A stretch of 42,571 bases of DNA from Acidobacteriota bacterium (lineage in GTDB: Bacteria > Acidobacteriota > Terriglobia > Acidiferrales > UBA7541): assembly GCA_003140295.1 (NCBI GenBank), contig PLJR01000171.1, positions 1 through 42,571 on the forward strand, written 5' to 3'. Under the pieces are notes generated by a model. The model searched no databases. It saw nothing but the letters and a program-made list of their open reading frames with translations, and was not told the DNA's origin. A program made the translations under genes and the position numbers. Positions 1-42,571 of the stretch are shown piece by piece (positions within the stretch are counted from its first letter, which is position 1; the number at the start of each line of letters is the position of its first letter).

Positions 1-972
1 AATCCGATCTCCATCAGCGGCTACCACATCCGCGAAGCGGGCTCGACGGCGATCCAAGAGCTGGCATTCACTCTGCGGGACGGGGGCGAGTATGTGGAGC
101 ATGCCGTACGCCGAGGCTTGGAGGTGGACGAGTTCGCCCCGCGGCTGTCGTTTTTTTTCAACGCGCACAACGATTTTTTCGAGGAGATCGCCAAGTATCG
201 CGCGGCTCGGCGCATCTGGTACCGCATCATGCGCGAGCGCTTCGGTGCGAGGAATGCGCGCTCCTGCACGCTGCGCTTCCACGCGCAAACGGCGGGCTGC
301 TCCCTTACAGCTCAGCAGCCATACAACAATGTAGTGCGCACGGCTGTCCAAGCACTGGCGGCCGTCATGGGCGGCACACAATCGTTGCACACCAACTCGC
401 TCGACGAGGCGTGGGCGCTGCCTACCGAGCATGCCGCGACGCTGGCATTGCGCACGCAGCAGATCATCGCTTATGAAACCGGCGTCGCGAATACCGCCGA
501 CCCGCTGGGAGGATCGTACTTTGTGGAATCGCTAACCGATGAAATCGAACGCGGCGCGTGCGATTACATTTCAAAAATCGACGCGCTGGGCGGCATGGTA
601 GCGGCCATTGAACGTGGGTACCCGCAGCGCGAAATCGCCGAGGCGTCCTACCAATATCAGCTAGCTGTAGATCGCCGTGACAAGGTCATCGTCGGGGTAA
701 ATGAATATGCCGGCGAGGAGGCGCCGATCGAGGTGCTCCAAATCGACGAAGGGGTGGCGCGACTCCAGGAGGAGGGCCTGCGAAAATTGCGGGCAGAGCG
801 CTCCGGCGAAGAAGTCCGCCGGCGCCTCGACGCGCTGGTTCACGCCGCCGAAGGCGACACCAACCTGATGCCCCTGCTATGCGACGCTGTGAAAGCGTAT
901 GCCACTCTTGGCGAAATCTGCGACGCGCTTCGCGGTGTGTTTGGCGTGTACCAGGAAATTGCCGTTACTTAG
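1..972 (+). CDS. B12-dependent acyl-CoA mutase (methylmalonyl-CoA mutase family) catalytic subunit, C-terminal part; 5' end outside window
   Basis: Frame 1 is open from base 1 ([25 protein letters not shown]...) and runs into ORF 94..972. [32 protein letters not shown] and [20 protein letters not shown] are typical of the mutase TIM-barrel domain. Confidence 0.85.
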
Positions 973-1064
973 GCGTATGGCGCAACTGAATCGCACGATG
1001 CGAGGCATTCTCAGGCGAGGAACTCCCGTATCCCGTCGTGCGGGATTGCAGTATTCTGTGTCGC

Positions 1065-1469
1065 ATGTCGCAGCGAAAAATCCGCGTATTGATTGCCAAG
1101 CCGGGACTTGACGGGCACGATCGCGGCGCCAAAATAATCGCGCGGGCTCTGCGCGATGCGGGCATGGAAGTCATTTATACCGGGCTGCGCCAAACGCCGG
1201 AAATGATCGCCTCGGCCGCCGAACAGGAAGACGTGGATGTGATTGGGCTTTCGATACTTTCCGGCGCGCACAACACCATATGCCCCGAACTAATGGCATT
1301 GCTCCGGCAAAAAGGAATGACCGATGTGGCCGTACTGGTGGGCGGCATCATCCCGGCGCCGGATATCCCGGCGCTTAAGGCTGCGGGCATCGCCGGCATC
1401 TTTCTGCCGGGCACGGCTACGCAGGAAATCGTGGAGTTCGTGCGTGCGCATGTCCGCCCTCGAGGATGA
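1065..1469 (+). CDS. separate cobalamin-binding subunit of the acyl-CoA mutase
   Basis: [35 protein letters not shown] carries the DxHxxG B12-binding signature. The internal ATG at 1065 (MSQRKIRV) is preferred over the ORF-track start at 1038. Confidence 0.85.
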
Positions 1470-1609
1470 CGCGCGCAGGAGTAGAAGTCCGCACACAATT
1501 TGGCTTGCTGTTCATTTACGGGGTCGCTTACCGGCGTGGGGACAAGTTAAACTACCTGGCTTTGTGCCGCGCTACGCCGCGACCGCCTACTTTCTGAGAG
1601 GATTCCACC

Positions 1610-3286
1610 TTGCCAACTTCCCGGCTGGACAGCCGCGTCAACCAAACCTCCGCGGATTATGCGAAAAACTTGCGTCACATGGTGGATTTGCTCGGCAAAA
1701 TAAAGAACCAGGAGGCCATGCTGCACGAGGGCGGCGGTGCTAAAGCCGTCGAGTCCCAGCACAAGAAAGGACGCCTGACGGCGCGCGAACGAATCGCCCT
1801 GCTGGTCGATTCAAAAACGGATTTTTTCGAGTTGGGAGTGTTCGCAGCCTATGAAATGTATCAGGAATTTGGCGGAGCTCCGGCAGCGGGCGTAGTTACG
1901 GGGCTGGGGCACGTCGCGGGGCGCCAGGTGATGATTGTAGCCAATGACGCCACCGTTAAGGCCGGAGCGTTTTTTCCGTTAACCGCCAAAAAAGTGATTC
2001 GCGCCCAGAATATCGCCATCGAAAATCATATTCCGACGATCTACCTGGTGGATTCGGCCGGCATATTTCTGCCGCTGCAGGAAGACGTCTTCCCCGACAC
2101 CGATGATTTCGGGCGCGTCTTCCGCAACAATGCCGTGATGAGCTCGATGGGTATCCCACAGATCACGGCCATTATGGGGATGTGCGTGGCGGGCGGCGCC
2201 TACTTGCCGGTGATGTGCGATCACATCCTGATGACCGAAGGTTCGGGCTTATTTCTGGCCGGGCCGGCGCTGGTGCAGGCGGCGATTGGACAGCGCGTAT
2301 CGGCCGAAGCGTTGGGCGGCGCACGAGTGCATGCCCAGGTGAGCGGCACGGTAGATTTCCGTGAGGTCGACGACAAATCCTGTATCGAAAGGATTCGCGC
2401 CCTCATCGCCGTAATGGGCCATCCGCGGCCGCCGCGTTTCGATCGCATCGAGCCGGTGGCGCCCGCGTATCCCGCCGAGGAAATTTACGGAGTTTTCTCC
2501 GCCGCTCCCGGAAAGCAATACGACATGCACGAAGTGCTTGCGCGCATCGTGGACGGCAGCCGTTTTGAGGAGTATCGGGCGGAGTACGGGCAAACACTTC
2601 TGTGCGGGTACGCGCGCATCGGGGGCTGGGCCGTAGGCATTGTGGCCAATCAAAAGATGCAAGTGCCCACGATCGATCCGGCCTCCGGCGAACGCCGCAT
2701 GGAATTCGGCGGCGTCATCTATACGGAATCGGCCGACAAAGCCGCGCGCTTTATTCTCGACTGCAATCAGAATCTGGTGCCGCTTATTTTCCTGCATGAC
2801 GTCAACGGCTTCATGGTGGGCAAGGAAGCCGAATGGAGCGGCATCATCCGGGCGGGTGCGAAAATGGTGAACGCCGTGGCCAATAGCGTGGTGCCCAAGA
2901 TCACTGTAATACTGGGCGGCAGCTTTGGCGCCGGCAACTACGCCATGTGCGGCAAGGCGTACGATCCCAGATTCATGTTTGCCTGGCCGACCGCGCGCTT
3001 CGCGGTGATGAGCGGCGACTCAGCCGCGAGCACGCTGGTGGAAATTAAGGCGAAGCAGCTCGAGCGCCAGGGCCAGAAACTTTCCGCGAAGGAATTGGCC
3101 GCGCTGCGCGAGTCGGTAATGGAGACGTATGAACAGCAATCGGATCCCCGTTATGCCGCCGCGCGGCTATGGGTGGACGCCATTCTCGATCCGGCGCAAA
3201 CTCGCGAAGCGCTGATTACGTCGCTCGATGCCGCGGCGCTCAATCCCGACGTGCGCGAATTCAAGACGGGTGTCTTGCAAACGTGA
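1610..3286 (+). CDS. acyl-CoA carboxylase carboxyltransferase (beta) subunit, probably methylcrotonyl-CoA carboxylase beta
   Basis: 558 aa with VANDATVKAGAFFP, GGAYLPVMCD and LHDVNGFMVG. TTG start preceded by GAGAGGA. The methylcrotonyl assignment rests on the neighbouring HMG-CoA lyase and hydratase genes. Confidence 0.8.
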   Translation: MPTSRLDSRVNQTSADYAKNLRHMVDLLGKIKNQEAMLHEGGGAKAVESQHKKGRLTARERIALLVDSKTDFFELGVFAAYEMYQEFGGAPAAGVVTGLGHVAGRQVMIVANDATVKAGAFFPLTAKKVIRAQNIAIENHIPTIYLVDSAGIFLPLQEDVFPDTDDFGRVFRNNAVMSSMGIPQITAIMGMCVAGGAYLPVMCDHILMTEGSGLFLAGPALVQAAIGQRVSAEALGGARVHAQVSGTVDFREVDDKSCIERIRALIAVMGHPRPPRFDRIEPVAPAYPAEEIYGVFSAAPGKQYDMHEVLARIVDGSRFEEYRAEYGQTLLCGYARIGGWAVGIVANQKMQVPTIDPASGERRMEFGGVIYTESADKAARFILDCNQNLVPLIFLHDVNGFMVGKEAEWSGIIRAGAKMVNAVANSVVPKITVILGGSFGAGNYAMCGKAYDPRFMFAWPTARFAVMSGDSAASTLVEIKAKQLERQGQKLSAKELAALRESVMETYEQQSDPRYAAARLWVDAILDPAQTREALITSLDAAALNPDVREFKTGVLQT

Positions 3287-3340
3287 GGGGCTGCGCCTGA
3301 CGCAGCGCGTGACGCAACGACAAAGGCTTCTCTTCTTCCC

Positions 3341-4264
3341 ATGAACAACGGCAAAGGCGGCGGTGTGAAGGGCCAGGGAAAGAACAACGTCAAAATCGTG
3401 GAATGCCCCCGCGACGCGTGGCAAGGCTTGCCGGGCCAAATACCCGCCGAGGTAAAAGCGTCCTATTTGCGCTTGTTGGTTGACGCGGGATTTCGCCATA
3501 TCGATGCCGTAAGCTTTGTCTCGCCCCAGCACGTTCGGCAAAGCTCCGATAGCGAGGTGGTGCTCGAGTCGTTTTTTTCCTCGCTCCCTGCGAATAGCGC
3601 CTCGCCAGAAATTATTGGCATTGTCGTAAACGAAAAGGGCGCTGAACGGGCTCTCGCGTCGCGCGGCGTTACCACGCTCGGATACCCGTACTCCATCTCC
3701 GCATATTTTCGCCGCGCCAATGCCAACATGTCGCGCTCGGAGTCGCGCGAACTGGTCGAGCAATTGCGCAAAGCCACCGTCACCGCGCATCGCGACATGG
3801 TCGTGTACATTTCCATGGCTTTTGGCAATCCGTACGAGGAACCGTGGGGTGTTGAAATCGTGGAAGACGCGCTGCTCTGGCTTGCGAGCGTGGGGATAGG
3901 GACGGTCTCGTTGGCGGATACCGTCGGAACGGCGACCCCCGAAGAAGTGGGTTCCCTCTATAGCGCCGTGAAAGGATGTGCAGAAGGCCTGGAATTGGGC
4001 GTGCATCTGCACAGCCGCCCGGAAGGCGCCGCAGAAAAAGTAATGTCCGCATATAATGCCGGCTGTCGCCGATTCGATTCGGCTCTCACCGGATTGGGCG
4101 GCTGCCCGTTTGCCGGCGACGACCTGGTGGGCAACATTGCCACCGAAACCGTCATCCGCGTGTTATCTGAAAACGGAATCGACACCGAATTGGGGTTAGC
4201 GGACTTGGCGCCGGCTATGATCCAGATGCATGAGATTCGCGACAAATATTCGGTGGCAGGCTGA
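3341..4264 (+). CDS. hydroxymethylglutaryl-CoA lyase-like (DRE-TIM metallolyase)
   Basis: VKIVECPRDAWQG, LADTVGTATP, GVHLHSRPEG and GLGGCPFAG follow the HMG-CoA lyase pattern. Confidence 0.75.
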   Translation: MNNGKGGGVKGQGKNNVKIVECPRDAWQGLPGQIPAEVKASYLRLLVDAGFRHIDAVSFVSPQHVRQSSDSEVVLESFFSSLPANSASPEIIGIVVNEKGAERALASRGVTTLGYPYSISAYFRRANANMSRSESRELVEQLRKATVTAHRDMVVYISMAFGNPYEEPWGVEIVEDALLWLASVGIGTVSLADTVGTATPEEVGSLYSAVKGCAEGLELGVHLHSRPEGAAEKVMSAYNAGCRRFDSALTGLGGCPFAGDDLVGNIATETVIRVLSENGIDTELGLADLAPAMIQMHEIRDKYSVAG

Positions 4265-4266
4265 CG

Positions 4267-5067
4267 ATGTCTTCTCCCTATAACACAATAAAGCTTACCT
4301 ACGATGAGGGCTTGTCCGGCAACCTTGCGACCATCACGCTGAGTCGGCCGGAAAAGCGCAACGCCATCTCCAAAGAGATGATCGAGGAGCTGCTTTCCGT
4401 GCTGGGCGCGCTCGAGACCGGGCCGGCTCGGGTGGTGATGATTACCGGCGAGGGCCGGGCGTTTTGCTCGGGCATGGACTTAGACTCCTTAAAGGCGCTG
4501 GCCGGGCAACCAGCGGACGAAAATTTCGCGGACGCACGGCGCACGGCGAGCCTGTTTCGGCGTTTGTGGAGCTATCCAAAGCCGTTGATTGCCGCCGTGA
4601 ATGGGGCGGCACTCGCCGGGGGATGCGGCATCGCGACGCTCTGCGACTTCACGCTGGCTGCGCCGGAGGCCGTGTTCGGTTACACGGAAGTGCGCGTGGG
4701 ATTCATTCCTGCTCTGGTGGCGCTGTATCTCGAGCGGCAGGTGGGAGAAAAGATCGCTCGCGATCTGCTGCTTACGGGCCGAGTGCTGAGCCCCGATGAG
4801 TCCCGCGCCCTCGGCTTGGTGACGCGCGTCGTCCCGGCTGGCGAACTGCTTTCCACGGCGCGAGATGTGGCGGCGACCCTCATAGCCAATAGTCCCGGCG
4901 CTATTACCGCGACCAAACGGCTGCTGGTGCGCTCGAGCGAAGCGGAAATCGACCGGCGCATCGAGATGGCCATCGCCGCAAGCGTCGCAATCCGGGCGAC
5001 GCCGGATTTCGCGGAAGGTCTGGCGGCATTTTTAGAAAAACGCCAGCCGCGCTGGTCGGGCCGATGA
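4267..5067 (+). CDS. enoyl-CoA hydratase/isomerase family (methylglutaconyl-CoA hydratase by context)
   Basis: ITLSRPEKRNAIS, GEGRAFCSGMDL and AAVNGAALAGGCGIATLCD are crotonase-fold motifs. Confidence 0.8.
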   Translation: MSSPYNTIKLTYDEGLSGNLATITLSRPEKRNAISKEMIEELLSVLGALETGPARVVMITGEGRAFCSGMDLDSLKALAGQPADENFADARRTASLFRRLWSYPKPLIAAVNGAALAGGCGIATLCDFTLAAPEAVFGYTEVRVGFIPALVALYLERQVGEKIARDLLLTGRVLSPDESRALGLVTRVVPAGELLSTARDVAATLIANSPGAITATKRLLVRSSEAEIDRRIEMAIAASVAIRATPDFAEGLAAFLEKRQPRWSGR

Positions 5068-5495
5068 GTTTCTCCGAAATCACCGCACGCGTGCGTTACG
5101 CGGAGACCGACCAGATGGGCGTGGTCTATCATGCCCACTACTATGTTTATTTCGAGATTGGGCGCGTGGAATTGATGCGCACCCGCGGCGTAGCCTACAA
5201 GGAGATGGAAGAGCGCGATGACGCCTACATCGTCGTGGCCGAATCACACTGCCGGCACCTTCAACCGGCGCGTTATGATGACTTACTTCGCATCCGAACC
5301 CGCGTCGCGGAGGCGCGCCGGCGCACCATACGCTTTGCCTACGAAATCCTGAACGATAGCAATGGCGAGTTGCTCGCAACGGGTGAAACTCTGCATGTGA
5401 TCTGCAATCGCGAGGGACGCCCGAAAGCTCTTCCAGATAAATATCGCGAGCTATTCCCAGTGTCTGAACATGGAGGCGCCGAGCCTGAGCGGTAG
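5064..5495 (+). CDS. acyl-CoA thioesterase, 4HBT/YbgC family
   Basis: VRYAETDQMGVVYHAHYYVYFEIGRVELMR is the hotdog-fold YbgC-type N-terminus. There is a 4-bp overlap with the upstream gene. Confidence 0.8.
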   Translation: MSFSEITARVRYAETDQMGVVYHAHYYVYFEIGRVELMRTRGVAYKEMEERDDAYIVVAESHCRHLQPARYDDLLRIRTRVAEARRRTIRFAYEILNDSNGELLATGETLHVICNREGRPKALPDKYRELFPVSEHGGAEPER

Positions 5496-5501
5496 GCTAC
5501 T

Positions 5502-5583
5502 GTTCACTTCTTAGGTTCACGCCAACCGGGTTCGCGCCGGGCGTTCACGCCCAGGCGTTCAAGCCCAGCATTCAAGCTAAGTT
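5502..5583. repeat. six degenerate tandem copies of a ~14-bp unit (GTTCAC/GTTCGC/GTTCAA...)
   Basis: GTTCAC at 5502, 5515 and 5543; GTTCGC at 5530; GTTCAA at 5557; ATTCAA at 5570. Spacing is 13-15 bp. The repeats sit in the convergent gap between the thioesterase and the hydrolase. Confidence 0.6.
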
Positions 5584-6609
5584 ACGAAACAAGAACAACC
5601 CCATGCGTAAAGCTGCGGCGTAGCTGAAGGGCGCGAGTTCCAGCGAGTAGTGCCCGCACGGCAGAAACAATACTTCGTTCTCAATGCCCTCTCTGCGAAT
5701 CTCCCGGATAATGTCCATAGAAAACTCCGGCCAGAATGTTTGGTCATAGGCGGCTGTGACCATGAACATTTTCTGCGTACCACCACGCATAAGCCGCAGA
5801 TACGGAAACGGGCTGATGGGCGCCCAGAACCGCCGCAACTCGTCTGCGGTAACCTGCGCGCGCAGCGCTTCCCACACATGCGAGGTGTTCATGCCCGTCC
5901 GCACGACGTCGGCGAAATACGTGGACACGTGCAGAAACGCTCCCGCGCGCACCAGAGTATCGTGGGCCATGGCGATCGAGCCCACCGCCGACCCGATGCT
6001 GGTGCCCACAATGCCGAGCTTCCCGTAGCCCTGTTGCGCCAGCCATAAAAGGCAGCGGCGAACGTCCAGCACCGCCTGCCGGTTGGCCTGTAAGGTGAGC
6101 CCGATGTTCGGCCCTACGAGATAATCGGCACGCTCATGTCCCGGAATCATTCGCCGGTCGTGATAAGGCAGCGAAATTCGCAGCGCGGAAATTCCCATGT
6201 GGTTCAGCCAGCGGCAAATGTTTACCTGCGAATCCCATTGGGCATTCCATTGCGGCAGGACCACGACCGCGGGCCCACCATTGCGAACCGCAAAAAAACG
6301 CGCATGCACCAGGTTATTTTCCGGCCAGGGAGATTGCAACTGGCTGGTAAACGTGAGCACCCGCGCGCTGCCGGCAGTTTCCGCGGAATGCAGATGGTAG
6401 TCATTGGCGGGCGAGGCCGCGTACCAATCTCTACTATCCGCGAGTGTCCGCGCTACCCAGGCGTTGAGAAACCCGCGTGGGTCAGCGGCACCGGCGGAAC
6501 CTCCGATGTGCTCCAACCCCCATTCAAACGGCAGCACGCGGCGGTTGCTGTCCGTCGTCCAGCGCTGGTGTTCATATCGGCGAATCGCTTGTTCCAGCGG
6601 CCAAGGCAT
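5572..6609 (-). CDS. alpha/beta-fold hydrolase, unknown substrate
   Basis: 345-aa ORF with a GxSxG nucleophile elbow (IVGTSIGSAVG). No closer family recognised. Confidence 0.55.
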   Translation of the reverse strand: MPWPLEQAIRRYEHQRWTTDSNRRVLPFEWGLEHIGGSAGAADPRGFLNAWVARTLADSRDWYAASPANDYHLHSAETAGSARVLTFTSQLQSPWPENNLVHARFFAVRNGGPAVVVLPQWNAQWDSQVNICRWLNHMGISALRISLPYHDRRMIPGHERADYLVGPNIGLTLQANRQAVLDVRRCLLWLAQQGYGKLGIVGTSIGSAVGSIAMAHDTLVRAGAFLHVSTYFADVVRTGMNTSHVWEALRAQVTADELRRFWAPISPFPYLRLMRGGTQKMFMVTAAYDQTFWPEFSMDIIREIRREGIENEVLFLPCGHYSLELAPFSYAAALRMGLFLFRNLA

Positions 6610-6713
6610 GCTCTCGAATTATCGCATAACGGGAAGACCGCTCCGACGGTGAGGTCAGCGTAGGGCGGTCTGCACGAGCGTTAGGAATCGGGCACGTTTC
6701 GAGGCAACGCAGA

Positions 6714-7580
6714 TTGAGGTCGCCCGCCCGTTGTGGCACAGTTCATGTCGTGATTGTCGCTGGCGTCTTTCTGCTGGGCCTGATTATTGGCAGCTTTCTG
6801 AACGTCTGCATCTTGCGCATTCCACGTGCGGAATCGGTGGTGCTGCCGGCATCGCACTGCACTGCCTGCAACTCGGAAATCAAGCCTTACGACAATATCC
6901 CCGTACTGAGCTGGCTGATACTGGGCGGGCGCTGTCGCAAATGCAAGGCGCGCATTTCCGCGCTTTATCCCACCGTAGAGCTGGTTACCGGGCTGCTCTT
7001 CGTCGCTTGCTATCTAGTCTTTGGCATCACCGCGGAGGGGCTTAAATGGGCGGTGTTCGCGGCGCTTATGGTCGTTCTGACCGTTACCGATTTTCGCGAG
7101 CGCATTTTGCCTGACAAGGTGAATTTCGTGGGCTTAGGACTAGGGCTTCTGCTCAGCTTGTTCACACGCCCCATCGATGGTACCGCACTATGGTTATCGA
7201 GCCACCTGTTCGCGTTTCCGCCGCCGCAGCCGGTGATTTCCATTCTTGATTCCTTGCTTGGCGCTATTGGAGCAAGCGGTCTGCTTTGGCTGGTCGCGGA
7301 GGGATACTTTCGCGCTCGCGGCCGCGAAGGTATGGGGCTGGGCGATGTGAAGATGATGGCCATGGCTGGCGCGTTTTTGGGATTGCAACGCGCGCTTCTG
7401 ACGATCTTGCTGGGGTCGCTGCTCGGAAGTTTTATCGGCGTGGCGGTTATTGCCCTGTGGCGAAAAGGGCGGGATTTTGAACTCCCCTTCGGAACTTTCC
7501 TCGGTGCGGGAGCCTTGCTCGTGGTTTTTTTTGGTTCAGCAACCCTCGCGTGGTACCGTTCCTTCTTGACGGTGCGCTAG
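6714..7580 (+). CDS. pilD: prepilin peptidase / N-methyltransferase (A24 family)
   Basis: FLNVCILRIP, the Cys pairs HCTACNSEI...GGRCRKCKARIS, and the aspartyl-protease motif GMGLGDVKMM. The exact start is uncertain (TTG at 6714). Confidence 0.85.
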   Translation: MRSPARCGTVHVVIVAGVFLLGLIIGSFLNVCILRIPRAESVVLPASHCTACNSEIKPYDNIPVLSWLILGGRCRKCKARISALYPTVELVTGLLFVACYLVFGITAEGLKWAVFAALMVVLTVTDFRERILPDKVNFVGLGLGLLLSLFTRPIDGTALWLSSHLFAFPPPQPVISILDSLLGAIGASGLLWLVAEGYFRARGREGMGLGDVKMMAMAGAFLGLQRALLTILLGSLLGSFIGVAVIALWRKGRDFELPFGTFLGAGALLVVFFGSATLAWYRSFLTVR

Positions 7581-7586
7581 AAGGGC

Positions 7587-9038
7587 ATGCTCGATATCGT
7601 TTCAGACATGTCGGTTGAGCTGATCAGGGGCCGCGTGACGGTCGCCGGCTTTCTGGCCGACCCCCGGCCACCACAGATTGGCATGATGTGGCTCCTCGGC
7701 GGAGTGGTGCTCATCGTAATGGTTCTCGGGGGGACGTATTTGTTCTCCTACCTGCTTCGCCGCGTGCTTGGCGGTAAGCCGGCGCCCACCGAAGATCTTT
7801 TTTCCGCCAAACCCTCTACCGATAACCCCACCGCATTTATGGCCGCCTCGATGCAGGCCGTCATCCAGAAGCTGCGCGACCAGGAAAAAGAGTTGGCCGC
7901 GCTGCACCGCCGCGATCGCGAGCGCGCCCAGCAGACCGAGCGGCTTAGTGAAGCGGTTACTCGCAACATGCCCGCCGGCTTGCTGCTGGTCAGTTCCGCG
8001 GGCCTGGTTACCAGCGCCAACCCGGCCGCGGAAGTCGCTCTCGGCATTCGCGCCTTGTCCTACCGCCGCTATACCGAAGTGCTGGGCCGCGATACGCCCC
8101 TGGCAAAATTGCTGGACGCCTGTCTACGGGAAGGCCGCACGTTCCGGCGCGAAGAAATCGAATACACCACTCCCGAAGGCGAAACCCGGCGCCTCGGGGT
8201 GACCATTTCTCCAATCTTGAATATTAGCCGGCGCATTGCCGGTGCACAGGCGGCGCCGCGAAAAGTTACCGGCGCTCTGTGCCTGCTCGCGGACCTGAGC
8301 GAGCTGGCCGCGCTCCAGAAGCAAGTGCTGATGAAGGAAAGCCTTGCGGCCCTCGGCGAGCTGTCGGCAGGCATCGCGCATGAATTCAAGAATTCGCTGG
8401 CGACGATTTCCGGTTACGCGCAGCTTATCCGTGGCGAATCCGACGGTGACATTGCGGATAACGCCAAGCGCATCCTGGAACAGACCCGCGCACTGGCCCA
8501 CGTGGTTACGGAGTTTCTGAAGTTTGCGCGACCTATGGATCTGATGGATGAAGAGATTGCCGTCGGCTCGTTGATCGACCGCGTCATCGCGGAAGTGTGT
8601 GATGTGGTGGCGGATGTGGAGCTGTCCCGTTCGGGCGATTTCGAGAATATTTCAGGTGATGAGGCGCTGCTGCGGCAAGCCCTGCTCAACCTGACGCGCA
8701 ATGCCGCGGAGGCCGCCGCCGGCGTGAGCCAACGCGGGCGGGTAAGCCTTCAAGGCTCCATCGAGCATACCGCCGCGCAGTCGGTGCAACGTATTTCGGT
8801 TATCGATAATGGGCCGGGGATTCCCATCGCCGACCTGTCCCGTATTTTCGTGCCTTTCTACACCACTAAGGCCAATGGGACAGGCCTGGGCCTGGCCATC
8901 GTGCAGAAGATCATTGTGCAACATGGCGGCACCGTGGAAGCGCGCAACCAGCCCCAAGGAGGCGCCGAGTTTATCATTTGGCTACCGCTCAGCAGGAGGA
9001 CATCCGCGGGCGTTGATTCTGTCGCCAGCAGCGTCTAA
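7587..9038 (+). CDS. membrane-anchored sensor histidine kinase (NtrB/PilS-like)
   Basis: N-terminal TM segment; H-box AGIAHEFKNSLATISGYAQL; N-box LLNLTRNAAEA; G-boxes IDNGPGI and GTGLGLAIV. Confidence 0.85.
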   Translation: MLDIVSDMSVELIRGRVTVAGFLADPRPPQIGMMWLLGGVVLIVMVLGGTYLFSYLLRRVLGGKPAPTEDLFSAKPSTDNPTAFMAASMQAVIQKLRDQEKELAALHRRDRERAQQTERLSEAVTRNMPAGLLLVSSAGLVTSANPAAEVALGIRALSYRRYTEVLGRDTPLAKLLDACLREGRTFRREEIEYTTPEGETRRLGVTISPILNISRRIAGAQAAPRKVTGALCLLADLSELAALQKQVLMKESLAALGELSAGIAHEFKNSLATISGYAQLIRGESDGDIADNAKRILEQTRALAHVVTEFLKFARPMDLMDEEIAVGSLIDRVIAEVCDVVADVELSRSGDFENISGDEALLRQALLNLTRNAAEAAAGVSQRGRVSLQGSIEHTAAQSVQRISVIDNGPGIPIADLSRIFVPFYTTKANGTGLGLAIVQKIIVQHGGTVEARNQPQGGAEFIIWLPLSRRTSAGVDSVASSV

Positions 9039-9113
9039 AATACGTCGAGCGAATGTTCTTCGCGCCCCCCGAAAGGCGGCTCCGCTATGCATTCATATTT
9101 GCTGGATACAATC

Positions 9114-9743
9114 ATGAAGCCGGCTCGCAAACACGGTCCGTGTGTCCTGGGATTCGCCCTGCTGATGATTCCGGGAATTTTCGCCCATACCGCGGAGGCG
9201 ACCGCGCGGCCGCAGGACTCGGTGGTAGACGCCGCCCGAAAAGCCCGCGAACAGCAGAAGACGGGCCAAAAGGCGGCTAAGGTATATACCAACGACGATC
9301 TAAGCCATCTGAAAGGTGACGTTTCCGTCGTTGGGCAAGCTCCTGCCGCGCCTTCCACTGCAGCCGCGCCCGGCGAAAAGACCCCTGCCGCCACTGCGCC
9401 TGAATCCGGACCCCAGGATGAGCTTTATTGGCGGCACAAATTTGCTGACGCTCGCAAGAAGCTCGCAGATGACTCCAAAGAGCTGGATATCATGCAACGG
9501 GAGTACAACCTGAAGCTGCAGCAATTCTACGCTGATCCTAACGCGGCGTTGCGCGAACAGTACGATCGCAAGGACCTCGACGACACCAACGTCAAGATCA
9601 ACGAAAAGAAAGCGGATGTGGAGAAGGACAAGCAAGCCGTCTCCGACCTGCAAGACGCTCTACGCAAGTCCGGCGGCGACCCAGGCTGGTCAATCGAACC
9701 TCCGGCCAACAGCAGTTCGGCGCCGCTGGTCCCACAAGGTTAG
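9114..9743 (+). CDS. secreted hypothetical protein with a coiled-coil-like charged C-terminal half
   Basis: Signal-peptide-like MKPARKHGPCVLGFALLMIPGIFAHTAEA from the internal ATG at 9114, followed by an Ala/Pro-rich then Lys/Asp/Glu-rich sequence. No family recognised. Confidence 0.5.
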   Translation: MKPARKHGPCVLGFALLMIPGIFAHTAEATARPQDSVVDAARKAREQQKTGQKAAKVYTNDDLSHLKGDVSVVGQAPAAPSTAAAPGEKTPAATAPESGPQDELYWRHKFADARKKLADDSKELDIMQREYNLKLQQFYADPNAALREQYDRKDLDDTNVKINEKKADVEKDKQAVSDLQDALRKSGGDPGWSIEPPANSSSAPLVPQG

Positions 9744-9839
9744 GCTTAAGTAGGATTCGCCGTCATTCCTGTGCCACTCTCCACACATCTGCGCGTGGAT
9801 GCCCGCGCCACCCCGCCGGTCCATGATAGAACCTCACGC

Positions 9840-11228
9840 ATGGAACCTCTGCTTCTCGTCGAAGATAAGACCGAATTGCGCGCCATGTTGCGTAAGGCCC
9901 TCGAGCGTGCCGGATATGAGGTCGATGAAGCGGCCGATGGCACCGCGGCCGTGTCCAAAGTTCGCGCGCGTCGCTATCTGCTGGTGCTAACGGATTTGAA
10001 ACTTCCCGGTTGTTCCGGCCTGGAAGTGCTTCGAGAATCTAAGCTTGCCGACCCCAGCATTGCTGTGATTCTGATCACGGCATTTGGATCGGTCGAAGAA
10101 GCCGTGACGGCGATGAAAGAGGGCGCCTTCGATTTCGTTCAAAAGCCTGTCGATCTCGACCATTTGAACCTGCTGGTCGCCCGTGCGGCGCGCGAACAGG
10201 AGTTGCTGCGGGAAAATTTGCTGCTTCGCGAGGAATACACCGCGCGTTACGGTTTTCCCCGCATCGTCGGCGAGGATCCCACGATGCAGGCCACGACGCA
10301 GCAGGTGCAGCGCGTTGCGGGTACCGATTCCACCGTACTGCTGCTCGGCGAGAGCGGCACCGGCAAGGAGCTTTTCGCACGCGCCACGCATCATCTTTCC
10401 CGCCGGCACGACCAGCCCTTCGTCGCCTTGAACTGCGCTGCCATCCCGGAAGGTCTGGTAGAAAATGAGCTGTTCGGCCACGAGCGCGGCGCCTATACGG
10501 GCGCCGGAGCGCGCAAAATCGGCAAAATGGAATTGGCGCACCGCGGCACGATTTTCCTGGATGAAATCGGGGAACTGCCCCTGGCCATTCAATCAAAACT
10601 GCTGCGGGTTCTCGAGGAGCGCCGTTTTGATCGCGTGGGAGGCACGCAAGCCATCGATGTGGACGTCCGTATTGTGACGGCCACGAATAAGGATTTGCGT
10701 GCGGCCGTTGCCGCGAAAACATTTCGTGAGGACCTGTACTTCCGCATCGCGGCCGTGCCTATCACCATCCCGCCTCTCCGGGACCGTGGCGACGACGTGC
10801 AATTGCTGGCCGATACCTTTTTAGAGCGCTTCCGCCGCGAATTTCGTAAGCCCGGCTTGACGCTCACGCCCAAAGCTCGCGCGGCCCTTCGTTCCTACAC
10901 GTGGCCGGGCAACGTCCGCGAGCTGCAAAACACCATTGAGCGCGCGGCGATTCTGTGCGATGGCGATGCCATTGATACCCAGGCGCTGCAACTTCCCGCT
11001 CCTCGTCCATCGGACGGGCAGATACCCGACGGAATGCTCGCCGAGGCGTTCGAATGGGAAGGTACGATGCAAGAAGTGACCTTGCGCGCCATCGAGCATA
11101 TCGAACGCTTCAAGATTGAAGCTGCTCTGCGCGCCTCGAAGTGGAACAAAACGCGTGCCGCAGAACTGCTGGGCGTTTCCTACAAAACCTTGCTCAACAA
11201 GATCCGTGGGCTGGGATTAGAAGAGTAA
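9840..11228 (+). CDS. sigma54-dependent response regulator (NtrC/PilR family)
   Basis: Receiver domain (LLVEDK...LVLTDLKLPG); AAA+ Walker A GESGTGKE; GAFTGA-type loop present as GAYTGA; C-terminal Fis-type HTH AAELLGVSYKTLLNKI. Start taken at ATG 9840 (MEPLLLVEDK). Confidence 0.9.
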   Translation: MEPLLLVEDKTELRAMLRKALERAGYEVDEAADGTAAVSKVRARRYLLVLTDLKLPGCSGLEVLRESKLADPSIAVILITAFGSVEEAVTAMKEGAFDFVQKPVDLDHLNLLVARAAREQELLRENLLLREEYTARYGFPRIVGEDPTMQATTQQVQRVAGTDSTVLLLGESGTGKELFARATHHLSRRHDQPFVALNCAAIPEGLVENELFGHERGAYTGAGARKIGKMELAHRGTIFLDEIGELPLAIQSKLLRVLEERRFDRVGGTQAIDVDVRIVTATNKDLRAAVAAKTFREDLYFRIAAVPITIPPLRDRGDDVQLLADTFLERFRREFRKPGLTLTPKARAALRSYTWPGNVRELQNTIERAAILCDGDAIDTQALQLPAPRPSDGQIPDGMLAEAFEWEGTMQEVTLRAIEHIERFKIEAALRASKWNKTRAAELLGVSYKTLLNKIRGLGLEE

Positions 11229-11268
11229 GAGTTTGGCAGAGCGCTTGGGTAGACTGTAAACGTGCCGG

Positions 11269-12087
11269 CTAACGGCGGGCGACATGCAAGACAACGATTC
11301 CGCCCGTCCAACGCTCGAAGGCCACTTCCGCAAAACCGGCATCTCGTAGCAGCTGCGCCAGTTCCGCCGGATGCGGAAATCGCGCCACTGAATTCGGCAG
11401 GTACCCGTAGGCCTGCGAGTTTCGCGATATGAGCCCGCCAATTTTTGGCAGCACCCGACGAAAATAAAATCGGAACAACCTGCCAAAGAGAGCGCCTTGC
11501 GGCTCTGCAAATTCAAGAATGGCCAGCGATCCGCCCGGCCGCAAAACACGCCGCAACTCCGTAATTCCAGCCGCATAGTTCGCAAGATTGCGAAAACCGA
11601 AAGCAGTGGTTATCAGGTCGAAGCTCTCCGATGCAAACGGCAGATGGAGTGCATCGGCTTCGAGAAATTCAACTGTACCCTGGCGCCCGTTTGCGGCGGC
11701 TTTTTCACGGGCACGGATTAGCATCGGATGCGCAAAATCTGCGCCAAGAAATTGCTTACCCTGCCTGCTCGTTTCTCCCGCACCGCCGCTGTTTTGTGGC
11801 ACACGAAAGCGTGCCTGGGACGCCAGCGCAAACGTCAAATCTCCCGTGCCGCAACAGAGATCGAGCACGCGAATCCCAGGTTGCGCCAGCAGATCGGCGA
11901 AGCGCCGGGCCACCCGGCGACGCCAAGCCGTGTCGAACCGCAAGGAAAGCAGGTGATTCAGCAGGTCGTAACGGGGCGCGATACGGCTGAACATCTCCCG
12001 TACTTGCCGCGCCGCTGCGGCATCATCCAGCGCCCCGGCAGGCCGAGTTCCAGGCAAGGAGGCCTGCGCCCGGTCCTCAGGAGGCAT
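11269..12087 (-). CDS. ubiE: demethylmenaquinone/ubiquinone methyltransferase (UbiE/MenG family)
   Basis: FSRIAPRYDLLNHLLSLRFDTAWRR, SAM motif VLDLCCGTGD, and LRPGGSLAILEF. The internal ATG at 12087 is chosen because the longer ORF would run deep into aroB. Confidence 0.8.
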   Translation of the reverse strand: MPPEDRAQASLPGTRPAGALDDAAAARQVREMFSRIAPRYDLLNHLLSLRFDTAWRRRVARRFADLLAQPGIRVLDLCCGTGDLTFALASQARFRVPQNSGGAGETSRQGKQFLGADFAHPMLIRAREKAAANGRQGTVEFLEADALHLPFASESFDLITTAFGFRNLANYAAGITELRRVLRPGGSLAILEFAEPQGALFGRLFRFYFRRVLPKIGGLISRNSQAYGYLPNSVARFPHPAELAQLLRDAGFAEVAFERWTGGIVVLHVARR

Positions 12088-13255
12088 TGCGCTCACTGGG
12101 CCTTCCCAAATCCGCCAAAACGGCGTGGACCGCATCCGGAGGAACGTCCGCAACGGTTTTGACCTTTCCGATTTGCAGCGGCAGAACAAATCGAAATTTG
12201 CCGCCTCGAGTCTTTTTGTCGGCGCCCATAATTTCCAGCAGGCGCTTTCCACTGACGCGCGGCGGGGACGGCAACGGTCCAACATGCCTAACCAATCGCT
12301 CAATGCGCGCGGATTCGTCCGATGAAAAACCAGCTGTCCGGACGCCCAGGCGGGACGCCGCGATCATTCCCCAGCCCACGGCCTCACCATGCAGGTAGCG
12401 GCGATATGCGGTGGCTGTTTCGAAGGCGTGCGCAAACGTGTGGCCGAAATTCAAAATCTCGCGGAGTCCCGCCTCGCGCTCGTCCTGCTCCACTATGCGA
12501 GCCTTCGCGCGAATGCACCTGGGGATCACGAAATCAAGTGCGGCTTGGTCGCGACTGGCCAGTCGCTCGACATTCTGCTCGAGATAGGAGAAAAGCCGCG
12601 CGTCGCCGATCACTCCGTACTTGATAACTTCGTAGATGCCGGAGCGAAATTCGCGATTCGGCAGAGTCGCGAGCGTATCCGGATCGGCGATCACCAGTTT
12701 CGGCGGATAGAACGCGCCTACCAGGTTCTTTCCCTCCGGAAGATTTACCCCTGTTTTGCCGCCGATGGCGCTATCGACTTGCCCAACCAGTGTCGTCGGA
12801 ATATGCACCGCGCGCACGCCTCGAAGGTAGCTGGCCGCGGTGTACCCGCATACGTCTCCGACCACGCCCCCACCAACGGCAACGAGCACCGCGCGGCGGT
12901 CGGCACCCGCCCACACCAACTGCCGGCAGAGGCGCTCAACAGTGGCCATGCTTTTGCGCGCCTCCCGATCGTCAAACAGAATGGGACGCCGCACCGCCGT
13001 CCGGTCGAGCCCGAACATTATTTTGCGTCCCACATGACGCCATACGCGAGGTGAAGAAAGTAGGAAAACACCGGTATTTTCTGCGAGCGCGAGCCCACCC
13101 GCGCCCGCTTTCGTGCGCTCGAGCAGCTCTGAAACGCCTTGAGACAGGCCCCTACCATAAAGGATGTTGTAGGCACCTGAGGAGGAGCGCACGCCAATGC
13201 AAATAAGAGCAGGTAAATCGGTTTCCTTGCTAGCGGCGCGGCGGTGGGTGTTCAT
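12077..13255 (-). CDS. aroB: 3-dehydroquinate synthase
   Basis: VAVGGGVVGDVCGYTAASYLRGVRAVHIPTTLVGQVDSAIGGKTGVN and NFGHTFAHAFE. The start is either 13255 (MNTH) or 13285. Confidence 0.85.
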   Translation of the reverse strand: MNTHRRAASKETDLPALICIGVRSSSGAYNILYGRGLSQGVSELLERTKAGAGGLALAENTGVFLLSSPRVWRHVGRKIMFGLDRTAVRRPILFDDREARKSMATVERLCRQLVWAGADRRAVLVAVGGGVVGDVCGYTAASYLRGVRAVHIPTTLVGQVDSAIGGKTGVNLPEGKNLVGAFYPPKLVIADPDTLATLPNREFRSGIYEVIKYGVIGDARLFSYLEQNVERLASRDQAALDFVIPRCIRAKARIVEQDEREAGLREILNFGHTFAHAFETATAYRRYLHGEAVGWGMIAASRLGVRTAGFSSDESARIERLVRHVGPLPSPPRVSGKRLLEIMGADKKTRGGKFRFVLPLQIGKVKTVADVPPDAVHAVLADLGRPSERNAS

Positions 13256-13294
13256 GTGAAGCTGATTCCAGGCCGGTGAAGGCAACTCTGGCTG

Positions 13295-14311
13295 CTACGG
13301 GCGTGCCGCGGAATGAAATTTCTGCTCGAGTTCTGGGAGCGTTGCGATCAACACATGCCCCACTATGGCCAAGCTTCTGGGGCTGATTTTATCGAGCGTA
13401 TCCGCGGGAGTATGCCAATAGGGGACATCGTTTGAAGTGTCGAGATCGATGATGTCCACGGCAGCCACGTTGCGATGCAGAAACGGCAAGTGATCGTCTT
13501 CCATTGCTACGCGATCGTTCAGGAAAATATCTTTGTAACCCAGCCGCGCCGCAGTCGACCACACCATATCCGTCAGCCATCCTGTCGAGTTTGAATCGCG
13601 TTTGACGTGCAGATTGCGGCCGCCTACGAGGTCCGCGAGCAGCATCGCCTTTACATGGCCCAGGTCACCCGAGAGCGCCAGGCGCGCAGCGAGTTCCCTG
13701 CTGCCGTACGTGTTGTCGGGATCCTGCCACACGTCGGGGTTGAACGCCTCTTCCCCGTCGAAGAAGGCGACCCACACGGTAAGGGCATTTTTACGCGCGC
13801 AGACTAGGCGCGCCAATTCCAACATTACCCCTGTGGATGATCCGCCATCGTCCGCGCCCACGAAATTGGGCAGTCTTTTGGTGTCGTAGTGCGTGGTGAA
13901 AAGCACGATGTCCGGACTCGCGCCCGGGACCTTGGCCACGATGTTCTTCATCGCCACGCTGCCAATTGGCGTAGAAGCGTGAAAGTCCTCTTGATCCACG
14001 GGGCAGCCGAAGCTTTGCAGCTTGCCCACAATATATTGTTGCGCCCTCGTGTCTCCCTCGGTTCCGGCGCCTCGCGGTCCAATGGCCACCTGATCGGCCA
14101 CATACTGGTAAGCTTGCTGCCCGTCGAAACCACCCGTGGACTCCGCCGCCGGCGCCGCGGCCGCCGGCGTGGTTTGTCCCGCATCGGCGGAGCTCGCCGC
14201 CTCGCTGGCCGCGCCTTGTTTCCCACCGCAGGCCACCAGCAAGAGAGCGCACGAGAGCGGCGCCACCGCTCGCAGTGTGGAGCGAAGAAATCTTGAAAAT
14301 CTCATCTTCAT
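13295..14311 (-). CDS. M28-family metallopeptidase / glutaminyl-cyclase-like lipoprotein
   Basis: Lipobox LLLVACGG; zinc-ligand region HYDT, GADDGGSSTGVMLELAR, VAFFDGEE and WHTPADT. Confidence 0.75.
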   Translation of the reverse strand: MKMRFSRFLRSTLRAVAPLSCALLLVACGGKQGAASEAASSADAGQTTPAAAAPAAESTGGFDGQQAYQYVADQVAIGPRGAGTEGDTRAQQYIVGKLQSFGCPVDQEDFHASTPIGSVAMKNIVAKVPGASPDIVLFTTHYDTKRLPNFVGADDGGSSTGVMLELARLVCARKNALTVWVAFFDGEEAFNPDVWQDPDNTYGSRELAARLALSGDLGHVKAMLLADLVGGRNLHVKRDSNSTGWLTDMVWSTAARLGYKDIFLNDRVAMEDDHLPFLHRNVAAVDIIDLDTSNDVPYWHTPADTLDKISPRSLAIVGHVLIATLPELEQKFHSAARP

Positions 14312-14325
14312 CTACGCCCTTTCAT

Positions 14326-15084
14326 CTACGGCGTCCTTTCCCGCGCCAGCGCTTCCGCGGCGCGCCGCTTGCTGCGCACCACCAGCGCCGCCACGCCGAT
14401 GCTCAGCACGTACAACATGATCATCGGCGCCATAAAAATCAGCATGGTCATCGCATCCGGCGTGGGCGTAACGATAGCGGCCACCACCGAGATTATCAAT
14501 ATCGCGTAGCGGAAGTTCTTCCACAGAAATTTCGGCGTGACGATTCCGAAGAGCGCCAGCACCAAGATCACCATGGGCATCTCGAAAATTAAGCCAACGC
14601 CAAGCAGGACAATCAGCACCAAACTGAAATACTCCTCAATGCTGATCAGCGGCGTAAACGGGCCATTACCCTGGAACCCCACGAGAAATTTCAGCAGGTA
14701 CGGCAAGATCACGTAGTAGGCAAACGCGATACCAATGAAAAAAAGCGCCACGGTAGGCGCGATGAATCCAACCACAGCCTTTTTTTCGTGCTTGTACAAT
14801 CCCGGCGCCACGAAGAGCCAGACTTGGTACAGCACGTACGGGAATGCGATCACGATCCCAAGGTAGAGCCCCAGCGTAATGACCAGGTTCAAATAGCCAG
14901 CAGGATGCGTGAAGATCAGCTTATCGTCCAGGTGGGCGCTGCGCAGGGCCGCCACCATCGGCCGCGCCACGAACGCAAGCACCCGCTTGGCTACCGCAAA
15001 TCCGACGAACGCACCCAGCAGAATTGCCGCCGCGGAGTGAATAATGCGCGCGCGCAATTCGCCCAGATGCTCGAAGAACGACAT
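14326..15084 (-). CDS. tatC: twin-arginine translocase subunit TatC
   Basis: MSFFEHLGELRARI N-terminus and six hydrophobic segments. ATG 15084 is preceded by GAAGAGGGCGGTAAG. The ORF-track start at 15153 would overlap tatA. Confidence 0.85.
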   Translation of the reverse strand: MSFFEHLGELRARIIHSAAAILLGAFVGFAVAKRVLAFVARPMVAALRSAHLDDKLIFTHPAGYLNLVITLGLYLGIVIAFPYVLYQVWLFVAPGLYKHEKKAVVGFIAPTVALFFIGIAFAYYVILPYLLKFLVGFQGNGPFTPLISIEEYFSLVLIVLLGVGLIFEMPMVILVLALFGIVTPKFLWKNFRYAILIISVVAAIVTPTPDAMTMLIFMAPMIMLYVLSIGVAALVVRSKRRAAEALARERTP

Positions 15085-15124
15085 CTTACCGCCCTCTTCG
15101 GAGTCTCCGAATCGGCTGGCGGAG

Positions 15125-15601
15125 TCAGGCGGGATCGAAGTCGCCATCGGCAAGTTTTTCGTGGTGTGCTGTTTCGGTCGGAGGCACTTCGGGCGTGGGC
15201 AATTCGGAAGTAACCGGACCGCTGCCTATTTGATTGGGAGTTTTTTCAACTGAAGCTGCGTGATCTGCCGCATTTGCGTGAGCGGAGAAGTCGTTTTCGC
15301 TTCCCGTGGATGGCTCGGCCGGGCCTTCCGGAGAGAAGGGCTGCTCGGCCGAAGGCGGAGCGTCGGAAGGTGTCGCCGCGGGAGGTGACGTGGCCTCGGC
15401 GGCCGCCGCCTCTTTCTTCAGGCGGGTCTGGCGCTCCATTTCCTGCATTTCGTCCTCGATCTGCACGCGGAAATCGGTGGTGATCCGGCGAAAATCCGCC
15501 ATGGCCTTACCCAGCATTCGGGCGACTTGCGGTAATTTCTCGGGGCCCAGAACCACCAGCGCCACCAGGAAAATCACAACCAGATGAGGAATGCTCAGCA
15601 T
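15125..15601 (-). CDS. tatA: Sec-independent translocase TatA/TatB-family protein (TatB-like length)
   Basis: IPHLVVIFLVALVVLGPEKLPQVARMLGKAMADFRR is the TM segment plus amphipathic helix. It is followed by a long acidic/Pro-rich tail. Confidence 0.8.
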   Translation of the reverse strand: MLSIPHLVVIFLVALVVLGPEKLPQVARMLGKAMADFRRITTDFRVQIEDEMQEMERQTRLKKEAAAAEATSPPAATPSDAPPSAEQPFSPEGPAEPSTGSENDFSAHANAADHAASVEKTPNQIGSGPVTSELPTPEVPPTETAHHEKLADGDFDPA

Positions 15602-15809
15602 TTATTGGCGTGTCTGTGCCGCGCTCCGCGAATCTGCATCCGGAACCGGCTTACCGCCTGCGCACGGTGGTCACCCTGCGGTTCTCTTCGCGGACGGGTT
15701 TTAAGTGACAAATGACGTGCCACCCGCATCATAGAGGAGGCGTCTGGGGGTGTCAAATAGGCTCGAAATCCGTGCTATACTTCTTCCGCCGACTGAAAGC
15801 GAGGCTGTG

Positions 15810-17444
15810 ATGAAACCCGAGCGACGTGGGGCTCTCCTGGTCCTTGGAGTATTGATTCTTTCTGCTGTTCTCGGAGGGCTTTACGGCCCCTCGGTGCGCG
15901 CCACTGCTGCCGGAACCTCCGACATGCAGGACTCCATAAAAAATTTCACGCGCGTCCTCTCCATCGTTCAGCAGGATTATGCCATCCCGGTCGATACCGA
16001 CCACGCGCTCTACGATGGCGCGATTCCTGGAATGCTGCGCGTGCTTGACCCGCACTCGACTTTTTTTGATCCGCGCCAGTACGCGCTCCTTCGTGAAGAT
16101 CAGCGCGGTAAATACTACGGCGTCGGTATGACGGTCGGCCCGCAGGAAAACCACACGGTGGTGCTCGCCCCCATGCCGGGGTCCCCAGCGTCCAAGGCCG
16201 GCATTCGCCCGGGCGACATTATCCAGAATGTTGAGGGTAAGGCGACCGATGGCCTCACCACTTCTGAAGTCGCGGACCTGCTCAAGGGCCCCAAGGGCAC
16301 GGTCGTGCATATCGCCGTTTTGCGCGAGGGTTATACAGACCCGCTCGCGTTCAGTATCACGCGCGATGAAATTCCCAAACATTCGGTGGACGTTGCGTTC
16401 GTAGTCCGTCCCGGCATCGGATACGTGCGACTTTCCGGCTTCAACGAAGAAACTGATACGGAGTTGGCAGCCGCCCTTAAACAGCTCGACGTGTCCAACC
16501 TCGAGGGCTTGATCCTCGACCTCCGCGGCAATCCCGGCGGTTTACTGAACGAGGCTGTATCAATTTCCGATATGTTTCTGGACAAGAACCAGCTTATCGT
16601 TTCCCATCACGGCCGTGCATCACAGGAGCGCCGCTATTACGCGGTGCGCGGCAATCGCGGCCTGCAGGAGCCTATTGTAGTATTGGTAAACGGCGGCTCG
16701 GCATCGGCTTCAGAGATCGTTACCGGCGCGATACAGGATCATGACCGCGGTCTGGTGGTAGGCGAACAGACCTTCGGGAAGGGTTTGGTACAAACCGTTT
16801 CCCCGCTCAGTGAGAATACCGGCTTGGCGCTGACCACGGCGCGCTATTACACCCCCAGTGGGCGTCTGATACAGCGTGATTACAAAGACGTCTCGCTTTA
16901 CGACTATTTGTATAATCACAAAAATCCGCAGCCGACCGAGGTAAAGCTGACCGATGGTGGCCGGCAAGTGTTTGGCGGAGGCGGCATCACCCCGGATGTA
17001 ACGGTGAGCGAGCCCACGCCGAATCCGTTCCAGGAACTGCTGCTGCGGCGGGATGTCTTCTTTCCGTATCGGGGAGGCGTCGGCAGTTTCACCACTTCTT
17101 TCCTGGGAACGAAGCCCGAAATTACTCGCGATTTCACCGTGACCGAGGCGGTGATAGCCCAGTTCCGTCGCCATCTCGATAAAGAAAACATTAAGTACAC
17201 CGACGCGGACCTTACCGACAATCTCGATTGGGTAAAGCGCGAGATCAAGAAGGAAGTCTTTATTTCCGCCTTTGGTTTGCCCGCGGGTTACGAAGTTGAG
17301 CTGCAAAACGACCCGCAAGTGCTGCAGGCTATCGAGTCTCTGCCCCAGGCGCGGGCGTTGTATGAAAACGTGCGGAAAATCACTGCTCAGCGTGCCAGCG
17401 CACAAGCCAGTCAGCCGCTTGGCAACTTCCAGAGCCGTCCGTAA
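15810..17444 (+). CDS. carboxy-terminal processing protease (S41 family, PDZ-containing)
   Basis: GVGMTVG and PGSPASKAGIRPGDII (PDZ); NGGSASASEIVTGAIQD and TFGKGLVQT (Ser/Lys catalytic region). Start taken at ATG 15810. Confidence 0.85.
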   Translation: MKPERRGALLVLGVLILSAVLGGLYGPSVRATAAGTSDMQDSIKNFTRVLSIVQQDYAIPVDTDHALYDGAIPGMLRVLDPHSTFFDPRQYALLREDQRGKYYGVGMTVGPQENHTVVLAPMPGSPASKAGIRPGDIIQNVEGKATDGLTTSEVADLLKGPKGTVVHIAVLREGYTDPLAFSITRDEIPKHSVDVAFVVRPGIGYVRLSGFNEETDTELAAALKQLDVSNLEGLILDLRGNPGGLLNEAVSISDMFLDKNQLIVSHHGRASQERRYYAVRGNRGLQEPIVVLVNGGSASASEIVTGAIQDHDRGLVVGEQTFGKGLVQTVSPLSENTGLALTTARYYTPSGRLIQRDYKDVSLYDYLYNHKNPQPTEVKLTDGGRQVFGGGGITPDVTVSEPTPNPFQELLLRRDVFFPYRGGVGSFTTSFLGTKPEITRDFTVTEAVIAQFRRHLDKENIKYTDADLTDNLDWVKREIKKEVFISAFGLPAGYEVELQNDPQVLQAIESLPQARALYENVRKITAQRASAQASQPLGNFQSRP

Positions 17445-17579
17445 CTGTGGCCCCAATTTTGTATAGCGGCAACGCCAATTTCGCGTTGCGGCCGTACTTC
17501 TGTCCCGTCATCTCGCTTGGAATCCGGGCGATACAACGTGCCGATCTTGCAGGTCGCGAATCACGGCGACACGTGAGCA

Positions 17580-17987
17580 ATGTGTTTGTTCGGAGGCCTC
17601 TTGATCAAAACTAAATGCGCCACGTCCTTGCCCGTCGCCTTGGCTGCACTCATTCTATCGAGCACAGCGTTCGCCCACCACAGCATGTCCGCTTATGACC
17701 GGCGTCGCACCGCGACGATGAAGGGCACGGTGACCGAATTCAGCTTCTCTAACCCGCATGCCGAACTTTATTTCGACGTGCGGGACGACAAGGGCACGAT
17801 ACAAAAATGGACTGCCGAAAGCCCCAATCCCTATCGTCTGGCGAAGAGCGGCTGGGTCAAAGATTCGCTCAAGCCCGGGGATGAGATCACGGTTGTCGGC
17901 AATCCCGCGAAAAATGGTTCGCCCATTATGCGTCTGAATAAAATCATCCTGGCCAACGGCCAAAGCTTGCCCGCCTACAGTTATTGA
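17580..17987 (+). CDS. DUF6152-like small secreted protein
   Basis: A signal peptide ending AFAHHS, then HHSMSAYDRRRTATMKGTVTEFSFSNPHAELYFDV. This matches the pattern I know from proteins annotated as DUF6152. Confidence 0.6.
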   Translation: MCLFGGLLIKTKCATSLPVALAALILSSTAFAHHSMSAYDRRRTATMKGTVTEFSFSNPHAELYFDVRDDKGTIQKWTAESPNPYRLAKSGWVKDSLKPGDEITVVGNPAKNGSPIMRLNKIILANGQSLPAYSY

Positions 17988-18089
17988 GAATGCGCTAAAC
18001 ACGTGACGCACGCGTTGCAGATTAGCAGCCGCTCGCCACACACGTGCCCAACTTGAGTTGCAGTACCAGTCGAGTCTCTGTACGATTAA

Positions 18090-18114
18090 GACCTCGCATT
18101 TTTATTGCGAGGTC
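18090..18114 (+). terminator. 9-bp perfect hairpin (GACCTCGCA-N7-TGCGAGGTC) between the DUF6152 gene and tRNA-Ala
   Basis: Read directly from the sequence. There is no downstream T-run, so a terminator function is only a possibility. Confidence 0.3.
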
Positions 18115-18122
18115 GTGTCCAT

Positions 18123-18198
18123 GGGCGGCTAGTTCAGCTGGCAGAACGCCTCGTTCGCAACGAGGAGGTCGGGGGTTCGAATCCCCCGCCGTCCACCA
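18123..18198 (+). tRNA. tRNA-Ala (anticodon CGC), CCA encoded
   Basis: Manual cloverleaf: acceptor GGGCGGC/GCCGTCC with the G3:U70 alanine identity pair; anticodon loop TTCGCAA; T-loop TTCGAAT. Length 76 nt. Confidence 0.9.
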
Positions 18199-18403
18199 AC
18201 TTAAAGTCCACAAACACCCAAGTCGGAAAGGTTCGTTTATCGCCGACGCCTTTAGCGGCACAATTCTGATTGATAACTGCAAATCGCTTGACGCCGCAAA
18301 TTCAGGTGCGGCAGAGTTTGCCTGCAATTTGCGCTACGGCTCAACGACACGCGCGTCGAGGCTGACGGCGTGGTAGCAGATGCCCAAGACGTAGGTATCT
18401 AAG

Positions 18404-18814
18404 GTGAAGCAGGGACACAAGCACCGGACCCATTTGTTTATGGTCATTTTCATAGTGACCAATGTTTTAGGAAATGTCGCCTTGAGCCAAGGCTTACATC
18501 ACTCAGCCGCGACGATGTCAGCGTCTTTTTTTGATTACATCCACGCTGTTAATCCATGGACTTTAACAGGTGTATGTCTTTTGATTGTGTGGATGGCCTG
18601 CGACTTGGCGCTACTCAGTCGCGCAGACCTCAGTTACATTCTGCCGTTCACGGCCAGTTCCAACGTGCTTATTGCTTTTGCCGGTCATTTTTGGCTGCAT
18701 GAGCATATTTCGATGGCGAGAGGAATAGGAATTTTAATGATTTCATTGGCGGTACTTTTAGCAGAAACAACGCCGGACCGCACGACAAAAAAAACCAAGG
18801 ATAGCTTCCGATGA
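18404..18814 (+). CDS. small EamA/DMT-like membrane protein (half-transporter)
   Basis: 136 aa with about four hydrophobic segments. ATGA overlap with the next gene. Confidence 0.55.
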   Translation: MKQGHKHRTHLFMVIFIVTNVLGNVALSQGLHHSAATMSASFFDYIHAVNPWTLTGVCLLIVWMACDLALLSRADLSYILPFTASSNVLIAFAGHFWLHEHISMARGIGILMISLAVLLAETTPDRTTKKTKDSFR

Positions 18815-19182
18815 TTGGAATGAAGTGGCCTCTTGTGGTGATTATCGCTGGTTGCAATACCGTAGGCGATGTTCTTAATGCTGCTGGAATGAAGCGCCAG
18901 CCTGAAGTAGAAGATTTCACCCCACATTCTTTGGCTGGCATGTCTAAGAGAATCATTTCCAATCCATTGGTGTTGGGTGGCTTTGTAGCACTCGCAGCAG
19001 CTTTCTTTTCCTTGGTCTTGCTGCTTTCCATCGCCGATGTGAGCTTTGCGGTACCAGCGACGGGGGTCAGCTTCGCATTCGAAACGCTGCTGGCAAAGTA
19101 CTTGCTCAAGGAAAAAGTCGGACTACGCCGTTGGACAGCAGCCACACTAGTGGCGTGTGGAGTAATGCTGCTTCAGTGGTAG
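18811..19182 (+). CDS. small EamA/DMT-like membrane protein (partner half-transporter)
   Basis: 123 aa, hydrophobic, translationally coupled to 18404..18814. Confidence 0.55.
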   Translation: MIGMKWPLVVIIAGCNTVGDVLNAAGMKRQPEVEDFTPHSLAGMSKRIISNPLVLGGFVALAAAFFSLVLLLSIADVSFAVPATGVSFAFETLLAKYLLKEKVGLRRWTAATLVACGVMLLQW

Positions 19183-19522
19183 AGCTAAGACCGAGTGAGG
19201 CGGGGTATGGAAATCCTGCCGATAGCCCCGGTGCCGCTGAACATCCTCCTGCCTCGGGTATCCACCCAATCTTATGGAAGCTAAACATCCGATGGCTGGG
19301 ATGTACGCTTCGTCACCGTCGATGCAGTTTCCTGGTCGAGAACAAGGCCCCGTCGCTGCCATCAAACACCGCACCGAGTTTCACAGTGCGATTTTGGCGC
19401 AACTTTCGTCGACGATTATTTTGCTGGTAAATTGGGAACCTGAGCCCCCCAATAGTCCCACCGTAATTTGACAGAGAGAAGGAGGTTGCGTAACCTGTGG
19501 AAGTTCAGTGACTAAGAAGCGG

Positions 19523-19598
19523 GGGCGGTTAGCTCAGCGGTTAGAGCGTCCGGTTTACACCCGGAAGGTCGCGTGTTCAAATCACGCACTGCCCACCA
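19523..19598 (+). tRNA. tRNA-Val (anticodon TAC), CCA encoded
   Basis: Manual fold: acceptor GGGCGGT/ACTGCCC; anticodon loop TTTACAC; T-loop TTCAAAT. Length 76 nt. Confidence 0.9.
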
Positions 19599-19614
19599 CT
19601 TACGAACACAATGC

Positions 19615-19691
19615 GGGGCCGTAGTTCAGTTGGTTAGAACGCCTGCCTGTCACGCAGGAGGTCGCGGGTTCGAGCCCCGTCGGCCCCGCCA
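19615..19691 (+). tRNA. tRNA-Asp (anticodon GTC), CCA encoded; integration target of the island
   Basis: Manual fold: acceptor GGGGCCG/CGGCCCC; anticodon loop CTGTCAC; T-loop TTCGAGC; discriminator G. Length 77 nt. Confidence 0.9.
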
Positions 19692-19697
19692 GATTTT
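19643..19697 (+). repeat. attL-type direct repeat (3' 49 nt of tRNA-Asp plus 6 nt)
   Basis: 55 bp identical to 42466..42520. Similarity continues to 19709 / 42531 with one T indel and one A/G mismatch. Confidence 0.9.
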
Positions 19698-19730
19698 TCA
19701 ATGAGTTAGAAGTGCCGTCACGCATCGGCA

Positions 19731-20834
19731 TCAGTTCACTGTAGCGGAAATTGTAGCTACCCGCTGACCGATTTCCAGTGCTTTCAAAATCCCTTCCAGG
19801 CGGAACGTCTCCAGTTTTGCCGTGACCATCCGCTTCTGTTCTTCGGCGGGATGGACGTATCGCATCGTCATTTGGATCTTTGTGTGCCCCAGTATCGAAG
19901 CTAAAGTGGGAAGATCAGCGCCAGCGGCGACCGCTCGGGTTGCGAAGGTGTGGCGCAAATCATAGAGATGGAAATGCTCGACGATACCCGCCCGCTTCAC
20001 TGCGGCATCATGGGCCTTGCGTACACTCGCTATTGGCTTATCTCGGTCTGACGAAGGAAAAACATATGAGCCTTCGGCTTCGGCCGCTCGCTTCTTTAGT
20101 AGGGCATGAACCTCAGCCGTCATAGCCACTTTGCGTCGGGCGGCTTTCGTCTTTCCGAACGGGTTGAAAATTGTACCCCCCGCAAAATCGATATTTTCTA
20201 CCTGAATGCGGAATGCCTCTTCGGGCCGCAGGCCGGTATCCAGAATGATCTGAGAAATATCCTTGAGAGGCTGGCTCGCCTTGGCCAGGTATTTAATCTC
20301 TTCATCAAAACTCAGAACCCTCATTCGTCCGCTCGATTCAGGGAGAAACGCTATGCCCTTTGTAGGGTTTGACACGGCGAAGCCGCAGCGCTCGGCATAA
20401 TGGTAGAAGAGCTTCAGTGTGGTGAGTGCACGATTTACGGTTGCTCCCGAAATTACCCTTCCGTCCTTTGCATTTCGGCGCGGTTCGCCGATCCGCACCG
20501 CCTTGAAATCCTCCACCATTGCCGGCGTGATATCGTCAAGCCACTGCCCGCGGAAGAAGCGCAACAGGGTGTCGCAGTTCCCCGAATGGAGCTCCCACGT
20601 TTTCGGGCGGTGTTGCTGCTTCGACCACTCGAGGAATTTCTTTGCATGCTCTTCGAACTTCGGAGCGAGCTTGGCGCGCTTGAATCCCGCCCGCCGGTCA
20701 ATGAGGTCTGCCCTGCGCTTCGCTTCAACTCTCAGGGCCGCTGTCTTATTGGTGCAGCCCGACGAGCACTGAACGTGCCGTGCTTGGAATTCGAAGTGAT
20801 ACCACCAAACCTTGCCGCGTCGATAGACCGCCAT
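19731..20834 (-). CDS. tyrosine recombinase / integrase (Int1)
   Basis: N-terminal arm-type motif VYRRGKVWWYHFEF. Catalytic signature TGLRPEEA, YDLRHTFATRAV, LGHTKIQMTMRYVH. It lies 39 nt from the tRNA-Asp 3' end. Confidence 0.9.
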   Translation of the reverse strand: MAVYRRGKVWWYHFEFQARHVQCSSGCTNKTAALRVEAKRRADLIDRRAGFKRAKLAPKFEEHAKKFLEWSKQQHRPKTWELHSGNCDTLLRFFRGQWLDDITPAMVEDFKAVRIGEPRRNAKDGRVISGATVNRALTTLKLFYHYAERCGFAVSNPTKGIAFLPESSGRMRVLSFDEEIKYLAKASQPLKDISQIILDTGLRPEEAFRIQVENIDFAGGTIFNPFGKTKAARRKVAMTAEVHALLKKRAAEAEGSYVFPSSDRDKPIASVRKAHDAAVKRAGIVEHFHLYDLRHTFATRAVAAGADLPTLASILGHTKIQMTMRYVHPAEEQKRMVTAKLETFRLEGILKALEIGQRVATISATVN

Positions 20835-20836
20835 GG

Positions 20837-21112
20837 CTAGTTGTTCCTCCTAGCGTTGGATGGGTCGTTCTCGACGCGCACTATACGCTCCTGTAGCCAC
20901 GCATCCAAATCAGCCGAACGATAGCGCACGCAGTTCCTGCTGATCTTGATGAATGGAATGCCTCGGCGCTGACTTCGCCATTGCGCCAAAGTCTCGACCG
21001 AGAGACCGGTGATCTTCGCCAGGTCGTCGGCGGTCAAAAGTCGAGAATTGGCTGACGACACCTGGCCGCTCTGCTGTGCCGGAGATTTCACGAGTTTGGG
21101 CGCGGTTGCCAT
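20837..21112 (-). CDS. excisionase-family / MerR-type HTH DNA-binding protein (Xis-like)
   Basis: LTADDLAKITGLSVETLAQWRSQRRGIPFIKISRNCVRYRSADLDAWL. Sits immediately upstream of Int1. Confidence 0.75.
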   Translation of the reverse strand: MATAPKLVKSPAQQSGQVSSANSRLLTADDLAKITGLSVETLAQWRSQRRGIPFIKISRNCVRYRSADLDAWLQERIVRVENDPSNARRNN

Positions 21113-22546
21113 TTATCTCCGGGAGGGATTATTACCTTTGGACTGCGCGTAAGTCCCGGCAGCGATTCGACCGGCGATCTTAGCTACCTCCGCAACGCTC
21201 CCGGACGCCATGGCGTCGGCGAGTTCGTTCTTCATCACCGCAGACGTAGTGCGCCACGCTGGAGACCGGATTACTTCGCTTGTGGCCAGCATGATCGTCG
21301 AAGCCGCCGCTGCGTCGAGTCCGCCCATGGGTGTAAGCCCTCCAAGAGCCAGCCCAGCCGCCGCACCAGCAATGGGAGCGATGACGCGCGTAAGGCCGCC
21401 TTGCTGCCCTACGCGCCGTTGATTGGTAGCGCCGATCACATCTCCCACCTGGCTCCAGAAATGAAACTCGCCGTTAATCTTGGCGATGTCCGGGCTTTGC
21501 CGTGAGAGTTCGCGGCGAATGGCGTTGGCCGCTTCCTTCTGTGCATCGAGCGCAGTGCCTTCCGCGATGGTTTTCCCCGCGTACCCGCCGCTGCGCGCCA
21601 CGCCCTTATCGAGAATGTGACGGACTTTGTTGAGGCTTTGATAGGAGACGTTAGGCCCAAGTTGAGTGATCGTGTCCTGTAGTTTCTCGACGTTTTTTAC
21701 CGCCGCTTCATCCACCGCGACGCCGTTAACGATGAAGCCCTGCTTGTATTTTTCGAGGCTCTTAACTACTGTGGCCGTGTCTGGCTTCACCGTTGTGGGA
21801 ACTTTAGAAACCGCGTCATTGATCTTCCCGCCCAGTGTTTCCGTTTGCTGCGCCGCCTTGTTTTCAAGCCCTTGCCCGGAGAGCGCCAGTTGCCGGCGTT
21901 CCAGAAGTTCCGGCACGATCTTATCCGTCATATTCTTAGTGGTCTGTTTTGTGGGGCTCAAGAATTTCTGATACTGGTTTTCAGCCGCACGCTTCACCAC
22001 GGGGGCCGCCGCCGATACGGCTTCACCCAGCGTCGCGGCACCAGCACCGATGGCCGCTGAGGGGCCGGGTTGCTGTCCATGCAATATTGCATTTCCGCCA
22101 GCGTTCGCACTCTCTGCTGCGATACGCGCCGCTGCTGCGGGGATTTTCGTCGCAGCGGAAAACGCCTCCGCACCCTCGCGCAGCGGGCCACCGGCGAGCG
22201 TCATCTCTGCCGCTTGCTCAAGTCCGCCTCCCACCTTTTGTGCGGTGTTGGTTTCTTCCAATCGCTTCGGTGCAACTGGCGGGGCGGGAATGTATTTATC
22301 TCCGTAAGGCAGCACGGCACGCAGTCCGGTATTCACTGCTCCGGCGAGATTGTAAGGTGTCGAAGCGAGGCTCTTTCCCGCGCCAGTAGCAACGTCGCCC
22401 AGCGTTTCTCCCACCTTGGCAATGTAGGGATGGCGCTGCGAAAAGGTTTGTGGCGCGGTTTTTTCAGGAGGCTCTATTTCGTACTTCGTTTGCGCCTGAT
22501 CTGGCGGCTCTATTTCGTAGACGGTACTGCCGTCGGACTGACCCAT
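21113..22546 (-). CDS. hypothetical 477-aa Ala/Gly-rich protein with a hydrophobic C-terminal region
   Basis: Long ORF abutting the xis start. N-terminal 12-aa tandem duplication (YEIEPPDQAQTK/YEIEPPEKTAPQ). C-terminal IAPIAGAAAGLALGGLTPMGG. No family recognised. Confidence 0.6.
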   Translation of the reverse strand: MGQSDGSTVYEIEPPDQAQTKYEIEPPEKTAPQTFSQRHPYIAKVGETLGDVATGAGKSLASTPYNLAGAVNTGLRAVLPYGDKYIPAPPVAPKRLEETNTAQKVGGGLEQAAEMTLAGGPLREGAEAFSAATKIPAAAARIAAESANAGGNAILHGQQPGPSAAIGAGAATLGEAVSAAAPVVKRAAENQYQKFLSPTKQTTKNMTDKIVPELLERRQLALSGQGLENKAAQQTETLGGKINDAVSKVPTTVKPDTATVVKSLEKYKQGFIVNGVAVDEAAVKNVEKLQDTITQLGPNVSYQSLNKVRHILDKGVARSGGYAGKTIAEGTALDAQKEAANAIRRELSRQSPDIAKINGEFHFWSQVGDVIGATNQRRVGQQGGLTRVIAPIAGAAAGLALGGLTPMGGLDAAAASTIMLATSEVIRSPAWRTTSAVMKNELADAMASGSVAEVAKIAGRIAAGTYAQSKGNNPSRR

Positions 22547-22683
22547 GCACCACCACCTTTAGAAACTGCGATCACCTGTCCGTTGGCCCTGAGCTTGTGC
22601 CCCATGAGGGCGGGGAGTGAGTTCTGCGCATGATTCAGCACTGCCGGATCGGAGGATGATGAGAAGCAGAGCACTCTTACTTA

Positions 22684-25626
22684 TCATTTCCCGACCACCG
22701 TCCAGTTTTGTCCGTCACACAACACGAGCGCGTACGGGAGGGCCGGCGTGCCAGTTCCGGTCATCGTGGCGCCCCAGGTCGTCGTCGCGGGATCGGTCAC
22801 CATAGCCGTCCTACCTGCCATCGGAACTGAGCAGGTCTGCAGCGCCGCGAATAATTGCGGCATGTTGCCATTCACCACGATGGCGTTAGCCACGCCCGTA
22901 GCGGATTCGGTGGAAACGTAAGCCGTATCCCCGGCGTTCTTTTGGAGGGAAGTGAGCCCGGGGACTCCGTTGACCGTGAATGTGTTTGGGGCGGTAGCCG
23001 AAACGGCGCACTTCGCCGTGCCCCAACACATATCCGTCCAGTAAAAGGAACTGTCGTATCCGGGGCCGCCGATTAGCCCCAGCGTATCGGTCCCGGCGGT
23101 GGTGTTCGTCCGCTTGACAACTTCGCTCCGGTCGGTGGGGGCAATAGGATAGGTTGAACTAGCTTGCACGTTTACCACTGTGCCCGGAACCCCCACCACC
23201 ATTGCGGTGCCGTTCCACACCGGGTACACGTTTGCAGGCTGGCCAATGAACATTGCTGGTGTCGTGAAATCAGAAGTGAATGCCAAGGTTCCATTCGCGT
23301 TTTGCAGGGTGTAGGCGCGATTTGCCGTATTGAAGTGGGTGATGATGCCTTGGAATCCACCCACGTTTATGTTGAGCGGCCCGAGAATGTCTGACGGCGT
23401 TAGATGGCCTGCGATCTGCAAATCTCCCGGAGCGCCACCCGCGCAGCCCTGCCGTCCAATAGCGATGCATCCGCCCACACCTAGCCATCCGCCACTTTCA
23501 GTAAGCTGATCGGTCGCGGCGACTGTGGCAGGGTCATACTCCATCTGTATGGGCAGAAAATTTCCCGCACCGGCGCCGCCCGTATCGACAAACGGCGTGC
23601 CGGGAAGCGAGGAAATGAAGGCAACCGTAGTAACCGGGCTGGCAAGGTCATCTTCAATCGGGCCGCCGATGTGCCGATAAATCAAGTAAGAAGCTGCGCC
23701 CGTAACCGTGTAGGACAGCGTCATGCTCACCGAAGAAGTTGAGCCAGTAAGCGTGGTGCAGATGTCGCCGCTGGGAAAACCGTCTTTGCCTAAACTGTCC
23801 CGAACAACCACCATGTAGCAAACCAAGCCGGCCGGGAGCGTTCCTCCCGATGACGAAGGCGTGAGAAATAGAGACGGAGGGCCGATGGGAATCTTCATGC
23901 CGCCAGCAAAGGCTGCGCTTGGAGTGTTGGCGAACGTGGTCAAACCGCCGTGCTTGTTGATGTTGAAAAAGCTGTTGCTGTATCCGTAAATTCCGAGCGG
24001 GCAGTAGGACGCGATGCAGCCGATTTCGATTGCGCCATCAAAAAGATGTGGACCTTCTTGATTCGTGCCGGGTGGCTGGCGATAGATGGGCCCGACCGGG
24101 CCTGGATTTACGATCAAGCTCGAATAGAAGGTGTGCACGCCGGGGGTGCCGGTGAGTTGCACGATGGGCGTGGGCAGGCCGCCCGCATTGTCAGCGGTAA
24201 TCGGCTCGTACAAATCCCATGCGCCGTAGCCGCCGCCGGTGATGTCCAAGCAAAACATGCAATCCGATCCACCTTCATAGAGTTGCAGTTGCGAGTGAAT
24301 AAAGGTCGAATCTCCTCCGTGAGCGCAAAGATGGCTATCGAAGTTGACGCCCTTTTGGTCGAGGAACGTGCGGTCCCACAAAATGATGCGCGGCGGGTCG
24401 CAGCCCGGGCTGATATCGGTGGTGATGAAATTCATACTGGGTGCGCCGGTGGGCCATGGAGAATTAGCCAAAAAGCCGCCGCGCTCGAAGTAGTAGCCGA
24501 AGCCGTTCACGCCCTTGAACGGAATCCCAGCGTCGTTATTCACCTGCGACCAGATGTCCCTAAAGATCGTGTTGCCGCTCTTGTTCACGGCAAGCTGGGT
24601 GCCAGGGCCGTAGAAGGAAAGGCCAGAGACTAAACCGTCGAAACCCGAAGCATTTTCGAGGCTCAACACCGTACTGAGAGAAGTGTTAATTGGGCAGTTC
24701 GTGGTGTTCAGGAACGGAATGAAGCCGTTAGAATGCTGAAAGGGTTCGTGGCATTGTAGGGCGTACCCGCCGGGCACGTGCATGGTAGACGTGGGGTTGA
24801 ATCTGCCGCCAAACGACAGGGCAATGCCTTCGGTGGGTGAAGTGAACGTAATCGCGCCCGTGCAATTATCGGGGATGAATGGCGTGCCGCCCGTGATAAG
24901 TAGGCCATTTATCGCGTTGTTCATCTGCACAGTGTTGATGGTCACGCCATCACACGGCTGGCTTCCGTATGCCGCATTCGTAATGGCTGTGATCGGGTTG
25001 GGTCCGAGATTTGGGTAGCCGGTTCCACTCCCCCCGCCTCCTGATCCGCACCCGCCCGTGGTCACGCAGGGGTAAGTCACCTGCCGGAATGTCGTGGCGA
25101 CGTTCGGGCCGTAGATTTGCAGCCAGTACGGTCCCGGGGCGATACCGAAGGCGTAATTACCCAAGCCATCGGTCAGCGTGGGATTGGAAATTGGCGTTCC
25201 CAGCGTGGTGTCGGAGTAAAGCGCAGCGAGCGATGCGCACGGGCCGCTCGTGCCGCGCTGCACCGCAGTTCCGACCGACGCGCCCGCAGCATTCGCATGA
25301 GTCAGCGGGTAGGTGATCGTGCTGGTGGAAACCGCCAGGATGGTGAAGTTGCCGTTGAAATAAGTGTCGGCGCCAGTAAAACCCGCAACCGTCAGCGTGC
25401 CGCCCACGATGAAGCCCGCCGTCACGGGATTGGACGACATGACGAGTGTGGCAAGATTGTTTGTCACCGCAGCACTGGCAATGGTAGCCGGCGAGCATAC
25501 GGCCACGCTCGCGCCAGCCAGCGGCAGGCCCGCACCACTCTGCGCGGTGTTGTTTTCCTGATAGCCCTGGGCACGCGCGACGGTCGCGCATAGCAGGATG
25601 CCGAGGATGAGCAGAAAGCGTTTCAT
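22684..25626 (-). CDS. 980-aa secreted protein; N-terminal Ig/CarboxypepD_reg-like region, Gly/Ser linker, beta-helix (pectate-lyase-3/tailspike-like) candidate
   Basis: Signal peptide MKRFLLILGILLCATVARAQG. GLGNYAFGIAPGPYWLQIYGP, linker GGCGSGGGGSGTG, and AYGSQPCDGVTINTVQMNNAINGL resemble the start of tailspike or glycosidase beta-helices. The C-terminus LVLCDGQNWTVVGK is tail-fibre-like. Confidence 0.65.
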   Translation of the reverse strand: MKRFLLILGILLCATVARAQGYQENNTAQSGAGLPLAGASVAVCSPATIASAAVTNNLATLVMSSNPVTAGFIVGGTLTVAGFTGADTYFNGNFTILAVSTSTITYPLTHANAAGASVGTAVQRGTSGPCASLAALYSDTTLGTPISNPTLTDGLGNYAFGIAPGPYWLQIYGPNVATTFRQVTYPCVTTGGCGSGGGGSGTGYPNLGPNPITAITNAAYGSQPCDGVTINTVQMNNAINGLLITGGTPFIPDNCTGAITFTSPTEGIALSFGGRFNPTSTMHVPGGYALQCHEPFQHSNGFIPFLNTTNCPINTSLSTVLSLENASGFDGLVSGLSFYGPGTQLAVNKSGNTIFRDIWSQVNNDAGIPFKGVNGFGYYFERGGFLANSPWPTGAPSMNFITTDISPGCDPPRIILWDRTFLDQKGVNFDSHLCAHGGDSTFIHSQLQLYEGGSDCMFCLDITGGGYGAWDLYEPITADNAGGLPTPIVQLTGTPGVHTFYSSLIVNPGPVGPIYRQPPGTNQEGPHLFDGAIEIGCIASYCPLGIYGYSNSFFNINKHGGLTTFANTPSAAFAGGMKIPIGPPSLFLTPSSSGGTLPAGLVCYMVVVRDSLGKDGFPSGDICTTLTGSTSSVSMTLSYTVTGAASYLIYRHIGGPIEDDLASPVTTVAFISSLPGTPFVDTGGAGAGNFLPIQMEYDPATVAATDQLTESGGWLGVGGCIAIGRQGCAGGAPGDLQIAGHLTPSDILGPLNINVGGFQGIITHFNTANRAYTLQNANGTLAFTSDFTTPAMFIGQPANVYPVWNGTAMVVGVPGTVVNVQASSTYPIAPTDRSEVVKRTNTTAGTDTLGLIGGPGYDSSFYWTDMCWGTAKCAVSATAPNTFTVNGVPGLTSLQKNAGDTAYVSTESATGVANAIVVNGNMPQLFAALQTCSVPMAGRTAMVTDPATTTWGATMTGTGTPALPYALVLCDGQNWTVVGK

Positions 25627-25642
25627 CGTTAGAAGGCTGAGT

Positions 25643-25664
25643 ACGTCACTAAAAACACGTCACT
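25643..25664 (-). promoter_or_regulatory. direct repeat ACGTCACT x2 (14-bp period) just upstream of the 980-aa gene
   Basis: ACGTCACT at 25643-25650 and at 25657-25664, 17-38 nt upstream of the ATG at 25626 on the minus strand. Confidence 0.3.
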
Positions 25665-25775
25665 GTCGGTCCGGGCGTGGGTTGCCGCCGCCTGCGGATG
25701 GTTCGTGTTCAGACCGGCCCGTTTTTCTCCCGGTCTTTTTCCGCTCTGCGGATACCAAACGTTTACGCGCATTAG

Positions 25776-26324
25776 TTAGCTTCTTAGAACCAGCATGTTT
25801 ACAGGACCGTACGAGTTCCCCCCGGCACTATTGCCGGCCGTGGTGGGCGGCACGGCTCCGAGGTAGTACACGGCGAAGATGGGCGTGCCAATCGTGGCAT
25901 CTCCGGTGATTGCGGCCTGATCGGCCCACTGGTCGCCGCCCGTCACAACTTCCCGCATGATCGCGTATTGCAGGTTGGCGGGGAGGGTTACCGGGCTGAT
26001 CGCGGCCCACCGATAAGCGTTTATCGGCCCTTTCGACATGTCGATTACTGCCGTCGCCAGAATGGTGAGCGCTCCGGCGTTGTCTGCTGCGAGGTAAATA
26101 TGCGTTGCCGGATTCGCGTTCCCGGCCACGCGCCACATGCCTAGTGCCGTGACCGTGTAATTCACTGATGCCGGCGTCCCAAAACTGAATCCCACGGCGC
26201 CGCTCGCGTCGCTTCTCAGCGAGCCAATGGATTGCGCGGTCACCAGCAGCGAGCCTGGGGGCGTAGGGAAGGCGTTCACCGGTATCGATGTTCTCGACCG
26301 CTCGCGTGTTCGTAAGAGTCCCAT
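25776..26324 (-). CDS. hypothetical 182-aa protein, possibly DUF4082-like beta-sandwich
   Basis: Strong SD (GGAGGAG, 7 nt before ATG 26324). GFSFGTPASVNYTVTALGMWRVAGNANPATHIYLA...AYRWAAISPVTLPANLQYAI resembles the DUF4082 pattern as I remember it; this was not tested. Confidence 0.55.
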   Translation of the reverse strand: MGLLRTRERSRTSIPVNAFPTPPGSLLVTAQSIGSLRSDASGAVGFSFGTPASVNYTVTALGMWRVAGNANPATHIYLAADNAGALTILATAVIDMSKGPINAYRWAAISPVTLPANLQYAIMREVVTGGDQWADQAAITGDATIGTPIFAVYYLGAVPPTTAGNSAGGNSYGPVNMLVLRS

Positions 26325-26379
26325 CTTCTAACTCCTCCCATTCAGAATCGTTGAGATTTTTGCCGCGCATGTTTTTCGC

Positions 26380-27738
26380 TCAGTCTGTTGCCGCGGTCCT
26401 TTCGCTTGCATTTTCCGAACTATGCCGCGCGATCGCTGGCGTCTCGAATCTCAGAGTTTCGATATTGAATGTGGCTTCTACGCGGCCGACACGTCCGTCT
26501 CGATGCTTCAGGACAATGACGCGCGCCTCCGTTTCATCGCCCTTCAGATCCCGCACAAAGGGCCTGTCCACGAAAACAACGCAGCTCGCATGCTTGGCTT
26601 TCGCACCGGACCCGTAAAGGCCCGCGAGCGTCGGGCGCCTGGCATCTTCCCCGGTGAGCGGCTTGCGGAGTTGCGAAACCAGGATGGCCACACAACTGAG
26701 CTCCATGGCCAGCGACTTCAACCCACGCACAATGTTTCGCTGCTGCTCAAATTCATCTTTCCCGGGCGCCGTAACCAACTCGTCGTAATCGACGATGAGC
26801 AGCTCCAGACCCTCGCGCCCCTTCAGCCGACGAGCGACACGGCGGATCATGGCGAGCGCGAGTTCACGATCAAGGATTTGGCAGCGCGTGCACTGGTGGC
26901 TCGCCGCAGCCACCAAAGCGTGCCAGTCCTGTTCTGTCAATCGATGAGGAAGGCGCATCTTCGAAGGTTTTACGTGTGCGTTCGCCGCCAGCTCCCGGGC
27001 GAGAAGTTGCGGAGCGAGCATTTCTCCCGAGCAAAAAAGCGAATGGTAGCCGTCAGTGCAGGCGCGTCGGCGCGTTTGTTGGACCAGCAACGTTTTCCCG
27101 TGGCCGGTGCCGCCTGTGAAAACCACAAGCTCGCCGGCACGAAACCCGCCAGTCAGTTCGTCGAGTCCTGACAGATCAGTGTGGATGCGCAGCGAGTCGG
27201 ACTTTTCCAGATTACTAAGAAGTGCAGCGCTGGCGTCCCGATAACTTATGGTGTGGTCTTCGTCCGCGGCGCTTTCCCGGGCGATCGCTGAGAAGTCCTC
27301 GATCGCGCAATCCAGTAGCGTGTTTGCGTCTTCACTGGCTTCAAATGCCCGCTGCTTAATTGCGTTCGCCGCGCGGATCACGGCTCGCAACGCTGCCCGG
27401 TCTTTGAGAGCGCGAATGTGATGCTCGAGCTTGAGTCCTGCAGGTATTCCATTGCAGAGACTCGCCAGGTATCCGATACCGCCAGCGATGGTCATCTTCT
27501 CCGTGCGGCTGAGCTCCGTTTGAACCGACAACAGATCCACCGCACGCCCCTTGGAGTGAAGCTGCTGAATTGCACCGGCGATGGCCTCATGCTCCGACAT
27601 GAAATAATCTTGAGGGCCCATTTGCTCAAGCAGCGCCGCGCGCGTTTTGTGTCCCTCTAAAATCGCTCCGAGGATGACCTTCTCGACCTCGGGAAGGTGC
27701 GGCATGGTCGGCTCCGTTGTCTCGATCGTCTTGTTCAT
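26380..27738 (-). CDS. DnaB-like replicative DNA helicase (mobile-element type)
   Basis: DnaB N-terminal-like PEVEKVILGAIL; Walker A FTGGTGHGKT; Walker B-like LLIVDYDEL. 452 aa, with a 4-bp overlap with the upstream gene. Confidence 0.85.
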   Translation of the reverse strand: MNKTIETTEPTMPHLPEVEKVILGAILEGHKTRAALLEQMGPQDYFMSEHEAIAGAIQQLHSKGRAVDLLSVQTELSRTEKMTIAGGIGYLASLCNGIPAGLKLEHHIRALKDRAALRAVIRAANAIKQRAFEASEDANTLLDCAIEDFSAIARESAADEDHTISYRDASAALLSNLEKSDSLRIHTDLSGLDELTGGFRAGELVVFTGGTGHGKTLLVQQTRRRACTDGYHSLFCSGEMLAPQLLARELAANAHVKPSKMRLPHRLTEQDWHALVAAASHQCTRCQILDRELALAMIRRVARRLKGREGLELLIVDYDELVTAPGKDEFEQQRNIVRGLKSLAMELSCVAILVSQLRKPLTGEDARRPTLAGLYGSGAKAKHASCVVFVDRPFVRDLKGDETEARVIVLKHRDGRVGRVEATFNIETLRFETPAIARHSSENASERTAATD

Positions 27739-28484
27739 GCATTCACCGTCGCCAGGGGAATTTCTTCTTTGAAGCCCGAGTCGGCCCCTACTTTTTCGGA
27801 GTGACGAAGCGAATTAAGCGCGCGGAAGAGGGGCGCCAAACCTCGTTTCCAGGTCTCGTCGCCGGCGTTCGAATCTCGCCAGCCATCCAGGCATCGGCCG
27901 ATCACCGCGGAAGGCGGCTCTCCGTTTCGAGAGGCCCAGCAACTCTCTAACAGCGCTCGAAAACTGGGATGCCCGCAAGGCTCTATTTCCAGGAAGGTCC
28001 ATACGGCGGCTGCAGCTGCTTTACTTCTACTGCCTTCTGCTGCTTTCTTAGGAGTGCGAATCGCCTGTGTTTTAGAGGCTATCCGAAGAGTGCTGATATC
28101 AGTGCTGGTATCAGTGCTGGGCTCGCCTGTGATTCCAGCAGATTTGCCGGTATCAATGGCGATACCAGCAGAGTTCGAGCGTTTTTGGTACTTCCGTATG
28201 CGAATTAGCGTGTATTGATGCTGGTTTCCGCGCCTTAGAACTTTTACGAAGCGCTGGCAAAGTTCGGCCATTGCACGTTTGACCTTAATTTTCGGCCAAC
28301 GCATTTCCTTTGCGATTTCCGCGTACGTAGTCTCTACAGTTCCACGTTTCTGGCCGGTCCAGTACGCTACTAAGTGCAACCATAGGTATAATTTCACCCC
28401 ATCACTCGACATCCGCCCGAGATGCTCACGAAGACCCCTTCGGATCGGAGCAAAACCGCGATCCTTGTAGCGAATGTTGCTCAC
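27735..28484 (-). CDS. replication-initiator-like winged-helix protein (phage O / DnaD-like architecture)
   Basis: N-terminal wHTH-like GVKLYLWLHLVAYWTGQKRGTVETTYAEIAKEMRWPKIKVKRAMAELCQRFV; low-complexity Ser/Thr/Asp linker; translationally coupled to the helicase. The assignment is an inference from position and architecture. Confidence 0.55.
   Translation of the reverse strand: MSNIRYKDRGFAPIRRGLREHLGRMSSDGVKLYLWLHLVAYWTGQKRGTVETTYAEIAKEMRWPKIKVKRAMAELCQRFVKVLRRGNQHQYTLIRIRKYQKRSNSAGIAIDTGKSAGITGEPSTDTSTDISTLRIASKTQAIRTPKKAAEGSRSKAAAAAVWTFLEIEPCGHPSFRALLESCWASRNGEPPSAVIGRCLDGWRDSNAGDETWKRGLAPLFRALNSLRHSEKVGADSGFKEEIPLATVNA
28089..28172. repeat. iteron-like repeats inside the initiator-like gene
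   Basis: Three tandem 12-mers: AGTGCTGATATC, AGTGCTGGTATC and AGTGCTGGGCTC (28089-28124). GATTCCAGCAGA at 28131 and GATACCAGCAGA at 28161. Inverted GGTATC-N6-GATACC at 28149-28166. Confidence 0.6.
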
Positions 28485-28735
28485 GGCACGCTCTCAATCG
28501 AGTTTGCGAGCTTGACGGCTATACGCGAAAGATTGCGCAAATTCGCCGGGCTGGATGGAAGGTCACGTTCAGCACGAAGCAACAAAAGACGGCATTGTCC
28601 GAGGAAAATCTCGACGTCAATAATCTCGTCGCCCGTGGCAAAATCCCTGTCGCGCCTTGTCCCGGGACATAAGGAATTGGTTGTTGAGCACGTCTCGGCG
28701 CCTTCGAGTGACCCGGCCTGGGCGCGTTTGGGCAT
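28481..28735 (-). CDS. hypothetical 84-aa protein
   Basis: Fits the overlapping-gene chain between the wHTH gene and the initiator-like gene. No motif recognised. Confidence 0.4.
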   Translation of the reverse strand: MPKRAQAGSLEGAETCSTTNSLCPGTRRDRDFATGDEIIDVEIFLGQCRLLLLRAERDLPSSPANLRNLSRIAVKLANSIESVP

Positions 28736-29049
28736 CAGCGCACCCCCGCAAAGAGCGGCATCGCTTCCGCATGAAGTTCGCGCGTGCGCTGTTCGTAAGT
28801 TGGGATTTCACGGGGGGCTTGCGGTTCCGTGTGAAGCACGAAGCGAAAGACACTGTCGCCCTCCCGCCGCGTCTCGACTGCAAAACCCTGCTTGCGTAGC
28901 TCCCAGATGCGGGCGCCGTAGCGAAAGCAGACCGTATTCAGTTCGAGATTTGTGACGCCGGCGCGGCCGCGCTCTCGGAGCAATGCTAGGATGCGGTCTC
29001 GCTGAGCGGGCGATTTGTCGGTGGGTCCACGTGACGTTTCGGATTTCAC
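28735..29049 (-). CDS. winged helix-turn-helix protein (HTH_39-like)
   Basis: QRDRILALLRERGRAGVTNLELNTVCFRYGARIWELRKQGFAVETRREGDSVFRFVL. This is the pattern of small phage/plasmid wHTH proteins. Confidence 0.7.
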   Translation of the reverse strand: MKSETSRGPTDKSPAQRDRILALLRERGRAGVTNLELNTVCFRYGARIWELRKQGFAVETRREGDSVFRFVLHTEPQAPREIPTYEQRTRELHAEAMPLFAGVR

Positions 29050-29231
29050 GGGCGGGCCTCCAGGGTTCCGGCCTGCACCGGCTCATCGGTGAACGGCATC
29101 AAGTCGAGAATTTCCTCACGCTGCAGCAAAACGCCGCGACGAAGTTTGCGAAAAAGCAGGTTGAAATGGGCTTGCAGGAAGAGGCGTTTCTGTTCTGTCG
29201 TTGCTTTCACACTATCAGTATTCCAGGCGGT

Positions 29232-29304
29232 GCAACGCCATAACCCCAGGTTGTGGCGTTGCGGCGTGGCGCGGTCGCCGCCACAACCGGGGGTTGTGGC
29301 GGCG
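29232..29304. promoter_or_regulatory. two related palindromes sharing the core GCCA(C/T)AACC-N3-GGTTGTGGC, centres 43 bp apart
   Basis: 29232-29262: GCAACGCCATAACC-cca-GGTTGTGGCGTTGC, with one T:G position. 29276-29304: CGCCGCCACAACC-ggg-GGTTGTGGCGGCG, perfect. Both lie in the intergenic region between the 535-aa gene and the wHTH gene. Confidence 0.6.
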
Positions 29305-29343
29305 AATCGACCGATCTACTGAGGGGGAATGGAACTAACGGTG

Positions 29344-30951
29344 CTAGGCCACTCCCTTTCGACTTTTGGTGATCACTCGTTCGATGGTGCGGATTGAGCC
29401 GCCGTGCTCTTCGATGAGCCAGCCCTTAACGCGTTCGGCAAGGGGCATCATATGGCGTCTGCCGGCTCTGAACTCGTCGCACACCTTGACGATTTCCCGG
29501 TGAAGCTTCGGCCACAACAGGAATGCCTTAAGATTCCCTCGACCGTGCTGCTCACACATCCATTCTCCCACTGACGCGATTGTCGGCTTCGCATCCACCT
29601 TCGCAGTCCATTCGAGTAGCAAGCGGCAGTCCGACATTAATTCCTCGTACTCACGCGGAATCGTGATCTTTTCACTTGGTAGATAGACTTCAGGGTGGCC
29701 ACCTTCTCGACTTGCACCGAGTCGTTTCCATTCGGCCCTCAATAACGGCTCGGCATTTTGAACCAAGGTGCTGGCTAGTTTGTAGGAAAGTAGATAATTC
29801 GTTTGCCTACGGTTCTCACGTAACGCCAATTCGCCCCTTGCGTCCTTCACTTTCACAATTCTCAGCGGACCGCCGTTCTGCACGAGAAACTCCCTAATCC
29901 GATGGATGCCCACCCTCAGACGCCCAGCCAATTCTGTCAGCGCAGCATCTCTCGACCGAAACAGGCTCTTCCCATGTTGGAGCCCGGCAGCCCACCTTCG
30001 GAGATCTGCAGCCCTAAAGAGAACACTTCCTCCGCGCTTGAAATGCGGAATTGGCGAATTTGCTCTGTCGCGAACACGGTCATACACCCACATTACCGGA
30101 ACGCCGAGGAGCTGCGCCGCTGTCTTGGGAACAAGTTCCTCCTGCTGGCCGTCCGCCAACATCGCATCTGCTGCCCAAGCCTTGCCGCCCCAGACAATCT
30201 TCATGTCCTCCCAGTGAGCGCGCAGGCGCTCTTCCGTGACAGCTTGACCGCGATCAATCAGGCACGGTTTTCCAGGTGGCAGGCCGACCGTCCGCCAGCG
30301 AGCGACCACGGCAGAGGCACTGATGGAGATGCCGTACTTCTTCGTCACTGAGACAGCAACGTCCCTTGCCTCTTCGCCGCGAAGGCGCGGCTCAACAACC
30401 GCCCAGTTCGGGATGCTTCGGCCCACCCGGTCCTTTTTTCGGAAATTGGGTCGTGGTTTCCCCTTAAGCGCCCTTGAAATATTCTGTTTTGCCTGTTGGC
30501 TGACACCCCATTGCTTCCTCGCGTTAACTCCTTTTTGTGGCTCCGGTCCCTGCTTCTGGCCGAACCTGGTCTGGAGGGGTGGCCGCCAGCGCGAGGCATT
30601 TTTCTCCTTCGCCATAGCGTTGCAAAAATTTAGAGACGCAAGCGGAGTGTTCTTATTCAGATTGTATTGGCGTCGGAAATTCTCTCCAGTTACACCGGGG
30701 TGCTCGGTGCGGAAGTGATCAGGCAATCTCTTGAACGCTCGCGGAGGGTTGCAAAGGAAGCAGGCCACGTGATCTGGGTATTTCTGACGTGCAGCTGTCC
30801 AATCCTTTTCCCAATCGGCGATCTCCTGTGCTAGGAGCACTTGGCCCGTTTTTCTGTGCGTGGTGTAGTAACTGTGAAGATAGGCCCGCTTGTCTGGCGT
30901 GGTGGCTCGCGGCCTTCCCAATTCGTTCTGTGTCTGAACTTCCATCAACAA
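29344..30951 (-). CDS. 535-aa multidomain DNA-binding protein: N-terminal MucR/Ros-type zinc finger, basic NUMOD3-like stretch, excisionase-type HTH
   Basis: [35 protein letters not shown] parallels Ros [50 protein letters not shown] is the basic stretch. [44 protein letters not shown] is the HTH. Confidence 0.7.
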   Translation of the reverse strand: [535 protein letters not shown]

Positions 30952-31101
30952 TTCCTTCCCGCCCGGTTGGCGCCGGGGCTTTCTTGATCGCCCGATTGGT
31001 TTCTTCCGCGGCTATTCTCCGAGCTTGGCCGACCTCGGGTTTGAAAGAGGAACTTCACTGCGTGCGCCCCGTCCGCCGGGGGCCTTTCGACCCCGGGGCG
31101 A

Positions 31102-31512
31102 TCACCTCCCAACAAAGCCACGGTCCGCCTCTCTCGCATGCCTTAACGTTGGCTCGATGTCTTTCCCGCTGAGTTTGTCGCGGGCGATGTAAACCACAGA
31201 GTTGGAGCGGATGAAGGTATTCGCGGGATCAGAGTAAAGATTCGTCATCACGTCCCGAATGGCATCTGCGCTGTAGAACGTGAACGTCTGGAGTCGAAGA
31301 GCCTCCCGGCGCTCCGGCGGGAGATCGTTCGAGAGCACCGAATACGTATTGCTTTGGCCATCGACGAATCCCTGGAGATAGATGGAACGGGACACGTTCG
31401 ACCACGCGTTCCACTGGCGACCGTAATTAAAGAGTTCATCCTGCGTCCAAGTCTTAATAGCAACGAGAAGAAACAATGTCACGACTGCGAACGATAGCCA
31501 GCGTCTAAGCAT
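31102..31512 (-). CDS. hypothetical 136-aa protein with N-terminal membrane anchor or signal
   Basis: MLRRWLSFAVVTLFLLVAIKTW, then a soluble domain. It is the first gene downstream of the leftward promoter. Confidence 0.55.
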   Translation of the reverse strand: MLRRWLSFAVVTLFLLVAIKTWTQDELFNYGRQWNAWSNVSRSIYLQGFVDGQSNTYSVLSNDLPPERREALRLQTFTFYSADAIRDVMTNLYSDPANTFIRSNSVVYIARDKLSGKDIEPTLRHAREADRGFVGR

Positions 31513-31572
31513 CAGCTTCTTCCTTTCTTGTGTCTCGGTACTGCCTAACGCCCATCCTCGCCAATTCCTGTG

Positions 31573-31616
31573 ACTCTAACGAATGTGTTGACACGTGTCA
31601 AGACCTGTAGTACAAG
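31573..31616. promoter_or_regulatory. divergent promoter pair sharing a 14-bp perfect palindrome TTGACACGTGTCAA (31588-31601)
   Basis: Minus strand: TTGACA (31601-31596), 17 nt, TAGAGT (31578-31573), facing the 136-aa gene. Plus strand: TTGACA (31588-31593), 17 nt, TACAAG (weaker), facing the HTH gene. Confidence 0.55.
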
Positions 31617-31626
31617 TAAGAAGGCC

Positions 31627-31839
31627 GTGAGCGCAAAAACTTATACGACGCAGAAAGCCGCGGACGCGGTAGGGATCACGCGTGCGACGTTGCAGGCGTG
31701 GATCAAGAATGGGAAGTTCAAAGCGCCCACGACGAAGGTGCGGAACGGACGCGCCGTGAGGGTATGGACTGAATCAGACCTTGCAAAACTCAAAGCAGTG
31801 AAGAAGGAAATCTATCAGGAGAAGCGGCCCCGCAGATAA
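31627..31839 (+). CDS. MerR/excisionase-type HTH protein (regulator or RDF)
   Basis: YTTQKAADAVGITRATLQAWIKNGKFKAPTTKVRNGRAVRVWTESDLAKL. The GTG at 31627 is preferred because the ORF-track start at 31570 lies upstream of the predicted promoter. Confidence 0.65.
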   Translation: MSAKTYTTQKAADAVGITRATLQAWIKNGKFKAPTTKVRNGRAVRVWTESDLAKLKAVKKEIYQEKRPRR

Positions 31840-31906
31840 AGACGGGACGCGCCGGTGTTAGAAGCACCGACACGCCCCTAACCACAGCGTTCAATGGAGG
31901 AACGAC

Positions 31907-32272
31907 ATGGCTACACAAAGAGTACCCGCACTTCAATTCCCGTCGCAACATTCCACGCAAGCAATCCCGCAACCGGAAATCATCTCCCAAAACGAAGTCG
32001 CCATTTTGTTGTCGATGCGTGGCCGGCTTCATCAACTCGCCGATCAAGTCGAGGCGACCGAGAAATCGCTGCGCGCGCGCCTGGAAATGGGCGCACCCGT
32101 GGAGGAAGGCGATCACGTCGCCCAACTCAATGAGCATTTCCGCGCGAGTGTCGCATGGAAGGAAAAGGCCATCGATCTGGCCGAGCGCTTGGGCCTGAAC
32201 GGCCCGGCCTGGGCGCAGAACGTCCTGACGCACACGACCAAAAACCGCATCGTTTCACTGTTTGTCGAATAA
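31907..32272 (+). CDS. hypothetical 121-aa protein
   Basis: GGAGGA 5 nt upstream of the ATG; co-directional with its neighbours. No motif recognised. Confidence 0.5.
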   Translation: MATQRVPALQFPSQHSTQAIPQPEIISQNEVAILLSMRGRLHQLADQVEATEKSLRARLEMGAPVEEGDHVAQLNEHFRASVAWKEKAIDLAERLGLNGPAWAQNVLTHTTKNRIVSLFVE

Positions 32273-32379
32273 CTCCGAAACGCGCGGGTGGGCCGATCAG
32301 GTTTGCCCGCGCGTCCGCCCGTCATTTACGCCCAGGCCTGCGGGTGCCGATGAGGCTGGCCGGGCTTTGAGGTGTCGCC

Positions 32380-33462
32380 GTGCCACGAAAGAAAGCTCGT
32401 CTGAAGTTGGAACCAGAAGTCCCGATAACCGACCAGCACTTTGAGTTTCCGGATTCCGATAAAGAATGGATGGCCCTGCAGCACCACATTATCGAACTCA
32501 CTGGCAAGCCGATCGAGGATCTCCAGTGGCGCGAACTTAATGGCCTTCGCCAAGCCCTGACAGAGTCGGAGCAGCTAGCTTTGCGCGGGTACCAACGACG
32601 CAAGCGACTCGAAACGAGCAAAGCCTTCGACGGAATTCAAAGTTTCACGGACTGGAAAGAAAAGCATTGCGATCTGACGCTGGAGGACATCGTCGACTTC
32701 TACGACACGGCAAGAGCGGTAACAATTCGCGTAATCGGGGCGGAAAGCATTCCGGACTACCTGCCCGTCCTACAGAAGATTGAGCAGGAACTCTTTGCCG
32801 AAATGAATAAGACCCCGGGTCTCATTGCTGAAAAGGACGATTCTCAGGAAGACTGGCCCATTGGTACCAAGCTCATACGAAATTTGTGCCGACTTCTTCC
32901 GACGGAAGAAAACAACGAGAAGCTTTGGGATTGGTACAACAAATTGAAAGCCAAGCGAGAGGAATTGCTACAAAAAGCCAAGGACGCGCAATTGACGGCA
33001 CCGCCCACGCCTGCGGCTCCAGGGAACGGGCGCAAACCCGACATGTGGTTTGAAGAACTCCATAAGCGCAGTCGGGACTTTGAGCGCGTGTGCAGGATCG
33101 GCATTGAGCGCGGTGTAATTGCCCAACGCGGACCATATCTCTATTTCAACGGAAAATTGCTCGGAAATGGTCTAGACGGCGCAGCATGGAAAATCGTGCG
33201 CGAGAATTATGAATTAGAGGCGGAGGTACGTCTTGCTGTAAGGGCGGCTGAGGCAAGCCCGGCACTAACAATTGCCCCCGCCACGGTCGAGGAAGCGCTT
33301 GCGTCCGGTTGGCAATATGCGCGAACGCGAGGGAAGGCCCTGACATTTGATCGCCGAAGCCTTCGCGGGTTTGTTGAACTGACCAAGGAAGGCACACCGG
33401 GAATCCTCGAAATCCCGTTCGTTGCCACGGTTAAGCACAATGCACCTCGTCGGCGGTCGTGA
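32380..33462 (+). CDS. hypothetical 360-aa protein with a RecA-C-terminal-domain-like tail
   Basis: IGIERGVIAQRGPYLYFNGKLLGNGLDGAAWKIVRENYELEAEVRLAVR aligns by eye with E. coli RecA [48 protein letters not shown]. No Walker motifs are visible. Confidence 0.55.
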   Translation: MPRKKARLKLEPEVPITDQHFEFPDSDKEWMALQHHIIELTGKPIEDLQWRELNGLRQALTESEQLALRGYQRRKRLETSKAFDGIQSFTDWKEKHCDLTLEDIVDFYDTARAVTIRVIGAESIPDYLPVLQKIEQELFAEMNKTPGLIAEKDDSQEDWPIGTKLIRNLCRLLPTEENNEKLWDWYNKLKAKREELLQKAKDAQLTAPPTPAAPGNGRKPDMWFEELHKRSRDFERVCRIGIERGVIAQRGPYLYFNGKLLGNGLDGAAWKIVRENYELEAEVRLAVRAAEASPALTIAPATVEEALASGWQYARTRGKALTFDRRSLRGFVELTKEGTPGILEIPFVATVKHNAPRRRS

Positions 33463-33463
33463 A

Positions 33464-34483
33464 ATGAAGATCAGTCAGGACCTACATTGCACGCGGCAGA
33501 TTCGTCGCATAGACGAGCGAGTCTGCCGCCGCAGTGTGTTCTGGATTCTTGATCTCGATAAATTGGACGCTGCGGCTAATGGTTACGCAGCAACCCTGCG
33601 AGCCACAATCCGACAGGACGTGCGCGGCGCTTCTATTCTCCCAGAACTGCTTTTCGACGAAATCGCTGCGGACGCCCTTGAGTATTCACGCGTCAACAAA
33701 GCCCCTAAGTCCCACCGGGCCGACTGCTATTTAATGGGAATCATTCTGGACTGGTTTGGCGGCCGGCCCGCCTTGGAGGTGACCTCGCAGGATATTGCCG
33801 ACAGACTCGCGGAACTGGCAGGCGATGGCCGGAAGCCCGCAACCTGCCAGCAGTACCGCTCGCTCCTGAGTGCCACGTTCTCGCGGGCAATGCAGAGCGG
33901 AAAGTTGGAAAACAATCCCGTGCGTGACGTGGCACTCCAGGGCGCGATTAGCGGGCGTATCCGTTTTCTAAAACCAGACGAAGAAGCCAAGCTGCGCGCC
34001 AAAATCCGCGAGACGGCGCCCTCCCGGGAGTCTGAATTTGATCTGGCCCTCCAAACGGGTATGCGGCGCGGCGAACAGTATTCGCTTACCTGGGGCGACG
34101 TGGACCTCGATCTCGGCGTGCTTCAGATCCCGCATAGCAAGAATGGCGCGCCGCGCCGGGTCTTCCTGAATAGTACGGCACGCGCCGCCGTCGAGCGGCT
34201 ACTTGAACTCAACGACCGCACTGATCTGGTGTGCCCAGCTCCGGGCCGATGGTTTGAGCGCGCCGTGCAGCTTGCGGGCATTCCGGATTTCCGCTGGCAC
34301 GATTTAAGGCATACGTTCGCTTCACGATTGGTCATGGCCGGGGTTGACCTTCGAAGCGTTCAGGAACTCCTCGGTCACAAGTCTTTCGCGATTACGCTGC
34401 GATACGTGCACCTTGCGCAGAATCATCTTCACGGGGCCGTGGAGCAGCTTTGCAGGATGGACAAATCCGAAACGCCGGCGTGA
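33464..34483 (+). CDS. tyrosine recombinase (Int2), lacking the arm-type N-terminus of Int3
   Basis: TGMRRGEQ, WHDLRHTFASRLVMAG, LLGHKSFAITLRYVH. ATG 33464 lies 1 nt after the upstream stop. Confidence 0.85.
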   Translation: MKISQDLHCTRQIRRIDERVCRRSVFWILDLDKLDAAANGYAATLRATIRQDVRGASILPELLFDEIAADALEYSRVNKAPKSHRADCYLMGIILDWFGGRPALEVTSQDIADRLAELAGDGRKPATCQQYRSLLSATFSRAMQSGKLENNPVRDVALQGAISGRIRFLKPDEEAKLRAKIRETAPSRESEFDLALQTGMRRGEQYSLTWGDVDLDLGVLQIPHSKNGAPRRVFLNSTARAAVERLLELNDRTDLVCPAPGRWFERAVQLAGIPDFRWHDLRHTFASRLVMAGVDLRSVQELLGHKSFAITLRYVHLAQNHLHGAVEQLCRMDKSETPA

Positions 34484-34563
34484 TTCGCACTGCGCCGGCG
34501 TCTGCCGCATTTCGCGCCTCGCCGCGGCACCGATGAGGAACGCGAGCGCTTGGGGAGGATTAG

Positions 34564-34887
34564 ATGGCTAAACTGCATGTCGCAAGCGATCAAGAGAAGT
34601 GCCACGAAACCGATTTGCTGGAGATCGCCATTAGTGGAGCGGGTTTGCACGCTGCTCCCGGCTTGTCATTCGTCGCAGGCGCCCGCGTGGTCATCCGCGG
34701 CATTGCTGATCAAATTCAGGTCTTAACCAGCATCGGAAGTGACAACTTGGATGGAAATATCGCCAATGGATTCGCTCACGCGCTCCTCCAAGTGGATCGG
34801 GAACTTGAGAGGGCGATGGAATGGCCAAAGCGTGCGGGGGTTAACCCATCGACCCCAGCGACCCCAAGGAGAGCAGGCGCGCATTGA
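34564..34887 (+). CDS. hypothetical 107-aa protein coupled to Int3
   Basis: GGAGGA 5 nt upstream of the ATG. Its stop TGA (34885-34887) overlaps the Int3 ATG (34887). Confidence 0.5.
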   Translation: MAKLHVASDQEKCHETDLLEIAISGAGLHAAPGLSFVAGARVVIRGIADQIQVLTSIGSDNLDGNIANGFAHALLQVDRELERAMEWPKRAGVNPSTPATPRRAGAH

Positions 34888-36026
34888 TGGTGGAACCCAT
34901 GGACAACAGCACCCGCCCCGGGCCCGCGAAGGTTCGGGGCGTCTACGAGCACCCGAAGGGCTCGGGCGTTTGGTGGATATGCTACTTCGAAAATGGGCGC
35001 CGGCATCGCGAGAAAGTCGGCGCCCGCCAACTCGCGATCAGTGCCTACGCCAAGAGAAAGATCGACATCCGCGAACACAAGTTCTTTCCTGAGCAGATTC
35101 GGCCGGTATATCTTCGGTTCGAAGAGCTTGCCGCCGACGCGCTCGAATACTGTCGCCAGTATCACGTGACCGCTGGGCACGGGCGTGACTTGCGGCAGAT
35201 GAATACCCTACTCCGATGGTTCAAGGGGCACGTAGCAACCACGATCACTCCGCAGGATATTGAGCGCAAACTCGCTGCACTGTCTGACGCGGGCCGCAAA
35301 CCTGCAACGCTAAACCGCTATCGCTCAATGCTCAGCTTGATTTTTTCTCTGGGCATGCGCAATGGCAAAGTGAAAGCCAATCCCGCACGCGAGGTGCGGC
35401 GGCGAACTGAAAACAACGAGCGGGTGCGGCACCTCGACGAAGAGGAGGAGCAAGCGCTGCGTGCAGTCATTCAGGCGCGGTTTCCCGACCGTGAAGCGGA
35501 ACTCGATTTAGCGCTCCAAACCGGGATGCGCCGCGGCGAGCAGTATCAGTTGCGCTGGCAGGACGCGAACCTGGCAAGTGGAATTATCACCATTCCCCGA
35601 AGCAAGCACGGCGGAGTGCGGCACATCCCCATCAACTCGACCGCCCGCGCTGTGCTCGAAGGCCTACGGTCGCGCACCGGTAGCCAGCTCTACGTCTGCC
35701 CAGGTCCGCAGCAGAACCGCGAGAGCACGAACAGCCGTTGGTTTGAAAAGGCTGTACGCACTGCAGGCGTCGAAGATTTCCGCTGGCACGATCTGCGGCA
35801 TACGTTTGCGAGCCGCCTCGCTATGGCAGGAGTGAATCTCCGGGCGATTCAGGAGTTGCTAGGGCACAAGTCCGTTGCGATGACGCAGCGCTACACTCAC
35901 CTCTCCGATTCGCACCTTCGTCAAGCTATCGAGCAAATCACGACTCCGCCGATGCCGGCCAGTGAGCAACCGAAGATCGCTGCGAACGTGCTCCAGTTCC
36001 GCGCCTCCGGAACCAGGACCAAGTGA
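34887..36026 (+). CDS. tyrosine recombinase / integrase (Int3), paralog of Int2
   Basis: Arm-type N-terminus VRGVYEHPKGSGVWWICYFENGRRHREKVG. Catalytic TGMRRGEQ, WHDLRHTFASRLAMAG, LLGHKSVAMTQRYTH. Confidence 0.9.
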   Translation: MVEPMDNSTRPGPAKVRGVYEHPKGSGVWWICYFENGRRHREKVGARQLAISAYAKRKIDIREHKFFPEQIRPVYLRFEELAADALEYCRQYHVTAGHGRDLRQMNTLLRWFKGHVATTITPQDIERKLAALSDAGRKPATLNRYRSMLSLIFSLGMRNGKVKANPAREVRRRTENNERVRHLDEEEEQALRAVIQARFPDREAELDLALQTGMRRGEQYQLRWQDANLASGIITIPRSKHGGVRHIPINSTARAVLEGLRSRTGSQLYVCPGPQQNRESTNSRWFEKAVRTAGVEDFRWHDLRHTFASRLAMAGVNLRAIQELLGHKSVAMTQRYTHLSDSHLRQAIEQITTPPMPASEQPKIAANVLQFRASGTRTK

Positions 36027-36673
36027 GGGCGGCGATCTACGCGCGGGTCAGCACCGCCAACAACGGCCAGGACCCGCGCGTTCAGACCCGCGAACTGCAG
36101 GAGTATTGCCAGCGCCGCGGCTGGGCGGTAGCTGGCGAGTACGTGGACATCGGGATATCGGGCACCAAGGAAAAGCGACCGGAGCTCGACCGGCTGATGA
36201 AAGAGGCGCACGGCCGCCGCTTTGACGCCGTGGTGGTGTGGCGCTTCGACCGGTTCGCGCGGTCTGTGTCGCATCTACTGCGCGCGCTGGAGACCTTCCA
36301 GGCGCTCGGCATCCAGTTCGTGAGCCTATCCGAGCAGCTCGACACGTCGACACCGACGGGCAAGATGGTCTTCACGGTCCTAGGCGCCGTGGCCGAGTTG
36401 GAGCGTAGCCTGGTCGCCGAGCGGGTGAAGGCTGGCCTGCGAAACGCCCGGGCGAAGGGACAACGACTTGGCCGGCCCCCGCGGGACCTGGACGCTGCGA
36501 AGATTGCCAAGCTGCGCGCACAGGGGCTCGCCTGGCGCGCCATCGCCGCTCAGCTAGGGGTTGGGCTTGCCACGCTGCATCGTGCGGCTGGAGGGCGTTC
36601 CAAAACTCAGGAAAGGGATTTTGGAACGCTAGGCCGTGGGGTTGCGCGTCAGTCGGGTCACGGTCCGAAGTAG
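36023..36673 (+). CDS. serine recombinase (resolvase/invertase family) with C-terminal HTH
   Basis: AAIYARVSTANNGQD (catalytic Ser), VVVWRFDRFARS, GAVAELERSLVAERVKAGL, HTH GLAWRAIAAQLGVGLATLHR. Its GTG overlaps the Int3 stop (GTGA). Confidence 0.9.
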   Translation: MRAAIYARVSTANNGQDPRVQTRELQEYCQRRGWAVAGEYVDIGISGTKEKRPELDRLMKEAHGRRFDAVVVWRFDRFARSVSHLLRALETFQALGIQFVSLSEQLDTSTPTGKMVFTVLGAVAELERSLVAERVKAGLRNARAKGQRLGRPPRDLDAAKIAKLRAQGLAWRAIAAQLGVGLATLHRAAGGRSKTQERDFGTLGRGVARQSGHGPK

Positions 36674-36770
36674 ATTATCGACGGCGCCCTGAGTATTGCA
36701 GTGCCTGAACGCCGCGATGATGCATAATGCGACCCTACCCCCGCGCGGCAGGTTGTAATGGAGTTCAGCA

Positions 36771-37253
36771 GTGAAGCCACTTATCGCAATGCTCTCAATT
36801 CTGTTCACGGTCAGCGTTGCCGCGCAATCACCTCCGCCGGGACCACTCTCAGTGGAAATACTGTCTGCCGAAATGACGAACTGGACGACGTACTGGAATG
36901 ACTCGGGTTCGGCCGGAACGACTTCCACCAACTGCTCCGAAAGCGAGAGCGAAGTCAACTGCACGAGCAGCACCACTGGGCGAAGGTCCGCATCCAGCAC
37001 GCCGATAAAACACACCCGGGTGGACATCGTTGTAAGAATGCCCGATGGGAACGAAGTAACGATGCAGTGTCACTTTCCTCCTATTTGGGCTGACTGTTTC
37101 AAGCCGGCACTCGGCATGTACCAGGCCGAAATCAACAAACACGATGTCCGACTACTTTTTGCGACTCAAGGGCGGCCCGACTACAACAAGAACGGCACGA
37201 TTAAGAAGCCGGGGAAGGTGCACGAGGTCTGGGTGAAATTCAGCTTCGTATAA
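36771..37253 (+). CDS. hypothetical secreted 160-aa protein
   Basis: Signal peptide MKPLIAMLSILFTVSVAAQ, a Ser/Thr-rich linker and four Cys. No family recognised. Confidence 0.5.
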   Translation: MKPLIAMLSILFTVSVAAQSPPPGPLSVEILSAEMTNWTTYWNDSGSAGTTSTNCSESESEVNCTSSTTGRRSASSTPIKHTRVDIVVRMPDGNEVTMQCHFPPIWADCFKPALGMYQAEINKHDVRLLFATQGRPDYNKNGTIKKPGKVHEVWVKFSFV

Positions 37254-37260
37254 GGATCTC

Positions 37261-37395
37261 GTGGAGTTGGGCTCGAAAGACAAGTTTGCCGAGGCCAAGC
37301 GTCAGACCGCGCAAACATCTGAGAAATGTCGAGCAGCTCACGTAGCGCTAGAGATGCACCACGCAGAACACAAGTGCTGTTCAGACGAAAAATAA
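37261..37395 (+). CDS. 44-aa ORF, short member of the H-x-C small-protein family (below the ORF-track cutoff)
   Basis: Own translation: VELGSKDKFAEAKRQTAQTSEKCRAAHVALEMHHAEHKCCSDEK. It aligns with SKFKVAQQHAQQLHAKCREALSALEEHRLQHGC of ORF 40202..40417. Confidence 0.4.
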   Translation: MELGSKDKFAEAKRQTAQTSEKCRAAHVALEMHHAEHKCCSDEK

Positions 37396-37752
37396 ATTAG
37401 CCAGGCTAGGCTTAACGTTCGGTGTAACTTCAAGCCCGAGTCGCAAGCCAGTGTGAATTGGGAATCATTTCCAACCGTAAAATATTGTGTAACACTCAGT
37501 GCACCGATAAAGCCGCAGCCGGAGAAAAGCGACAAAATGCCGGCCCAAGAATCCACCACTACGTTGTGCACCAATAACATGAACGCCGGCACACTTATAT
37601 TTGTGGACCATAGCAAGTGTCTCTTTTTTCAATTTCAACCCTGATCTGGGCACGGTGGGTACCTCCGTTAATCACATTCAGTGGATCAATCGTGAAGCTA
37701 TGTTTTCAGACGAAAAACATCCAAATCGAACGTCGCAGTGCAGAGGTTCAGT

Positions 37753-38190
37753 TTACAAAGTGAGGCCGAAGTGTGGGGGCAGGTGGTTTAGCGATGAGGT
37801 TGGTTCCTCCAAGTATTCCCAGCTCGGAGCATGAATCAAGAGTTCCAAGGCGAAGTGAACTTGTGAAATAAAATACTTCCGCGACAGAGACGAACATCCT
37901 TCGGGAATCATTTCGTAATACGGCTTAGTCTCTAGCCATAGAATTGCAGCCCGGCGTTCCGCTTCACTGATGGATTTAAAGTGCCTCCTCAATTCCCGAG
38001 AAACGTCGACCAGCGATAAACCGACCACACTTGCAAAAATACTCTGGTGGGCATCTCGCAATGTCACGTTTAGCTCGGCGGGCGAGCACACCGTCGCCCA
38101 TCCCTCGTGAACATAGCACCCCGTATAAGGGTCCCGAAGCGAGGCTAAAAACGCCAGTTGAGCGAAGGGGCTCGGCAGCGAGTCGAACAC
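37753..38190 (-). CDS. hypothetical protein, possibly 5'-truncated
   Basis: GTG start at 38190. The frame stays open and protein-like upstream to 38271 (REETRIIHFGTGNRTLQEHAISRYLSR) with no ATG, GTG or TTG. Confidence 0.4.
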   Translation of the reverse strand: MFDSLPSPFAQLAFLASLRDPYTGCYVHEGWATVCSPAELNVTLRDAHQSIFASVVGLSLVDVSRELRRHFKSISEAERRAAILWLETKPYYEMIPEGCSSLSRKYFISQVHFALELLIHAPSWEYLEEPTSSLNHLPPHFGLTL

Positions 38191-38391
38191 TCGGCTCAGG
38201 TACCGCGAAATGGCGTGTTCTTGAAGCGTACGGTTCCCCGTGCCAAAGTGAATAATTCTAGTTTCTTCGCGCTATAGTCTATCGCCTGCGTCGCCGTTCT
38301 TAAATCTAAGCCGAGGTACACAACATGACCCCTTCCCTCATTCCGACCCGTGGTGTGTACTCGTAGATTAAGCGATTTTGTGAGGAGAGTG

Positions 38392-38446
38392 TCACTAGTA
38401 CATTAGGAAAGTATCACTAGTACACCAGTACGGTACGGCCGTACCG
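38392..38446. promoter_or_regulatory. direct repeats TCACTAGTACA x2 (22-bp period) followed by the 16-bp perfect palindrome CGGTACGGCCGTACCG
   Basis: 38392-38402 and 38414-38424; palindrome at 38431-38446. They lie in the divergent gap between 37753..38190(-) and 38588..39160(+). Confidence 0.45.
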
Positions 38447-38587
38447 CATCGCTGAAAGTAATTTGGCAACTACAATGGCTGCCGTAATGGTAGCTATATA
38501 TCGCACTCTCGAATTCACCGGAGTTGTGCTCTACAGGTGAAGGAGAATTGGAATCAGGCTAATCCGGCGGTCCGGGAATTTTGAACC

Positions 38588-39160
38588 ATGATTGAACTCA
38601 TACTATTTACGACCATCGGTGTAGGCCTACTCACCGGTTTTTTGGCGCTCAGTTTTCAGGGTTCTCCGCGTAAGGTGGCTAGGTCTTCCGTGATGACGGC
38701 GGTTGGCGAGATGGTCCGGCTGGAAGGACTGGCCTTTACAAACGCGGCCGGGTTGCTGGATGACGCTGAGTACCGGCTGCTTTGTTCCAATATATATCTA
38801 CAGGAAGTGGCCAAGCGTTATCGTAAAGAGCGTCAGGAACTGGCCATCACGTGGATTTCGATGTTGCAAACGGATTTGCGAACACTGCTGAGGTTCCATC
38901 GCTTTCTGATCAGCCGTGGGGCTTCGTCGAAATTTCAAGAGGAGTTGGAGATCCTGGGAACTTACGTTGCGTCCGTTGTTCTGTTGAGCTTGCTGAAGAC
39001 CTCGATTTACGCGGTAGGTCCTTTCGCACTGTGCCGAACTAGCCGGTGCGCCAGAGGACTGGTTGCCAGAATGTCTCACACCACTGCGCAGACGCTCGGC
39101 CGGATACCAACAGTAGGATGGCCCGAACTCGAGCGCAGTTGGGGGAGTGGTCTGGCTTAG
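38588..39160 (+). CDS. hypothetical 190-aa membrane-anchored protein
   Basis: N-terminal TM MIELILFTTIGVGLLTGFLALSF and a second hydrophobic stretch, YVASVVLLSLL. No SD and no family recognised. Confidence 0.45.
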   Translation: MIELILFTTIGVGLLTGFLALSFQGSPRKVARSSVMTAVGEMVRLEGLAFTNAAGLLDDAEYRLLCSNIYLQEVAKRYRKERQELAITWISMLQTDLRTLLRFHRFLISRGASSKFQEELEILGTYVASVVLLSLLKTSIYAVGPFALCRTSRCARGLVARMSHTTAQTLGRIPTVGWPELERSWGSGLA

Positions 39161-39242
39161 GCGTTAAAAGCGAGAAGGTCGACTGATTGCATCACTTTCA
39201 GTCGCTGCACTCGCCGCGTTCCATGATCGTATCGAAGCCTGA

Positions 39243-39566
39243 ATTCCAGTCGGCGGCACGTGGGCACTACGAACCAATGCACGAAGCCCGCTCATTTCGC
39301 TGTATATTCGCTATGCCGCACATCTGTACCTTACCCACGCGAAGGGAAATCCGGAGAGTAGGCTCCCCATCCCAACGAGGACGACAATATTCGAGGTGGT
39401 GACTGGCGGCCGGCTTTACAGGGTCACAGGCGGGGCCTTCCAAAAGTGGATCGAGCAGCGTCGCGAGGCCCTGGAAAGGACCGCGGGGGGCTTTTGTTCA
39501 GAAAGCGGCCGAAGCTGGAGTAAACGGCTGTTCCTAAATCCCCAAGTTTTAGCCGTCCGTAACTGA
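39243..39566 (+). pseudogene. possible remnant of an excisionase/AlpA-type HTH gene
   Basis: Own translation of the open frame: ...PIPTRTTIFEVVTGGRLYRVTGGAFQKWIEQRREALER... There is no canonical start before the GTG at 39396. Confidence 0.3.
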
Positions 39567-40201
39567 TTGAATCGTGAACAATGCCCAGACGTCAATTCCC
39601 TGTTCCGAAATCAGATGATTTTGTTGCCGCCCTGCCGCCCTTGCGTGGGAGGGTTGGGTGCTCACCACGAACGACTCAGATGAAAATCGGAGCCGCGGTC
39701 CCCGCAGTGGATGCTTCCCAACCCGTCGAGCAGTCTCACAGGACGCTACGGGCGACTCAATGGCTCGACTGCTCTATTTTTGCCGGTACCCGCTTCACAG
39801 TACCCGCCTCAGTGCCGCTTACGGCCGCCTGGAGCACGGCTGCAATATCACGATGTGAAAAACGCCGGCGACCATTTGAATGCCGCGCGTCTGCGCGGGG
39901 AGCTTCAGTAAGGTAACGTGATCGCCTTGATAGCGACAACAATGAGGGTGCCGAGACTTACTGCCAAGCAAACAGCGTCGAAGATTTTGGATTTCATGGG
40001 AGCGATTCTGGCTCTTAGGAGAGAGCGGGACCATAGCCCAAAGGATGGATTTTGGCGGTACCGAACGTACCAGGACTTTCGCTCCTGTTTTGGCAGAATC
40101 GGGTGATTGTTTAGGTAGACGTACGATGGTCCAGGGTGTACGGTGCAACCCCGTTCCTGCCTGAATAAAGAGAGTTTTGACCGACTCAGAGTGGGGTCCC
40201 C

Positions 40202-40417
40202 ATGGAATGTGCGACCGCCCAGTTGCTTCTTGTAAATTACTCCGTAGTCGCGATGGAGTACTTTGGTGCTGCCGACGATCTAGCCAATCTTGTGGGCTCG
40301 CATAGCAAATTTAAAGTCGCGCAGCAGCATGCCCAGCAACTACACGCGAAATGCCGCGAGGCGCTGTCGGCCCTGGAAGAACACCGCCTACAACACGGCT
40401 GCAATATGGCGATTTGA
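40202..40417 (+). CDS. 71-aa small protein, full-length member of the H-x-C family
   Basis: MECATAQLLLVNYSVVAMEYFGAADDLANLVGSHSKFKVAQQHAQQLHAKCREALSALEEHRLQHGCNMAI. Paralogous to 37261..37395 and to the 3' end of 39658..39858. Confidence 0.5.
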   Translation: MECATAQLLLVNYSVVAMEYFGAADDLANLVGSHSKFKVAQQHAQQLHAKCREALSALEEHRLQHGCNMAI

Positions 40418-40423
40418 ACCGTA

Positions 40424-40675
40424 TCACCGCCTGGGTTCGCGCCGCCTGCGATACTGGCGGAGTATTTGAGCTTCCTTCTGCACCACGCGGGGAATCCCGC
40501 ATGTCAACAGTGACAAGCTGATGTCCTGCAGCGTCAATCCCTTTTCGGCCTTGAGCTTGGCAAGAACACTGAGGACATGCTTGCGGCCTTCAGTCGCCCT
40601 GTTGAGTGAGTCGGGCTTGCGCCCGCCCGCCTTGGAATTTCGCCCGGTTCCGGCCATTCTAGAGTTTCTCCCCAT
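40424..40675 (-). CDS. hypothetical basic 83-aa protein
   Basis: Last gene of the leftward run that starts near attR. Arg/Lys-rich ends. No family recognised. Confidence 0.4.
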   Translation of the reverse strand: MGRNSRMAGTGRNSKAGGRKPDSLNRATEGRKHVLSVLAKLKAEKGLTLQDISLSLLTCGIPRVVQKEAQILRQYRRRREPRR

Positions 40676-40705
40676 TGCCGCGACGTGTCTTTGCGCTCAG
40701 CGCCC

Positions 40706-41215
40706 TTACCTCCATCGCCGTGGCGCGATGAACCGCACATTAACCCTCTGCTGTTCAGCCTGCATTCTGAGATGCGCGATATGAATGGCGGTGTAATCTG
40801 GAGGAGCAACGTTTGCGTTTGCCGCTCGTGTGGCTGGGGGCCTGGTAACACCCGCTACCAGACACGCCATTTGCGTAGCTGTGGGACGGCGCAGCGATCC
40901 GCGTTCCCTCTGCTTGCCGGTTTCCTCCCTGGCGCGTCTCAGATCCTCGATTGTGGCTGATCCCATTCGAGCACCATCATTTGGGTTTACCGAAAATATC
41001 CGACCGAGCTTCTGAATGTACGTGTGACTGACGCCGAGCCATCGGGCCAGCGCGCGGCCGGCGCATCTCGACTGTCCGCTCACTCCGCTTACGTACCACT
41101 GCCAGACGAGACACCGAATCAGACGGGTTTCCTGATAACTTCGCCAGGGTCGCGGCGCCCGCCAACAGGCCTTCGCTTTTGCGAGGTTTTGCATTGAAGA
41201 ATATGTAGAGGGCAT
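40706..41215 (-). CDS. HTH-containing hypothetical protein (169 aa)
   Basis: SGRALARWLGVSHTYIQKLGRIF is an HTH-like segment. Confidence 0.5.
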   Translation of the reverse strand: MPSTYSSMQNLAKAKACWRAPRPWRSYQETRLIRCLVWQWYVSGVSGQSRCAGRALARWLGVSHTYIQKLGRIFSVNPNDGARMGSATIEDLRRAREETGKQRERGSLRRPTATQMACLVAGVTRPPATRAANANVAPPDYTAIHIAHLRMQAEQQRVNVRFIAPRRWR

Positions 41216-41286
41216 GCGGCGCTATTTTAGCAGAGTTGCCAACTTTCCATGATCTGATCTAAAGCACTTAGCGGCGCGCGCGGGAG

Positions 41287-41769
41287 TTAGTGGCAAATTA
41301 ATCCCACAATCTTTTGCGCCTGCGGAAATCCATTGCGAGCAAGCGCCATTACAGTCCTCTGCTGCTGCTTCGAAAGGTTCCCAGCCTTCGCAGCCGCCTC
41401 AAGCCCCTTAAGAATCTTGGGAACCGACTCATTGAGCACGGAATCGATCATGGAGTGTAACGCAGCTCGATCATAAGCGACGGCTCGGGCCTCTTCCCAA
41501 GGGGTCAAGCAGCGATTCTCGGCCTCAGCACGGTTGCGAATGTCTTCCGCCTGTTGTTCGTATTCCTCCTTCTGCCACCTGTGTAGGCTTCGAAGGTAGA
41601 AGCTTAGGACTTGGTGCGAGGTACCCAACTCGACGGCCAGTGCGCGGAGCGAGATTCTCTGCGGCTCTGGCGTCTGCTTCCACGACACCAGCCTCGCACG
41701 GATGGCCGCGGCGCGGGATTCATCAGCAGGTCTGCCCCGTTTCACCGACCCTGGCGTTTTATTCGTCAC
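41287..41769 (-). CDS. HTH-containing hypothetical protein (160 aa)
   Basis: ISLRALAVELGTSHQVLSFYLRSL is an HTH-like segment. GTG start. Confidence 0.55.
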   Translation of the reverse strand: MTNKTPGSVKRGRPADESRAAAIRARLVSWKQTPEPQRISLRALAVELGTSHQVLSFYLRSLHRWQKEEYEQQAEDIRNRAEAENRCLTPWEEARAVAYDRAALHSMIDSVLNESVPKILKGLEAAAKAGNLSKQQQRTVMALARNGFPQAQKIVGLICH

Positions 41770-41920
41770 CGCAGACTACCCTCCAATTTTGCATTGAGTT
41801 CGCCTCTTCGGCATCAAGCAACAGTTTTAGGTAATTTTCGATATGCGCTTCCCCGTGATCGTTTGATTCTTTGATTTATTTCAAACGTACTGCTCCATAA
41901 AGATTCGCGCTAGCATCCTG

Positions 41921-42241
41921 CTAGGGCGATTTTCTTGCTCCCAAGCTACCCCCATAGCCAACCGCCAAAATTGCGTCTGTAAGTCCTTTGTTCAGTATGG
42001 GTGTTTTCGGGTTATTTGATCGGTCTGGGACACCGGGCCGCATGCGGCAGACTTCAGAGCAAAAACGCGCACGTTTTCGCTTCGCGTTGAGGGTTGTGCC
42101 GCAGGATTCGCACGCGCCCAGTTTCCGTTCCACGCCGTCTCGACAAAACCGGGAGCACCATTCGCCCGGCTCATCTCGCCTGGTGTAGCGAACCGGCCCA
42201 AGAACTTTTCCGCACCGGTCACACGCCTCTCTCGCGAACAC
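41921..42241 (-). CDS. double zinc-ribbon protein (106 aa)
   Basis: Two CxxCG...(W/F)CSxxCR units: CDRCGKVLGPVRYTRRDEPGEWCSRFCR and CESCGTTLNAKRKRARFCSEVCR. Confidence 0.55.
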   Translation of the reverse strand: MFAREACDRCGKVLGPVRYTRRDEPGEWCSRFCRDGVERKLGACESCGTTLNAKRKRARFCSEVCRMRPGVPDRSNNPKTPILNKGLTDAILAVGYGGSLGARKSP

Positions 42242-42465
42242 ACTATGCCGGCACAGGAGTTGGCGGCTTTGCGCTTCACCGAGCCGCAGGGATGGCCTCG
42301 ATTCGCGTGGCGGCGGATGCCCGTGATCGGTGTAGCGGCTTTTGTAGCGACCCTACGATCAGTCGCTTACATGCGGCTACATCCGCACACATGCTCAATG
42401 CCAGCCTAAGTCTTTGCGTTTGTGGGCAGTGGTTGAAAATGGAGAGGTTACTAACTCCGTTACTG

Positions 42466-42520
42466 CTGCCTGTCACGCAGGAGGTCGCGGGTTCGAGCCC
42501 CGTCGGCCCCGCCAGATTTT
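42466..42520 (+). repeat. attR-type direct repeat (copy of the tRNA-Asp 3' part; not a complete tRNA)
   Basis: Identical to 19643..19697. The sequence 5' of 42466 does not match the tRNA 5' half. Confidence 0.9.
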
Positions 42521-42552
42521 CAGTGAGTTAGCTGAGCGAGTATTCATCGCGT

Positions 42553-42571
42553 TCAGTTCGCTGTTGTTGAA
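42553..42571 (-). CDS. probable 3' end of a second Int1-like integrase gene (continues beyond the window)
   Basis: The reverse complement reads ...STTAN-stop, against ...SATVN-stop for Int1. The stop lies 38 nt after the CCA of the repeat, against 39 nt at the intact tRNA. Confidence 0.35.

Follow-up and report, generated by a model that had tools for sequence, protein, structure and literature searches.

Acidobacteriota abound in soil and peat, yet hardly any have been cultured and their mobile elements have been little described. In a peat-soil acidobacterium, 22.8 kb of DNA is inserted at the end of a tRNA-Asp gene. The question that this locus raises is whether the inserted DNA is one mobile unit and of which type. 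The whole stretch of 42,571 nucleotides that was analysed is here called the window, and its features are collected in Table 1. The island is a real, phage-derived, non-autonomous integrative element. Its type is ordinary: it is a new member of an already known group, and its cargo genes are mostly without an assigned function.

Table 1. Features of the island and of its two ends, with positions in the window
Feature	Position	Strand	Basis
Intact tRNA-Asp(GTC), integration target regenerated at attL	19615..19691	+	ARAGORN; Rfam tRNA 72.7 bits
attL identity block, 55 nt, tRNA anticodon stem to CCA end + 6 nt	19643..19697	+	Perfect repeat
Tyrosine integrase, 367 aa	19731..20834	-	PF00589 at 1.2e-27; catalytic motifs in translation
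Candidate arm-type integrase site (P' arm), TGTAGCGGAAATTGTAGC	19740..19757	+	One of only 2 window matches
Excisionase/AlpA-like HTH_17 protein, 91 aa	20837..21112	-	PF12728 at 1.8e-10
477-aa all-helical protein	21113..22546	-	Homologue context; BFVD fold matches
980-aa protein, spike- or fibre-like; signal-peptide-like N-terminus and Gly linker	22684..25626	-	Homologue context
182-aa single-domain protein, DUF4082-like	25776..26324	-	HMMER search; PF13313 in relatives
DnaB-family replicative helicase	26380..27738	-	PF03796 at 7.6e-44; PF00772
249-aa putative replication initiator or helicase loader	27735..28484	-	Faint PHROG matches
Three small genes: 84-aa ORF, 104-aa winged-HTH protein (28735-29049), 54-aa ORF	28481..29210	-	PF14090 HTH_39 at 1.5e-7; source-contig gene calls
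Swappable regulatory segment	29203..31842	.	Replaced in other assemblies; Pfam matches
535-aa Ros/MucR-like + HTH_17 protein, in swappable segment	29344..30951	-	Pfam
136-aa protein with hydrophobic N-terminus, in swappable segment	31102..31512	-	
MerR/HTH_17 89-aa protein, in swappable segment	31570..31839	+	Pfam
121-aa and 360-aa proteins	31907..33462	+	No family match
Second tyrosine recombinase, YR1	33440..34483	+	PF00589 at 1.2e-28
Hammerhead type II-like RNA motif, core variant CCGAUGA	34465..34546	+	RF02276, 30.6 bits, E 0.007
107-aa ORF and third tyrosine recombinase YR2 (380 aa, integrase-type N-terminus)	34564..36026	+	PF00589 at 3.4e-34; translation
Small serine recombinase, resolvase/invertase type	36023..36673	+	PF00239 at 3.5e-48
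About 9 small ORFs, several HTH-like	36771..42241	.	No Pfam or PADLOC match; faint PHROG only
Candidate arm-type integrase site (P arm), TGTAGCGGCTTTTGTAGC	42331..42348	+	Motif search; sister-island comparison
attR identity block, partial tRNA-Asp without 5' half	42466..42520	+	Perfect repeat; no tRNA call there
Start of ~150-nt relic, 3' end of older related integrase gene; runs past window end	42521..42571	-	Alignment to L190, L192

Bounds of the island and its target tRNA gene

ARAGORN and Rfam both called tRNA-Asp(gtc) at 19615-19691. With tRNA-Val at 19523-19598 and tRNA-Ala at 18123-18198, the tRNAs called in the window numbered three; a larger insertion at tRNA-Ala covering the whole region found no support. 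The repeat search returned a single perfect direct repeat of 55 nt, positions 19643-19697 being identical to 42466-42520. It comprises the last 49 nt of tRNA-Asp plus 6 nt and begins at the second base of the anticodon stem. By our own arithmetic, the chance expectation for an exact 55-mer pair in 42.6 kb is about 7e-25. The tRNA and the repeat that a sequence-only reading of the window had proposed were therewith borne out. A third copy of the core was not present inside the element. The intact tRNA is found at one end only, and the repeats are the 3' part of the tRNA. That the second copy is not a functional tRNA gene, as had been argued from its absent 5' half, agrees with the lack of a tRNA call at 42466-42520.

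The similarity beyond the repeat had been put at only 11-12 nt and has to be corrected to 92 of 110 nt in the window and about 150 nt in all. In alignments that include the core, this stretch matched the arms next to the integrase at 81% over 197 nt (L190) and 80% over 187 nt (L192), and its reading frame is broken. Judged by these alignments, the flank beyond attR holds a relic of an earlier occupant, about 150 nt from the 3' end of an older, related integrase gene, which explains the extra similarity.

The proposed k-mer and GC comparison gave a slight difference between inside and outside: GC was 0.55-0.60 in the island and 0.59-0.60 in the flank, and the tetranucleotide r was 0.81-0.93 from island to flank and 0.96 between the two flank halves. 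The depths of island and flank matched in each of four peat metagenomes (about 8/8, 7.5/8, 4/3.5 and 9/10). In three metatranscriptomes, no transcripts of the island were found.

Integrase, excisionase-like gene and candidate arm sites

The tyrosine integrase and the Xis-like gene that had been placed beside the intact tRNA were both recovered by their Pfam families. The stop codon of the integrase gene is 40 nt from the tRNA end, and its translation contains the catalytic motifs R (TGLRPEE), HxxR (HLYDLRHT) and Y (MRYVH). The HTH_17 protein matched the TIGR01764 excise domain at 6e-4, below the cut-off; by homology, its gene is a candidate for the recombination directionality factor.

The motif TGTAGCGGnnnnTGTAGC occurred exactly two times in the 42.6-kb window, once 43 nt inward of attL and once 118 nt inward of attR. 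The P' arm copy overlaps the last codons of the integrase gene, where it specifies the A-T...A-T residues of the protein's C-terminus; coding constraint may therefore account for some of its conservation. A sister island in the nearest sequenced species has TGTAGTGGnnnnTGTAGT at both ends and TGTAGTGG....TGTAGT in both arms. Since it carries its own version of the motif in both arms, the two arms of an element co-vary. We infer that the integrase may bind to TGTAGCGG-n4-TGTAGC candidate repeats on both arms.

Taken together, these features suggest an integration route. An attP that duplicates the tRNA sequence between the anticodon stem and the 3' end would recombine with the 3' part of the chromosomal tRNA-Asp(GTC) gene through the tyrosine integrase, the crossover probably falling in the anticodon loop. 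Because attP carries the tRNA segment to its 3' end, the tRNA gene would be restored at attL and a partial copy left at attR. The HTH_17 protein may direct excision.

The sister island and the tRNA-Asp hotspot

The sister island (CAVRDM01) occupies the same tRNA-Asp site, its two tRNA copies lying 27,593 bp apart (27.6 kb), and both of its ends are homologous to the ends of the island. Identity depended on the module: DnaB reached 95% (amino acids), the initiator-like protein 68% and the integrase 60%. The 121-aa protein was 62% identical, the serine recombinase copy 56% and the Zn-ribbon gene at the right end 70%. The 360-aa gene and YR1 were absent from the sister island, which has a resolvase and a recombinase between its ends. 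It also lacked the late-gene stub described below, its xis being directly followed by dnaB. Relatives of the integrase were found beside the tRNA-Asp 3' end in three other species (L189, 69% identical; L190, 60%; L192, 71%), one of which is the species with the sister island. The tRNA-Asp gene is a hotspot used repeatedly by one integrase lineage.

Search for an unoccupied site

An empty tRNA-Asp site between related flanks, the attP junction and the repaired attB had been named as checks, and none of them was found. A 27-mer of the unoccupied attB had 0 matches in the genome contigs, the 81- and 82-mers of the attB and attP junctions had 0 matches in the JGI metagenome contigs, and no unoccupied site with the same flanks was present among the relatives of the left-flank protease and the right-flank Zn-peptidase. 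Synteny of the flanks is not conserved: it is lost beyond tRNA-Ala, and in none of the relatives is tRNA-Asp close to the peptidase. The comparison with flank relatives is therefore not informative. Other species had the same tRNA end with no recombinase beside it, four of them clearly, while three had too little flank to tell. Logan contigs are built from 31-mers and cannot span the 55-nt core; since they break inside it, the loose ends at 19643 and 19697 merely reflect the other att copy.

The missing empty site would fit a locus that is not mobile at all, the second repeat being a remnant of a tRNA gene duplication or rearrangement. However, the 5' half of the tRNA is absent there, an integrase gene directly adjoins the intact copy, both ends have matching candidate arm motifs and the same arrangement recurs with different flanks in another species. 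We give this explanation hardly any credence.

Late-operon stub and replication genes

Between xis and dnaB, the island contains a podovirus late-operon stub of 5.2 kb that encodes the DUF4082-like 182-aa protein, the spike-like 980-aa protein and the injection-protein-like 477-aa protein. A collection of 5.8 billion proteins held 21 homologues of the 477-aa protein and 10 of the 980-aa protein. In L181, L182 and L185, the 477-aa homologue is encoded by the last gene of a podophage structural operon with an SU10_adaptor gene. The 477-aa model matched injection and LT_GEWL protein folds in BFVD (E 1e-5 to 1e-3), while a fold search of the PDB gave noise only. Relatives of this protein are also encoded on two IMG/VR viral contigs. 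It is likely a phage injection or internal-virion protein. Residues 225-746 of the 980-aa protein were 52-57% identical to genes directly upstream of the SU10_adaptor gene in the prophages L187 and L188. Its family carries signal-peptide-like N-termini, and its AlphaFold model was unusable (pLDDT 36). For the 182-aa protein, the word index gave no homologues outside its own cluster; a full HMMER search gave 864 matches, mostly repeats within giant proteins, and PF13313 (DUF4082) was matched by 3 of the 5 relatives scanned.

The 980-aa gene is broken by a 37-bp frameshifting deletion (25094-25130) in three independent peat assemblies (L174, L175 and L176). Cassette swapping of this gene was ruled out, as the variant is colinear and differs by the 37-bp deletion.

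The DnaB helicase scored 215 bits against TIGR03600 (phage_DnaB), below the cut-off of that family. The 249-aa protein had faint matches to PHROG DnaD-like loader and initiator families (E 4e-3 to 6e-3), and the stop of its gene overlaps the dnaB start. Capsid, portal, terminase and lysis families were not detected in the island with Pfam, PHROGs or NCBIfam. Conjugation genes (relaxase, coupling protein, type IV secretion) were likewise absent from the Pfam matches, which sets the island apart from ICEs and IMEs, and no plasmid partition gene was found. As far as these scans tell, the element cannot make particles or conjugate alone. Among 50,697 records of cultured phages, tblastn found nothing for the 477-, 980- and 360-aa proteins; in IMG/VR, no close relative was found with the 477-aa, 182-aa, initiator-like or DnaB protein as single queries. 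An inovirus-like element, with the Gly linker and a small ORF as coat protein, was discarded: the 47-aa ORF is not hydrophobic and there is no Zot-like gene. L183 was not borne out as a second small capsid-less element, since it had no terminal repeat within 20 kb.

The phage ancestry of the element is supported by the homologues of the 477- and 980-aa proteins in SU10_adaptor operons, the injection-protein fold match and the IMG/VR relatives. Its decay is indicated by the sister island, where xis leads straight to dnaB, and by the deletion in the 980-aa gene. The simplest reading is one site-specific integrative element of phage ancestry, a defective prophage whose late region was lost by deletion, and we think it somewhat more probable than not. 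Besides the phage-type replication pair (initiator-like protein and DnaB), the three final genes of a podovirus late operon would have been kept. The element can probably still use its recombination machinery and would be carried passively, one copy per chromosome.

The late-gene stub could also be an acquisition instead of a leftover. The island would then be a non-phage, integrative plasmid-like genomic island that took up the 5.2-kb phage tail cassette as cargo, between xis and dnaB. The sister island, whose backbone is the same but has no cassette, points this way, as do the homologues of the 477- and 980-aa proteins, which come from different phage lineages and were never found together, and the domain family of the 182-aa protein, which is typical of giant cell-surface proteins. 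But the order of initiator and DnaB, then late genes, then xis-int is that of a phage, no plasmid partition, relaxase or transfer gene was found and no insertion scars or repeats surround 21113-26324. We consider such a capture quite unlikely.

Swappable segment, recombinases and right-hand genes

The sequence-only reading had called the element a mosaic, and rightly so: besides the module-dependent identity to the sister island, the 2.6-kb swappable segment, with divergent promoters around 31512-31570, is exchanged between peat samples. In the three assemblies with the broken 980-aa gene, it is replaced by 1.6 kb with other genes (262, 79 and 74 aa). Run X4 showed zero depth over the segment and a loose end at 29202.

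To the right of this segment lie three more recombinase genes. YR1 has the catalytic motifs, is a paralogue of YR2 and lacks an arm-binding-type N-terminus. A RIT consists of three adjacent genes, ritA, ritB and ritC, of distinct families with 4-8 bp overlaps in a unit of about 3.5 kb (PMC3414803). The island resembles RIT and BIM elements in that several tyrosine recombinase genes are clustered in a genomic island (PMC3414803). A RIT element was nevertheless ruled out, since there are only two such genes, which are paralogous, with a 107-aa ORF between them and a serine recombinase after them.

In the RNA motif at 34465-34546, stems I and III of a hammerhead are present together with the GUC site and the GAAA, and the core is CCGAUGA where the consensus is CUGAUGA. 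It coincides with a 95.6%-identical block in common with L190, which also matches RF02276. Bacterial hammerhead ribozymes are found near prophage integrase genes, and a short open stem II is common in their family (PMC3088659). Like these, the motif is type II-like and lies between recombinase genes of a phage-derived element (PMC3088659); unlike them, it scores below the Rfam gathering score of 37 bits and has the variant core, and its cleavage is putative.

Among the small ORFs at the right end, that at 40706-41215 had a faint small-terminase PHROG match (E 0.03), and a Zn-ribbon protein is encoded at 41921-42241. The GC content dips to 0.49-0.52 at 37-39 kb. PADLOC matched no defence system among 20 proteins. 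As had been claimed, the content between the repeats is mostly of replication, HTH or recombinase type or has no Pfam match.

The recombinases raise the question whether two independent elements, in tandem or nested, lie between the outer repeats: a left one (19.7-31.8 kb) with int and replication genes, and a right one (31.8-42.5 kb) that would comprise YR1, YR2 and the resolvase. The architecture of YR2 is of a complete integrase type, arm-binding-type N-terminus included, four recombinase genes are present in total and the two parts meet at the swappable segment. Against this, there is no internal copy of the att core, the candidate arm motif specific to this integrase is found at the far right end and not near 31.8 kb, and the sister island agrees at both its left and its right end, with a resolvase and a recombinase between them. 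Two elements are accordingly improbable in our judgement, and the single integrative element in tRNA-Asp that had been proposed is supported by the candidate arm motif at both ends and by the homologous ends of the sister island.

Defective prophage or satellite

With a perfect att repeat and hardly any disrupted ORF, the island could be functional just as well as decaying. One functional candidate would be a phage satellite that is induced by a helper podophage, replicates with its own initiator and DnaB, travels in helper capsids and sets its host range with its own spike-like and injection proteins. The layout of int, AlpA-like gene and replication module is satellite-like, the same backbone persists in a second species, two virion-type genes still follow dnaB in the order of the operon and the small-terminase match, faint as it is, would suit a satellite. 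However, neither Pfam nor PHROGs recognised a packaging-redirection or capsid-remodelling gene, and 22.8 kb exceeds the usual size of satellites. The virion genes are wholly missing from the sister island, part of the population has a broken 980-aa gene and the depth showed no amplification. In IMG/VR, neither the helicase nor the initiator-like protein retrieved a close relative, and signal-peptide-like N-termini are odd for a tail protein assembled in the cytoplasm. For about half of the island genes no function can be assigned, and capsid-related or hijacking genes may be hidden among them. We regard a functional satellite as unlikely, if deserving of attention.

Going further, the island and its CAVRDM01 sister might form an undescribed family of helper-dependent satellites of acidobacterial podophages, with their own replication module, an exchangeable host-range cassette of spike-like and injection protein, and a three-recombinase module whose transcript is processed by the variant hammerhead RNA. 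This proposal is a long shot. The defective prophage is the reading that we prefer.

Comparison with known systems

None of these findings alters the accepted view of such elements, and the value of the locus is that of a useful annotation. The element has clear bounds, its integrase and att pair can be put to the test, and candidate arm sites co-vary between it and a related element. Members of two rare protein families were located in podophage structural operons, the 477-aa one being read as an injection-protein candidate.

Several groups of known elements are similar. The phage satellite groups include PICI, P4-like and PLE elements. In common with these, the island is non-autonomous and has an integrase, an AlpA/Xis-like HTH protein, its own replication module and divergent regulatory genes, the replication module consisting of an initiator-like protein and DnaB rather than a primase-helicase. 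It differs from them in having no detected terS, ppi/cpm or sid/psu/delta-type genes and no known helper, in its larger size (22.8 kb) and in its virion-type spike and injection genes.

Lambda/P4-type tyrosine integrases insert elements into tRNA genes, for example P22 at a tRNA-Thr gene and P4 at a tRNA-Leu gene. As in such phages and islands, the integrase lies beside the tRNA 3' end with an excisionase-like HTH gene next to it, candidate arm motifs lie on both sides of the core and attP would hold the tRNA segment that starts in the anticodon stem and reaches the 3' end. Unlike the temperate phages among them, the island has no detected virion, packaging or lysis genes and carries three extra recombinases.

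Defective (cryptic) prophages such as e14, Rac and CP4-57 are found in E. coli. The island has no sequence relationship to them by the tblastn comparison of three of its proteins with the 50,697 phage records, belongs to a host of the Acidobacteriota and has a late stub from podophages with an SU10-type adaptor. Like e14, Rac and CP4-57, however, it has kept int and xis, part of a replication and regulatory region, a tail-fibre-type late stub and a serine recombinase, while the capsid and terminase region is missing and gene decay is polymorphic within the population.

An element bounded by a repeat of the tRNA-Asp gene

ARAGORN and Rfam called tRNA genes for Ala, Val and Asp and no others in the window. 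Its sole long repeat is a perfect 55-mer, which extends from the second base of the anticodon stem to the CCA end of tRNA-Asp plus 6 nt and recurs at the far end of the 22.8-kb island, with no third copy in between. By our own arithmetic, the chance expectation of such a pair is about 7e-25. A 367-aa tyrosine recombinase (PF00589, 1.2e-27), whose sequence has the R, HxxR and Y motifs, is encoded beside the tRNA, and the following gene encodes an HTH_17 excisionase/AlpA-like protein. The repeat at tRNA-Asp and the adjoining integrase and Xis-like pair, both proposed in the sequence-only reading, were thus confirmed; its interpretation as an integrative element is essentially right and the finding is real.

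Exactly two copies of the motif TGTAGCGG-n4-TGTAGC lie in the window, both in the same orientation, one 43 nt inside attL and the other 118 nt inside attR. One copy doubles as coding sequence for part of the integrase C-terminus. We infer that both are candidate arm-type integrase sites of the reconstituted attP.

Related elements at the same site

Related integrases with 69%, 60% and 71% identity adjoin tRNA-Val/tRNA-Asp in three other species. Ten species have the identical tRNA end; a recombinase lies alongside in three of them and clearly none in four, and the flank is too short in three. Comparative evidence marks the tRNA-Asp site as a hotspot. In the nearest species representative, MFD03346.bin.1.82 (CAVRDM01; 88.6% identity over 12.3 kb), the 49-nt tRNA end is found in two copies on one contig, 27,593 bp apart. 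When this sister island was compared, excluding 12.4 kb (CAVRDM010000014.1 312001-324381), its left end was found to carry int, xis, DnaB (95% amino acid identity), the 249-aa initiator-like protein (68%), the MerR-like gene, the 121-aa gene and the resolvase (56%), and its right end the Zn-ribbon gene (70%) and the arm region. Both of its arms contain a motif of their own, TGTAGTGG-n4-TGTAGT. Within each element, therefore, both arms change in step, which is what one would expect of sites that are read by the element's own integrase. The 22.8 kb could also be read as two tandem elements; however, the sister island shares the left and the right end, and the arm motifs co-change per element. 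These homologous ends and co-changing arms argue for a single unit.

Similarity past the right repeat had been put at 11-12 nt. The similarity was real, but it is longer: a 110-nt alignment with 84% identity lies within the window, and in the sister contigs L082 and L091, which reach past the window end, it extends to about 150 nt past the core. The stretch aligns to the integrase-proximal arm and the last integrase codons of two related islands, the sister island and L192, with 81% and 80% identity when the core is counted in, and its frame is interrupted. The DNA to the right of attR is therefore the relic left by an older, related occupant, and the tRNA-Asp site has served more than once. 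To the right of this relic follow a Zn-peptidase gene and then other chromosomal genes.

A search for an unoccupied tRNA-Asp site, as had been proposed, gave no true empty site among the relatives because none of them has the same flanks. Exact attB and attP junctions were absent from the genome and metagenome contig collections scanned; the read data consisted of 31-mer contigs only, which do not cross the 55-nt core.

Chromosomal setting and population

In reverse complement, the window corresponds to positions 1475-44045 of the 44,955-bp ENA contig ERZ27254089:k141_675085, and its sequence is contained in several peat metagenomes. The left 18 kb are ordinary chromosomal genes, including a two-component system, TatC and an S41 protease, with their best relatives in Acidobacteriota MAGs of the Terriglobia / 'Ca. 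Acidoferrales' group. In four peat metagenomes the depth of the island equalled that of its flanks, with no sign of amplification, and therefore the island is resident in essentially all cells of the peat population. Island words were counted 0 times in three metatranscriptomes.

The interval between tRNA-Ala and tRNA-Val has a lower GC content (0.50-0.55) and contains a 136-aa ORF and a truncated EamA-like ORF. Since synteny with all relatives stops directly after tRNA-Ala, it may be the remains of another insertion.

Gene content and phage-type late genes

Protein-family scans of the island detected no capsid, portal, terminase, lysis, relaxase, secretion or known defence families. A collection of 5.8 billion clustered proteins yielded only 21 homologues of the 477-aa protein. 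In three contigs the homologue closes a podophage structural operon in which it is preceded by an SU10_adaptor gene and by a protein of 850-1013 aa, taken to be the nozzle because of its position and size. Relatives are also encoded by two IMG/VR viral contigs. The AlphaFold model is all-helical (pLDDT 65, 80-94 over residues 175-375), and its best matches among viral models are named injection protein or contain LT_GEWL (E 1e-5 to 1e-3, low TM-scores). From the context and this weak fold match we read it as a putative injection or internal-virion protein. A homologue and a DUF3987 protein were also observed at a locus with an integrase and HTH_17 pair beside tRNA-Val (GCA_016853205.1, JACXTT010004578.1), where no terminal repeat was found within 20 kb.

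Ten homologues were found for the 980-aa protein. Over its core (residues 225-746) it shares 52-57% identity with genes that directly precede the adaptor gene in two prophages (loci L187 and L188). Signal-peptide-like N-termini and a CarboxypepD_reg-type domain are found in the family, including homologues inside prophage structural modules (P0024, P0027, P0028), which is unusual for virion or tail proteins assembled in the cytoplasm. The 182-aa protein is one copy of a DUF4082-related domain of about 155 residues that is usually repeated in giant proteins.

Towards the right end, a GC dip (0.49-0.52) contains a 22-nt tandem repeat and two ORFan genes (145 and 190 aa), the longer one with a hydrophobic N-terminus; this looks like recently acquired cargo with no family match. 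An apparently non-coding stretch is 70-80% conserved in the sister island, where parts of it flank the resolvase gene in a different order. A 35-nt direct repeat, its copies 559 bp apart, lies at this stretch, and the two could be recombinase sites or an origin.

Features of the island and its borders. Minus-strand genes are in order from the divergent region, about 31.5 kb, towards the tRNA; plus-strand genes are in order rightwards
Feature	Position	Strand	Remarks
tRNA-Ala	18123-18198		ARAGORN + Rfam
Low-GC interval	18199-19522
tRNA-Val	19523-19598		ARAGORN + Rfam
tRNA-Asp(gtc)	19615-19691		ARAGORN + Rfam
55-mer, attL and attR	19643-19697, 42466-42520		perfect repeat
Candidate arm-type sites	19740-19757, 42331-42348
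Block between xis and dnaB	21113-26324		5.2 kb
37-bp deletion	25094-25130		in other peat samples
Swapped regulatory segment	29203-31842		2.6 kb
GC-rich hairpin	31844-31878	-	14 bp
Hammerhead-like motif	34465-34546	+	candidate
Conserved inter-island block	34466-34553
GC dip	37000-39000		tandem repeat at 38383-38424
Conserved non-coding stretch	39671-40060
35-nt direct repeat	39825-39859, 40384-40418
Relic, 3' end of older related integrase gene	42521-42571		directly outside attR; ~100 nt more in L082, L091
Gene 1		-	136-aa protein, hydrophobic N-terminus
Gene 2		-	535-aa Ros/MucR-like + HTH_17 protein
Genes 3-5		-	54-aa ORF; winged-HTH protein; 84-aa ORF
Gene 6		-	249-aa protein; faint DnaD-like loader and initiator matches
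Gene 7		-	DnaB-family helicase
Next		-	182-aa protein; doubtful 47-aa ORF; 980-aa protein; 477-aa protein
Last		-	xis, then int
First		+	MerR/HTH_17 protein
Next		+	121-aa and 360-aa unknowns
Next		+	YR1, tyrosine recombinase; then 107-aa ORF
Next		+	YR2, second tyrosine recombinase of this strand, integrase-type N-terminus
Next		+	small serine recombinase
Last		+	about nine small ORFs, no family assignment

Variation and origin of the island

In the sister island dnaB directly follows xis, so the backbone can do without the 5.2-kb block that separates them here. Three independent assemblies of other peat samples have a 37-bp deletion that splits the 980-aa gene, and their 360-aa gene is split too; the island versions otherwise differ by about 20 substitutions over 11.7 kb. 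In these three assemblies (L174, L175, L176) and in a further peat run (X4), 1.6 kb of other genes takes the place of the regulatory segment, whose right boundary coincides exactly with a strong GC-rich hairpin. Weak Rfam matches of this hairpin to SymR and R1162 antisense RNA probably arise from the hairpin alone.

From the initiator, the gene order runs through the helicase and the end of the late operon to xis and int. This order would result if a temperate podophage had lost its packaging-to-tail region, and in the sister island such a deletion would have removed more. Because the gene order fits such a loss, a defective prophage is our preferred explanation; an island of non-phage origin that took up a tail cassette is possible, as is a functional satellite. 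The island is a tRNA-integrated, phage-derived element of a very common kind; most of its genes are unknown, and it gives a few minor leads.

A hammerhead-like RNA between recombinase genes

A relaxed Rfam scan gave a full-length type II hammerhead match (RF02276) between recombinase genes, with 30.6 bits against a gathering score of 37 (E 0.007). The GAAA, the GUC site (34500-34502) and stems I and III are present, whereas the core reads CCGAUGA instead of CUGAUGA. The match coincides with the best-conserved inter-island block (95.6% identical); YR1, which lies upstream of this block, is absent from the sister island outside the excluded 12.4 kb. The sister copy (4664-4747 of locus L190, minus strand) also matches RF02276, with 28.2 bits and under the same gathering score, and the differences between the two copies are confined to the loops. 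The folding free energy is unremarkable (z-score 0.15). We regard the motif as a sub-threshold, candidate hammerhead variant. In bacteria, hammerheads often lie close to prophage integrase genes, and both a short stem II and rare variants of the core are on record (PMC3088659); the island motif likewise lies near recombinase genes of phage-derived DNA, with CCGAUGA as its core.

Follow-up and report, generated by a model that had tools for sequence, protein, structure and literature searches.

The 42,571-nt window analyzed here (the whole stretch of contig PLJR01000171.1, assembled from an Acidobacteriota bacterium) contains a compact leftward block in which genes for replication and integration surround three large, uncharacterized genes. 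This raises the question of what kind of element the block belongs to. A first-pass annotation had proposed that the three middle genes encode virion or spike components of a small temperate virus not yet described, the cargo of a phage-satellite-like island, or a secreted adhesin or depolymerase serving the host. As set out below, the satellite option fits best, and we tentatively read the locus as an integrative island that replicates itself, resembles a satellite and carries accessory genes of phage origin.

The block is real, but it constitutes only the left arm, about one-third, of a larger element. An island of 22.8 kb lies between two direct repeats that match at 55 of 55 nt. The left repeat (attL, 19643 to 19697) comprises the 3' half of a tRNA-Asp (GTC) gene plus 6 nt, and the right repeat (attR) is located at 42466 to 42520. 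The tRNA gene, which is the integration target, was identified at 19615 to 19691 on the plus strand (ARAGORN; Rfam RF00005, 72.7 bits). A 25-nt core of the repeat occurs twice in the window (expected, 0), and no third copy is present there. Host genes flank the island on both sides, and longer contigs (L049 and L050) continue with host genes beyond attR; the host is probably an acidobacterium. All recovered copies of the island are at least 98.8% identical and occupy a single integration site, and nothing among them pointed to a long-standing, diversified lineage built in this way. An exact att search of metagenome contigs returned one related occupied site and nothing else; no attP junction, excised circle, empty site, or encapsidated or viral-fraction copy was found. 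Furthermore, approximately 40 nt past attR resemble the 3' end of an integrase, suggesting that the tRNA-Asp site had earlier held and lost other elements.

All nine minus-strand open reading frames described for the block are present with the lengths given. The tyrosine integrase (367 aa, 19731 to 20834; PF00589, E 1.2e-27; phrog_1, E 4.8e-62) had been placed within positions 20837 to 29049 and in fact lies just beyond that interval. It is preceded by an excisionase-type HTH_17 protein, Xis (91 aa, 20837 to 21112, minus strand; PF12728, E 1.8e-10; phrog_66 excisionase, E 2.4e-11). A DnaB-type replicative helicase (452 aa) is encoded at 26380 to 27738 on the minus strand (PF03796, E 7.6e-44; PF00772, E 1.4e-17; phrog_19, E 9.9e-64). 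The Pfam and PHROGs profile matches confirmed all three identities with confidence. Tight packing was found at most junctions: the genes of the 104-aa and 84-aa proteins overlap by 1 nt, the 84-aa/249-aa and 249-aa/DnaB junctions overlap by 4 nt each, and the start codon of xis directly follows the 477-aa gene's stop codon (0 nt between them), with a spacing of 2 nt between xis and int, so that these last three genes are contiguous. It does not extend to the genes of the 182-aa and 980-aa proteins, which are flanked by gaps of 55, 149 and 137 nt.

The 249-aa protein (27735 to 28484, minus strand) showed only faint PHROG matches, to a DnaD-like loader and a replication initiator (E 0.004 to 0.025), and has no relative in IMG/VR. 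These matches and a cluster of internal repeats suggest a putative replication initiator or helicase loader. Counting copies of TGCTGGTATC in both orientations with at most one mismatch yielded 9 matches in the window, compared to 1.65 expected, and none of 100 shuffles reached 9. Six of the nine fall within one 138-nt stretch of the initiator gene (28091 to 28228), and this iteron-like cluster is a candidate origin. The 84-aa protein (28481 to 28735, minus strand) had no detectable relatives in Pfam, PHROGs or NCBIfam, while the winged-helix label of the 104-aa protein (28735 to 29049, minus strand) was supported by PF14090 HTH_39 (E 1.5e-7) and phrog_21071 (E 1.9e-17). Upstream of the winged-helix gene, four GGTTGTGGCG-like 10-mers form two inverted pairs (29236 to 29301), a candidate operator, the count of this motif being by itself not significant.

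Since the element had been taken as smaller than it is, a swappable regulatory cassette and additional recombinases had been overlooked. The cassette (29202 to 31843) encodes p535 (HTH_17 plus ROS/MucR, 29344 to 30951, minus strand), p136 (31102 to 31512, minus strand) and p89 (HTH_17/MerR, 31570 to 31839, plus strand), and the leftward block may extend to p535 and p136. Islands that are otherwise 99% identical carry an unrelated 1.6-kb cassette at this place (proteins of 262 aa, 79 aa with a Cro/C1-like HTH, and 74 aa), an exchange like that of the immunity regions of phages and satellites. The right arm (31907 to 42465) encodes, in this order, p121, p360, a tyrosine recombinase (33422 to 34483), p107, a second tyrosine recombinase (34884 to 36026) and a serine resolvase (36023 to 36673), all three recombinase genes on the plus strand, followed by small HTH, zinc-ribbon, exported and membrane open reading frames. 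Because of the three extra recombinases, the island is possibly composite. No known defense genes were present in the right arm.

The reported lack of capsid, packaging and transfer genes holds for the whole 22.8-kb island, not just for the block. No open reading frame of the island matched capsid, portal, terminase, relaxase or T4SS/secretion genes as far as Pfam, PHROGs, NCBIfam and PADLOC can detect them, and no fragments or pseudogenes of capsid, portal or terminase genes were seen across it. A packaging-hijack function (small terminase, capsid-size redirector, cos/pac mimic) was not recognized in the island either; the sole hint is a phrog_57 match of p169 (E 0.03), which is probably due to the HTH of this protein.

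The two largest middle genes link the island to tailed phages. The all-helical p477 (477 aa, 21113 to 22546, minus strand) belongs to a phage-specific family and has one hydrophobic segment (aa 388 to 406). It has 21 homologues with 40 to 57% identity, and all 42 invariant columns of the family are kept. In phages, p477-like genes end the virion cluster, in the order adaptor, nozzle, small genes, a gene for a protein of 460 to 607 aa, and the p477-like gene. These clusters are of the SU10_adaptor type, and a prophage with a large terminase gene (L016) also carries such a gene. At another phage locus (L047), the gene upstream of the p477 homologue matches phrog_2534, "released from the phage upon host infection." The AF2 model of p477 is all-helical (mean pLDDT 70, core approximately 90). 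The suggested fold comparison by Foldseek gave weak matches to transglycosylase, "injection" and "DNA transfer" proteins of phages (best E 2e-4, TM approximately 0.3), and there was no PDB match. Judged by gene position and these fold matches, p477 probably belongs to the ejection or internal-virion type of protein.

The 980-aa protein p980 (22684 to 25626, minus strand) is an exported modular protein with a signal peptide (aa 1 to 19, ARA|QG), a conserved N-terminal domain of the CarboxypepD_reg type reaching to approximately aa 190, a core (aa 225 to 746) and a unique C-terminal domain (aa 747 to 980). CarboxypepD_reg-type domains are frequent in exported acidobacterial proteins. The signal peptide, already noted in the first-pass annotation, was supported by direct reading and by conservation, as approximately 22 family members keep a Sec-type signal cleaved at an AxA|QG motif. 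The protein had no match in Pfam, NCBIfam or PDB, lacks a C-terminal membrane anchor, and gave an AF2 model with a mean pLDDT of 36; one family member weakly matched K1-lyase_C. Its homologues were found exclusively in phage or prophage DNA: on 26 IMG/VR viral contigs, in three podophage-type prophages and on two further phage contigs. The three prophages have terminase, SU10_adaptor and SLT genes, and in them the p980-like gene lies between the presumed capsid gene and the adaptor gene. Within the p980 gene, a patch of 240 nt (24068 to 24307) is 92 to 98% identical to the gene of an L003-type prophage, with an exact run of 101 nt, while the rest of the gene is 58 to 78% identical. On sequence grounds, this patch points to recent recombination with the gene of a co-occurring podophage-type prophage. 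A hybrid contig (L010) is joined at the same patch, and together they show that the island and the L003-type prophage co-occur and have exchanged DNA. In two samples, a 37-nt frameshifting deletion interrupts p980, and the gene can thus be lost. The probable target of p980 is a structure on the cell surface, which it would bind or modify.

The third middle protein, p182 (182 aa, 25776 to 26324, minus strand), is a stand-alone domain of the DUF4082 (choice-of-anchor-like) type. The earlier suggestion of DUF4082 likeness gained indirect support, in that 4 of 7 homologues tested pass the PF13313 gathering score, but p182 itself misses it and is under the Pfam and NCBIfam thresholds (weak NF041539 match, E 7e-4). 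Among 864 matches at E ≤ 0.001, p182 aligned over its whole length with a domain of approximately 155 aa, of which giant proteins contain as many as 17 repeats. In contrast to DUF4082 (PF13313) surface proteins, p182 is a single domain on a mobile island and has no signal peptide. No p182-like gene was present in the phage loci compared with it. None of p182, p980 and p477 matched an ordinary chromosomal enzyme family.

The presence of excision and replication genes, the absence of capsid and transfer genes, and two large genes otherwise restricted to tailed phages make the island resemble a phage satellite. Like PICI, P4 and PLE satellites, it has a tyrosine integrase at a tRNA gene, direct-repeat att sites, an excisionase, its own initiator and helicase (with the internal origin as a candidate), a mosaic swappable regulatory region, accessory genes and sequence shared with a co-occurring phage, and it lacks capsid, portal, tail and terminase genes. 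Unlike them, it has no recognizable small terminase, capsid-size redirector, or Sid/Psu- or Cpm-type gene, its host is probably an acidobacterium, and its dependence on a helper is putative. A further difference lies in two of its proteins, one homologous to an ejection-type protein of phages and the other to an exported protein that phages encode; to our knowledge, neither is a hallmark of any described satellite family. Most PICI and P4 elements are also smaller than 22.8 kb. The satellite option is favored by the att sites, int, xis, initiator, DnaB, the genes of phage-specific families and the recombination patch. Against it, no packaging-hijack gene, excised circle or encapsidated copy was found, and the Sec-type signal peptide of p980 fits poorly with a virion part assembled in the cytoplasm. 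The frameshifted p980 copies, the near-identity of all island copies and the possibly composite right arm also speak against it.

The presumed partners are podophages with SU10-type (Kuravirus-type) adaptors (PF24175). In SU10, the ejection proteins gp20-24 come after the tail genes (PMC9509320). The p477 homologues, at the end of the adaptor, nozzle and small genes, occupy this place, and the p980 homologues of the three prophages precede the adaptor gene; this tie is one of gene neighborhood in uncultured acidobacterial phages, not of any demonstrated sequence similarity of p477 or p980 to SU10 proteins. The island itself differs from such phages in lacking genes for adaptor, nozzle, portal, capsid and terminase.

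Could the island instead be what remains of such a phage? On this account, which we regard as rather unlikely, a temperate podophage lost its genes for terminase, portal, capsid, adaptor and nozzle and kept int, xis, the replication module and two late genes; the island would no longer transfer autonomously, and its phage genes would be in slow decay. Cryptic prophages indeed share a phage-type integrase, excisionase and replication module and isolated late-region genes without capsid genes, and true prophages with p477-like genes (L016) have the same general layout of Int, Xis and replication module. In line with this account are the otherwise phage-restricted p980 and p477 families, the frameshifted p980 copies, the extra recombinases of the right arm, which suggest accretion of other elements, and the integrase-like trace beyond attR, which suggests prior element loss at the site. 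However, the att repeats are perfect, capsid, portal and terminase debris is lacking island-wide, and all nine genes are intact with coupled junctions, both in the window and in another copy (L008). Furthermore, p980 (dN/dS 0.19 against prophage copies) and p477 (dN/dS 0.12) are maintained under purifying selection. The gene order DnaB-p182-p980-p477-xis-int is unlike that of the intact phages examined. Since p980-like and p477-like genes were never adjacent in the phage loci examined, this order would require several rearrangements rather than one deletion, which argues against a simple deletion remnant.

It is likewise doubtful that the island is a nonviral integrative replicon, comparable to an integrated plasmid, whose three middle genes serve the lysogen. 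Exported p980, together with p182, would then bind or degrade surface polysaccharide or mask a phage receptor, with adhesion, depolymerase activity or superinfection exclusion as the benefit, and p477 would have been co-opted as a helical partner acting on membranes. A role as secreted adhesin or depolymerase is plausible for p980, given its family-wide signal peptide, the CarboxypepD_reg-type domain, the weak K1-lyase_C match and a unique C-terminal domain suggestive of ligand specificity. Among the other small proteins of the island, p136, p160a and p190 are exported or membrane proteins, and DUF4082/choice-of-anchor domains are typical of giant surface proteins. However, p182 has this surface-protein-type domain but no signal peptide, members of the p477 family are encoded where the ejection proteins of phage virion clusters lie and have no evident host-benefit role, and the three genes share the transcript that runs from the replication to the excision genes instead of occupying a cargo slot with its own regulation. 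Such an island encodes no means of transfer and would still require a helper for spread.

A new small temperate virus with its own particles, in the manner of plasmaviruses or pleolipoviruses (p980 as spike, p477 as internal or membrane protein, p182 as coat), is very unlikely: although spike proteins of membrane-containing viruses have signal peptides as p980 does, p477 has a hydrophobic segment, vesicle-like virions require no known capsid gene and the three proteins are without a Pfam family, both large families reside in the genomes of ordinary tailed phages, together with genes for terminase, the SU10-type adaptor and lytic transglycosylase, none of which the island has, p980 has no C-terminal anchor, the real element of 22.8 kb carries much nonviral baggage, no packaging NTPase was recognized, and the suggested virome search retrieved no copy of the island from IMG/VR.

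Under the satellite-like reading, the island can probably excise and replicate itself. We propose that the swappable cassette (29.2 to 31.8 kb) and the winged-helix protein control a single leftward transcript. This transcript would yield the 249-aa initiator and DnaB, which would fire an origin at the TGCTGGTATC repeats inside the initiator gene, a proposal based on the repeat cluster and the gene coupling. At the transcript end, xis and int would be expressed and may recombine the 55-bp att sites, giving an excised circle. Between the replication and excision genes, p182, p980 and p477 would serve as accessory genes, p477 being a helical protein of the kind encoded at that end of podophage virion clusters where ejection proteins lie. 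Lacking genes for capsid, portal and terminase, the island would need the particles of a helper phage to spread from cell to cell, with p477 possibly loaded into them. The island would be a hitchhiker of podophages with SU10-type adaptors that infect the same host.

The first-pass annotation had described a compact module of nine co-directional genes at 20837-29049. All nine minus-strand ORFs were found, with the lengths given there; eight lie within this interval, while Int (19731-20834; PF00589, E 1.2e-27) is located just to its left. Xis (20837-21112) matched HTH_17 and the phrog_66 excisionase family, DnaB (26380-27738) was confidently identified by PF03796 (E 7.6e-44) and PF00772, and the wHTH protein (28735-29049) matched PF14090. 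The PHROG matches of the 249-aa "initiator" were only faint (E 0.004-0.025) and pointed to families of DnaD-like loaders and of replication initiation, and the 84-, 182-, 980- and 477-aa proteins had no match in Pfam. The tight packing was confirmed: the wHTH and 84-aa genes overlap by 1 nt, the 84-aa and 249-aa genes and the 249-aa and DnaB genes by 4 nt each, the 477-aa gene abuts xis, and xis and int are 2 nt apart.

The module is not an element of its own, as had been assumed. A perfect 55-nt direct repeat (19643-19697 and 42466-42520) covers the 3' half of a tRNA-Asp gene, and its 25-nt core occurs only twice in the window, both times within the 55-nt copies. In longer contigs from other samples, attR is followed by host genes for a Zn-peptidase, CarboxypepD_reg proteins, a metallo-beta-lactamase-fold protein and a TonB-dependent receptor. 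From the perfect repeat and the host genes past attR, we conclude that the unit is a 22.8-kb island, of which the nine-gene block forms the left third. The integrase, the att repeats and the excision function (HTH_17 excisionase) expected of a satellite are all present. Two tandem elements between the att repeats were ruled out, because no internal att copy exists and host genes follow attR. The approximately 40 nt after attR (42521-42571) resemble the 3' end of an integrase gene and also the sequence just past attL, and represent a short remnant. Furthermore, a related integrase (81% nt identity) is present at the tRNA-Asp of another strain (contig L048, 259-445). Judged by these similarities, the tRNA-Asp site appears to be a hotspot of repeated insertion and to contain the remnant of an earlier element. 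An Rfam scan revealed three tRNAs as the only RNA genes and no other noncoding RNA.

Copies of the island in at least five assemblies were 98.8-99.8% identical, all of them at the same tRNA-Asp. A search of metagenome contigs for an empty site or an excised circle with the exact 55-nt att sequence yielded one occupied related site only, and no attP junction was found. IMG/VR contained no copy of the island and no relative of the initiator. The host is probably an acidobacterium, since distant relatives were found in Bryobacterales metagenome-assembled genomes (MAGs) and CarboxypepD_reg is common in this group.

Replication genes of its own, which are also expected of a satellite, are carried by the island; DnaB is a confident match, and the 249-aa initiator is only faintly supported but coupled to DnaB. 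A phmmer search with the 249-aa protein returned nothing useful. Inside its gene, TGCTGGTATC is present in six copies within 138 nt, in both orientations and with at most one mismatch. The window contains nine copies in total versus 1.65 expected, and none of 100 shuffles reached nine. This iteron-like cluster is a candidate origin; in lambdoid phages, the origin sits inside the initiator gene. The sequence upstream of the wHTH gene contains four 10-mers resembling GGTTGTGGCG, arranged in two inverted pairs; their number is not significant by itself. In otherwise approximately 99%-identical islands from other metagenomes, the 2.6-kb region 29202-31843, which encodes p535, p136 and p89 (island proteins are named by their length in amino acids), is swapped for an unrelated 1.6-kb cassette. 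This alternative cassette (contig L007, 5479-7123) encodes a 262-aa protein, a Cro/C1-like 79-aa HTH protein and a 74-aa protein. The left breakpoint adjoins an inverted-repeat cluster (29215-29322), and the swap looks like the exchange of an immunity or regulatory region.

The remaining genes of the island include p535 (HTH_17 and ROS/MucR), p136, a divergent HTH_17/MerR-like gene, two extra tyrosine recombinases, a serine resolvase, and small HTH, zinc-ribbon, exported and membrane ORFs. The recombinases belong to a coupled run at 32380-36673 (p360, a 353-aa tyrosine recombinase, p107, a 380-aa tyrosine recombinase and a 216-aa serine resolvase), with 4-nt overlaps between the last three genes. 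No inverted repeats flanking this run were found; it may represent a mobile unit nested in the island or a module of several recombinases. The stretch 37200-38600 has few ORFs, a low GC content (0.49-0.52 versus about 0.58 elsewhere) and no Rfam family match, and contains a 22-nt tandem repeat of 1.9 copies with 90% match (38383-38424). Beside it lies the p190 gene (38588-39160), one of the 66 members of a cluster found on many short contigs. Signal-peptide-like N termini were seen in p160a (36771-37253) and p136 (31102-31512), and membrane segments in p190; therefore, the island is predicted to encode several small exported or membrane proteins. PADLOC detected no known defense system in the right arm, and a scan for promoters and terminators gave counts at chance level.

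The earlier observation that no capsid, packaging or transfer genes are recognizable holds across the whole island (Pfam, PHROGs, NCBIfam and PADLOC). No island ORF matched a capsid, portal, terminase or tail family in Pfam, PHROGs or NCBIfam, or a relaxase, coupling protein or type IV secretion family in Pfam. The only packaging-type match was that of p169 to phrog_57 (E 0.03). The SU10-type adaptor (PF24175), nozzle, portal, major capsid protein and large terminase are all missing from the island, and all are present around homologues of its proteins in seven comparison loci (L001-L006 and L046). The island is therefore not an SU10-adaptor-type phage, and it is neither an ICE nor a mobilizable element. 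Structural-gene fragments, as expected of a defective prophage, were likewise absent, and the att repeats are perfect. With satellites of the PICI and P4 types, the island shares, as far as its genes tell, integration, excision, replication and the absence of virion genes. However, the one sequence-testable hallmark of PICI, P4 and PLE is a packaging-hijack function, and none (small terminase or capsid-size redirector) was recognized in the island, where divergent versions could escape the searches. Therefore, we do not file the island as a PICI/P4-type member.

Two large proteins of the left arm belong to families found in phages, and none of the phage loci examined has a p980-like gene next to a p477-like one. 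For p477, we found 21 relatives with 40-57% identity. Four phage contigs (L005, L006, L046 and L047) show the series SU10 adaptor, 850-1013-aa protein, four or five small genes, 460-607-aa protein and, last, the p477-like gene, the start of which overlaps the stop of the preceding gene. In L047, this preceding gene matched phrog_2534, "released from the phage upon host infection" (E 1.2e-14). Locus L016, from a Bryobacterales MAG, is a tRNA-integrated prophage in which the p477 homologue lies three genes upstream of a large terminase. The tail genes of phage SU10 are followed by those for its ejection proteins gp20-24 (PMC9509320). The AF2 model of p477 is all-helical (mean pLDDT 70, core about 90), and the protein has one hydrophobic segment (aa 388-406). 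Foldseek against BFVD retrieved phage transglycosylase-domain, "injection" and "DNA transfer" proteins, all of them weak matches (best E 2e-4, TM about 0.3). Against PDB, Foldseek gave only generic helical bundles, none at E<=0.001, and the profile search gave chance-level matches only. With moderate confidence, we regard p477 as a putative ejection or internal-virion type protein.

A conserved pair of approximately 500-aa genes, with an HNH gene nearby in L004, had prompted the idea that p477 is a portal and its upstream partner a terminase. This was rejected, because p477 is modeled as entirely helical, none of the partners matches a terminase, and L016 has a separate large terminase. The proteins encoded upstream of p477 homologues have no detectable relation to each other or to p980. 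Locus L004 itself (345-16412; GCA_016853205.1, JACXTT010004578.1) is small and encodes Int, an Xis-type HTH_17 protein, an HNH endonuclease, a DUF3987 primase and several unknown proteins, along with a 541-aa gene coupled to the p477 homologue. Neither a capsid nor a terminase gene was recognized there, and the ends of the locus were not located; this may be a further element that has an ejection-type gene and no capsid.

For p980, a search of 5.8 billion proteins retrieved only 10 relatives. The closest, with 44-68% identity over aa 225-746 and additional similarity over aa 114-178, are encoded in three prophage-like clusters (L001, L002 and L003) together with a terminase, an SU10-type adaptor, an approximately 900-aa protein and an SLT gene. 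These clusters, each at about 1-22000 and with the series terminase, approximately 900-aa protein, SU10 adaptor, approximately 900-aa protein and SLT, end beside the same host DsbC/thioredoxin/DSBA gene in three genomes. Across the core, their p980 homologues have only 52-68% identity to p980. This pattern points to either a common integration site or a phage-like element of long residence that may have been domesticated. Relatives matching the N-terminal approximately 190 aa alone are located in phage contigs, and a profile scan of IMG/VR revealed 26 viral contigs encoding 470-1400-aa proteins with a p980-type N terminus and varied C termini. One of these relatives has a weak K1-lyase_C match, and p980 itself a faint phrog_529 match (E 0.009); its C-terminal 230 aa matched nothing. 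PDB profile searches with p980 found nothing, and its AF2 model, built on a 10-sequence alignment, was unusable (mean pLDDT 36). In sequence, p980 is modular: its N-terminal module is conserved, its core is shared with relatives, and its C-terminal domain is private. This build resembles that of a receptor-binding protein. Compared to the prophage copies, its dN/dS is about 0.19. A 37-nt deletion (25094-25130) in two independent assemblies (L007 and L009) frameshifts p980 into a 170-aa and a 798-aa ORF.

The signal peptide that the first-pass annotation had assigned to p980 is backed by reading of the sequence and by its conservation in about 22 family members, the N termini of which show a basic stretch, a hydrophobic stretch, AxA or AxG, and then QG. 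Family members (L018-L045; in p980 at 25570-25626) have the signal peptide followed by a CarboxypepD_reg-like domain and variable C termini. This is a classic Sec signal peptide, which indicates that the family is probably exported. The modular build of p980 and the restriction of its family to phages would fit a tail fiber or tailspike. Such proteins are assembled in the cytoplasm, however, and the conserved signal peptide argues against this; export would fit poorly with a virion part. So large a conserved exported protein is unusual in tailed-phage genomes.

For p182, the relationship to DUF4082 had been proposed with a question mark. A word-indexed search with p182 retrieved only the protein itself, and exhaustive phmmer gave 864 matches, with an approximately 155-aa domain in up to 17 repeats in giant proteins. 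Four of seven homologues tested (P0037, P0079, P0082 and P0102; 35-47% identity) passed the PF13313 gathering score, whereas p182 has no PF13313 match at E<=0.1 and a weak match to choice-of-anchor-R. The proposal therefore holds for the broader domain group. p182 has no signal peptide, and an HMM of its domain found no copy in the phage loci compared.

The candidate helper is a podophage-type prophage with an SU10-type adaptor (L003 type). Over the shared p980 core, the DNA of the island and the prophage gene is 58-78% identical. Within it, a 240-nt patch (24068-24307) reaches 92-98% identity and includes a 101-nt exact run. The sequence of contig L010 is that of the island as far as the patch and from there on that of the prophage, without a difference to either, and continues into a 139-aa gene, the SU10 adaptor and the next gene; the contig may represent a genuine recombination product or a chimeric assembly joined at the repeat. 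Under either reading of L010, the sequences indicate that island and prophage co-occur in one sample and have recently exchanged DNA. Outside the p980 gene, no DNA common to both was found, and this includes cos- or pac-like DNA.

Together, these data establish a 22.8-kb tRNA-integrated island that has intact int and xis genes, encodes a helicase of its own and lacks genes for virions or transfer; its initiator and origin are likely. It carries two genes from phage-restricted families under purifying selection and has recently exchanged DNA with a podophage-type prophage. On the basis of neighborhood and architecture, we give somewhat less than an even chance to the island being a satellite-like hitchhiker, which would excise, replicate and travel in helper-phage particles. 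A more specific version is tentative: the island would found an undescribed satellite family of Acidobacteria that has its own ejection-type p477, an exported, receptor-binding-protein-like p980 acting at the surface and the DUF4082 protein p182, that lacks known capsid-remodeling hijack genes, and that rides in particles of SU10-adaptor-type podophages while exchanging gene segments with them.

The existence of one deletion variant of p980 would be in line with a defective prophage, a reading that we consider rather unlikely and that is weakened by att repeats without mismatch, by genes that are intact and coupled, and by a gene order seen in none of the phages examined. It is similarly doubtful that the island is cargo, with exported p980 acting on the host surface, and a pure cargo role is weakened by where p477 lies in phages and by the coupling of p477 to xis and int. 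Both the signal peptide and the deletion variant weaken p980 as a virion part. A new small virus is highly improbable.

Acidobacteria rank with the most abundant bacteria of soils, and to our knowledge, very little has been described of their mobile elements. If the island is a decaying prophage, the finding is ordinary. If it is a working satellite, phage parasitism would be extended to this phylum, with a set of genes (an ejection-type protein, an exported phage-family protein and no recognizable packaging-hijack gene) that differs from the PICI, P4 and PLE patterns. Moreover, Sec export of a whole family of large phage-encoded proteins would mean a role outside the virion, and the at least 20 viral contigs encoding large modular Sec-signal proteins provide a lead on how these phages or their lysogens may act at the host cell surface.
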